Below are positions 1-64,000 of a stretch of DNA of 64,000 bases, piece after piece; the stretch's first letter is position 1; each line of letters starts with the position of its first letter. The notes beneath the pieces were generated by a model. The model was not told the origin of the DNA. It did not search any database and saw only the letters and a program-made list of their open reading frames with translations. A program made the translations under genes and the position numbers. This stretch comes from Antedon mediterranea (taxonomy: Eukaryota; Animalia; Echinodermata). Location: positions 27,004,912-27,068,911 of the forward strand of contig NC_092675.1 of NCBI RefSeq assembly GCF_964355755.1, read 5' to 3'.

Positions 1-12
1 TGTAACTGTACA

Positions 13-1407
13 ATGATTGCTGTTAGTTTTATGCTGTTTGCACTGATTCAATGCTCCCTATCATGTCGGAGCACAACTGATTGCACTGAAACAGACGTGA
101 TTCCAACTGATTCAGTTGTGAAACCTCCTTCGTTGACTGTTGAGCAAGCAAGAATATTGAACAATCTCTATCGAGAACTTATGCAGCTACCATGCGATGA
201 ACGTCGGGATAGAGTCTATAACACGACGGTGCCGCCGATAAATTTGACTAACATCCAAGGGCTCGCGCTCTTAAAATTGTATCATGAATATTTTAAGGAG
301 ATGAGTCATAATAACAAAACGGGAAGCTGTTTTTTCGGTAAAAGAGCGTAAGTAAGTTTTCATAATTGCCTCTTTATTTAGCATCATGTTGTTGGTGTCA
401 TTCTAAATAATATATAATATAATATTAACACAATTTTTGTAGACCTTAGTTTGGTTAGATTTAACTTATTTTGTTTTATTTCACTTCAATGAAGGGCGGC
501 CAATATTAACGTGTGTTCACTGGAGGTTGTCAACGTAACTTTGAATCTGGCTTTGGATGGAAACGGAGTGCCAGTTTACATTCCTCAAGTAAGTTTTATT
601 GACACGCTAGGTCTTCTAACGAAATACTCTCATCTATATATAAATTATGGTTAATTCCTACATAGGCGAGCACAATGGAAAAAGAGAACGTCCTTCAAAC
701 CTTTTTACCCGAGTCATTATCATTCCGAGAACCATTATCTACACTTCCGAGCGAAGTATATACAAGTAGGCTACTTAATCTGCTCAGCTACTGTAAACCT
801 AAACTGGTATATATTAACTGATTTGACCTTTGTATAACACTTTTTAATAGGTACTATATAACTAATATGATTTTTTTCTTTAATTTTATTCAATGTTTGT
901 CTCTTTATAAAGCATGAAATGCTTGACGCTTAAGAAATACCCACAGAATCCGTAATTATAGTTGTAAATATTTGAGACTGTACTTTATTAAGCTACCGTA
1001 TAATCATCACGTTGTAAACTTATGACGAAACCCAAACATAAAGCTCTGACTAAACTATCAAACTAATTTGACAAATAACGTAGTGATATGACATCATCAT
1101 GTCCACATATGGGCACATCACATTTGTTTTGTCACGTAAAGTTTGATAGTGTAGACAGAGCCTAATAAAGAATAATTGTCATTAACAGATTCCAGATGCA
1201 AAACCACCAGTTTACAAATTCAAACAAACATTTCAAGAATACAAGTGTGTATCTGTCGAATGTGCTCCAGGCCTATCTTGCCAATGTTTGGAAAAACTTG
1301 GGCACAATGATCTCGCAGTCGTTAGTTATCTGGATGTACCAGCTGGAGAGAGCGCATTTTATGTTAAAAAAATACTGCTAAATGATTGCTCTGCATATAT
1401 TATGTAA
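13..1407 (+). CDS. Secreted neurotrophin/NGF-like (spaetzle/neurotrophin cystine-knot superfamily) precursor, 3 exons
   Basis: Exons 13-347 (signal peptide MIAVSFMLFALIQCSLS, pro-region ending FFGKR, donor gtaagt, phase 2), 495-588 (AANINVCSLEVVNVTLNLALDGNGVPVYIPQ, phase 0) and 1189-1407 (IPDAKPPVYKFKQTFQEYKCVSVECAPGLSCQCLEKLGHNDLAVVSYLDVPAGESAFYVKKILLNDCSAYIM*). Phases join in frame. The mature part matches the NGF pattern VC..A.D..G..V..FKQ.F.E.KC..C..C..A..I..C. Confidence 0.65.
1041..1163. mobile_element. Palindromic ~130-160 bp MITE, PIF/Harbinger (Tourist)-like, family 1
   Basis: TIR agctctg(t/a)cta(c/a)actatcaaa ... tttgatagtgtagacagagc, flanked by TAA-like sites. Other copies at 3217, 22458, 26054 and 30518. 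Confidence 0.75.
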
Positions 1408-1950
1408 ATGCCGGTCTACATAAAGCTTAACATGATACAGTATTTACTCTTATGACGATCGTATTAGCTTATAGGTTCTTAAGTAACCAGATATGAATAT
1501 TATCTACTTAAGTACTCGACTTCCATATGTACAATTAATCGTAATGTTCAATTTTGATAAATAACTTTTTATTTGACATAACTTGTTTCTTGTTTTAATT
1601 ACTTTTCGTTATTTATTTATTTTATTTCAACAATATTAATACAGGCCATCAATGTTGTAAATTAATTATTAATTTGATCTCGTTACTTTTTATTTGTTGG
1701 ATTGAGATCACGGTACAGCATAATAGTTCCATTTTAAAGTACTTACAATGTTGGACTACACAACGTTAAATATATAAATGTATAAAATATTAATAATGAT
1801 ACCTTACTAATTATACATAAATAGACGGACATTTGGGTTATATCCTAACTAAACTAAGTAACTGAAATAGGTTTACAAATAGACCACCATAATCTTTTCA
1901 ATTTACGGCAACATGTTTGCTTAATAGGCCTAATGGTTCTTTCTTTTCTG

Positions 1951-4900
1951 TCACTTCTTTCTTACAAAATTATTTTTTCTTTCTTCCTTTCTTTTGACTT
2001 TTTGAGAAAATAAATTCCATTTCCTCACAGGATCTACAACAAAACTTTCTATATCCACGTAGAGTACAGTATGTTTCATATAAACTTGGTCCGCACATGG
2101 GATTATTCACCACTCTGCACCCTGAAATAAACAATGTAATAGAACTACTGTTAATTGGCGGTGATTCGACTTATTATTTGATAACATGTTGGCACACATG
2201 GCGTTTAAAGTTTGCTTATAGAGATCAATCAATTTTGTTTTTATGTTCATATAATTCATTAGAATTATAAAGCTTTACATCTTGGATTTAATCAATACCG
2301 TTGTATAATCAATAAATAAATTTATTTGACGGTCCTAGACATTACACTAACCTTCATCACAAGACGGTTTGAGACACTGTTTTATTGTTTTTGGCTTAGA
2401 ATCATAGCACACATACTCGCTATCCGCATTCGATGGTTTGGAACACTTGACAGACCTCATTTTAACTCCCAGTCCACATGTTACCGAACACTGCAAAAAT
2501 TAAATAAATAAATAGATTCCAAACTTTCTTTTTTTCTACCTTACAGATACAAAGTTAATTAATTTTAGAACATTCGATATCAAAGAGAAAGCAAGCAAAA
2601 AGTAGTTTAGCTTTGAGCGTCTCTCAAAATTAGCTCTTCTGTAATGTATACGAAAAGTATCAAACATGGTAAGAGGTTTATAAATGAATGAATAAATCAA
2701 TCAAACAAAAAAAAACAACAAAAAAAAAAAAAAAAAAAAAAAAAAAAACAACAACAAATAAACAAACCTGAGACCATTTTCCTGTTTTCCAGTATGCAGG
2801 ACATGGTCTCTGATTACATGTTTTTGATACAGGTGGCGGAGACATTCCTTGACATCTGCTGGAACGTACAGATGTTTGTGTGCCGTTGTACAAGCGGACA
2901 CATTGTACAGACCGCGTTTGAATGCCACCAGCACCGCATCGCTTTGAACAACGTTGCCAACCCGTTGTTTCCCAAAGATACCTGCAAGGAAATTGTACAC
3001 CGTAATAAACAAAAAAGAAAATTAATCTACTTTGTAGGAGAGGTAAAGAAGGCTTTGACCGACTACATTTAGTTATTCAATGTGTGCAGGCCTAGGCCTG
3101 ATAGGAATTGTCCCATTATTATGTACGGACGGCAGATTCAGCGCCTACTACTGTATGTTCTAAAGGAAGTTAGAATGAAGAATAAAGGTAAGAAACGTAC
3201 AGATTGTAAATCTCGATCTACACTATCAAACTTTGTGACAAAAAAATGTGATGTACCCAAATATGGTAGTGATATAACGTCATCGTGTCCATATATTTGC
3301 ACATCACAATTTTTTTGTCACTCATAAAGTTTGATAGTGTACAGCCAGTTTTCTAGATTAGATTTCTATTATTATTCCTAATATAATAACACAAATGTTG
3401 TTAAAATAACGGACCTTGGCGAAGGACACTCTTCTTCATTGCAAGGCTTTCGGATAGACATTGGTGTAAAGATTTTGAAGTCGCACTTTGAATCATTTTC
3501 ACGATCACGGGTTTTTGTATTTCGGCACTCTTGCTGAAAATATCGCCAACCTAAAAATATAATAACGATTATAAAATGTGTTAGTTCGCCAAGTGTTTAT
3601 ATATGGCTACGGTCACACAACAGTATCAAGGCTGGCGCGACTTACCGCGATCGAGATTAAGCGAGACTTGAATTTTAAATTGGGCAGTCACACTATTAGA
3701 ATTTGGTTATACGTATAATTCGGGTTACAACGCACCATCCCCGCTCACTTATAGTTTTGCTTATCCGCTAAAATTGTTTTCATTCCGAATTGAAAGTACA
3801 AATTAATTATTAGTACCCACCTCCACCACACGTTTTTGTACACACTGTCCATCCATATGATTCCCATCTGTATAATGGTATAGCAACGGTTGTTTTTTGA
3901 GTTGTTGACGGGATTGTAGTTGCAATTGTAGTTGTAGGAATGGGTGTGGTCAAGTCTGGTTCATTAGGTATAACATACTGGTATCGTACTTCAACAAAAC
4001 GCGAATAGCCAACCGTTGAACTCACCTAAAGTAATAATAATACTAATAAATATGAATATGTATCATGGGTCTTTGTTGTTTCTCTTGGCAGACTGATCAA
4101 ATTGAAGACAGGAGTAGGGCCTATCTATAGTTTGCACATAATGTTTTGAATATAAGTGAGACTCTAAGACAATTTTACTGTACTGTACAGTTAAGTAGAA
4201 TAGGGGTTCCCGTTTACGCGGGAAGTACCGGTATTGTGTTTCCTAAATAGGGGTGTCAGATGTTTCATTTTTTCGTATTTATATGGTGTTGGATTATTTA
4301 GAGGCTAATATTACGAACTTGTGTAAAAACAATCAATGTTGGTTGAACGAGTTGTACTGTATCAGTCTCGTGAGTAAATAAAGTTTATATTTTATACAGT
4401 AATTATATTCCGTTGACTATTCAGTGATTTTAATAAAAATGTTGAAGTAGATAACAATTAAACGATATAATTATGTCATGAATCGATTGAAAGGTTGTGT
4501 AATAATAATTTCACCTACTATAACACGGATGGGTTTTAACAGTGGTCCTTTGGCGGCTATGAACTCCCTCTCTCTACCAAGTTCATACGCAAACCTCGTA
4601 CCAGCCCATACGGCAAATCCTGTAGTTTCATTTTTGTTAGAACTCTCGAAAACATAGTGGTTTGATACTATATCTTCAATAACTAAATAAAAAAATGGTA
4701 ATGTCGCAAATAAAAAAATGTATATACATACATTGTACACTTTATTGTATTATCTTATTCCATAGATAAGGATAAAAAAATTACCAAAAATAACATATAA
4801 ATTTCTTGGTTTAGATATGACTATTTCTCTTGCCCTTCTAGGAATTATCACAACACTTTCAGTACCATCTGAAAAGATATAAGTTCAACAATAACACTGA

Positions 4901-7900
4901 TATCGGACTAAACAAAACTGAAAATAGTTTAAATACTACGAATATCTTAACTCCAATAGTTTAGGAGATAAACGATAATTTTTAGAAACCCCTTTCTGAT
5001 ACGCCTATAGTTTAATGAATATGGTACCTGTGTATATAACATTCCTCATTTTTTAAATCAAATTAGTATTTGTATTTCGAGCATGGATTATTTTATAGTA
5101 GACTGATTTTTTTTACCTAATATTAGTAAAAAGATTAAATATTTTGGCCGTTTCGTACTGGTGGACTGAAATTTAAAAAAAAAGGCTTAAAGACAATACT
5201 ACAGACTTGTGAACGTCTAGGATGATTTCTGCCCCGTGAGACGTAAAGGAATAGAAATTTATAAACATCCGGAGCGGCGTAAATCCCACACCGCCCTCCC
5301 TCTACTTAAATTTTGAAATTACAAAAAATTGCAAAAAATACGAATAATATGAATAATATTCAGCACTTAATTTCATAATTTTATGTCCTATTTTAGCATC
5401 CTAGGCCGCCATCATTACTGACTTACATGGCACTATAATTCCATCAAACTGTCCCTGTTTCTGATGGCAAGACGAGCCATCTCCATCGCATACACCACAT
5501 ACGTCATGGACACGCTTCGAGCCTCTGATGCCATTGCAACCAACTAGCTAAATAAAACCAGGCAGGTATAAATAAAACAAACATAGCTTACATTAATTTA
5601 GACTTTAGGCCTTTGTAAATTGAACATTGAAGATGTTTATTTGTTTTTTACGGTTGCTTAGATGAAATCCCAAATTAAGTTAAATCAGAGAACTGTTTGT
5701 GATTTAACCAAAATTCACATAGTTACCAAGCAATTTCCATTGACACACACTGAATTAGTATCGTCGTAGTTACAACGTGTTCCATCGATAACATTTTGTC
5801 TTGTCTTGTTAATGGATCCGGTTAGAAGCGATGTACATGAAAGTTGGCACTGTTCCTTTGCAACTTCTGTTTTAAAAAAGACGATTATCTTTTATCGTTC
5901 TAACAGATTAGCTCGTAACGGAAATAATCAAAAATAATAGACAGTTATTGTCGGAAATATTTAAAGATAATAGACAGTGTCAAAACTATTCAAAGTATTG
6001 TAGTTACTTTTTTTTTAAATAATAATAATTTTTTTTGTGTCGTACCGTTACCAGTAACATATGGTACCCATAGGTTATCTACGTCATTGGAACGACGTCG
6101 GCACTGTAACTCCCGAAAATCTTCAGTCGGTCTGACGCAATCCTTATAAAAAAAAAAAACAATTAAGAGCATTGTTAATTAATTTAGAAAAGCATTGTTA
6201 ATGTTTTGTAATTCTAATCTTGAACCAAACCATGTCTTTTAAGTTCAGCCCCGTTTAGTAGTTCAATAAGAAAATTATGTTCTAAGCTTGATTCCCACCA
6301 AGACACTACGTAATGATGTAAGCCGCAACACAACCGAATCGACCAATCACAAGCGGCAGTTGGAATAATCCATCGCTTGTGATTGGTCAATTCGCTTGCG
6401 TGCGGCCTACGTACTTGCGTCGCATGCAAGTGGGAACCAAGCGTTACCGACCACATACAACCCATTTTTCTATTCATTTATCATATTAGAGGGCGTTAAT
6501 TGTCTATATTCATTATGTGCAACAACAATACTAAAATGTTTATTATATTAGAAGTACAGTAGGACTGCATTATACTTACGTCAGCATTGCAGAACCTGAA
6601 ATCTTTACTTTTACCTCTACATCTTCTGCCACCTTTGAGAGGCCTGTGAAATATAGCGTTTATTCTTAATCAAAATAGTAACTGATTATTTTAATCCCAT
6701 TCCAATTAATATCATCATCGGTGTCAATATATCATCAGAAAATGATCAGTAATCAGTTAATAGTATGAAGCATTAAAATGAAGATTCTTACGGTGGATTA
6801 TCACACCTCCTTGTCTTCTTACTAACACCAATCCCACACGATTTAGTACAAGGCCCCCATGCACTCCATGGACCCCATGCCCCATTCCGTTTCTTGTAAG
6901 CTAAGCATCGTCCTCCCAGGCACCACTATAAAGTACAGCAAAGTAATTAAAAATCAAACCTACGTATATATTAGTGTGTTTGGAGAGGCTATGAGCATAC
7001 ACTGTGCTGAAATCTATAGCCGATTACAATCATCAGATATGTTTTTGTAAACTGATTATATATTTGAATGAAGATCGATTGTATATTTAGATGAAGATCA
7101 TGTATAAACATAATTATAAGCATGGACGTGTACATCAATAAATATCAAATATAAAATGTTATACCCAAGAGTTCCTTCGCTATTTTAGAGCCTTCAGAGA
7201 TGATGGTGATTAAACAATTACGCTGTGAATTCCTTACTAATTTCTTAAAAGGGAACTCCGGGGTTAAAACGATTATTCTTATTTTAAAACATAAACCTGT
7301 CTGCACCACTTTTAAAAGTAGGGCTTATGTCACGCTCGTTCTGCTTTAGTCGGGTTGTTATCAATGTTGCTGCAGAGGGTTATATTTTATAACAATGTTG
7401 AATTCGGAGCTATCTTTAAAATAAGAATATAAGACCGTCATATGTATATCTACAATGTGACAGTGCAACTGCATCAGAGGTTGAGTTGGATAAGTGAACG
7501 AAAGTAAGCATATTATCATAGCATAGTCTGAAACATTATTTATAAAAGAAGATATAAGTTTTTTGAAGCGAGTGTAAAGATAAAGATAACTTACCATATT
7601 TGGCGCACATTGCGTACCATCTAATGGCGGCGAGCGCCGTTTCTCTGGAATACAATTCCGGCTTTCATCCGGATTATAACACAGTAGAATATTGCACGGG
7701 TCAGCCTAAAAAAAATGACACAGTAGTGTTAAAAACATTGACATTTTAAGCCTATATATTTATATTAATTGAGTAATGTGCTTGCACTTCTTAATCATTT
7801 GCCAACAGCGCAATCAATATTACAATAATGCAAATACCCTGTTTTCTATCGTAACCCATGGACAGGCAGTGTAGTTTCCACCGTAAATGTATTGACACTG

Positions 7901-10900
7901 TTCGTCTAAGGAAAATTTCTCTCCGATGTTCCTGTTCGGCTGTGGGTAAGGAATAGACAGCGGATAGTCCCGTAAACATCGGAATGATCTAGAAGAATTT
8001 AAAACACAAATGTTTGATATTAGACTAAAGTTGTTACCTTCATTTGCATCATGGAAAAGGGGATTCCAACCAAGTAATACCAAGGCCTAAATTAGAGTTT
8101 CTTCACAGGCCTACAATGTTACCGTAGTGTCTATTTAGCCACTATTTAGCCGTGATTTAGCTTTTAAGCCACGGGCTAAATAATAGTATAAAATCAAATA
8201 AACCACAATCATAAATACGCTACAATTATACTTACTTGATATCCTTTTGCATGGTTTCTCGACTACAATTTGACCAGAGATATCGAATGAATGTTGACCG
8301 AATGACTTTTGACATGATGCTACCACGGAAGATATCATCGGCGCATCCATTGTCATCATCATGCTTCAACCCGAGTCTGAAAATGGAAAGAATACTAATT
8401 ATTATAATAATAGCATTAAATTGTTAATCTTACAAATACAGAAAATACAAAAATGCATTCACGTTTTCTCTATTCGTTTGAAGCCGAATTACATAAAATA
8501 AATGACAGTACGAAACCGAAGGGGCCTTTTATAGGGGTAGTATCAGGTTGGAGTGACTAATAATGAGAATTGAATGCACCAAAAGCAACCCGCAGACAAG
8601 TAAATGAGATATAGGGTCTAGATCAAAGGGGAAGTGGACGCACCACAAACTCAACCCGCAGACAAGTAAATGAGATATAGGGTCTAGATCAAAGGGGAAG
8701 TGGACGCACCACAAACTCAACCCGCAGACCGCAGGTCGGTAGATATAATGACCAGGGCAAACAATTATGAAAATTTGAACACAAAGCAATCCGTAAATAA
8801 AGGGATATAGGACTAGGACAAGCAATTATGATAATTTGAACACACTAAAGCAATCCATAAAAGGGGATATAGGACTAGGACTAAGACAAGCAATTATGAT
8901 CATTTGAACACACTAAAGCAATCCATAAAAGGAGATGTAGGACTAGGACAAGCAATTATGATCATTTGAACACACTAAAGCAATCCATAAAAGGGGATAT
9001 AGGACTAGGACAAGCAATTATGATCATTTGAACACACTAAAGCAATCCATAAAAGGGGATATAGGGGATATAGAGACTAGAGAAAGCAATTATAAACATT
9101 TGAACGCACTGGAGCAATCCGCAGATTACAAGTAAAGGGGATATAGGGACTAGATCAAGCAAGGGAATTGGACACACCAACGCAATAGGCCTAAAGTAAA
9201 CTAGAACTGGACACAATAATAACACGGGCAACAACAAATGAGATAAATGACAAATGGGAATAACAGACAATAATAATAACCTGTGAGAGTGTGAGAGCAA
9301 GCAAAATGGTACAATTTAGAACTCACTAGAACTCCAGATAGCAATTGCATTTTTATAACACTTTTGTTAACATTTTATTATACCATATTTTTCTTTGTAT
9401 TTTTCTAAATTTGTTAAATGTCGGTGTTATTCTATCGTTCTAGTTGACAGGGGCTGGTCAAGCACATCACAAGATGACAGTTTTATACTTTTGCTTTTCC
9501 GCTACTCCCCTGTTATACTTATATGTTTGTTTTTTTGCTATGTAGAAAGATTGAAAATAAAAAAATAAAATAAATAAATGGTTGAGAAACTGTTATTCTT
9601 GGTATGACTCCAATAATCATGGTGACGAGACTTACAGGTGACCTATTTCCTGAGCGATTGCAAATGAGGTAGTGAAGCCTTCGTCTTGTACTAAAGCACA
9701 ACTTCTAAACTCGCTACACATCTGGCCATTTTGTTCATAACCTGCAATACAAAATATTAGCAAATTTGTTTTTTGAATTATTTTCGCAATAAAACATAAT
9801 ATAATGGGAGTTAAAACTACAATCAAGCCGAACTATGTATAACTTTGTAGGCCTGTCGTTTTTTAATATAGATCTATTCACAGAATCTGATGTTTAGCGT
9901 GACAATAGAGAGAAATGGGCCAGACGTATACAATTCAATGGAATCATAACAAACTGTTTGAGGTGATATTTTGATACAAATTTTGCAGTTTGTACACACT
10001 TTTGTGTACATCTTTCTTTAAAAAAAAACTTCCCTGCATACAAAAACATATCGCGATTCGCTATATTGTTTTACAGTGTGTACCCAACTCGCTAATTGGC
10101 GAGTTGGCGTGTCTGTTAAAAAATATACAACTTGCTCTAATCCCTCTTGGAAGTTACTTTGCATAGTTATGATAATAATTAATTCCCTTGTTTAACTTCA
10201 ATATATCACAACAATTTAACCGGAAGGTTCCCACACCACGATAAATATCGGCATAAGTCCTTCGACTCTCGGAGACTGTTTTTTTGGACACCACTTTAGT
10301 ACTAGAGAGGGTTTATCCCACGGACAAATTTGAACGAATTAATCCGACAAAGAGTGTTTCCTATTGTAATACAAATTTAAACGGCTGATATTGTAAGAGC
10401 ATGGATTAGTATAAAGCAGATACAGTATTGTAATATTCTCCGAAACCTTATTTTATATTTGACGAATTCCGCTCAGGGATAATATGAGATAGAATGTTTT
10501 GGTTATGTGTGTGTAAAGCAATTCAATACGCACACAAATTTATTTTTCTATAGGCCTATACTTATTTAAGTTTATGATGAATAATACTACCTTCTGTGTA
10601 GGAACTCAATTATTAAAACTGAAATAAAAGTTCAATCAGTCCCGCTTATCGTAGCAAGACGCACTAGTCACGGGTTTAATATTTTTCCGAGTGAGCCAAA
10701 TTTAGTACGATAAACATACATAATCGCTTAAAAACAAATTGACTAAATGCGAATGCACTAACCAGATTTTGAAAGTTCCTTCCGTGTAAGAAATAAGGCC
10801 AAATCATAATGATCTTCGCTTGCATCATCAATGTCTTGATTCATCCTAGCCCACGAGCACACTCTGCTACGACTCAGCTGTAAACTCGTCTTTACTATTT

Positions 10901-13900
10901 TGTTGGCCGACTGTATTAAAAAAAATTATTAATTTTAGATCTTGTTTTAAGTTCAAATTCATGAAAACCCCCTTTTTTACTGTTATTGTTTAAGGTTATA
11001 ATAATTATATCTGTTTTAAGTTAAATCATAACTGCATTCGTTAAGTTAAATGCCTTTTTGGTTCATTATCATATTGTTTTTTACATGTTTCTTACCTTAA
11101 TTAATTATGTTGCCTGGACCCCACATTTTAAAGCTTAAGCTTCCAGTGGGGTACACCTTTTCTCATTTATTATCTATTATTTTAGAAAATTTTAACTGTA
11201 CTTTGTTTTTATTTGAGAAATAAATTTATTATCGATTGATTGATAAAAAAAAGAATTATAAATTCGTTATTTAGAAAAGTGTACCGGTATATCACGGTAA
11301 ATATTTTAGCAATATATTTAAGGTATTTCATGAATAAGCGATCCATCGTCGTTCATAATTATACAAGATAGTATAGTAGTTACAAGTGACTAATCCGACA
11401 AAATGTATACAATGTATTAGTTGGGTAGGCCTATTTAACAATGTTAGAAAACGGATGAATACTTTGAATTAGTAATGCTAATCATACTAGTTACAACAGG
11501 ACTCCTCCTTCCTTCTTATAACGTATCGTATTATGTATAATGTAGTTAACAATGTTATAAAATGTTTCTATATCATGCCTACCAGCAGAGATAAAAACAA
11601 TCATTGTTACCTCTTGTTCACTCCAAAGAACTATTTTGGTGATGATAATTTGAATATTTATGCCGATAGTTTCATCTTGTAAGATCTCATTGACCTAAAC
11701 AAATAATAAGTAAATAATAAGTAATAGTATTAATAAATAATATACTATACTTTTGCTCTCTGAATTATTTACCTACAATTGATATCTGTTATACCTGTAA
11801 AGATTGTTCGCACTTAAGCTTGGTTCCCATTGGCGACGCGACGCAACGCAACCGACGCAACGTAAGAAAATTTCCTTCCAATAATTGTGTTTGTCCCCAC
11901 CTGCGTGAAATCAAACCTGCGATGTTTGCAGCACTGTTGCATAGTCGGTTCCCACTTCTGACTACGCAATACAGGACTTTGCGTCGATACCTCGCTGCGT
12001 TGCGTTCTAGTGGAAACCACGCTTTAGACCCAACGCAATGACGTTTAAAACGCATCGCAAGTAATTTAGATGGATGGATCACCCAAACTGTTAAGCTTGT
12101 CATTGGTCAACTCACTTGCGTTGTGCCTACGTCGTTGCGCTGCGTTCCAGGTAACGAGCCTAAACGCATGTGTGATTTGGACTATGCGTAATAATGATAA
12201 GTTGTTAATATTTTAAGAGAATGTTTGCTTACCTTGAATATCAGTGATTCTAAATATTCAGTCACGGTATCTTGGTAAAATTCACTCATACTAAATTCAC
12301 CAACAAGCAGTGTTTCGATATAACGGACCGGTCCTTTGAGGGACCGACGATTTCGTGCTCTTTGGACAGATTCTTTAATAAAATACAATGTAATTAAGAT
12401 GAACGAATAGTTACTCAAATTCTAGGCCTTATATGAATATTTGAATCAAGCATTTATATTGCCAACAATAATGATTTATTAACAGGCTTTTACTCACTTT
12501 CAACTGGATCACTAGTACTAGGCCTAGCACCGTCAACTGGATTTACTCCGTTATTATTTGCGTGGCAGTAAAGAACATGGGGGCAGCCATTTTGACGGCA
12601 CTGATCTTCATCATTTGTGACGTATTCAATTATACACGCATGGTCCCGAACTTTTATTACACCTTGCTGCAAAATTAATTGTAAGCAGTTGTTACATTAA
12701 CAGTCACACTAGGGAAGAGTGAAATTACTCTTCCCTAGTCGCACACACCCAACCCAAACCACACCATCTCCCACAACCCCCACAACATCCCCAACAACCC
12801 CTCTCCCACAACCTCCCCAACCCTCACAACCTCCCCAACCCCCACAACCTCTCCAACAACCTCCCAAACCCTCGCAACCTCCCCAACCCCCACAACCGCT
12901 CCAACACCCACAACCTCTCCAACACCCACAACCTCTCCAACACCCACAACCTCTCCAACACCCACAACCTCTCCAACACCCTCCCACACAACCCCACAAC
13001 CTCCCCAACACCCTCCCCGCCCCCCACAACCCCCGCAACCTCCCTATCTTAGTCTTCTATGTAGGGCTTAACAACTTGGTTCGACTTGTTTTGTATCGTC
13101 TTGTAGATTTTTCTTGTAAATTTTTCTTGTAAATTTCAATGTTTTTCTTCTCAATGGAATTTTTTTAGAAAATATTTAAAACAACTTACCATTCCATAAT
13201 TCACTTTTACTTCAACTGTTGAGAAGATTCCATTGATGTTCCCTGCATAATATCCATTGCCTATGTCGTATGTTGTTGAACGATTGTTCGAAGTTTTAAC
13301 AGAGAACATTTCCCTATTTTCAATTCTTACCAAGTCCATTGTATACTTAATATCGTAAATCTTAATAGTAATATATAATAACGGCACGTTTTCTGATAAA
13401 TCAAAACTAAGGAATTCACCATGTTTAGTTGATTTGTATGGTACAACAATTGTATCTGAAGGTAATAGAAAATAAGAAAGAACGATACGATATATTATTA
13501 CTGTGCTGTATGTCATGTTTTTAAACTGTATTTACCTCCTTGTCTGAGCCTATACCTATAATAATATACGAGTTTTCAAAACAACTGAGTTGTTATAAAT
13601 AAATACTGGTGGTGTCTTTATTAAACAAAAATCCATACATTTTGTGTGTGCAGCAGAAATTGGAAGAAAGACCTCTAATACCAAAGGTTCTCCAAAAAGA
13701 GTTATTTCGGCCAAATATATTTTTTTATTAATTTCAGTAGCCTACCTGATTTAAATAAAATATTTTCAATTTGGTCTACCTGAAAAAAAACCACATTTTT
13801 ATTAAAACATAATTTTAAATAAATTAGGCATAATTGTGTTTATGGTGATGATGATTATAAATTGAAATTTACTGAGAAGTGAATGTAATAAAAATGAATA

Positions 13901-15023
13901 CTCCTAAATGTTTGGTGTTGACAATATTTCCTCTTTGCGTTTTTGAGTGACATTTTGAGTTGCATAATTATTTTTAATGAGAAACACGTAAAAGTACTTG
14001 AACACAAGGGCTTATTGTTCGGTGTGAAAAGCGTGCGACTTGACAAGTCCGATCAGATGGAACTAATTACTGTTCGTTACCTAATTTGAGGTTTAATAAT
14101 CATCTCTCTGTTCATGGCTTAAGGAAAGCGTAACATAATTGGCGTTGAAACAAAGAAACTTATAGTGCGAGGCTGCTTTGGGAACATGCATGTAGGCCTA
14201 ATCAGACTGGCCATCAGACCTCTCCCACTCCCCAATCTCGACAAATTCACCCTCTTCTCCAACGCCCCCACCCCTTTACTCCTTCACTCCTTCAACAAAT
14301 CAAAGATTGAACAAAACAACATCGAGATCCTATTTGTAGGCATATAAAAGCAATTTAAACTGCTGTTTTTTTGTAAATGCACCAATCGGCGGTGTGTTAT
14401 ATTGGGGTGGGGAGATCAGAGAATTCTTCTGCGGCAAATACATTTAGTAAGCTATTACCCTCAGTAAAACGGCCCGGTACCAACTTTACTTGTTGCATGC
14501 ATTGCGGTTCAAAGGGGGACTTAAAAGGAACTTAAAGCAGCTCCTCGGTGCGTGAGGAAAATATTAATTACGAATGTAACACCCATGACTCATGTATAAA
14601 GGAAATGACAAACCGATAAAACCAAATGATTAATGGCGGAATCCCTCAACGCACCTATAATCAAATTCTCATGAGATGCTTAAATGCATCTATCAAAACA
14701 TGAAAACTAAAACATGTTTATAACGTTTATTATAACTTTAGATCGAATTCGTTTCTACTATACAGAGTTTAAAATGTGCCTATTAATCCGCTACTGTTTT
14801 AAATGTCTTAATATAAATAATATGGAGGTATAATACAATATATACCCCTTCGTGATTTATATACCAGCACAACATTAAATACCATTTTCAATGGATCAAG
14901 TAGGCATGTAAACAATAACCAAACTATTAAATCTAATTATAATTTAGCCTAGGCCTTTCTTACCTGGACGGAATTCGTTACGGCAATGACGGCCAAAACA
15001 ATAGGAAACGTAGATGTCCACAT
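1951..15023 (-). CDS. ADAMTS metalloprotease, ADAMTS2/3/14 (procollagen N-proteinase)-like, multi-exon
   Basis: Approximate exons: 14964-15023 (signal MWTSTFPIVLAVIAVTNSVQ), 13746-13779, 13190-13455 and 12498-12666 (prodomain), 12233-12372 (furin site RNRR then YIETLLV), 11611-11694, 10763-10910 (HYDLALFLTR), 9636-9741 (MC..RSCALVQDEGFTTSFAIAQEIGH), 8236-8377 (LGLKHD..GSIM Met-turn..WSNCS), 7839-7989 and 7596-7705 (disintegrin-like), 6792-6925 and 6580-6643 (TSR WGPWSAWGPCTKSCG), ~6050-6143, 5727-5867, 5427-5547 (Cys-rich DVCGVCDGDGSSC), 4785-4868, 4519-4682, 3821-4025 (spacer/TSR), 3415-3550, 2768-2981, 2352-2490 (TSRs) and 1951-2121 (PLAC, CCRSC). Confidence 0.9.
3217..3345. mobile_element. 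MITE family 1 copy
   Basis: tctacactatcaaactttgtgacaaaa ... ttttgtcactcataaagtttgatagtgta inverted ends. Confidence 0.7.
6283..6445. mobile_element. MITE family 2 (aagcttggttccca ... tgggaaccaagc TIR), Harbinger-like
   Basis: aagcttgattcccac at the left and gtgggaaccaagcg at the right. Related copies at 11816 and 28026. Confidence 0.65.
8580..9160. repeat. Intronic minisatellite cluster (one ~66-bp duplication and several ~55-bp units)
   Basis: Repeated caacccgcagacaagtaaatgagatatagggtctagatc and gactaggacaagcaattatgatcatttgaacacactaaagcaatccataaaagg units. Confidence 0.85.
11816..12162. mobile_element. MITE family 2 copy plus adjacent partial copy
   Basis: aagcttggttcccattggcgacgcgacgcaacgca ... 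tgcgttgcgttctagtggaaaccacgcttt (11816-12026), followed by a second acgcaa/ttgcgt-rich segment. GC-richer than the flanks. Confidence 0.65.
12740..13045. repeat. C/A-rich 9/18-bp minisatellite (ccacaacctctccaacac)n
   Basis: Directly visible; it produces the spurious PQ- and GC-rich ORFs. Confidence 0.9.
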
Positions 15024-17071
15024 GTTTCTTGTTAACTTCAAACTGTGTATAAGCCAACATTCAGCACAAACTGAAGGTAAAGATACTTCATAAACCAACA
15101 CATTGAATTATGACAATTTTTAAGGTGCGTGATGCTGTGTGCTGTCAAACCATAAACTGAAGTTTCTACCTGTCAAGAATATTTAGTTTGATTCGACACA
15201 AGTCGACATTTGGATCATATTTCCCGGTCTTCGTACAACAGCTAGCAATCGGTTTCAACTTCTATAAAAACAACACGTGACAATAACCGTCTGATTTAAA
15301 TAAAATATAAACAATTATATTTTTCCGACATTTGCCGAGTGTCCGGTCGATAAAAGAGTTCTTATGCGTATGATTTGTACAACGAAGACATTAGTATAAT
15401 TTCCGGAATTACGTACTCACCACAAGTTGATGATATTGACATCTGGCTTTAGTTGCTAAGCACGTTGTGTAAATAAGACGCCGATTGGTCGGCTCATAAT
15501 TAAGACAATTTAATGAGTAGGCCTATAATGTACAGTAGGTCTATATATATATATTCATAGAAGAAGGTGTATATAAAGTCCCATCACACAATAATTATGT
15601 GTCTATCTGTAAAATCAATTACCATGTAGGCACGCCACAGACCTAAACTTGAATTTGTTATCCTAAAAAATCAAATTATTATTATCAAACCCTGAAAATA
15701 AAAACATACCTTCCCATTGCTCAATTACACAAATTAGGTCTACATTGAATCAGAAGTTTAATTAAATCTAATTGTACCAGCATCGAAACTCGAAAGTGGG
15801 TAATATAATCGTAGTCGTAACCACAACTTAGAAATCGTGGGAGTCTACATAATTATTTGCACGATACGTTTGTTTTAGTCTTAACTTACATCTCATTGAA
15901 TCTTTAGGAAAAACGCTAGGAAAAACTTTTTACTCGTCCATGATGGCGCTCATCACGAAAAAGTGCTCATCATATTATATTTTACAGTATAAGATTTTGT
16001 GTTTTCTTGTTATATATTTTTAAAATAAACGTAACGATTATGTAAGTTATGCTGTATTTTTTAATCGCATTTAAAAAAATAATAATTCATTTATTCGAAT
16101 CAGTAATTTTAATTTTTTTCCTAATTTAATAATATTTTATATCTTTTTGAACGAGGATAGTTCTTAGTGATCAAAGTTGGGTCATAGTTCATCTAAATAT
16201 AGGAGGTGGTAAACAAAAAAAGGTTCGTCGAGAGAGAATGACTGACTAGCCTAGCCTAGGTAGGCCTTTGCTTTTTAACATAATATGCCTACATTATAAC
16301 AAGATAAGGTAGTCAACAAAAACGTTTATGATAGACTTGGCTAGGCCTAGGCCGTAATCTAGCATCATAGGCCCCAGCCTATCTAGGCCTACCTAGGCCT
16401 ACTACTAGCTAGTACTAGTAGTAGTAGGCCTACCTAGGGCTAGCCTAGGCCTAGCTAGCCTAGCCTAACTAGGCCTAGTACTAGTAGGCCTAGCTAGCTA
16501 GCTAGGTAGGCCTACTAGTAGGGGCGGGCGGGATATAATATAGACTAGCTAGGCGTACCTAGCAGTCCGTCTAGAATAAAGTAGTAGGCCTAGCCTAGAG
16601 AGTCTAGCATAGCCTGCTGGGTGCGATTATCTTGTTCTTGGCCTCCTAAAATAAATAAAACTTAAAAGCTAGCTAGCTAGTGCTGGCTACTAGCCTAGCT
16701 AGACCCTAACTGGCCCTAGCCTAGCCAGCCTTCTAGCCTAGTCCTTCGGTGTTCCCCAGCCAGTAGTAGCCCCAGGCGGGTGTTAGTTGGACCGCCCTGG
16801 CGAGTGTTATTAATATTAGTAGAACCGCCCTAACTAGATTATCATAGGCCCTAGCTAGGCTAAGCCACTTCCAGTTCACCAATAATGATTTTTATTTATT
16901 TTTTAAAAGTTATAATCTCTTCAAAATGGGTAAATAATGACAATATGAGCCTGATTATATTTAATCATATTATTTTGATTTTGAACATAGGCCTATATAA
17001 ACTATTTCAAAATGTAATTTCTTTTCATTCTTTCTTTTATCATATCAATCAAGAAGCTGCTAAACCTGACG
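15024..17071. promoter_or_regulatory. Divergent intergenic region between ADAMTS (-) and EFCAB7 (+), likely containing both promoters
   Basis: Start codons are about 2 kb apart head to head. An inverted CCAAT (gattggt) is at ~15483 and a GC-box-like ggggcgggcggg at ~16521. TSSs were not determined. Confidence 0.35.
16245..16865. repeat. Low-complexity block of short palindromes (CTAG, AGGCCT, AGCT, AGTACT) upstream of EFCAB7
   Basis: For example ctaggcctacctaggcctactactagctagtactagtagtagtaggcctacctagggctagcctaggcctagctagcc. Confidence 0.8.
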
Positions 17072-20000
17072 ATGTCTGTGAAAAGTTTTAAAAGTGCATC
17101 CAACTTCAGTGCATTGAATCCTGATGAGAAAAGCATTGATGATGAGTGCCGAATGACGTACAAACTGATTGTTGGCAACATGAAAGACAATATTAAATCC
17201 AAAAGCCAGCTCGTTCAAAGTAAGCAGACCTCCAAGTATCCGCATACCCAGGTAGCTGGGTGACTTGTAGTAGAGGGTCCTGCCACAGCAAACATGACTT
17301 AAAAGTTTCCTTTTCAAAAGATCAGGTGGTTTGTGCCCTTCTCTGAATCTACCTACAGTATGGTGAATTCTATCTGATTTGTCGGACTCTCTAATTTTAT
17401 CACTAAAAACCTACTTCAGTACAACAGATGTTGGAATAGCTCTTGGTCTAACCCCTAGCAATCAATATTATTTATTTGTTTTTTGTTAAACTTGCATAAT
17501 TAATTCTTTTTACTTATACAGTGTTGCACCATGCTGGGCGTAACCCCTCACAGAAGAGCCTTAAAACATACTGGAAGGACAATACAAGTAAGTATCAATG
17601 TCGCCATTAATTTTAAAATGTTGTTCTACTACCATAACAGTAGTAGAGTAGTCCATCTTCTAAAGTTCCATTTGTGAGTTAAATGGCAAATTTTTTAAAT
17701 AAAGTTTCTAATGCAATGTTTTTATTATTTTATACTAGCTTCATTAACATATCAAGACTTCTGCAAGATAATGAAAGATGAAAAAGTGATGAATGAACGT
17801 GAACTTGAGAAAGCTTTCAAAAAGATAGATGTGAATGGAGATGGCTTTATTACATATAAAGAATTGAAAAAGGTTTTAACTGGGGTAAGATGTGTATACA
17901 GTAGTCAACTTTCCCATATCTGGGCTAGCCAAATCAAAAATGTCAGTTTTCTAGGAAGTCTGCTATTCATAATACATTTAAAGATGTATAAACACATGAA
18001 ATAAAAATTAATAAAAAAAAAAAGATATTGAATAGTCCATTTCACAGTTTAAAAAAAAAAAAAAAAACTTTTCAATGTATTGTTACCAATTCTTGCTTTA
18101 AATTACATTTTTTTTTTATACAAATTTTGGTCAAAGGGAATAACTATTGATATTAAAATGGCCTATTCAACAAACAAATTTCATAAACAAAATTTGTTCA
18201 GGGTCACAATATATCTTTAATAGTAAAAGCATTGATTGATGGGGAAGTACAAAATAAGAACGGATTAGAACTGAAAAAGATAGGGGTTTTTTATTAGAAA
18301 TACCATAGTCTATCTAAATATACACTGGGTCACATACAATTCCCCTTATGTACCCATAGTTCCCCTTGATTTTATATAAGCTTGGTTGTTTTTTTTTAGA
18401 GAGGAGAAAAAATGTCTGAATCAGAAGTTAAGTCAATGATAAAAGAAGTTGATGAAGATGGTGATGAAAAGCTGAACTATACAGAGGTAAATTAATTACA
18501 TTCCTTTTGTTTCTATATCTGTAAAGTTTAAATAATGAAGAAACTTGCTAAAAATGATGATACTTTTTTTTTCAGTTTTGTAAGATGCTTATTTCAACCG
18601 TGGAACAATGCAAGAAAAAAGGTGCCGATAAGTTAAGCAGAATAGAGCACAGATCAAAGGATAGCAAGGCAAAGGCCGATTCATCATCTCGCAGAGGGAG
18701 CTCAAGAGATATCAAAAACGGTAAATGTTTAGATGTGGTCTTGAAAAATTGTATTGGGCAACCATGTAAAATGTTCTGTACTTATCATCATACACTCGCA
18801 TACATCGAGTTATAACGGTCTGAAGCTTATGTTATACACATTAGAAAACATACACATTGACACATTGGGAGACTCTAGTCTGTAGCTATTCCCCATTAAC
18901 CATGCTCTGTACCTCATTATTATGCACATATTAGACTGTGGTCTTTGCCTCTTATCATATAAAGGCATAAAATGGCAGTGGTTTTTTATCTCTTATTATG
19001 CATACACACACATAATCAAATGATAGTGGTTTTTTACCTCCTATTATGTAAACACATCCGCACGCACATTGTATTACAGTGGTTTTTTACCTCCTATTAT
19101 GTAAACACACATCCGCACGCACATTGTATTACAGTGGTTTTTTACCTCCTATTATGTAAACACACATCCGCACGCACATTGTATTACAGTGGTTTTTTAC
19201 CTCCTATTATGTAAACACACATCCGCACGCACATTGTATTATAGTGGTTTTTTACCTCCTATTATGTAAACACACATCCGCACGCACATTGTATTACAGT
19301 GGTTTTTTACCTCCTATTATGTAAACACACATCCGCACGCACATTGTATTATAGTGGTTTTTTACCTCCTATTATGTAAACACACATCCGCACGCACATT
19401 GTATTATAGTGGTTTTTTACCTCCTATTATGTAAACACACATCCGCACGCACATTGTATTACAGTGGTTTTTTACCTCCTATTATGTAAACACACATCCG
19501 CACGCACATTGTATTATAGTGGTTTTTTACCTCCTATTATGTAAACACACATCCGCACGCACATTGTATTATAGTGGTTTTTTACCTCCTATTATGTAAA
19601 CACACATCCGCACGCACATTGTATTATAGTGGTTTTTTACCTCCTATTATGTAAACACACATCCGCACGCACATTGTATTATAGTGGTTTTTTACCTCCT
19701 ATTATGTAAACACACATCCGCACGCTCATTGTATTATAGTGGTTTTTTACCTCCTATTATGTAAACACACATCCGCACGCACATTGTATTATAGTGGTTT
19801 TTTACCTCCTATTATGTAAACACACATCCGCACGCACATTGTATTATAGTGGTTTTTTACCTCCTATTATGTAAACACACATCCGCACGCACATTGTATT
19901 ATAGTGGTTTTTTACCTCCTATTATGTAAACACACATCCGCACGCACATTGTATTATAGTGGTTTTTTACCTCCTATTATGTAAACACACATCCGCACGC

Positions 20001-23000
20001 ACATTGTATTATAGTGGTTTTTTACCTCCTATTATGTAAACACACATCCGCACGCACATTGTATTATAGTGGTTTTTTACCTCCTATTATGTAAACACAC
20101 ATCCGCACGCACATTGTATGACAGTGGTTTTTTACCTCCCATTGTGTACATATCTAGTGTCCAACTGTTGATGGCACTCCCATCATCATCATCACACACC
20201 TGGCCTTAATAGTCTGTACCTCATTTATATACAATTTACTACTGCATTTTTTAGTTATGTTCAGAGATGGTACTCCCATCATCATCATCACACACCTGGC
20301 CTTAATAGTCTGTACCTCATTTATATACAATTTACTACTGCATTTTTTAGTTATGTTCAGAGATGGTACTCCCATCGTCATCACACACCGGGCCTTAATA
20401 GTCTGTACCTCATTTATATACAATTTACTACTGCATTTTTTAGTTATGTTCAGAGATGGTACTCCCATCATCATCACACACCGGGCCTTAATAATAGTCT
20501 GTACTTCATTTATATACAATTTACTACTGCATTTTTTAGTTATGTTCAGAGATGGTACTCCCATCGTCATCATCACACACCTGGCCTTAATAGTCTGTAC
20601 CTCATTTATATACAATTTACTACTGCATTTTTTAGTTATGTTCAGAGATGGTACTCCCATCGTCATCATCACACACCTGGCCTTAATAATAGTCTGTACC
20701 TCATTTATATACAATTTACTACTGCATTTTTTAGTTATGTTCAGAGATGGCACTCCCATCATCATCATCACACACCTGGCCTTAATAGTCTGTACCTCAT
20801 TTATATACAATTTACTACTGCATTTTTTAGTTATGTTCAGAGATGGTACTCCCATCGTCATCATCGCACACCTGGCCTTAATAATAGTCTGTACTTCATT
20901 TATATACAATTTACTACTGCATTTTTTTTTTATGTTCAGAGATGGTACTCCCATCATCATCGCACACCTGGCCTTAATAATAGTCTGTACTTCATTTATA
21001 TACAATTTACAACTACATTTTTTTTTATGTTCAGAGATGGTACTCCCATCATCATCACACACCTGGCCTTAATAATAGTCTGTACTTCATTTATATACAA
21101 TTTACTACTACATTTTTTTTTTATGTTCAGAGATGGTACTCCCATCATCATCGCACACCTGGCCTTAATAATAGTCTGTACTTCATTTATATACAGTTTA
21201 CTACTGCATTTTTTAGTTATGTTCAGAGATGGTACTCCCATCGTCATCATCACACACCTGGCCTTAATAATAGTCTGTACTTCATTTATATACAATTTAC
21301 TACTGCATTTTTTTTTTATGTTCAGAGATGGTACTCCCATCATCATCGCACACCTGGCCTTAATAATAGTCTGTACTTCATTTATATACAATTTACTACT
21401 GCATTTTTTTTTTATGTTCAGAGATGGTACTCCCATCATCATCGCACACCTGGCCTTAATAATAGTCTGTACTTCATTTATATACAATTTACAACTACAT
21501 TTTTTTTTTATGTTCAGAGATGGTACTCCCATCATCATCACACACCTGGCCTTAATAATAGTCTGTACTTCATTTATATACAATTTACTACTACATTTTT
21601 TTTTTATGTTCAGAGATGGTACTCCCATCGTCATCACACACCTGGCCTTAATAATAGTCTGTACTTCATTTATATACAATTTACTACTACATTTTTTTTT
21701 TATGTTCAGAAATGGTACTCCCATCGTCATCACACACCTGGCTTTAATAATAGTCTGTACTTCATGTATATACAATTTACTACTACATTTTTTTTTTATG
21801 TTCAGAGATGGTACTCCCATCGTCATCACACACCTGGCCTTAATAATAGTCTGTACCTCCTTTATATACAATTTACTTTTATGTTTTTTTTTATGTACAG
21901 ACCGACGTCCAAGCTCATCAGAATCCAAGATAAGAAGGCGGGATTCAAGTTCCTCAAAAACAAAGAAGTCGGAACCTGTTCAATTCACCCTTCCAGCAGT
22001 AACACGTGTGGCGCCCCGTGTAACGGAACCACGCATGCTCAAGTCGTGGCACCATGTATTCAGTAAAGGATGCTTCCATTTTGAGGAGAATGGCTCGATT
22101 ATTTCACATCAGTATTTATTAGAACTACCAACAGCATCTACAGTATGGATGACAATAAAACCATCTATATTAAAACCAGGTAAAAACTACTACAGTAGAT
22201 AAATCATGAATAATACCACCAAACTTACGAGTTAGGATGACTATAGCGAGGCATTTAATAAAAAGGCAAATTGCCTTAAAATGTAAATGTGACATGTTTC
22301 AAGAAACTATTCTCATCATCAGAACAGTAAACAACACCTAAAGTGCTTATATACCAATAGGACATATTTTATGTAAATAAGTAAGTAATTAGCATAATAA
22401 AACTACAGTAGAACTCCTAAGAAGATAACGTCAGGACCAATCAAAGTGTCCCCTTAAAGCTCTGTCTACACTATCAAATGAGTTTGACAAAAAGTGTGAT
22501 GTGCTCAAATAGGCCGGTGATATGCCGAAATATGGTAGTGATATGACATCATCATGTCCATATATGGGCACATCACATTTCTTTGTCACATACAGTTTGA
22601 TAGTGTAGACAGAGCTATAAGGGATTTGATTCACTAAAGTGTCCCTTTAAACAGGCACCTCCTCCTCCTGAATACGAGTTTTACTGTATTTTAATTGTTA
22701 TGATCTGTTTTTGGTGATCATCAAAATACATATATTTTCATAAAATATTTTCTGACTTATTTCTGTGAGTCTATTGTTTATATTGTTAACAACCCTTTTT
22801 AAGTGTTATGTAACTCTTCCTTTTACTTATATTAAAATAAGTATATATTACTTTAAAATGAATACAGCATTGATACTCAATTTGTCTTAAAACAATATTT
22901 CAGATCAAAAGGTTATTGACACTTTGCTATTTATTGTTGAGCAAAATGATGATGGAACTTTAGGAGAGTATGTTGGCTACACACACCTTAAAAATCAACA

Positions 23001-26000
23001 GGTTTGATTTGTTTTTATGTTATTACTGTACTTTATTTTTTAGTGTCTGTGTGAATTTGTTTGTAGATGTATACATAACATGCAGTAACATCTTTATCTT
23101 TATCCAAACTATGAGAAAAGAATACTAAAAAATGTTTCCAATACTTTTTCTTTTATGCACAACTTATTCATTCGTTTATTCTTTATTTTGTAATCATTGT
23201 ACATATAAAAATATGACATAAAAAAAATTGACTCTTTATATACACAACTATACAAAAAAACCAGATACAATAACAATCATCCATCCATGGACCTGTTTGC
23301 ATCATCCATTGCTGAGCCATAAAGTACATTTCTCAGAATATTTTCTCAGAGAATATTTACGTAATGGGAAAATCTCATTTCATTTATGTCCCACCTTAAA
23401 CAGGGGATAGGATATTACATCTTCCCATAAAATAAATGTTAATTTCTTTTTAACATTTAATCATATCTATATATAAATTTACGTAAGGGCAAAATTCGGT
23501 AAATCGCGCGTTATTTCTAGAAAAATACTCGATGGCATGTAAAGTTGGTTCGTACTTTCGGTACTGATTTTAACCACCTGATGTAACCCTGTTTACTAAT
23601 TAAATTGAATTCGATAATTAGTTATTGACGATTAAAACGAATTTAGGTTCAACGATTTGCCCCAAATAGGGGTGTTTTCCGATCGTGGTATACACTGTCT
23701 AATGGATGTCCAATTTGAAAAATACGAGGACACTTCGTATTTTCCCATCTCCTCCTACGATAATTGTTTTTAATAGCTGAAAACCGGTTGAACAGTTCGA
23801 GTACAGCATCATAATGTTGAAGACAGGCCGATTTTATTTTAAAAATGCTATTTTGATAGATTTAATATACGTTTTTACAAATGTATTGATTTGCGATGAA
23901 TGGAATATTCCAATCTCTGTTCCACAAGTGTCTATTCCCTCAGGCGTCGTAAAGGCAAGTACTGTATACTCATAACAGAAATTCGATCCATTTTTTTTTT
24001 CAATCTGTGCTGCAGAGGTTGGATATACATTTTTTTTAAACAGATAATGAGCTAGCGTTTTCAGTCGCCGTATATTTATGTACAAATATTTATTATTGCA
24101 GTTAAACCACCCATCCCTCACTGGCATGAGTAGCGTTGTAAATCCAGTAGAGGATAGGCCTACAGTGCATCACATGCCCTAAACGCAGAACAACTTTGGT
24201 GGGTAGGGTAGGAACCAACTTAAGTATGAATTGGCTCTAAGAAACAATTGAAAACCATTAGGCCTACTAATTAAGTTGAGTTAGATAATTTAATATATAT
24301 TGACGATTAAGTCGAATTTATGATTTGCCCCGAATAGAGGTGGTTTTCACAAATTGTTTTACATTATATAAACATATACACGTTGTCGTAGTGATGTATC
24401 GTTACATGTACTGTAGGCCTACTGTACTATTTCAATCGACTAGGACGGTGATAGTTTCAACAAGTATTACATCGCAATGTTTTACTGTGTTTAGTGGTAT
24501 ATTAGTTGTACAACATGAAAACAATTAATATTTCGTTACTAAATGGATAAAGAATATATTTAAAAATTGTTCCTCTTTGCACCCATCCTCTTCCCCATCC
24601 CTCAACCCTAATGTTACATATAAAACACAAATTAAGTTTGTTTAAATTTGACACACATTTTGTGACAAGTTTCTTTTACGGAAGTAATTCCCAGGGTGCT
24701 AATTTTAGTTGAGTACATAAATCACAGTGACTATTTATTCGTTTCTGTAAACAACATGTATTATTGTTCTGCGGTACGTACATTTGAAATCGCCAGTTTT
24801 TTAACGCTGAAATTATTATGTATTCGAGAACCATCTGTGGGCACAACCTAGATGGTACGCGAGCGTACCATCTAATTTTAATAATTTAATCTAAAATTGC
24901 ATTCAGAAATTCAAAGGTCATATGTTTTGTAACCTAAATCTGTGCTGCAATTGACAGTAACAATAATATAATCCTATTAATTTCATTACAGAAATTTTGT
25001 CTTAATAAGAGCCTCAAAGCAGGAAGCTATCGTTTGATTCCATTCACTTCCGGATGTCTCTTTAAGCCTCGGACAAGGAAAATAAAAGACAAGGCCAAGT
25101 TAGTTGAACAAAGTGGGGATGAATATCAGCTGACTAAAGCCTTCAGGTGAGCATAGAGAGTGAGCCCTCAAACACTGCCAGTAAGAATGTGGAAATTTGA
25201 TCTGGAATTGTGTTGTAGGTCATACCCAGGATGCATTATTTTTTTTCCTATCTGGTTACAGCAGAAATCATGAATAATACACTATTTTCTGTGATAAAAG
25301 AATTTCAAGATAACTGACCTATCTAAATTTAACTGAACCTAACCCTCTTTATAATCTATCGATGAGTATCGATACCTTAGACCATTGAGGTATTATACGT
25401 CCATACCACTTGACCAATCATTTTAGCTTGGCGAACACTAGTTTAATCCAATTTTTTTTAATATATTTGACAATAAATGCTGTGCAAGCAGCGCATTCAT
25501 GAAAAATTTCAATTTAAAGAAGAAATATTAATTATCACAAATAGAAATAATTCATTGGCATTAACGCAAATTATAGAGGGCAGTGTGCATGTAGAATTAC
25601 TGACGGTAGATATAATAATGTAGTATGTTATGGAGTGGGTGCCTTTGGCTGATTTAAATGTATATAAACAATACAAAGAAAAAATAAGTATAGTGCTCAT
25701 GAACAATCAAGAAATGATGAAAACATTTCTCTGGCTGGATTCAAATCTGTTACTAGTTTTTGACATTTAAAAAAAAATCTGATGATTCAAGGAATGTGGA
25801 CAGAGGTTATATTTATGTGAGAAACTGGTACTGTATATAAATATTAGTATGTAATTGTTGTGTTCAGAACTACAATGATAGTTACTACTAGTCTACTGTA
25901 CAGGCAATTCACGTCGGACGGCATACCTGCAGCAAAACAAAGAACAAAAATGTTGAATTAATGATGAATTTACTTTCATTGTATTTATATGCAATTTGGG

Positions 26001-29000
26001 GTGGGTAGTGAAAATTGAAAATTATCTTTCTATTTGAGAATTAGGACTGGTAAAGCTCTGTCTAGACTATCAAACAAGTTTGACAAAACAAGTGTGATGT
26101 GCTCAAATATTAGTTTCAACACAGACTAAGTATAATAGCGATTAGACCATGGAGTCTGGCCATGTTCAACAATATTCCATCTTCTTTTTTCTTTTCAGGG
26201 ACACATTAACGGATGTATTTGAAATAATTGATTTAGATTGCAATGGACTTCTCAGTCGAGATGAGTTTAGTTTGTTCCAGCTAAGAACAAGTGGTGAAGC
26301 AGTTGATGATGATGCTTGGGAAGTTGTTGAAGGTTTGTAAAAATAATTTAATATTTGGGACCATGTAAAAATTATTCTTACTGCGGTTGCTGCAGTAACT
26401 ACATTTTGCTTACTCTTTAACCTGTTTATACAATTATTTAGCAAGATTATTTATTGCAGTAACTGCCTTCTAATCTCTATATTGAAATAGACTATGATCA
26501 TAAGTTAATTGCAGTAAAATAATATACAGTAGTACTGTATTATAATATCCTTGATTTATATAGCGCCTAATGTTGTGAAACCTCTATACGCTGAACATTA
26601 TTACCACAGTCATTTTTTTTTGCTAACTTTTCTGGCTGTTTTATTTTATCGTTTTGATTTAGCTTTTCGCTATTTTTTTGTATTTCCATTGAGATTCAGC
26701 CACTGATACCCACATCATTGAGTAATTTGCCCTTGGATTTATATAAATATGTATACTGTAGCTACATATAACACAGTATATATTAACAATAACAATAAAA
26801 ATTATATACAAGTTTCAAATGTTGTTCTGTGAATAAATTTCTCTTGTTGGATTCCTGCTATCCAGTCTCATAGCCTTGTATGTGTACGTATATACACAGT
26901 ACTATCAAGAATAAGTCCCCACATTGTTTTCCACAAATGGAATGTGAATGATATGAAGTTAAGATTGGACCATTCCCTATATTCAATCAATAGTTAAAGC
27001 ATGGAATAACTAATACATGTATAAGTAATTTGTATTTTGTAATCTGAATCCACAATTTAATGATGTGTTTCACTGATAATAAAGGTAATTCTATTGAATA
27101 TAATATAAAGAAACAGGAAAACTTGCCAATTCATAGTTTAGAATGGTCCATGGGGTTATTATTATCAATGCTTTTATGAGGAAGAGGAATTAAAATTTAT
27201 AAATACGAAGACAATGAGTTTGTTTTAGTTCTAAAATGAATCAAGTGTTAGATAAACAAGGAATAGGAAACAATTAAGGCTTGTATAATGTGAATAATAT
27301 CCTTATTGTATCGCATTTACCATTTCTTACGAAATGTGCAATAAAAACACTGTACATTCCAGGAAATTTGTAAATAGAACATTATTAGCACAGTTCTATT
27401 GAATACAACACTAAAAAACCAACATATTGTTAATGAGTACTGGAGGTTACATTGTACTGCATGTATCATGCTGTGCCCAGTAAAAAAAAGGAGGGACCAT
27501 GTCAAAATAATTGTACTGCAGTAACTATATTTTACTCTTTACTCAGTTTTATTCAATTTTTTAACAAACATTTGTTGGTGAGGAGTTGGGGTAATCACAC
27601 TGTTTTTTACACAATGCCTTATATAAACCTGTACATTGGAACAAATAATGTTATTGTAGTAAATCAAACAATTAATCCAAAGTAAATATTATATTTGAAG
27701 TCTTCATAATCTTTGAAATATTTGACTGCAATCTACATAGCCAATCAACATTCATAATTCGATATTGTGGCATTGTTTTCACAGGGAACTCAAATGCTTT
27801 TATTGCGAAAGTAATGAGTTTAGTTTCGGTTTATAGTAAGCAATTAGGTAACACTAAATAATGATTGGAAAGTTGTTAATTAAAAAGGTATTGATATAGT
27901 TTCATATTACAATTTCTTATTTGTAATTTGCCTATTGTAAAACCTCTAAAACAAGCCCATGGGTGTCTGGTGAGCTTCTTTTCTAGATTGTTTTCTTTTC
28001 TATATTATGGGGTTTCTTTTCGATAAAGCTTGGTTCCCTTCCCACTATAATGCAATGCAACGATGTAAGCCGCAACGCAAGTGAATTGAGCAATCACAAG
28101 AAACCGTTCGAATGATCCATTGCTTGGATTGGTCTTGCGTTTCGTCTTACGTCCTTGCGTTGAATGATAGTGAGTGAGAACCAAACTTTTTTTAGATTTT
28201 ACCGTAGTTTACAATGATCACATAAGGTATTTTTTTTTTTTTTTTTTTTTTTAAGGAAGTATTATTAGAAGAAGGCAATGTAATACTATAGTTAGTTTCA
28301 GTTGAGAATAAGCTATAAAGTAACAATTTTATATTTCTGGATCACAAAGTTGTTAAAGTTAACAAAAATTGAACATATATTGTTGTATTAATGTGGCATT
28401 ACAAATCATTAAATAATATTTGTGTTGTAATGTCCATATCCTCTAAACAACAAATTGTGTACTTGTGTACACTGTAGCTTTTCTAAAAAGACTTCATAAA
28501 AATCATGGAACATGTCCGCTGTAAACCTAGGCTAAGTTCACAATGATTTACAGCATTGATTTAACAGTTAACGCATTATTTGTTATCCATTTTATATTTT
28601 GTAGAAAACTTTGAACTAAAGAAAGGCGAACTCACCAAAAAAGGTTTCATGGAGCTTAACCAGATGGAAGCAAATGACGAAGAGGGGGACACTGAAGACC
28701 TCTGGGTTACCCTTAACTCCATGGGGTTTGCTGATGACTTGAAACTGGATGAGGTACAGTATACCTGTTTTTTTTAAAGATGGTGTGCTTGTTTTCTTTA
28801 CCAATCGTTACCGATCGTCTTTGTAAATTGGCCTTTAAGCGCTTATTTTACTATTATTTATGGCAATATTTTACACACTGTATTAATCATGTTATTTTTT
28901 AGGCTTGCCCATATAGAATTGATATATACACTGAAAAATCGAGAGGTCGATTGAAAGTTCTCCAGCTTCAGATGGGAGGGCGGGCTTTAGATCGGGCCGT

Positions 29001-30517
29001 ATGTGAATCCGTCAAAGCCACAGAAGATGTACAATCAAGTAGTATAAGCCAAGATGTAACTGCATTTTACTACACAGGAGACAGTAGAGTTACTGTTGCT
29101 ATACAGAATCAAGTGAGTTAAATAATTGAACTACCTCGAAAAGAAGGCTTCTTTCTGTTTTAGTACTCTTGGATGGGCTTTTTAAAAAGATGGACTTCTT
29201 TTTGGGGGTTAATGTATTTTAAATGTTATGGAGTGTACCGGTAATTTTTTGTTATAGGACCCCAACGGAAGTAAACCGTAAGGTTTTATTGGGTCATCCT
29301 GAGCTTTGTTTTTTACTTTTAAGTTTATATTACAACCGTCCAATATTGCGAAAGTAATGAGTTCTGGTATCTGAATTAATGTTTCAATTGTCAAAAGAAT
29401 CTAGGTCCTTTTTGACCTCAAAAAAAGTTTTGGAGAATTTTCGAGTTTTCAACTCTTTACACAGGATATAATTTCGGATTACCTTAAATCTTTTCTCTTC
29501 ACGCTTAACTTTAAACACAGTTTATGATCTGCAATCAATAATAACTGGGTTTGTGCATCTAATTAAGATTAGTTGAAAGCCTCCCTAAGCTCTTCAATAT
29601 TGATATTTTACTGTAGTTTTATACACTATCTTACACAATTTTATCTATTAACAGTCCAACAGTCGTGCTGTAGTCAAGTTGGATTTTGGAAAAAGCCAAA
29701 ACTGTGTCAGTAACATCAATGATATGGAAAGGACAATGCAGATTCCACCAACATCAATGAAAGTAAGTTGTATTTATATTTACACATTGTTCGGTGGTTT
29801 ATATATATTTTATTGTAGTTTTTTGGACTTTGCCACTTTCATAACTTAAGGAAATTTATTAGCATTTTTTTTATAGAAACTTCTTTCTTTTTAATGTTTT
29901 AATCTCATAATTTATTTGTAAAGTGAAAGAAATGTTTTTTATCGTTAAATCTAATTTTGAAAGAAACAAATGTTTACTTGAATGAATGAATGAATGAATA
30001 TCCTTTTGAAATTCTCTGTCTTTCGGTTTAAAGAGAAAGTTTACTCATTATCAGATTTTTTAATAAGCATATGGTGAATAATACATCATTGTTATATCAA
30101 CCTAGCAAGGTACATTGTCTGCAAACAGAAAGTATTCCTTTATACGTGGACATTTATCTGTATTTTTACTGTACAAAATATAGACATATTTATTTTATGC
30201 TTAAAGTTCAACTTTATTTTATTTCAAACAATCATGGACTCCCAAATCATCATCATGCGACGTACGCAGTAAAATAGTACTTAAATTATAATGTACAGTA
30301 AAAACTATAAACTAAAAACAAAATAAGGAAGTAGTATGTAAGTTTATGTCTAATTAAGTGAGTGTAACTGTAACTTTTTTTTTAAATACTATAAAATACT
30401 GTATTATTAGCAACAATCTTTTTAACATTACTAATATTTTTATAGGTTGCACTTCATTTACTTCCAAAAGATGAAGAAGAGGATTGGACAATAAAATGTT
30501 ATGAGACCCTTAACTAG
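17072..30517 (+). CDS. EFCAB7: EF-hand calcium-binding domain-containing protein 7 (ciliary, EvC complex), 13 coding exons
   Basis: Exons 17072-17219, 17522-17587 (LHHAGRNPSQK), 17739-17884 (EF hand DVNGDGFI), 18400-18486, 18576-18720, 21901-22179 (SKGCFHFEENGSIISHQY), 22904-23001, 24992-25146 (YRLIPFTSGC), 26199-26332 (FEIIDLDCNGLLS..LRTSGE), 28605-28753 (ELTKKGFMELNQMEANDEEGDTEDLWVTLNSMG), 28903-29112, 29655-29762 and 30446-30517. All are GT-AG and in phase, and the motifs closely match vertebrate EFCAB7 as recalled. Confidence 0.93.
17978..18220. mobile_element. Degenerate TTAA-flanked MITE (Kolobok/piggyBac-like)
   Basis: ttaaagatgtat ... caatatatctttaa ends resemble the 36207-36758 element. 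Confidence 0.4.
18975..20150. repeat. 55-bp tandem repeat, ~21 copies, EFCAB7 intron 5
   Basis: Unit ggttttttacctcctattatgtaaacacacatccgcacgcacattgtatta(c/t)agt at 19081, 19136, 19191 ... 20071. Confidence 0.95.
20170..21900. repeat. 93-99-bp tandem repeat, ~18 copies, ending at the exon-6 acceptor
   Basis: Unit ttatgttcagagatggtactcccatc(atc)n acacacctggcctta(ata)atagtctgtac(c/t)tcatttatatacaatttactactgcattttt. Confidence 0.95.
22458..22616. mobile_element. MITE family 1 copy
   Basis: agctctgtctacactatcaaa ... tttgatagtgtagacagagct perfect TIR. Confidence 0.8.
23484..24880 (+). mobile_element. Probable non-autonomous Helentron-like element in an EFCAB7 intron
   Basis: 3' hairpin tagatggtacgcgagcgtaccatcta at ~24850-24875 and internal direct repeats (23625-23680 vs 24300-24350). 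The left boundary is uncertain. Confidence 0.3.
26054..26110. mobile_element. MITE family 1, truncated left half
   Basis: agctctgtctagactatcaaacaagtttgacaaaacaagtgtgatgtgctcaaat. Confidence 0.55.
28026..28190. mobile_element. MITE family 2 copy
   Basis: aagcttggttccc ... gagaaccaaactt termini with a cgcaacgcaa/ttgcgt internal inverted repeat. Confidence 0.6.
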
Positions 30518-30628
30518 AACTCTATACTATCAAATTTGTTAGACAAAAAGCTTTGCCCAATTATGGTAGTGATATGACATCATCGTGTCCATATATGGGC
30601 ACATCACATAAAGTGTAGACAGAGCTTA
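30518..30628. mobile_element. MITE family 1 copy immediately after the EFCAB7 stop codon
   Basis: tatggtagtgatatgacatcatcgtgtccatatatgggcacatcaca core and gtgtagacagagct end. Confidence 0.65.
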
Positions 30629-32037
30629 AGGTACATAGCAAAAGCAAAACAATCTTAGTGGTTGCCTACCAATCCCAGGGACATTGGTTCAAATCCTGTA
30701 ACAGTTCCATGATTTTTCTGAAGGCAAGGCCAATACAGCCAAGGCCAAGTACTTTGATGGTTGAAAAAAATGTAGTAAAGTTATATTTATTTTTAATTGT
30801 CTTATTGTTAAATTTTAATAATTTCCAAATATGAATGTGTGCTGTGTTATCTTTCTTTGCAACATACTTAAAACTCTTTGAGAAAAAAAATATACATATA
30901 CATTGTATAATAAAAATGTATTTAATGCAATAACAATTATATTTTACATTAATACAGCCAAAAGCATATGTTAGCGCTATTTCTGAAGAACCCCTCCCCA
31001 CCTTTTTTTGTGCATTATTTTTCATAGTTTACATTGAGCATTATTTTACTGTAAAATTACTACACCTTGAACAAAATAATAATTAAATTTTGCTTTCTAA
31101 TTATAATTGATGTAACCGAGATAAATGTAATATGATTTCTGTGATATTAAATGAATAGTATGATACCATTATTGGTTTTTATTTTTTATTTAATGGTTGC
31201 ATTTTGAATAATGTAGGCCTACAGTATTGACTTCCTGCATTACATGGAAATATTAATTGTACAATAATTTGCCTTTAATATAAATGTATTTTTTTAAGCT
31301 CGAACAGTTTTTAATGTTGATATAACATAGTAAATACATTTCCTCCTTTCAAATCTAAGATGGTTTGGAACACCAGGAAAACATAGGGACTTTCCCCAAC
31401 ATCTAGTTTATATATAGCTATTGTCTTTTTCCATGAAACGCTACAGTATGTGTGCCAACATGCTATCTTTTAATCGCAGTCTACAACAAACCTAGATATT
31501 CTCTTTTTATAGATTTTTTTTAATCTCTTGACATTTTAAACTAATTATCCAATTAGCAAAGTTATGGAATATTCTAGACGATGTGTTGCATAGCAAATTT
31601 CTACCTAGTTACAACCCATGTAGGCCTAGGCCCATAGCAAAATATATAAATTATTTCCTGCTTTAAAAAATTGGTTTATGAAAAGGTTTCCCGTTTGCGT
31701 GGGTAAAGTGCACAGGATCGGAACTATCGTATAGTCGTACTGTACTTAATAATCCGGAAACTAATACTTTTGATGACTTAAACAGACAAGTAAGAACATA
31801 CTAATCTTGTTGTGGCCGAATGCAGTATGAATAGATCTAAAATGTCCATTTCCTTTTCATTTTCATTTGTATAGATTTTAGTTTAGGAGCGTTTCCTATA
31901 CTTAATTTGAATTGATGTTAATTACTGTGAATTATAAATAATGTATCAATTTGATAAGCCAGTGATATAATTGAATATCTTCTTTTCGTAACTATTTGTA
32001 AAAGCGTAATATTAATACGGTCATTTTTTGTAAACGT

Positions 32038-35000
32038 TTATTTATTACGTTGAAGCCTATCATAAGTAGTATCTTCTGGTGACGTATTTATCGATGTGTC
32101 CACGTAAGAGTACATGTCGTCATTTTGTGGTGACGTATCTATGTCCAGCTTTCCATATTCATTGCCGAAGTCATTATTCTGGGCTTCTTCATTGACCGCA
32201 CTGTAAATCTCACCATCGGGTTTTTCGTCAGTGTTTGTACCTGTTGTCGACTGCATGTTGGTAGAATTGGCATAGTAGGCTTCTGCTTTGTTTTCATATG
32301 GTATGTTTTCGTTGTCATTCCCTACCCTGTATGACTGCATGTCGGCAGCATTTATACTATCGTAAAATTCACCACCATTCTTAATTGAAAGAAATTCTGT
32401 GTTTCCATACGTTACGTCAGCATCTGTTTCTGTATCCGGTACCATGTCCGAAGCATTTAACGAATCGTAGGCTTCGCCGGAATCTTTGTGTTTCTTCTTA
32501 TTTGGTACGGCATACAAATTTGGCGGTACGGCATACACATTTGACGCCACGTCGTTTTGGTTTGCGGGTGGTGACATGGCTGCGTTCTCCGTACACTCGC
32601 CGGAATGTGTGTCAATAAGTACGCCATTAGAATATGAAACTCGGCCCCCTATTGAATAGAAGAGAACAAAACGTATACAATACTTCAAACTTGAAGGAAA
32701 CAATTTTAATAGATCTGGTATTAGACTAAGACTCCCTAAAATCAATGTATGTAGAACACGGAAGTCCTTTGTTGCAAATAGCATTAATATGTACAATTGT
32801 AACGTTCGTCGTAAATATTTGTTGTATTTTTTAAATTTAAATTTTAACAGTATTTTACAGAGCCTTTGGCGCTTTTAATAGTTTTTAAACAGTATTTTAA
32901 CATTTTAATAGTATTTTAACATTGCCATATGCAATTTTATATATTTTTGCTTTGTTGTTTTATTGTCTTAACTATGCCAAGCAAAACAAATTTCCGTTTT
33001 AAAGTGGACCAATAAAATGTCTTAAATCTTGAACAAATTATACAGATGGCGATCACATAGGTGGATTTAAACGAGAAGCCGAAATGTCTCCGGTTCTCAA
33101 CCAAGAAGAAAGGGATTGTTTGGGTGACATTCATAAATCCGCCGCTGGGGATTTTTTTTTTAAAGTTAATTGTTCTTGAATCTTTGAGATTTTTGTACTC
33201 GTAATTAGTTTGATAAAAGAATCAAAAAATGAAACCGAACACATTATTTAACCGCGTTTTAAAGAGGCACGTCAATTTAAAGTAACTTTTCTGATGGTTT
33301 CATAAGTGTACATGCGGCGATAGATTTTACCGTATCCTGTGTAGGCCCTACCAAAATGTACGTACCTTTGGCATAATTGCTATTTGAAGTATTTCGCTTT
33401 TTTTTTTTCCGTCGAATTAGAAATAAAGCAATGATTATTACCAGGATTATAACAACCAACGGTACACAAATAATAACCAATAAATCATCGCTAGCCTGTT
33501 TATTTCCGGAGGTAAAATTTGAATTTGGTGAAGACATATTCGTTGATGAAATCGTTTTGTCTGTGTTGATTGGGTGTGAATTTTCAGACGTCGACATTTC
33601 TGGTTGAGTATTGAACAAAGATGTTGTTGATACTGATCTGGGAGTCGATGTTGTCGGCACTTGGCATATTTTCGTTTTGTCTGTAAAAAGTTATAATTAT
33701 CTGAATTTTTAATTAAATTGATATAACAATATATAATTACAGAAAAATGGAGAGGTTGCTACTAATTAACAGTCTGAAGCCTAAATAAAAAACACAATTT
33801 TAAATTAAATTTAGATGTAATTACGAGTGGAATAATTTGTTATCAATTTTGCAGTAAGAAGGTGGACCTTTAAAATATCGCCGTTGCTAAAGATACGGTA
33901 CCGTATCCATGCTTTTAAAAACTAAAGATACGGTAAATATAGAGGGCGCTTCCGTTTGCTAAAAGTACGGTATAAAATTGCATTCCTAAAACTCGTACCT
34001 AAATATAAAACTCATTCCTAAATATAAAACTCGTTCCTAAATATTAAACTCCTTCCTAAATATTAAAAACCTAACCCTCTAAATAATCTCTCTTAAATTA
34101 AAAACTAAAAAAAAAAATAAAAAAAAGACGTCAAGAAGAGTATCGAACCCCCTACACCTTAAGCCAAAGCCTCATCACATGCCCACAAGGCTACACAGCC
34201 GGCTTACAGTAACCCAATGCAATAACCTATTTGATTAACATCCACATTACATAGCGCCCTCTATAATTACCGTACCTTTAGTTTTTAAAAGTATGGATAC
34301 GGTACCGTATCTTTAGACATAACGTTAAAATATATGTTCCTAATAATTCAGGAAAATGTAAATATTGAATATCAGCGGGTATGAGAGGTTATGAGACCAT
34401 ATTTTATTTGTACATCCTCCCATTAAGTAACAACTGTATGCTACTCTGGTCGTGAACATATGTCAGAAACGTTGCTTTTTCTCACCAGTAGATTCACAGA
34501 TAATGCTGTTTACCCTAACAGTTGTTGAGCATTCGATGATGTCACTAGTTACGGTATTCGATAATCCATATCTATCATGCACATTGATTATTTTACATCC
34601 CATGTTCTGCACATGGACATAAAATCGATTTTTATTCCCCACACTAAGAACATGTAAAACATTTTCTGTTAATTGATTGTATTCCTCAAGGCTATTTATG
34701 ACAGTTATGTTCCCGCCAACCAATTCACATTTCCGTTGAGCATCATCACACGATCTAGGTTTATTGTCCACTTTTATATACTTATAGCAGTTGGGGTGGC
34801 TGTATACATTGTCATCTACCAACAAAAAGTGGAAAATGTAATGACAATCACAAAATTAAAAAACCTATGCAAAACAAATGTCATTGTTTATTTTGATAAT
34901 GTTATGAAAAACTAAATCAATACATATATAACGTATTTTTTCATTATGTATAGGCTAATGCTATTAACACAGTATTGTAGGCCTGCATACCTGCACCATG

Positions 35001-35935
35001 CGTTTCTCCTTTCGGGTCTCTGTATTTCCATTCTCCATCTTTAGAGTATATCAGGTAGCAATTATTCACACCTGAACAATCAAAACCACTATAACAAAAC
35101 CAAACATACGTAACGTAACATTGAATAAGTGATGCATTTAAATTTAAACCTTGGTACTACAAGTAACGATTAATAGCTATTCGATTATCTTAATTTATAC
35201 AATATATACATATCAACGCATTTTATTTGACAGAACATTAAACTGCATAACTTCTGATCTACAAGTGAATTAGGCGAATACGGTGTATTAACGTAATTGA
35301 ATAAGCGTTAATATTTTCAAATGTTATATTTTTAGCGCAAATTTATAGAATGTTAAATGTATGGAATGCAATTGCCCATAAAACACATTCATTTCTAAAA
35401 CTGTTGTTGTGTTCTTATTTTTTATTTTATTATTTCTTTCCTCCTATTCCTCCTCTATATTCAATAGACAACTCCTTTTTTAGTTGTGTTTGATTTCGAA
35501 ATGTCGTATTGATACGGTACTTGTATGTATTTACTTTTTCCTCCATGAGTGTAGGCCTACTTACATTTCCTAACAATTGTATAAATATAATAAAAATAGT
35601 ACAATAATAACATCAAAAAATTTGAAATTGATGGTTCAGTTGAATCCGAAAACGATCACACTTATAGAACAACAGTTTTGAATTGTTTCTGATGTTGTTC
35701 TAAGGTTTGTTTCCCTAACCTAACACCTAGATATGACTCCTAGACTGCAAACTATAACACAGTGTTGCTCAGTACTTAGGCCTACATTTCTTCACTGATT
35801 CCGCTCTATTCGTGACAATGGCCTACATTATGTTAATACTTACTTAGGACATCTAGTTCCGGATATTCCCAATGTTAACAAGCATATTATTATTACCCCC
35901 GAGACACATTTCGGCCATTGTATAAACCTGTGCAT
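32038..35935 (-). CDS. Receptor A: type-I membrane protein with C-type-lectin-like domain, S/T stalk, TM and long tyrosine-rich cytoplasmic tail
   Basis: Exons 35844-35935 (MHRFIQWPKCVSGVIIICLLTLGISGTRCP), 34991-35088 (GFDCSGVNNCYLIY..GEWKY), 34486-34815 (CYKY..SCDDAQRKC..GGNITVINSLEEY..IICEST), 33366-33680 (stalk, TM LLVIICVPLVVIILVIIIALFLI, RRKKKKR) and 32038-32648 (tail). Phases 2,1,1,1 are consistent. Confidence 0.8.
33879..34324. mobile_element. Non-autonomous TIR element with 9-bp TSD (Mutator-like MITE) in a receptor A intron
   Basis: ~70-bp TIRs (ctaaagatacggtaccgtatccat..agagggcgct / agcgccctct..atggatacggtaccgtatctttag). TSD ttaaaatat at 33870-33878 and 34325-34333. Internal 20-bp tandem repeats. 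Confidence 0.8.
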
Positions 35936-36206
35936 ATTTAGGCCTACTGCTTCGTGCTCTTGTTTTTCATGGTATGGAACGACACGGAAGTTACTGCTTA
36001 ATTATAGGCCTACCACAAAAGTGAAATTTTAAGATTAGTAGGCCTATGTCCTTGTTTTGATATTAAATTACACGGATACATTTATGAATAGAAAAGTTGT
36101 TTTACAGACATTGTTCCGTGTTAAACGCAATATTAATTATTTCCAGTTTTCGCGCCACAAAGAGATCCTATCTAAGAATGGTTAATGGATTTTCTGTCGT
36201 ACTTTT

Positions 36207-36758
36207 AGATGTATTGTCCCTTTGACTAATTCCAAAAAAATAAAAAATAACAGATTTCAAAAAAAGGTGGGTCATTTTGAAGTATCATAACAGTTATTAA
36301 CTATCACCAAAAATTTGTTTAAAAAAAAATCATTTAACTGAAATACAGACGTTTTTTTGTTAAAAAAATAACATTGACTTCCAGTCAAAGTTTTCAATCA
36401 AAACATATCCCATAATGAAACGCGCTTGTTTGGCTACTCTGTATGCATAATCATAAAACTTCCTCACGATCTGTGTAAAAATACCTTCTCAACCGTGACG
36501 AGTTGTAAACAATCCTAATTAGCATATGCATAATGCGTAGTACTCGTGGTTTGAAATCTTTGTTTACTTTTGCTCGCGACGATTTTCCAGACGAAATGTA
36601 ATCGGCAAATCAATGTACCTGTTAATTACGTAAACTTGTTGTTTTTGGCTCGAATTTTCGAATTAAAGTGAATAACTTTAATATTACTTGGATATGGCCA
36701 ATTTAAATTTAGAATATTTTGACCTTCATTTTTTTGTGTTTCAAGGGACAATACATCT
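36207..36758. mobile_element. Non-autonomous TIR element at a TTAA site (Kolobok-like MITE)
   Basis: TIR agatgtattgtccct..tga / tcaagggacaatacatct followed by ttaa. The paralogous empty site acttttag|ttaaacaaatc is at ~50371. Confidence 0.75.
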
Positions 36759-38584
36759 TTAAACAAATCATGGTATATATTCTTAAATCGCCATGCATGA
36801 TTTTATAAAATTTACTGAATCATGTTTTTAGTAGGAATTCAAACATTGAAGGTCATGGATTCGCGTCCCATTACGTGCAAATATTTAAAAGTACAATCAC
36901 GTTTAGCATTAAACATCTTTCACTAAAGAGGTAGGCCTACGTGTCACTAGCTAAAAGTTCATTCTTATACTTACTTGTAATACATCATAAATGTATTAAT
37001 TTCCAAATAGAAATAAAAACAACCTTCAATGACGAGCTAAGATAAATATTATACATAATAAATTTGTCAAAGAATATTGTATTACTCAACCAAATGCACT
37101 GTATAGTTATTGATATAAGGTTTAACTATTCCTCATAATAAACATGGTAAAAATGAAGTGATTTAGCGAGTTTTTCTAAAGAATACATTTCCATCCATTT
37201 CTTCCGTACCAGTTTGTATTTTACACTAGGTATTGCACTAAAATGCTATCTATAATTTCCAAATCTATGGATGAATAAAGCGATGTCTATGTCTATGTCT
37301 ATCAAATCTTAAAAAGTGTAACCATAGTTATTCAGCTTTTGAATGTTAGTTTATGCAAGTTAGATAAGTGTAAATAAATTCATGGTATTAAATAATGATG
37401 CTACAAATAATCATGCTACAACATAGTCATGCTACAACATAGTCATGCTACAACATAATGGATTTTGATTTTTTTTAATGGCGCATTTCGAGTGTACACA
37501 TAATAACACATTAACTTCGAATGGCATGTAATGCGGCTAAGCCAAGTAGTTTAATGTTGATTTAACATTTCCTTGTATTATCACTAAGATCGTTGGAAGG
37601 CAAACAACATAGGGATATTCCCTACAACTATTTATAGAATGGACACTGACAGTAGTTTGTTTAAACTAATTCTTCATTACTAGTTAGGCCTACCAGTATA
37701 ATCAATATCACTCAATAATCTTTTATTTCAGCATTTAACACCATAGAAATACATATTAATATACATAAATATTTTATAGCATAAAAAAACATATAAAGTC
37801 ATATAAAGATACAGACATAATTATACAAAAGTAAAATTCCAAGTATTAGAAATATTATACTCTCAGTATCATCATCCATGTAATATAGCGTAGCAAAATG
37901 ATGTTTAGTCGCCACACCTAGACAAATGATATACAAATAAAAGCTAATCAGAACTGTTTTATACAAAATGTTAACGACGGGTTAAAGTGCAATAGCTAAG
38001 ATCTTCATCTATATTTACTGATAATATGGAAACGCGATTTCCAGACAAGGAAAAACGTTATGTAGGCAATAGAAAAGGTTTTCAATTAAAATCTCCATCA
38101 TAGTGTGCTTTGCGTAGTTTAGGAATGTTCCATTGTCTACTTCTAATATTAGGGCGTGGGGTGGGAAAGAGTTGGGGGGGGGGGGCTGTAGGTGGTGTAT
38201 GCAATGGTGTATGCCGCTTCTGACAAGCAAAACAAAAGTCACCCCTTTTGCTGTTACAACAGTTTAAGAAGAAGGGACGACAACACCAGTTGTGCAAATT
38301 AAATTAAAAATATTCCAATAATTAGCCAATTAGTCCAATCTGTTCCATATTTTTTTGTTTTTATTATTATTAATAATAGTGTTATTATTATTATTATTAT
38401 TTTGTATTAAGGAAACATAGCACTGCTTACTTACTTAGCTGTGTGCGTTTAGACGAACTCCAATGTTTTGCTATTGGTCTAAAAGTAAAATTTGTAAGTA
38501 CAGGTTTATGGTTGGTTCCGGGGTTTTAAATTTGCATTGGCCAGTACAAAATCAGATTAGTTGCTATTTTTAATTCTGAAAGTT

Positions 38585-38690
38585 ACAAGGTCATATACAT
38601 TGGCTGGCCCAGTCGCGCGCGCAAATTTGAGTTAGTGTTTACCTACCGACCGACCGACCGACCGACATAGTGAGCTATAGAGTCGCGTTT
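38585..38690 (+). mobile_element. DINE-1/Helentron-associated-like short element
   Basis: acaaggtcatatac start, (ccga)n microsatellite and tatagagtcgcg end. Copies at 44958, 51977 and 58086. Confidence 0.5.
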
Positions 38691-39098
38691 GATCTTTTCT
38701 CTTTTTTTAGTGTAAGATACAATTTCCTGTCATCAAGTACAGTTTCATTTGTTCATTCTGCTTCCAGCCCCGGAAATTTCTAAACATAGTTCCACCATAA
38801 ACCAACATAGTTCCACCTCCCTAAGATATGCACCCATACTCGTATCAGTCTATGCTACTACTAATCCTTGCTGCTATATCTTTGGTTTAATTACGTTGTG
38901 TATTTACATATCAAAATAACATCATTGTTTTTATGATTTGGATTGATCTTAATTATTATATACTGTATCTTAAAAATTAGATGAAACTGATCAATCTCAT
39001 AAATAAATTAAGCAAGTAATTTATGGAATATCTTCTTTTGAAGTAAAATATTTGAACATGTTTAAAAGAGTACAGTCAGTTACTATGTTACAAGTTTA

Positions 39099-42000
39099 TT
39101 ATTTATTACGTTGAAGCCGATCATACGTAGAATCTTCTGGTGACGTGTTTATCGATGTGTCCACGTAAGAGTACATGCCGTCATTTTGTGGTGAAGTATC
39201 TATGTCCAGCTTTCCATATTCATTGCCGGAGTCATTATTCTGAGCTTCTTCATTGACCGCACTGTAAATGTCACCATCGGGTTTTTCGTCAGTGTTTGTA
39301 TCTGTTGTCGACTGCATGTTGGTAGAATTAGCGTAATAAGCTTCTGTTGTTGTGTTTTCATATGTTTTGATCTCGTTATTATGCTTTTCCTTTCCCGAGT
39401 CCATTTCGGCAGCATTTATGCAATCGTACATCTCACCGCCAGTCTGCTGTTCGTCTGTGTTCGCATACGTTACGTCACCATTATTATCTGTTGCTTTATC
39501 CGGTGGCATGTCCGAAGCAGTTAACGAATCGTAAGCTTCGCTAGAATCTTGATCCTTCCGTTTCTTTTTATTTGGTACGGCATAGAGGGCCATTGCCACA
39601 TTGTTTAGATTTGCTGGTGAGGACGTGGTTTCTTCCATGTCATGTTGGGTATGTTCTGTGTCTTTAAAAAGAGCAGCGTTCATTGGTGTTTCTGGTGGGG
39701 ACGCTATCTCGTCTGAGAGTGTGGGGATAAGTACTCCATCACCATATGAAAAACCTGCTAAAATAAACAACAAACATAAATAAAGGATATGATTGAAAAA
39801 CTTTAAAAAGCACGGTTGCTGTTTATCTAGGTTTCTGGCGATGGCAAAGAAGGGACATATTCCAGGAAATATATCGGTAGAAAATTGTAACAATTTATCT
39901 TTAAAAAACTTAGAACATAAAATATTAATAGACATAAAATAGCATAAAATGAAAAATAAAGGATATCAGACCTAACCATACTAGAAGAGAAAGTTACACC
40001 TTTCTAACATTACTAACAAAATGTTACCCTGTGTATCAAACTTCACGCACCTTTATGTACCATCTGTCGTTTTTTCTTTTTCCGTCGAATGAGAAAGAAA
40101 GCAATGATTACAATCAAGATTATAACCACGACTAATGGCACACAAATAGCAACCACTAAATTAGTACTTGATTGTTCAGATGCATTTGGTTGAGATATTA
40201 TGTTATTCGTTGATGAATCTGTATAGCCGCCTGTCGATGTTACTGATGACGTTTCCAGTAATTCTGACACGGAGGTTATTGCTGTGGCCGGTAGTGGGCA
40301 TATTTCAGGAGATATATCTGTAGAAATTTCAAATATATTATATTTTCTCAGATGAAACTTTGAATTTAATTGCAAATGTATTAAAGATTATATATGAAGA
40401 TTATTTAAATCAGACTTTGAATAGGTTATTTTGTAGTTTTCATAAACACTTTCACTTTCGTAGAAAAAAAACGGAAAAAAATAATGTTTTCACTTGTAAA
40501 ATAACATAATAAATGGTTAAATTCAACAAATAAATAATTGGTTGGAAGCCAATTTGAGTATTTCTTGCTTTGAAGAAAGTTTTCCAGGTAAATTTTTTTC
40601 AGATCCAATTTTTGCTCAAAGTGGATAACTATTATGTTATATTAAAATGGAGTATACAAACAAAAAACGTTAAAAAATTATTTTTTCATCTTTAAGAATA
40701 GCAGTTAAATAAAATTATGATCTAATGATATTAATAATGCTAAATCAAACAAAACAGGAATTATATCACAGCTTCTATGTGATGCAATTCAATTAGGCCT
40801 ACTAGATTCCATTTGTAAAAATAATTTATAAACGAAAGATCAAAGTATTATATCAATTATAGACCAAGCTATATATACATTTCCACTGGACAACCGTCCG
40901 GTTTTAGAAGATGAAAAACACACAAATTACTTAATGGTTAATAGCCAAAAGTAGATAGAAGAGAATCGACAATCCATTATTGTTTTTTTGATTATAATAA
41001 TAATAACTTTATTTGGATTAACGCTTTTACAACGCGGCACAAACCAAATGATAGTACATCCTAAATATAAAAATTAAAACGTTATAAAACAATACAATCA
41101 AAATAAACAAGAAAAATATAATATATTGAACATTTACAGTAAATAACGTAAAAGCTATGTCTTTTTAATATAACTTTTACAGAAATATAAAAATATATCA
41201 TACAGAAGATTAAACTTCGGGTAATTATTAAAGTAGTTAGAGTTGCCAAGAATTAAATTGAAAACTAAATCACCATAAATAAAAAAAAAGAGACCAATAA
41301 TTAAACAAAACATTATGAGACCAAGGCACTTTCGAGATTAATAACTCTATTAAAACTATTAAACTAAACTGGCTCTGATAGCATTCAGACATTTACACAT
41401 AAACACGAAGTGAATTAGATCTTCGGATCCTTTATTATACATAATGGACATGTGCTATCATTGTCCTGTTGCCATTCTGCAACTTTTCTATTGAGATGTA
41501 ATGTATTTGAGAGGCTTGAATTTCAAACTTTATTATTTTATTATAAATACTGATTTTCTGCAGGCGTATTTGATTTCTATACGTCAACAATATTTCAAAT
41601 AATACTTAAAAAAAATAATAATTTAATGCATAATAGATATAGTTTCTGACTTGTTTTACTCTTTTTTTGTACTGGACATTACCATCGGCATTTAATGAAT
41701 ACATCAAAACACACATTTTACAATGTGATCTTCAATTTGATAAAAGTACTGACGGAACGGTTGTCACAATATAATAATTTACAATTAAATTTTGATTGTC
41801 TGCAATCAATTTTTATCACAGACAATCAAAATTTAATAGAAAATTCCTATATTGTTGCCATACTGTGTTATTAGTGTTATTTATTTAATAATAGAAATAA
41901 ATCCTATACCAATACCATAAACTCATAGTGCCAGGTTTGTTAATTATTTTAAGAGGATTTTTTTCATTGCCTCGAATAGACTACACGGGAGGCTTGTACA

Positions 42001-44414
42001 AATGATATGCCATTGGTTATGTATTATGTGTACTCAGTGTATTTAAATATTGTTAATACTCACCAGTAGATTCACATATAATGGTGTTTACGTCATCAGT
42101 TGCTGAACAGTCCATGTTTTCACTGTCTTTGGTATTTGAAGAGAAAGCACCATCATTCACATCGATTATTGCGCATCCCTTGTTAAGATTTCTCTTGGGT
42201 AGGCGTAGACCTATTCCTGATTCTACATGGACATTAAACTTACTACTAGACGGGGCACTAAGAACATGTAAAACTTGATCTGTTAATTGTTTGTATTCCT
42301 CGTCGCTATTTATGACAGTAATGTTCCCGCCAATCATTTCACATTCACGTTGAGCATCATCACATGATCTTTGTTTATTGTCCACTTTTATAAATTTATA
42401 GCAGTTGGGGTGGCTGTATACGGATTCGCCTGCAAAGGATAAATCAATTGTACTGATGATGACATAGTGAATGTAAGAACATAATTAGTATTCAATTTCA
42501 CGAGTATAATTTATTACTTACATGACTCGTTCTCAATCTGTCATTACTGTTTTTTTTTTTTTACCTTTTTGTCTGTTGGACGAAAATATTGAATTGAATT
42601 GAAACACTTTTTGAACATTTGTTTGATTTAGATATTCAAATAATATTTATATTTATTATGGTATCAAATAATTTGATGTCTGATCACAATCACTATTTAC
42701 TGGTCATTACTTTTGTAAACATTTGTCTATTATTAAATTATACAAATAAATATTTCACTAATAACACTGTCTCAAACATTGTTGTTTTTAAAATTAATTA
42801 GTGTTCCATGACCTTCTCATCAAAATTAATGTCTCTCATTGTTGTGCTATGTCAACATAATGTCAATGACGGCGAAATGTCCCCAATAATGGGGATAGCT
42901 ATGCAAACAAGTAATTATAATTGATATATGAAACAATATTTTGATATTAGAATAACATTAATACTAAAATTATACATTTATTATACTTTTTTAAATTATT
43001 ATTACTTAATATACTATTACTAGTAATAAAAGTATTTTGTGTTAGACGTTCCTCACGGTTTTAATAATTATTAAGATCAATGATGTAACAATATGTTAAA
43101 ATAATAATTATTATTAATTTTTTTTAAACATATATATTTATATAAAAAAAGCTACACTGTAATCCAAATACAAACAATTGTTTAACCTGTATCATACGTT
43201 GTTTCTTCTGGATCTTGGTATTTCCACTCTCCATTTTCAGGGTATATAAGGTAGCACTTATCCACACCTGAACAATTAAAACCACTATAACACAAAAGTA
43301 TAACAGATAATAATTCAAAAAAACTAAACGGATGACAGCGCCGTGAAACGAAACATGTGTTGACGAGGTCGACCTCGTTAGTGTTGACGGGATGCGCCTC
43401 AATAATATGTTCTCATTTTGCTTATCTATTCTCTATACAGCATTATGCACTAATTAAATTTTATTTTACTTTATTTAACAGAGTTACGCAACATAAAAAA
43501 CAACGATAATTAATAATTAAAAATAAAAGATTTATAATGTAGCACAATTAAAAAGTGTCAAAGAAACGTATTTCCTCCATTGAATCATGTCCCAACACTA
43601 TTTTGTAGTGTTAAAACTAGTTGTGTTTTATTTATGTGGCTTACGGTTTTTAATTTTCTACTGCTATAGTATTTCATTAAATCTTCAAATACGTATTACG
43701 AGGGTTACTTTCATACATATTAATAATACATACAGGTACAGTAGTATAGTAATTTTTTAATAGTAGTTTTTTAATTATATCGGCTACTATCTGTTATAGG
43801 CCTATTTTGATTAAATTAAAGCTGTCAAATAATGGTGATTGACTATTGACCTTAAGAGTCAGTGATTCAGTTGAATGAATTTATTTCAAATTCAGGGGCC
43901 AATTATCGTTAACTTTGGTGGGATAGTAGGTCACCAAATTACCGGGTAACTAAAAACAAACGTCTGAAAGCGGGCCCATAGAGGGCGTAAAATGTGTAAA
44001 AATATTATAATAATACGATTAGCATTTAGAATTTAATCAATCAGATTATGTAGAAGAGGAGGAGAGTATGTATTAGGTGATGCTGGAATAACACTAGAAT
44101 AACAAAATATTGTTCATCGTTTGTTTTTATACCGTCCGTGCTGTGAATACAACATACTATATATGAATACACATTATGCTTAGGCCTACTGATAGATCTA
44201 CCACTGGTGACAGTAAATTCCGCCGTTCTATTAAATTTGAAGACATCACTGTATGCGATATTAAACAATTCGATAGTTAGTGTTTTTATCATACTTATGT
44301 AAGGAACAATGAATACATTACTTACTCAGGACATTGTGCAGCCTCTGCTACTTTCCATTTTAACATGCATATTACTACTGAAACACATTTTAGCCATTGT
44401 ATAACCCTATGCAT
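39099..44414 (-). CDS. Receptor B: CTLD-like/TM/long tyrosine-rich tail paralog
   Basis: Exons 44326-44414 (MHRVIQWLKCVSVVICMLKWKVAEAAQCP), 43187-43284, 42064-42429 (CTLD-like), 40051-40317 (stalk+TM) and 39099-39754 (tail ending STYDRLQRNK). All GT-AG and in phase. Confidence 0.8.
40990..41830 (-). mobile_element. 5'-truncated LINE (L1/Tx1-type) 3' fragment in a receptor B intron
   Basis: Degenerate zf-RVT-like coding TCPLCNKGSEDLIHFVFMC and an aataaa + (TTA)n tail on the minus strand. Confidence 0.6.
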
Positions 44415-44957
44415 GGTGGTGTTGCTTTCAGGGTCGATGAATGTATGGAATAACACGGAAATTACTATTTACCACGAACTCAAACCATAGAAATAATATA
44501 TTCGTATTTGTACTTCCGGGCTTAAGATCATTTTAGCCTGGGGAATACAGTTTAATTATGAATGCCTATTTTCACAAATATATTTGTTTATATTAGTAAT
44601 TGTTTTTTAAACATGATATATTTTTACTCTCTCTCTTATACTTCTAGCAAGTTGATTCCTTAATTTTGGGGTCTATGTTATAGCCTACTTTGCTGACCCA
44701 TATTGGTTAGTTTTAATGTTATTACAGTACGGTAATTGTCTTTCGATATATCATAATCTGCATGAAAGTATGAAATATATTAAATAAGGAAATTAAAACA
44801 TTTTTTTAAAGTTGTCTTTTATGGAACATAGGCTAAATATAATAATATCATTATGTAATAATTATAATATATAATTTATTATTAGTTTAATGAGTCAACA
44901 TGAAAAGATTGCAGTAGGACAAACTTCGCTATTGCATCTAAGATTGAAAGCAATTTC

Positions 44958-45085
44958 AGCAAGGCCATATACATGGCTGCAGTCGCATGCACACATTTTA
45001 GTTATTGTTTACCGACCGACCGACCGACCAACCGATCAACCGACCGACATAGTGAGCTGTAGAGTCGCGAGCACGCGACTAAAAA
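44958..45085 (+). mobile_element. DINE-1/Helentron-associated-like short element
   Basis: (ccga)n tract and 3' hairpin agtcgcgagcacgcgact followed by aaaaa. Confidence 0.55.
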
Positions 45086-46589
45086 GTAAACGGTGTGCGC
45101 TTATTAACATAGCTTTGTATTTTACCGCTTATTTTAGCAGTTTGCCATCAGACTAAACATTGGATAGATTTAGTTACGGTACTGCGTATTTTGGAAAAAT
45201 TCTTACAAAGTATATTACTTACTTTGAATGCTTGTTCGTTATCCATTTTCACCATTAACTAATGGTCGTCAAACAAACCTATCGATTCCCTGTGAAATTC
45301 TTGAATTGTTGGTTTTTTTATTTTATTTTTTTTATTTATTTGTTGTTTTCGCATTTTTTTTGTTTTTTTTTTGTGGAGTCAGGCGTAAAGAAATGAAAAA
45401 AAAAATGGAAATATTTTTGAGGAACAACAATGAAGCACATCCTATTCAGTTTAAAAATGTATGTCATTGTCGTATAAATATAATTTGTTATTATTATATC
45501 GTATTTTTCAGTGTACTGCATTGTACTTAATAACTCAATTAAATTTAGATATAATATGATTTCTTTTCAGGATCATATTTATGTTTCAACCGCTAGAAAC
45601 CAAATTCTTCCTTCTATTAACTGTTTTACTGTTTTGTGGAGGAATCCTTCGTTTTTCTCATTTACTCATATTTTTAAGTAATGCATTTTAGTCAGCACAT
45701 GTTAGTAGATTGTGTTGAGTCGTTCAATTTTAGTCAATGCATTTTGTCAAAGAAGATTTAGTACAGTGTATTCTCAGTCGATGTAGAAAGCATTTAGTTG
45801 ATGCATTTTAATTATCATTTCAGTCAATGCATGTTTGTGGTAGTCGTTTTCATTTAATGCAGATTTAATCAATGTTGAGTATTAGTCGACCGTTAAAATC
45901 ACATCTGTCCAAAATTAAATCATCGACAGTTTCGAAAAAAAAAGAAGTAAATTCTACAGTATAATAAATAAACGCTTATATTTCATAGAAACTTGGTACG
46001 ATGTGCTTCAATATATATTTTATTTAAACTTTTCAGCTGATAAGCTTTCAAGCTTAGTAGCACCGAATAACATTATATACAAACTATTTTTAGCTAGGTC
46101 AATACTGCACTTTTTCTGTTATTAATTTTATAAATAATAAGCATTGCCTGATCATTATTCACAGACTATTATTAGCAACCTCATTACTGCACTTTTCTGG
46201 TATTAATTATTATAGTTAAATATTAAATGATTTATATTTATTAATTGACATTTATTTTAAATTTATTTTAAAAATAGCAATAGAATAAACGACCTTTTTA
46301 AGGAATTAAATTAAAAATACTTACTCTCGTTAGATCCCTAAATACACATAAATAAAATCACAAGCAAAAGAAACATCAATATCATACGTATTATGTGTAT
46401 GTTACTGTTACATTGCTCTTTGCACTTAATTACAATGAAAATTGATATAAATTAGTATAATTAAATTTTATATAAAATACTTAGGATAGGGCCTATTCAG
46501 GTAACGATTTTGTAGCTAACATGCCACTAATGCATTTTATGATGAAATTTAGGCTTAGGACATACAGATAGTTAATGTGTGCAACATCT

Positions 46590-49500
46590 TTATGAAATCA
46601 AACCATACACTTCATTTTTAACGACAGTATCATGGTACATTTCACTCTGGTCAATTGATGGAACAGCAGCACCATGCTTATATGAACCAGTCTGGAGTTT
46701 ATCTTGTTTAATAGAGTTACCGTCAACCTTAGAATCTACAAAGATAAAATTAACAAATTAAAATTGACCACCATAGTTGCTCATCTGTATAGTTTTGTAA
46801 CCAAACCAACATGTATAGCCAATCCGACCACATTTATGCGAGTAGTGTACATATCTTTATGGTCAATTGTATCTAGATTGCTCATCATATCCATATTCGG
46901 TAATGCAGCATCCATGTGTTTCACATGTATTGCCTAGTGTTTCTGGTGGTGACGCTATCTTGTCTGGGTGTGTGGGTATGAATGCTCCATTGCCATATGA
47001 AAATAAATTAAAAAACAATGATACAAATCATATGACGTTGCTGATGCTTATCTGGGATTATGTTGATTGCAATTGGCATTATTCCAGAATATATATCGGA
47101 AGAAAACATATAAATATTTTTTTTTTATTTAATCATTTGGTCAAAAACAGTTAGAAAATATATGAGAACAAGCTTACAAGCAATGTACTAAAAATGGGAA
47201 TTTGAAAAGCTATCAACCTTCATAAAAAGCAGATCAAGGATTACCATTCCAATACAGTTAGGCCAATTAAAAAATGCATACACTAATAACACGTTTATTT
47301 GTTATTTTGTAAACTGTTAAAGGTGACGTGAAGTTAACCAGCGAAAAACAACAACAATTAAACAGGTTTATTTCTTGAGCAAAATATTATGTTATTTTCC
47401 ATAACACTTGATAGTTTGTTAATTCTCCTCAGTAGCGTAGAATTTACCGTCAATAATTGTAGTCTTAGTTGCAAAGAAATTTACACTTAAAATACGGTAG
47501 AAAATTGTAATAATTAAATAAGTATTAAGCTTTTAAAAAAATTGAAACTTAGCACATAAATTATAAATAGACAAAGCATAAAATGAAAGAAAGATAAGAA
47601 AACATTATTAATACAATATCAGACCTAACCATTCAATAAGAGAAAGTTACGCCTCTTTAGTTAATATTACTAACAAATGTTACCATGTGTATCAAACTTT
47701 ACGCACCTTTTTGTATCATCTGTCGTTGTTTCTTTTTCCGTCGAATGAGAAAGAAAGCAATGATTACAATCAAGATTATAACCACGACTAACGGCACACA
47801 AATAGCAACGACTAAATTAGTACGTGATTGTTTAGATACATTTGGTTGAGATATTATGTTATTCGTTGATGAATCTGTATAGTCGCCTGTCGACGTTACT
47901 GATGACGCTTTCAACAAAGATGTCGTTGATACTGATCTGGGGGTCGTTGGTGACCCAACTGGGCATAGTCCAGGATGTATATCTGTAGAGTGGGAACAAT
48001 CCACATTATTTTATGATATCATAAACACTGCCCTTAAACAGATATGATCGTTTAAAATATCAATTTATACCGCCCCTCTGCACAGCCCATTTTGGGAACA
48101 TTGTCGAGCCAACGCATATAGACTGAGTTTAGTCTGGTGGTTTTTCTGTTTGTTTTTTGTCAATTATACTTTTATAGTGTCTGCTGTCGGTTTAATAATG
48201 ATTTAATTTGTCACAAAATGTCGGTAAATATCCATTTAGGCCATACACATTATTTTGTAGGTGGTTAAGTTGTCTACTTTCTTGAAGATTGTTTTTATAC
48301 TCACCAGTGGATTCACAGATAATGGTGTTTATCAAATTAGTTGTTGAGCAGTCCATGTTTTCACTGTTTACGTCATGCGAATTCAAAATTCCATCATACA
48401 CATCGATTATTGCGCATCCCTTCTTTAGCCTTTTCTTCAGGGTTAGTTCTGATTCCACATGGACATTAAACTTACTACCCGACCCGACACTAAGAACATC
48501 TAAAACGCTATCTGTTAATTGATCGTATTCCTCAACACTATTTATGAGAGTGATGTTTCCACCAAACCTTTCACATTCCTGTTGAGCATCAATACACGAT
48601 CTTTTCTTGCTCACTCTTATAAATTTATAGCAGTTGGGGTTATTGTATGCGGGTCCGTCATCTGCAAAAGATACATAAAGTATATATCGAATGTACAGTA
48701 TTACTAATGATTATCTTAAATACTGTGTAATATTTACTTTGTGAATATTTATTTGTGTTCACATTTAAGTCAATACACGATCTTTTTTATTACTCACTTT
48801 TATACATTTATAGTGGTTAAGGTTGTTATATACATCTCCACCTGCTCAAAAAACGTAACTGACTTAGAAGTTTCTGCATATTTGAATGACGTATATAATA
48901 TTTATTTATTTAACAACATCTTTATACATGATTACACAATCCGGTAAAATAAAACCTGTTTTGCATTGTGGTCCTGTCTTAAATAATAATAAATAATAAT
49001 AAATCAGGAAAAACACATTTTTAGTTTTGTTTAAAAAAAAATAAGATCGATATCTAGCTTTGAATGAAGCAATATTGTTGGGGAATATTTAATTTCAGTT
49101 GGTAGGTTATTTCATATTTTAGTGCCTGCAACTTTGAACTTTGAACTTGTTTTATTATTACATAACTATAATCCAAGAATAATTCAACTTAATAAGGCAT
49201 GCCTCATTTATTGAAATTGTTATATTATTTTATCCAATGAATATATCATCATTTCGCGGATATTAATTTTATGGTTTTGTTTATATTATCACTATTATTA
49301 TACTGCTATTTTGACCTAGTTGATTGTTTCTATTGTTTTTTATTTTTATCTTAACCAAGCAATGTGAAGAACATACTTGCATCCCTCGTTTCTCCATTTG
49401 GCTTCTTGTATTTCCATCTCCCATTCACAGGGTATATCAGATAGCAATTCTTACCCGAACACTCAAAACCACTAAAACAAACCAAACGTAACGTAACATT

Positions 49501-50091
49501 AAATGAGTGATACATTAGATTTAAACCTTAAACCAGCTATTGATTATTATGTGTACACATAATTATCAACGTACCAACGCATTTGTCAGAACAGTAATAC
49601 AATTATGTTCTAAACATTTTTTATATAGTTTTACTTCATTAATGCTTACATTTCCTAGTGTTTCGTTTATTTATTTGACCAGCATGAAATCAAAACAATA
49701 TACCGGGTATTAAAAAATAAATCAAAAACAAAACAACAAAGATATGAAATGCCGGGCAGGGGCAGCTTAAGCAAAATACAGTACATTGCAGTAACTTAAA
49801 TGAGTGAGCTACACCTCATATCAATTTCTAAACATTTGTCAATAAAATGTGTCTACAATTTCAAATTGCAATATAGTACTATACTGTATTTAGACCTACA
49901 TTTCTTTAAAAAAAGTTTCAGTTCTTATAAATATAAAGACTATTAGGCCTACTTCCGTGTACTTATATTTATGTTACTAATACTTACTCCGGACATGATC
50001 CAGTCCATGATATTTCCCATGTTAACATGCATATTATTATTACTGAGACACATTTCGGCCCGCATTTCGGCCATTGTATAAACCTGTGCAT
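46590..50091 (-). CDS. Receptor C: CTLD-like/TM paralog with a short, different cytoplasmic tail
   Basis: Exons 49988-50091 (MHRFIQWPKCGPKCVSVIIICMLTWEISWTGSCP), 49377-49471, 48305-48661 (CTLD-like) and 47707-47982 (stalk+TM). The predicted last exon is 46590-46735 (DSKVDG..EMYHDTVVKNEVYGLIS*), phase-1 compatible with the TM exon. The last-exon choice is inferred. Confidence 0.7.
46780..47005 (-). pseudogene. Decayed copy of the long-tail exon in gene C (also at ~62000-62210 in E)
   Basis: Reads FSYGNGAFIPTHPDKIASPPET, homologous to B FSYGDGVLIPTLSDEIASPPET. The acceptor AG is absent and the frame stops early. The E copy carries an additional ~16-nt deletion. Confidence 0.55.
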
Positions 50092-51976
50092 ATTTAGGCC
50101 TACTGCTTCCAGGCTAAGCTGTTCGTGTATGGAACGACACGGAAGTTACTGCTTAATTATACCACAAAAGTGAAATCTTAAGATTGTATTAGTATGTCCT
50201 TGTTATGATATTGAATTACACGGATACATTTATGAATGAAAGTTGTTTTACAGACATTGTTCCGTGTAAAACGCAATATTAATTCTTTCATACAGAAATT
50301 ATTTCCAGTTTTCGCGCCACAAAGAGATCCATTTATCTATTCTAAGAATGGTCAATGGATTGTCTGCCGTACTTTTAGTTAAACAAATCATGATATATAT
50401 TCTTATAATCGCCATGCATGATTTTATGCAATTTACTGAATCATGTTTTTAGTAGGAATTCAAACATTGGAAAGATTAGGTGCATACTTTTTGTGATCTG
50501 GAGGTCATGGGTTCGAGTCCCATTACGTGCGAATGTTTAAAAGTACAAATCACGTATGCCAAACATCTTTCACTAAAAGACGTACGTGTCATTATACACA
50601 CTTGTAATACATTATAATTTTATTGCTATTAATTTCCAAAAAAAAACAACCTTCAACGTGTTAAGGGAAAAGAATAATTGTATTACTCAACAAAATGTAA
50701 GGTTGAACTCCTCATAATAAACATGGTAAAAATGGAGTGATTTAGCGAGTTTTTCTAAAGAACACATTTCCCTTCATTTCTTCCGTACCAGTTTGTATTT
50801 ATAGCCTACAGTAGGTATTGCAATAAAATGCTATCAAATCTTAAAAAGTTTAATCATAATTATTCAGCTTTTAAATATATTTAGTGTATGCAAGTTAGAT
50901 AAGTGTAAATGAATTCATGGTATTAAATAATGATGCTACAAATAATCATGCTACAACATAGTCATGCTACAACATAATGGATTTTGATTTTTTTTAATGG
51001 CGCATTTCGAGTGTACACATAATAACACATTAACTTCGAATGGCATGTAATGCGGCTAAGCCAAGTAGTTTAATGTTGATTTAACATTTCCTTGTATTAT
51101 CACTAAGATCGTTGGAAGGCAAACAACATAGGGATATTCCCTACAACTATTTATAGAATGGACACTGACAGTAGTTTGTTTAAACTAATTCTCCATGACT
51201 AGGTTAGGCCTACCAGTATAATCAATATCAATCAATAATCTTTTATTTCAGCATTTAACACCATAGAAATACATATTAATATACATAAATCTTTTATAGC
51301 ATAAAAAAAAACCATATAAAGATACAGACAATTCGACATAATAATACAAAAGTAAAATTCCAAAAATTAGAAACATTATACTCTCAGTATCATCATCCAT
51401 ATAGCGAGCTAAATGATGTTTAGTCGCCACACCTACACAAAATAAACAAATAAAAACTAATATATTTGTTCACTCAGAACATTTATGAAAATGTTAACGA
51501 CGGGTTAAAGTGCAATAGTGCAAAATGTAGGCAAATGTAGGAATGTTGTATTGTGTTTCTAATAAGGGCATGGAATGGAGGGGGTGGGGGATGTAGGTGG
51601 GGTATTCAGATGGTGCATTGGTGCCGCTTCTAACAAGCAAAAAAGCTCACATCTTTTGCTGCTATAACAGTTTTAAGAAGAAGGGACGCCTGGTGTGCAA
51701 ATTAAATTATTAATATTCCGTCAAACAATATCAACCAATTATTCCTCTACTTATTTGCAATTGCATCTGTTCCATATTTTTATATTATTATTTTTTTGTA
51801 TTAAAACGTATAGCACTAATTACTTACTTAGCTGTGTGCGTTTAGAGGAACCCCAATGTTTTGCTATTGGTCTAAAAGTAAAATTTGTAAGTACGGGTTT
51901 ATGGTTGGTTCCGGGGTTTTAAATTTGCATTGGCCAGTACAAAATCAGATTAGTTGCTATTTTTAATTCTGAAAGT

Positions 51977-52075
51977 AACAAGGTCATATACATTGGCTGG
52001 CCCAGTCGCGCGCGCAAATTTGAGTTAGTGTTTACCTACCGACCGACCGACATAGTGAGCTATAGAGTCGCGTTT
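51977..52075 (+). mobile_element. DINE-1/Helentron-associated-like short element (duplicate of 38585)
   Basis: Same sequence with fewer ccga units. Confidence 0.5.
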
Positions 52076-52492
52076 GATCTTTTCTTCTCTTTTTTTTAGT
52101 GTAAGATACAATTTCCTGTCATCAAGTACAGTTTCATTTGTTCATTCTGCTTCCAGCCCCGGAAATGTCCTAAAAATAGTTCCACCATGGAGCAACATGG
52201 TTTCACCTCTCCAAGATATGCACCAACCCATACTCGTATCAGTCTATGCTACTACTAATCCTTGCTACTATATCTTTGGTTTAATTACGTTGTGTATTTA
52301 CATATCAAAATAACATTATTGTTTTCATGATTTGGATTGATCTTAATTATTATATACTGTATTTTAAAAATTAGATGAAAATGATCAATCTCATGAATAA
52401 ATTAAGCAAGTAATTTATGAAATATCTTCTTTTGAAGTAAAATATTTGAACATGTTTAAAAGAGTACAGTCAGTTACTATGTTACAAGTTTA

Positions 52493-55400
52493 TTATTTAT
52501 TACGTTGAAGCCGATCATACGTAGAATCTTCTGGTGACGTATTTATTGATGTGTCCACAAAAGAGTACATGCCGTCATTTTGTGGTGAAGTATCTATGTC
52601 CAGCTTTCCATATTCATTGCCGAAGTCATTATTATGAGCTTCTTCATTGGCCGCACTGTAAATGTCACCATCGGGTTTTTCGTCAGTGTTTGTATCTGTT
52701 GTCGACTGCATGTTGGTAGAATTAGCGTAATAAGCTTCTGTTGTTGTGTTTTCATATGTTTTGTTCTCGTTATTATGCTTTTCCTTGCCCGAGTTCAGTT
52801 CGGCAGCATTTATGCAATCATACATCTCACCACCAGTCTGTAGTTCGTCTGTGTTTACATACGTTACGTCACCATTATTATCTGTTGCTTTATCCGGTGG
52901 CATGTCCGAAGCAGTTAACGAATCGTAAGCTTCGCTAGAATCTTCATCCTTGTGTTTCTTTTTATTTGGTACGGCATAGAGGGCCATTGCCACATTGTTT
53001 GGATTTGCTGGTGAGGACGTGGCTGCTTCCATGTCATGTTGGGTATGTTCTGTGCCTTTGAAAAGAGCAGCGTTCATTGGTGTTTCTGGTGGTGACGTTA
53101 TCTCGTCTGAGTGTGTGGGGATAAGTACTCCATCACCATATGAAAAACCTGCTAAAATAAACAACAAACATAAATAAAGGATATGATTGAAAAACTTATA
53201 AAAGCACGGTTGCTGTTTATCTAGGTTTCTGGCGAAGGCAAAGAAGGGACATATTCCAGGAAATATATCGGTAGAAAATTGTAACAATTTATCTTTAAAA
53301 AACTTAGAACATAAAGTATTAATAGACATAAAATAGCATAAAATGAAAAATAAAGGATATCAGACCTAACCATATTAGAAGAGAAAGTTACACCTTTCTA
53401 ACATTACTAACAAAATGTTACCCTGTGTATCAAACTTTACGCACCTTTATGTACCATCTGTCGTTTTTTCTTTTTCCGTCGAATGAGAAAGAAAGCAATG
53501 ATTACAATCAAGATTATAACCACGACTAATGGCACACAAATAGCAACCACTAAATTAGTACTTGATTGTTCAGATGCATTTGGTTGAGATATTATGTTAT
53601 TCGTTGATGAATCTGTATAGCCGCCTGTCGACGTTACTGATGACGTTTCCAGTAATTCTGACACGGAGGTTATTGCTGTGGCCGGTAGTGGGCATATTTC
53701 AGGAGATATATCTGTAGAAATTTCAAATATATTATATTTTCTCAGATGAAACTTGGAATTTAATTGCAAATGTATTAAAGATTTATATATGAAGATTATT
53801 TAAATCAGACTTTGAATAGGTTATTTTATAGTTTTCATAAACACAAAATAAAAAAAAATATGTTTTCACTTATAAAATAACATAATAAATGGTTAAATTC
53901 AACAAATAAATCATTGGTTGGAAGCCAATTTGAGTATTTCTTGCTTTAAATAAAGCTTTCCAGGTAAATTTTTTTTCAGATCTATACAAACAAAAAACTT
54001 TAAACAATTATTTTTTCATCTTTAAGAATAGCAGTTCAATAAAATTATGATCTAATGATATTAATAATGCTAAATCAAACAAATTCAATTAGGCCTACTA
54101 GATTCCATTTGTAAAAATAATTTATAAACGAAAGATCAAAGTATTATATCAAGTATACACCAAGCTATATACATTTCCACTGGACAACCGCCCGGTTTTA
54201 GAACATGAAAAACACACAAAATACTTAATATTAATGGCCAAAAGTAGATAGAAGAGAATCGACAATTCATTATTGTTTTTTTTATTATAATAATGATAAT
54301 AATAACTTTATTTGGATTAACGCTTTTACAACGCGGCACAAACCAAATGATAGTGTATCCTAAATATACAAATTAAAACATTATCAAAAGTACAATATAA
54401 AACAATACAATCAAAATAAACAAGAAAAATATAATATATTGAACATTTACAGTAAATAACGTAAAAGCTATGTCTTTTTAATATAACTTTTACAGAAATA
54501 TAAAAATATATCATACAGAAGATTAAATTTCGGGTCATTATTAAAGTAGTTAGAGTTGCCAAGAATTAAATTGAAAACTAAATCACCATGAATAAAAAAA
54601 GAGACCAATAATTAAACAAAACATTATGAGACCAAGGCACTTTCGAGATTAATAACTCTATTAAAACTATTAAACTAAACTGGCTCTGATAGCATTCAGA
54701 CATTTACACATAAACACGAAGTGAATTAGATCTTCAGATCCTTTATTACATAATGGACATGTGCTATCATTGTCCTGTTGCCATTTTGCAACTTTTCTAT
54801 TGAGAGGTAATGTATTTTTGAGGACTTGAATTCCAAACTTTATTATTTTATTATAAATACTGATTTTCTGCAGGCGTATTTGATTTCTATACGTCAACAA
54901 TATTTCAAATAATACTTTAAAAAATAATAACTTAATGCATAATATATATAGTTTCTGACTTGTTTTACTCTTTTTTGTACTGGACATTACCATCGGCATT
55001 TAATGAATACATCAAAACACACATTTTACAATGTCATTTTGATAAAAGTACTGACGGAACGGTTGTCACACAATATTATAATAATTTAGTTTTACAATTA
55101 CATTTTGATTGTCTGCAATCAATTTTATCACAGACAATCAAAATTTAATCGAAAATTCTTATATTGTTGCCACACTGTATTATTACAGGGAAGAGTTAAA
55201 TTACAATTACCAATACCAGGTTTGTTAATTTTTTTGCAACATCATTGATTCGAATAGACTATACGGGTGGCTTGTGCAAATTAGATTTCATTAAATAGGT
55301 ATAGTGTACTCAATGTAGTAAAATGCTGTCTATACTCACCAGTAGATTCACAGATAATGGTGTTTATCTCACCAGTTGTTGTGCAGTTGGTGTTTTCGCT

Positions 55401-57540
55401 TTTTTTGGTATTATAATGTAAAGTTCCATCATGCACATTGATTATTGCGCATCCCTTGTTGATATTTCTTTTGAGTCGTTCTGATTCTACATGGACATTA
55501 AACGTACTAATAGAATAGCTACTAAGAACATTTAAAACTTGATCTGTCAATTGATCATATTCCTCAACGCTATTTATAACCGTGATATTCCCGCCAACCA
55601 TTTCACATTCACGTTGGGCATCAATACACGATCTAGGTTTTTTGTCCACTTTTATAAATTTATAGCAGTTGGGGTTGCTGTATACGGGTCCGCCTGCAAA
55701 TAAATCAATTGTACTGATGACGAAATAGTGAATGTAAGAAAATAATTAGTATTCAATTTCACGATTAGAATGTCTTTTATGACTTGTTCTCAATCAGTCA
55801 TTACTGTTTTTGTTTTTACTTTTAAATATAAGTGAATTGAAACACATTTTGTCTATAAAATTATATCAATTCATATTTTTACTAATAACACGTTGTCTCA
55901 CTCATCATGATTTTATTATAATTTAAATATGAAACAATAACATTAATACTATACTAATACATTTAATATACTATTACTAGTAGGCTAAATATATTTAATA
56001 ATTACAAAGATAAAAGTAGATAGTAGTTAGACGTTCCTCATTGTTTTAATAATTATTTAGATCAATGATGGAACAATTGTTTAAATATTAATTATAATAT
56101 TAATTTGATTAAACACATCTATATCTTATATATAAAAGTCAAACTTGAATCCAATAATGGTGACAATTGTTTAACCTCTATTAAACTTCGGCCCGCGTCG
56201 TCCCTTTTTGTATTTCCATTCTCCATCTTCAGGGTATATCAGGTAGCAATGTATTGGGTGAAATAACACTAGAATAACAAATATATTGTTCATCGCTTGT
56301 TTTTATACATTCCGTGCTGTGAATACAATACTATACAGATATTGACTGCTTAGAGGTTAAATATAAGATTTGACATCCCCGAGGGAATGATATTAAGTTC
56401 GAGGGAATAGGGCCTATATATTTCCCGAAGCGCCAGCTGAGGGAAATATATATTCCACGAGAACTTAATATCATTCCCGAGGGGATGTCAAATCTTATAT
56501 TTAACCGATATAAAAGGCAATATCTGTTATATTATATAGCCAAGAACAAGTCTGCTGGGTTGGGTGAAGCTAGACTAGGCCTAGGCCTACTATAGTATTT
56601 GTATTGTTGTATTTAAACAAGCCTGCCTAGAAAGACACCTTACCTTGCGAAGAATAATATACAGATAATTACTAATTAATGATTCCTTGGCAATAAAATA
56701 TTCACTTAGGCCTAGGTCGTTTAAATTAACAGAAGAATTTCCATCAATAAGCCTATTAAAAATAATAATAATTATAATCAGGTAGGCCGAATAAACAATT
56801 CGTCTTCTTCTCGATCTTCTTCGAGGAGCCGAATCACCGGATGTTCAGCGCGTACTAGTTACTAGGTTACTACCGTGAGTATTGACCAATCACAAACGGT
56901 GTTTCATCACATTTAGGGTGGACTTATAACAAATGAGGGCGCTATGTATGCATAGTTTAAATAGTTTAGAAGATTAATTTCTTCAAGCAACTTTCGTGGC
57001 GCAACGGTTGAAGCGTTGTCTTGCGATGGAGTGACAATTCCACCCGAGTTCAAGATCGAGTTGATGACTTTTGTTTATTTATCGGCAATGCGAGTGTTGG
57101 CACACGAAAATTACACAGTCAATATCATCGTACTCGAGAATCTATATGTTTAATGACAGGGGACACGATAATTACGCGAAAATTACACAGTCAATATCAT
57201 CGTTCTCGAGGATATATACGATTTACGATCCTCGCAGCGGTAGTCATGTGATGCAGTTTCAACCAATCACGTTAGCGTATTTACATAGGCTATGTAATAT
57301 AACATATTATTCATATATTTACTGATAGATCTACCACTGGTGAAAAATAACATAGTGAATTCCGCCGTAGTCTATATAAAGTTATCACTGTATGCGATAG
57401 TTTGGTTTTATCATACTTATGTAAGGAACATGAACAATGAATACTTACTTAGGACATGATTGTTCAGCCTCTGCCATTTTCCATTTTAACATGCATATTA
57501 CTACTGAAACACATATTAGCCATTGTATAACCCTAAGCAT
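52493..57540 (-). CDS. Receptor D: recent duplicate of B with rearranged exon 2 (possible pseudogene or alternative start at 56293)
   Basis: Exons 57449-57540 (MLRVIQWLICVSVVICMLKWKMAEAEQSCP), ~56176-56293, 55340-55693 (CTLD-like), 53445-53711 (TM exon, protein identical to B) and 52493-53148 (tail). Exon 1 (phase 2) does not join exon 2 in frame at any visible AG, but ATG 56293 gives an open MNNIFVILVLFHPIHCYLIY. Confidence 0.65.
54285..55150 (-). mobile_element. LINE 3' fragment (duplicate) in a receptor D intron
   Basis: ORF 54670-54999 KNTLPLNRKVAKWQQDNDSTCPLCNKGSEDLIHFVFMCKC has the CxxC..E...H....C zinc knuckle typical of the non-LTR ORF2 C-terminus. Confidence 0.65.
56336..57303. mobile_element. 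Non-autonomous element with a long terminal hairpin and permuted termini (Crypton/tyrosine-recombinase-like)
   Basis: Absent from paralog B (~44160). It has a ~190-bp hairpin at 56336-56527. The internal caatatctgttatattatatagcc is the reverse complement of the joined right end + left end (ggctatgtaatataa|cagatattg). Confidence 0.55.
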
Positions 57541-59194
57541 AGTGGTGTTGCTTTCAGGGTCGATAAATGTATGGAATAACACGGAAATTACTATTTACCA
57601 CGAACTCAAACCATTGAAATAAAATATTCGTATTTGTACTTCCGGGTTTAAGATCATTTTTAGCCTGGGAAATGCAGTTTCATAGAAGTTTATGAATGGC
57701 AATTTTCACAAATATAATTGTTTATAGAATTGTTTTTAAACATTGATATATTTTTACTCTCTTCCTTATAATTCTAGCAAGTTGATTCCTTAACTTTGGG
57801 GTCTATGTTATAACCAGGCCTACTTGCTGACCCATATTGGTTAGTTTTAATGTTATTACAGTACGGTAGTTGTCTTTCGAGTATATATCATAATGTGCAT
57901 GAAAGTATGAAATATATTAAATAAGGAAATTAAAACATTTTTGAAGTTGTCCTTTATGGAACATAAGCTAAATATAATAATATCATTATGTAATAATTAT
58001 AATATATATTAGTTTAATGAGTCTACATGAAAAAAAATGCAGTAGGACAAACTTCGCTATTGCATCGAAGATTGAAAGCAATTTCAACAAGGCCATATAC
58101 ATGGGTGTAGTCGAGTGCACACATTTTAGTTAGTGTGTACCAACCAACCGACCGACCAACATAGTGAGCTGTAGAGTTTGCCATCAGACTAAATATTGGA
58201 TAGATTAGCTATATAATAATATAGGGCCTATCTACTGAAATATATTTGGAAAAATTCTTGCAAGGTATATTACTTACTTTGAATGCTTGTTCGTTATCCA
58301 TTTTCACCATTAACAAGTGGTCGCCAAATTGATTCCTTTGTTAAATTCTTGAATTGTTGGGTTTTATTTTTTATTTTGTTTATGTGTTGTTTCGCATTTT
58401 TAAATTTTTTTTTGTGGAGTGAGGCGCAAAGAAATGAAATTTTTTTTAAAACAGCTGGAAATATTTTATTTAAAAATTCAGTTTAAAAATTGATGTCATT
58501 GTCGTAAAATATAATTTGTTATTGTTATAACGTATTTTTCCAGTGTACTGCAATGTACTTAGTTACTCAATTACATTTAGATATAATATGATTTCTTTCC
58601 AGGATCATATTTATGTTTCAAGCGCTAGAGACCAAAGTTTATTCCTTCTATTAACTGTTTTCCTGTTTTGTGGAGGAATCCTTCGTTTTTCACAAACGCA
58701 TTTAGTCATGTTTTTAAGTAATGCATTTTAGTCAGCACATGTTAGTAGATTGTGTTGAATCGGTCCATTTTAGTCAACGTATTTTGTCGATGAAGATCAA
58801 TCTTCTTATTTCATGCCAGTTTCAAATGTATTTCCATTTTATATTACTATGAACAATAAAATAATATCAGTATCAGTATCAGTCGATGTAGAATGCATTT
58901 AGTTGATGCATTTTAATCATCATTTCAGTCAATGCATGTTTGTAGTAGTCGTTTTCATTTAATGCAGATTTAATCAATGTTGAGTATTAGTCGACAGTTA
59001 AAATCACATCTGTCCGAAAATGAATCATCGACAATTTCGAAAAACAAAATTGTAAATTCTATACAGTAAAATAAATAAACGCTTATATTTCATAGAAACT
59101 AGGTACGATGTGCCTCAATATATATTTTATTTAAACTTTTTCAGCTTATAGGCTTTCAAGCTTAGTAGCACCGAATAACATTATTTACGACTGT

Positions 59195-61430
59195 TAATGT
59201 ACTGCACCTTTTCTGTTATTGATTTTATAAATAATAATCATCGTCTGAACATTATTTACAAACTATTTTAGTCACCTCAATACTGCACCTTTTCTGTTAT
59301 TGATTTCATAAATAATAAGCATCGTCTGAACATTATTTACAGATTATTTTAGTCACCTCAATACTGCACTTTTCTGGTATTGATTTTATAAATAATAAGC
59401 ATCGTCTGAACTTTATTTACAGACTATTTTTAGCCACCTCAATACTGCATTTTCTCGGTTATTAATTTTATAAATAATAAGCATCGCCTGAACATTATTT
59501 ACAAACTATATTTAGCCACCTCAATACTGCACCTTTTCTGTTATTGATTTTATAAATAATAATAATCGTCTGGACATTATTTATAGACAATTTTTAGCCA
59601 CCTCAATACTGCATTTTCTCTATTATTAATTTTATAAATAATAATCATCGTCTGAACATTATTTACAGACTATTTTTAGCCACCTCAATACTGCATTTTC
59701 TCTGTTATTAATTTTATAAATAATAATCATCGTCTGAACATTATTTACAGACTATTTTTAGCCACCTCAATACTGCATTTTCTCTGTTATTAATTTCATA
59801 AATAATAATCATCGTCTGAACATTATTTACAGACTATTTTTAGCCACCTCAATACTGCATTTTCTCTGTTATTAATTTTATAAATAATAATCATCGTCTG
59901 AACATTATTTACAGACTATTTTTAGCCACCTCAATACTGCATTTTCTCTGTTATTAATTTTATAAATAATAAGCATAGCCTGAACATTATTTACAAACTA
60001 TATTTAGCCACCTCAATACTGCACCTTTTCTGTTATTGATTTTATAAATAATAATCATCGCCTGAACATTATTTACAGACTATGTTTAACCCCCTCAATA
60101 ATGCACTTTTCCTGTTATTAATTTTATAAATAATAAGCATCGTCTGAACATTATTTACAAATTATATTTAGCCACCTCAATACTGCACCTTTTCTGTTAT
60201 TAATTTTATAAATAATAATCATCGTCTGAACATTATTTACAGACTATTTTTAGCCACCTCAATACTGCATTTTCTCTGTTATTAATTTTATAAATAATAA
60301 GCATAGCCTGAACATTATTTACAAACTATATTTAGCCACCTCAATACTGCACCTTTTCTGTTATTGATTTTATAAATAATAATCATCGCCTGAACATTAT
60401 TTACAGACTATGTTTAACCCCCTCAATAATGCACTTTTCCTGTTATTAATTTTATAAATAATAAGCATCGTCTGAACATTATTTACAAATTATATTTAGC
60501 CACCTCAATACTGCACCTTTTCTGTTATTAATTTTATAAATAATAAGCATCGCCTGAACATTATTTACAAACTATATTTAGCCACCTCAATACTGCACCT
60601 TTTCTGTTATTGATTTTATAAATAATAATAATCGTCTGGACATTATTTATAGACAATTTTTAGCCACCTCAATACTGCATTTTCTCTATTATTAATTTTA
60701 TAAATAATAATCATCGTCTGAACATTATTTACAGACTATTTTTAGCCACCTCAATACTGCATTTTCTCTGTTATTAATTTTATAAATAATAATCATCGTC
60801 TGAACATTATTTACAGACTATTTTTAGCCACCTCAATACTGCATTTTCTCTGTTATTAATTTCATAAATAATAATCATCGTCTGAACATTATTTACAGAC
60901 TATTTTTAGCCACCTCAATACTGCATTTTCTCTGTTATTAATTTTATAAATAATAATCATCGTCTGAACATTATTTACAGACTATTTTTAGCCACCTCAA
61001 TACTGCATTTTCTCTGTTATTAATTTTATAAATAATAAGCATAGCCTGAACATTATTTACAAACTATATTTAGCCACCTCAATACTGCACCTTTTCTGTT
61101 ATTGATTTTATAAATAATAATCATCGCCTGAACATTATTTACAGACTATGTTTAACCCCCTCAATAATGCACTTTTCCTGTTATTAATTTTATAAATAAT
61201 AAGCATCGTCTGAACATTATTTACAAATTATATTTAGCCACCTCAATACTGCACCTTTTCTGTTATTAATTTTATATATAATAAGCATCGTCTGAACATT
61301 TCACAGACTGTTTTCAGCCACCTCAATACTGCACTTTTCTGTTATTAATTTTATAAATAATAAGCATCGCCTGAACATTTTACAGACTATTTTTAGCCAC
61401 CTCAACACTGTATTTTTCTGGTATTAATTA
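59195..61430. repeat. ~82-bp AT-rich satellite, ~27 copies with higher-order structure
   Basis: Unit gccacctcaatactgcattttctctgttattaattttataaataataatcatcgtctgaacattatttacagactatttta at 59679, 59761, 59843. Variant units recur at 328- and 1066-bp periods. Confidence 0.95.
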
Positions 61431-61813
61431 CATAAATATTAAATCATTTATATTTATTAATTGGCATAAATATTTTTGACATTTTATTAAAATTTAAAAA
61501 AGCAATAGAATAAACTAATTTTTTAAAGAATTAAATTAAAAATACTTGTCTCGTTAGGTCCCTAAATACACATAAATAAAATCACAAGCAAAAGAAACAT
61601 CAATATCATACGTATTATGTGTATGTTAATGTTACATTGCTCTTTGCACTTAATTACAATGAAAATTGATATAAATTAGTATAATTAAATTTTATATAAA
61701 ATACTTAGGATAGGGCCTATTCAGGTAACGATTTTGTAGCTAACATGCCACTAATGCATTTTATGATGAAATTTAGGCTTAGGACATACAGATAGTTAAT
61801 ATTTGCAACATCT

Positions 61814-61959
61814 TTATGAAATCAAACCATACACTTCATTTTTAACGACAGTATCATGGTACAATTCACTCTGGTCAATTGATGGAATAGCAGCACCATG
61901 CTTATATGAACCAGTCTGGAGTTTATCTTGTTTAATAGAGTTACCGTCAACCTTAGAAT
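61814..61959 (-). CDS. Receptor E: last exon of a C-type (short-tail) paralog; upstream exons presumably lie beyond the window
   Basis: 146-nt copy of the C last exon (DSKVDG..ELYHDTVVKNEVYGLIS*) with an intact acceptor and only two conservative changes (V>I, M>L). Confidence 0.5.
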
Positions 61960-63380
61960 CTACAAAGATAAAATTAACAAATTAAAATTGACCACCATAG
62001 TTGCTCATCTGTATAGTTTTGTAACCAAACCAACATGTGGCCAATCCGACCACATTTATGCGAGTAGTGAACATATCTTTATGGTCAATTGTATCTAGAT
62101 TTCTCATCATATGCATATTCGGTAATGCAGCATCCGTGTGTTTCACATGTATTGCCTAGTGTTTCTAGTCTGGGTGTGTGGGGATTAATGCTCCATTACC
62201 ATATGAAAATAAATTTAAAACAATGATACAAATCATAAGACGTTGCTGATGCTTATCTGGGATTATGTTGATTGCAAAGGGCATTATTCCAGAATATATA
62301 TCTGAAGAAAACATATAATTATTATTTATCTTTTTCATTTATTCATTTGGTCAAAAACAATTAGAAAATGTATGAGAACCAGATTTCAAGCAATCTATTA
62401 GAAATGGGAGTTTAAAACCTTAATTAAAAACAGATCAAAGATTAACATTCGAATACAGTTAGGCCAATTCAAAAATGCATACAATAATAACACGTTTATT
62501 TTTCGCGCCGCGGCTCTAGCCAGTTATGTCCCAGGAGGACACATTCATTAATAAGCTGTTTCATAGCGGTAGCTTTAGTATCTAAGACTGACAGTTTTGT
62601 GAATTTGGAAACTCGACTATAATTTATAGGTAGCTGCTGGACCCAAAAAACGTCTGGGAGAAGAGAGTCTATATGAAAGCCTTTGCTGATAATACAGTAT
62701 TATTGAGATGTAGACGGAAATCTGTAAAATATTGATCAATAAATAATAACTTCGTTTTTGCTGTCAACCAGGCCGGTATTATAATAAGTCACTGTCAAAT
62801 AATCATTCGATAATGGTCAAAACTTTATTTTGGCTCTGTCAACATAAAGGGAGGTATTTACAATGACTTTCTTTGACTTTCAATCTAGGCCAATGTTATA
62901 ATAATACGCCGTCAGATATTAAATCATTGAAACAGTCCTCGTAAATTTTTTGTTGGTTATCAGATGCCGTGGGGGGTCCAATCAATTATCGTCAGAAGGT
63001 GAACAATCAGTCTACAGCAGATTATTAGGAACGCCTGCTCCATTAATTAATCCAGAAAAAGGTTTGAACATTATCTATTTGTTTATTAGCCTTCTCCTAA
63101 CACAATTATATTTTCTTTAAAAAAAAAGGTTTTATAAGTGGTTTCAACATTTATGATAGTAATGTCACAGTTCTGTGTCTGGACGCAAGTTCATAGACCT
63201 ACTAGTTATATTATTCATATTAACTGATACTTACTCTTCATTTACCGTAAAGTTCAGTTTTAATGAAATATATAATATAAATTGGCTTCGTAACAATTAA
63301 TTAGTTTTGAAAAGGTTAGTTTTTTGGTGATAGGTGAAAATTACATGTAACTTCGTAAACAATTTATTTTTTGTGTATAA

Positions 63381-63706
63381 AGGCCCAATTACACTATGAC
63401 GATAACGACAGACGATAAATATATAGCATGCATTTTTTTTACATAAACCAAAAGAAATTAGAAAGGTTTTCGTTCTAAAAATAATGTTTTTCAAATTTCA
63501 ATCAAATGACGTCATGATAAATAAAAACAATAAAATCGCTGTATTGTCACGATATTATTGGTCTTACTAATCATGACGTCATTTGATTGGACGTGTGAAA
63601 ATATAATTTTCATCAAAGGAATTGTTTATATTTCTTTTGGTTTATGTATTAAAAATGCACATTTGTCTATTTATCGTCGATCGTTATTGTCCTAGTGTAT
63701 GGGCCT
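63381..63706. mobile_element. Palindromic MITE, Harbinger-like
   Basis: aggcccaattacactatgacgataacga..cgataaat / atttatcgtcgatcgttattgtcctagtgtatgggcct TIRs with TAA/TTA flanks. Confidence 0.7.
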
Positions 63707-64000
63707 TATGCTGTAAATGTTCAATTAATTGATCATTCCGATTTTATTAGTTTGACTCTTGCACAGTTGCTGTCTAATCGTTGTTGTGTAATATCATTTC
63801 GAACCATATTAAAATCATAAAGAGATTCATATTCCTTAACATGTGGCTGTGCATGGAAGTCTAGTCTACACAAACTCGGCCCCGGGCCTGAAAGTGTTGG
63901 TGAATTCATAATTATACTTAATATTATATATATAAACACAACAGGCATAGAAATAAATTCCAAACCGCCCGGTGATACACTGAAAATTATTTAATTAATT

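Follow-up and report, generated by a model that had tools for sequence, protein, structure and literature searches.

What do the tandem receptor-like genes on one chromosome of the crinoid Antedon mediterranea encode, and what might they recognise? We examined 64,000 nt of NC_092675.1 (27,004,912-27,068,911, assembly GCF_964355755.1; hereafter the window), whose minus strand holds five head-to-tail paralogs, genes A-E, one of them broken, in the positions where a sequence-only reading had claimed five tandem copies (Table 1). We give about an even chance to the interpretation that this is a crinoid-restricted tandem array in which CTLD (C-type-lectin-like domain) heads without the long loop signal through tail tyrosines, and that its products are likely variable immune-recognition receptors; an immune role as such is likely.

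Table 1. Features of the array (window positions)
Feature	Position	Strand	Remarks
Gene A	35935-32038	-	intact, long tail, 481 aa; open frame
Gene A exons	35935-35844, 35088-34991, 34815-34486, 33680-33366, 32648-32038	-	
Gene A exons 2-3	34486-35088	-	N-terminal cysteine hairpin segment and CTLD core without long loop
Gene A tail end	32038-32283	-	last 81 codons, conserved YxxL-x11-YxxV-x12-YxxL triplet
Gene B	44414-39099	-	intact, long tail, 491 aa; open frame
Gene B exons	44414-44326, 43284-43187, 42429-42064, 40317-40051, 39754-39099	-	
Gene C	50091-46590	-	intact, short tail, 325 aa; open frame
Gene C exons	50091-49988, 49471-49377, 48661-48305, 47982-47707, 46735-46590	-	
Gene D	52493-57540	-	broken; exons 3-5 (55693-55340, 53711-53445, 53148-52493) still open
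Gene E last exon	61814-61959	-	short tail; other exons past window end
Relic in C last intron	46930-47020	-	start of long-tail exon, acceptor AG lost
Relic in E last intron	62160-62215	-	start of long-tail exon, limits approximate; sequence reading
B/D near-identical tract	38400-41860	.	stalk, TM, tail and flanking introns

The spliced frames of A, B and C are open, with GT-AG intron ends and intron phases 2,1,1,1. The common five-exon plan claimed for A-D holds for these three genes as five open exons, but the tails are of two kinds, long in A, B and D and short in C and E, the short last exons of C and E being 98% identical. The proteins of A and B are letter for letter P0051 (XP_071953057.1) and P0064 (XP_071952658.1), and C matches the database protein P0002 (XP_071953846.1), sharing its end. 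Gene E, described earlier as visible by its tail region only, does have just its last exon in the window, and this exon is 100% identical to residues 269-316 of the full-length P0053 (XP_071952426.1, 316 aa). The copy suspected to be broken, D, is indeed broken by an 811-bp deletion at 56248 (B counterpart 43257-44067), which has taken away the exon-2 acceptor and the 5' part of that exon; within the part of intron 1 that was scanned (57300-56200) no AG would restore the frame, joining on to exon 3 instead, with exon 2 skipped, runs into a stop, and the corresponding database model (P0003, XP_071954258.1) has no signal peptide, its start lying within exon 3. The claimed relic exons were found: the last intron of C and that of E each contain a remnant of the start of a long-tail exon. 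For C, blastn pairs 39686-39773 with 46937-47018 at 80%, and the alignment agrees; for E, the relic is without an acceptor and the surrounding block 61303-62501 matches 46079-47300 at 90%.

We rejected uncollapsed haplotypes as the source of the copies, since these are arranged in tandem, differ by 10-25% in most blocks and show similar DNA depth, the unique DNA contigs on A, B and C having depths of 10-14 (run X1, among the 8 pieces listed). Splicing, whose absence had been named as evidence against a recognition receptor family, was seen for A, with two of its four introns spliced out in run X5 at joints 33680/34486 and 35088/35844. No run listed carries an RNA record, and X5 was treated as RNA because GT-AG joints are present. 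Another joint, 32285/32482, was rejected as a splice, being a B-type tail aligned to A.

B and D are offset by 13,394 bp, so that the offset of a claimed recent 13.4-kb duplication is real; however, the block is not uniformly recent but a mosaic of 75-99% identity, in which B and D are ~3% apart in stalk and tail vs ~17% in the head. The near-identical tract breaks off in intron 3 at ~41860 (D ~55172), with 109/3330 differences (3.3%) inside it vs 117/679 (17.2%) beyond (chi2 207, against a maximum of 18 in 200 shuffles). Gene C is also a mosaic, with an A-like exon 1, a B-like 3' half of exon 4 and an E-like last exon. Judging by these patterns, heads and tails appear to have been reshuffled between copies. 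Unequal crossing-over and gene conversion would multiply the copies and join old, divergent heads to the same stalk-tail cassettes, with the death of some copies along the way.

A CTLD fold had been expected for the ectodomain, and the predicted model of paralog C has one, with alpha1, alpha2 and beta1-beta5. Between residues 11 and 160 its blocks of ten residues have pLDDT 85-97, 148 residues reach at least 90, and structure comparison gave a best Z of 8.7, 107-119 aligned residues, an rmsd of 3.2-3.7 and 12 chains at Z of at least 8; all 50 fold matches listed carry the title of a protein with the C-type-lectin fold or of a chain that includes one. Foldseek returned nothing at E<=0.001 in the PDB or viral libraries, the PDB rows listed being nonetheless lectin-fold, and Pfam Lectin_C matched exons 2-3 of A below its curated cut-off (E 0.025). 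Exon 3 was poorly modelled when folded by itself (pLDDT 51), and that model was left unused; a two-copy complex prediction, run without an alignment, scored 0.00. Pfam matches to TMEM154, SKG6, Orf78 and RIFIN were rejected as compositional, covering stalk and TM only. On this modelling the predicted structure of the ectodomain is a CTLD with the double-loop fold. The long loop is lost from the crinoid domain, the distance from beta2 to the beta3 cysteine being 8-19 residues (n=25) vs 24-65 (n=23) for those matches that are ordinary CTLDs. The EPN, QPD and EPD strings of Ca2+ site II occur in 0 of the 29 family ectodomains, as does W[ILV]G in beta2, which reads F-N/Y-V-H-V; the WND string is found in 2/29 (P0009, P0058) and is absent from A-E. 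The canonical CTLD cysteine positions are retained (C75 in 24/24 rows, C161 in 26/26, C128 in 24/25, C150 in 18/25), and by position they would pair as the two conserved CTLD disulfides (alpha1-beta5; beta3-loop before beta5). Altogether ten cysteine positions are kept in 72-100% of family rows, and five disulfides are predicted, the N-terminal hairpin being extra relative to a CTLD. The type-I topology claimed earlier was also recovered, as an N-terminal signal-like exon, CTLD, single TM, basic stop-transfer and tail.

Full-domain relatives were found in two crinoids only in the collections searched, as 11 Antedon and 18 Anneissia gene models (paralog counts were taken from database proteins). 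None of 359 candidates among proteins of 61-216 residues was a relative, and a 26-row alignment search, with crowded candidates, returned 8 members, all already known. All family records found are labelled 'uncharacterized', and the family lies below the Pfam curated cut-off, in agreement with the earlier reading, which recognised it as no named family. We found no published description in searches on crinoid and echinoderm C-type lectins, immunity and the Antedon genome, although paywalled papers and genome-paper supplements might mention it, and the family is likely undescribed. In the tree (the P0012 sequence shortened and ungrouped, P0060 left out) relatives fall mostly in species-specific branches, with 2 changes of species label vs 8.9 in shuffles and sub-branch supports of 86/75 and 86/92; tandem copies, the broken D and these lineage-specific branches accord with the claimed birth-and-death family. 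One cross-species pair, P0017/P0018 (support 99/96), with 8-12 YxxP motifs, looks like a conserved ortholog. This pair and dN/dS <1, together with the type-I single-CTLD plan with an S/T stalk and the presence of CD93 and CD302 among weak sequence and fold matches, would suit adhesion, scavenging or tissue-repair receptors (CD302/CD93/Draper-like), which would use the same tyrosines with endogenous ligands, the expansion being secondary. However, species-specific expansions, broken and mosaic copies and high between-individual divergence in exon 3 are unexpected for conserved housekeeping receptors, and we consider this explanation rather unlikely; CD302/Bimlec group XV and group VIII are conserved low-copy genes, unlike the crinoid array. 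Lineage restriction would also fit gamete recognition with sperm-egg co-evolution driving fast heads; CTLDs occur in the REJ receptors of echinoid sperm, and the evolution of reproductive proteins is rapid. However, the gamete receptors known to us do not resemble an array of several copies that has two kinds of tail and numerous SH2-type motifs, and we regard this as a very doubtful account.

The crinoid tails contain 12-16 tyrosines. Yxx[LIV] motifs number 6 in the A tail vs 1.8 in shuffles (p 0.003) and 6 in the B tail vs 1.3 (p 0.0004). Between A and Anneissia P0004, tyrosines are kept at 11/13 aligned places vs 63/178 for other residues (p 0.0007); with B (p 0.36) or P0008 (p 0.064) in place of P0004, the same test does not reach significance. 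The C-terminal triplet is kept in the Anneissia long-tail relatives, i.e. in two crinoid families, and over the last 81 codons A and B differ with pN 0.027 and pS 0.165. Of the multi-tyrosine signalling tails claimed earlier, with the ITIM/ITAM tails of other loci as the parallel, the conserved tyrosines stand, but strict ITAMs (Yxx[LI]-x6-12-Yxx[LI]) occur in 0/5 window genes and 4/29 family proteins (P0004, P0019, P0026, P0060); A, B and D carry an ITAM-like variant with the middle motif ending in V, and no strict hemITAM. As pattern only, B and D each have a single C-terminal match of ITIM type (with S at -2), A has one of ITSM type, and C and E have none. No TM segment contains K, R, D or E, so an adaptor-coupled activating form is not evident; nor is the array one of paired receptors, since the heads are unlike one another (55-74% identity in exon 3 among A-E) while the tails are shared. 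When the tail was searched against the Atlas, a single mollusc cluster labelled 'hypothetical' came up (0.90), which is no more than a lead.

In an A-type transcript of a second individual (X5; one run, unphased contigs, a single second individual), lectin exon 3 differs from A at 14/221 positions (6.3%) vs 6/441 (1.4%) in the tail (p 0.001). This count excludes contig 32071-32239, whose one difference is the B/D letter (tail 7/580 with it kept), and also those differences in exon 2 and 5' exon 3 where 3-5 contigs pile up, which likely represent paralogs. In the contig that includes the 3' UTR there are 0/302 differences and one gap. Between exon 3 and exon 4 the contrast falls short of significance (p 0.085), and the exon-3 excess is indistinguishable from neutral by site counts, the 11 differences listed out of 14 comprising 9 replacement and 2 silent ones (sites 170.5 to 48.5). 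The X5 sequence may come from an unassembled A-like paralog. Low cover over B exon 3 and a depth drop over A exon 3 were seen in X5, and neither was used as evidence. Among paralogs, exon-3 dN/dS is 0.45-0.85, <1 in 6/6 pairs, of which only 2 differ from 1 (p<0.05), both downwards; over exons 2 and 3 the range is 0.45-0.91, mostly not different from 1. Such ratios, the dead D and the lowered silent divergence of the tail end (pS 0.165 vs 0.365), which conversion also produces, would be expected under near-neutral turnover, whereby a dispensable membrane protein spreads by unequal crossing-over, heads drift with constraint relaxed and the mosaic is a conversion by-product. On the other hand, the retained cysteine positions, the tail triplet kept across two crinoid families, the spliced transcript and the 29 gene models in two species argue against this explanation, which we hold to be unlikely.

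If the array does encode variable immune-recognition receptors, the head would bind ligands carried by microbes, parasites or damaged cells, either protein-like ones or others that need no calcium, and clustering would let a Src-family kinase phosphorylate the tail. By analogy with Draper, the C-terminal triplet would dock a tandem-SH2 kinase (Syk/Shark type), while YxN and YxxP sites would dock adaptors, and the short-tailed C and E would be weak, decoy or differently wired versions. A bolder version, which we put forward as a tentative possibility, is an NK-complex-like crinoid system, in which a redesigned CTLD (loop removed, cysteine hairpin added) would read variable parasite or symbiont protein ligands, divergent head alleles would be under balancing selection, and heads would be recombined onto short decoy tails or long signalling tails ending in a three-tyrosine ITAM variant. 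Crinoids, whose immunity is hardly studied so far, are the sister group of the remaining living echinoderms. If confirmed, the array would mean that diversified receptors with a lectin fold, coupled to phosphotyrosine signalling, had an independent origin in deuterostomes; it would also provide a new CTLD structural variant and a clean example of shuffling between heads and tails, the breakpoint being mapped.

Allorecognition through allele-matched binding, as in Hydractinia Alr or Botryllus fester/FcoR, seems quite improbable, since the Alr fold differs (Ig/Fn3) and crinoids are solitary with, to our knowledge, no natural fusion reaction. Nevertheless, Alr (PMC9546547) and FF/FcoR (10.1101/2024.10.16.618699) offer parallels to the clustering, the pseudogene, the recombination between ectodomain and tail and the tyrosine motifs of the crinoid family. 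Alr genes likewise are tandem type-I receptors with pseudogenes, tyrosine-motif tails and unusual domains missed by standard searches, but they have Ig and Fn3-like folds, canonical ITAMs and demonstrated allele-specific homophilic binding (PMC9546547). The fester/FcoR genes are similarly clustered, with similar C-terminal parts, divergent ectodomains, intergenic recombination and acidic YxxI/L/V core motifs, whereas they have a proven allorecognition context, canonical ITIMs/hemITAMs and >37 loci (10.1101/2024.10.16.618699). Biomphalaria GRC and PTC2 share clustered, lineage-specific, divergent single-pass proteins, copy differences and silent divergence above replacement, but are genetically linked to schistosome resistance, and the main text of that report mentions neither C-type lectin nor tyrosine (PMC7494358). 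The oyster CgCLec-HTM and CgCLec-TM1 are also invertebrate transmembrane CTLD proteins with a tail tyrosine motif, signalling through Syk; however, their carbohydrate-recognition domain binds LPS and bacteria and they carry a hemITAM (PMC13027682), whereas the crinoid proteins are without the long loop, EPN/QPD and (in A, B and D) a strict hemITAM, have 12-16 tail tyrosines and are encoded in a shuffled array. No oyster protein is among the 21 family-level matches. The vertebrate group V NK-complex CTLDs (Ly49, NKG2D, KLRG1, Dectin-1) are also clustered and without calcium motifs (PMC7618208) and appear among the fold matches (Z 7-8.2, identity 10-22%), but are type II and dimeric, with the long loop kept and short tails. 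Vertebrate type-I single-CTLD proteins (CD302/Bimlec group XV, group VIII) share the signal peptide, single CTLD, stalk, TM and tail (PMC514892), with weak similarity to the crinoid family (E 0.02). Finally, Drosophila Draper differs in its EGF-repeat ectodomain, NPxY motif, both ITAM halves ending in I/L and status as a single conserved gene, but its tail has 13 tyrosines, multisite Src phosphorylation and Shark docking, and its ITAM tyrosines Y934/Y949 lie 15 apart (PMC6219719), as do the first two of the crinoid triplet.

The five head-to-tail minus-strand genes A-E belong to a real, expressed (the transcript being that of A) and undescribed crinoid receptor family, which combines a variant CTLD (C-type-lectin-like domain), a conserved phosphotyrosine tail end, two types of tail and head-tail shuffling. 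We built gene models from the splice sites read in the window sequence, where self-comparison places the paralogous blocks at 31.9-62.5 kb. Three of the genes, A (481 aa), B (491 aa) and C (325 aa), read through five exons as open frames; each has GT-AG ends and phases 2,1,1,1, and its exons come in the order signal-like exon ending in CP, short cysteine exon, CTLD-like exon, Ser/Thr stalk with transmembrane segment (TM) and basic stop-transfer sequence, and tail exon. D is made of the same parts, but 811 bp found in B (43257-44067) are missing from it, and with them the exon-2 acceptor; no AG within 57300-56200 yields an open frame and exon skipping runs into a stop, so the suspected broken copy is indeed broken. 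E is represented in the window by its last exon alone. The proposed five-exon plan of A-D thus holds for the order of parts but not for the tail, which is long in A, B and D and short in C. The database proteins P0051 (XP_071953057.1) and P0064 (XP_071952658.1) of Antedon mediterranea are identical to A and B, respectively; the end of C corresponds to P0002 (XP_071953846.1), the downstream frame of D to P0003 (XP_071954258.1), and the last exon of E to the end of P0053 (XP_071952426.1), and every one of them is named 'uncharacterized'. The sequence-only reading had recognised no named family, and we likewise found no description of one in the listed records of literature on crinoid and echinoderm lectins, immune receptors and genomes.

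Spliced transcripts were found for gene A in run X5, which we took as RNA by guess, its record carrying no RNA label. Two of the 10 listed joints in this region coincide precisely with introns of the gene model (33680/34486 and 35088/35844, GT-AG, minus strand). Two more contigs end at the two limits of intron 4 (33365 and 32650), with no joint listed there, and none of the joints listed connects exons 2 and 3. Six of 30 bins over gene A are uncovered in X5, every one intronic. Contigs of another run, X1, cross the exon boundaries of A unbroken, with 0 differences in 8 listed pieces. At 39718 in B, the D-type letter alone is read in all four runs; either B's own short contig was unplaced or the window letter is wrong.

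The claim of a CTLD-like exon was borne out by structure prediction. Exon 3 alone gives a weak Pfam Lectin_C score in three of the four genes (E 0.01-0.025, under the cut-off). The C ectodomain, modelled with high confidence from a 26-row family alignment (148 residues at pLDDT >= 90), was compared with 48,161 solved chains. The top match has Z 8.7 (rmsd 3.2-3.7, 107-119 aligned) and Z 8 is reached by 12 chains; judged by title, each of the 50 matches listed is lectin-fold. The best Z is middling, yet sequence, Atlas features and cysteine pattern all agree with a predicted lectin fold. The array's CTLD is an unusual variant of it: EPN/QPD and WIGL occur in none of the 29 family ectodomains and WND in two, and the distance between beta2 and the cysteine of beta3 is 8-19 residues in 25 family rows versus 24-65 at 23 WIGL-type sites of ordinary CTLDs among the matches, a rough comparison because the cysteine that comes next is sometimes not the equivalent one. 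Exon 2 contributes three predicted strands ahead of the first helix, so that two CY strands would precede alpha1. Since ten cysteine positions are retained in 72-100% of family rows, the alignment suggests five disulfides.

Long tails (A, B, D) have about 220-230 residues and 12-16 tyrosines, and short tails (C, E) about 60 residues and 3 tyrosines; upstream of the short last exon, C and E keep the remnant of a long-tail exon without an acceptor, in accordance with the relic exons proposed earlier. The ITAM part of an ITIM/ITAM-type reading is not supported in its strict form, as a strict ITAM occurs in no window gene; it is present in 4 of 29 family proteins, and no TM segment checked has a charged residue. 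Yxx[LIV] motifs are enriched in long tails (6 observed versus 1.8 expected in A and 1.3 in B, 5000 shuffles), and the tail ends in YxxL-x11-YxxV-x12-YxxL, comparable triplets arising in 0.4% (A) and 0.2% (B) of shuffles. In the family proteins P0009, P0004 and P0008 (the latter two from Anneissia), the second and third motifs persist, with spacers of 13, 19 and 9. Retention of tyrosines exceeds that of the remaining residues in the comparisons with P0004 (p 0.0007) and P0009 (p 0.003); with P0008 (p 0.064) and B (p 0.36) the excess is not significant. Between A and B, the last 81 codons have pN 0.027 and pS 0.165 and the part of the tail before them 0.238 and 0.365, a pattern read as constraint plus some homogenisation. 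According to the available part of its description, the Draper tail has 13 tyrosines, and its ITAM tyrosines, 15 apart, recruit Shark after Src phosphorylation (PMC6219719); by analogy, the long tail would be phosphorylated by Src and then engage in Shark-type recruitment at its tyrosines. Signalling through tail tyrosines is probable for this family.

The recent 13.4-kb duplication proposed earlier is real in its 13,394-bp B-D offset but not uniform in age: 109 of 3330 aligned bases differ across stalk, TM, tail and flanking introns, versus 117 of 679 on the far side of a breakpoint at about 41860 (chi2 207, where the maximum in 200 shuffles is 18). Exon 4 differs at 1 of 267 bases, and exon 3 has dS 0.33, typical of any paralog pair. 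In C, exon 1 is A-like (22 of 29 residues versus 16 of 29 to B), the 3' half of exon 4 is within 3-7% of B, and the last exon is 98% identical to E; this mosaic is as expected for a putative chimera from unequal crossing-over. Head-tail mixing as in this array is also described for Botryllus fester genes in the available part of one report (10.1101/2024.10.16.618699). An 82-bp satellite at 59200-61447 (27.5 copies, 90% matches) expanded from a segment whose counterpart at 46069-46214, in the other copy of its duplicated block, is single.

Divergence bears on immune recognition in both directions. Exon-3 dN/dS of 0.45-0.85 in all six paralog pairs counts against it. The A-type transcript of X5, assigned to A via the exon 3-4 joint, counts for it: relative to the window it differs at 14/221 bases of exon 3, at 9/297 of exon 4 and at 6/441 of the tail, while the contig that includes the 3' UTR shows 0/302 plus one gap. 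These figures come from a single run with unphased contigs. Exon 3 exceeds the tail (p 0.001) but not significantly exon 4 (p 0.085). Among the 11 exon-3 differences listed, nine bases alter eight residues and two are silent, counts indistinguishable from neutral; five equal a paralog's base (p 0.018), which would fit conversion or retained ancestry. The A-type sequence may also be an unassembled paralog instead of an allele. We consider immune recognition an even call as the family's job.

Searched with a profile built from exon 3 of the four genes, 1.84 billion representatives gave 50 matches. Of these, 21 are family members, 20 covering the greater part of the domain and one a truncated isoform, and all 21 are named as A. 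mediterranea or Anneissia japonica. The other 29 cover the first-helix region alone; among 10 of them that were looked up, most are proteins of multi-CTLD or mannose-receptor-like type from various animals, and one is nameless. The family totals 11 gene models in Antedon, 10 of them on one contig of 31,698,884 bases, plus 18 loci in Anneissia, several on common scaffolds; this range is a lower bound, since no more than two crinoid genomes are visible in annotated form, and distant relatives elsewhere could escape the search. In the 29-row ectodomain tree, an expanded clade (support 95/94) divides into 10 Antedon rows (86/75) and 12 Anneissia rows (86/92), supports that are not firm, and P0017/P0018 form one cross-species pair (99/96). 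On this tree, 2 changes account for the species label, versus 8.9 in shuffles. Tails of this pair (430-490 residues, 8-12 YxxP motifs) are a third type, recalling Crk/Nck-docking scaffolds. Those of P0026 and P0060 (Anneissia) are built of ~100-residue tandem repeats with several YxxL motifs each, P0026 having 4 matches to the strict ITAM and 31 tyrosines. In Anneissia P0001, a single 609-aa chain contains the head-TM-tail unit twice, probably through the fusion of two gene models.

Other features of the window are tabulated below. We take the EF-hand gene to resemble EFCAB7. The 96-bp array has long spurious open frames and continues into an exon-like stretch near 21900. The segments 33887-33950 and 34253-34316 are 95% complementary, with very deep coverage in all four runs.

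Features of the window outside the receptor genes and repeats within it
Feature	Position	Strand	Details
Multi-exon ADAMTS-like gene	about 2700-13500	minus	exons of thrombospondin-like and propeptide-like appearance by eye; ADAMTS_CR_2 (Pfam) at E 2e-4, under the cut-off
EF-hand gene	about 17000-29500	plus	EF-hand_1 E 8e-12; convergent with gene A
Tandem array, 55 bp x 20.5, 98%	19023-20148		inside EF-hand gene region
Tandem array, 96 bp x 17.9, 94%	20184-21901		inside EF-hand gene region, next to 55-bp array
Inverted-repeat elements, MITE-like	33887-34316, 56328-56535, 63380-63707

By the membership tests run, the crinoid family falls within the CTLD superfamily and outside canonical lectins, group V NK receptors, strict ITAM receptors and paired receptors. 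Since type-I single-CTLD proteins are already known in vertebrates, as stated in the available part of one source (PMC514892), the topology by itself is not new. By the same tests the array is not a member of the oyster CgCLec-HTM/TM1 (PMC13027682), Botryllus FcoR (10.1101/2024.10.16.618699), Hydractinia Alr (PMC9546547) or Biomphalaria GRC/PTC2 (PMC7494358) systems, but, as these are outlined in the available parts of their sources, it would work like these known clusters for diversified recognition.
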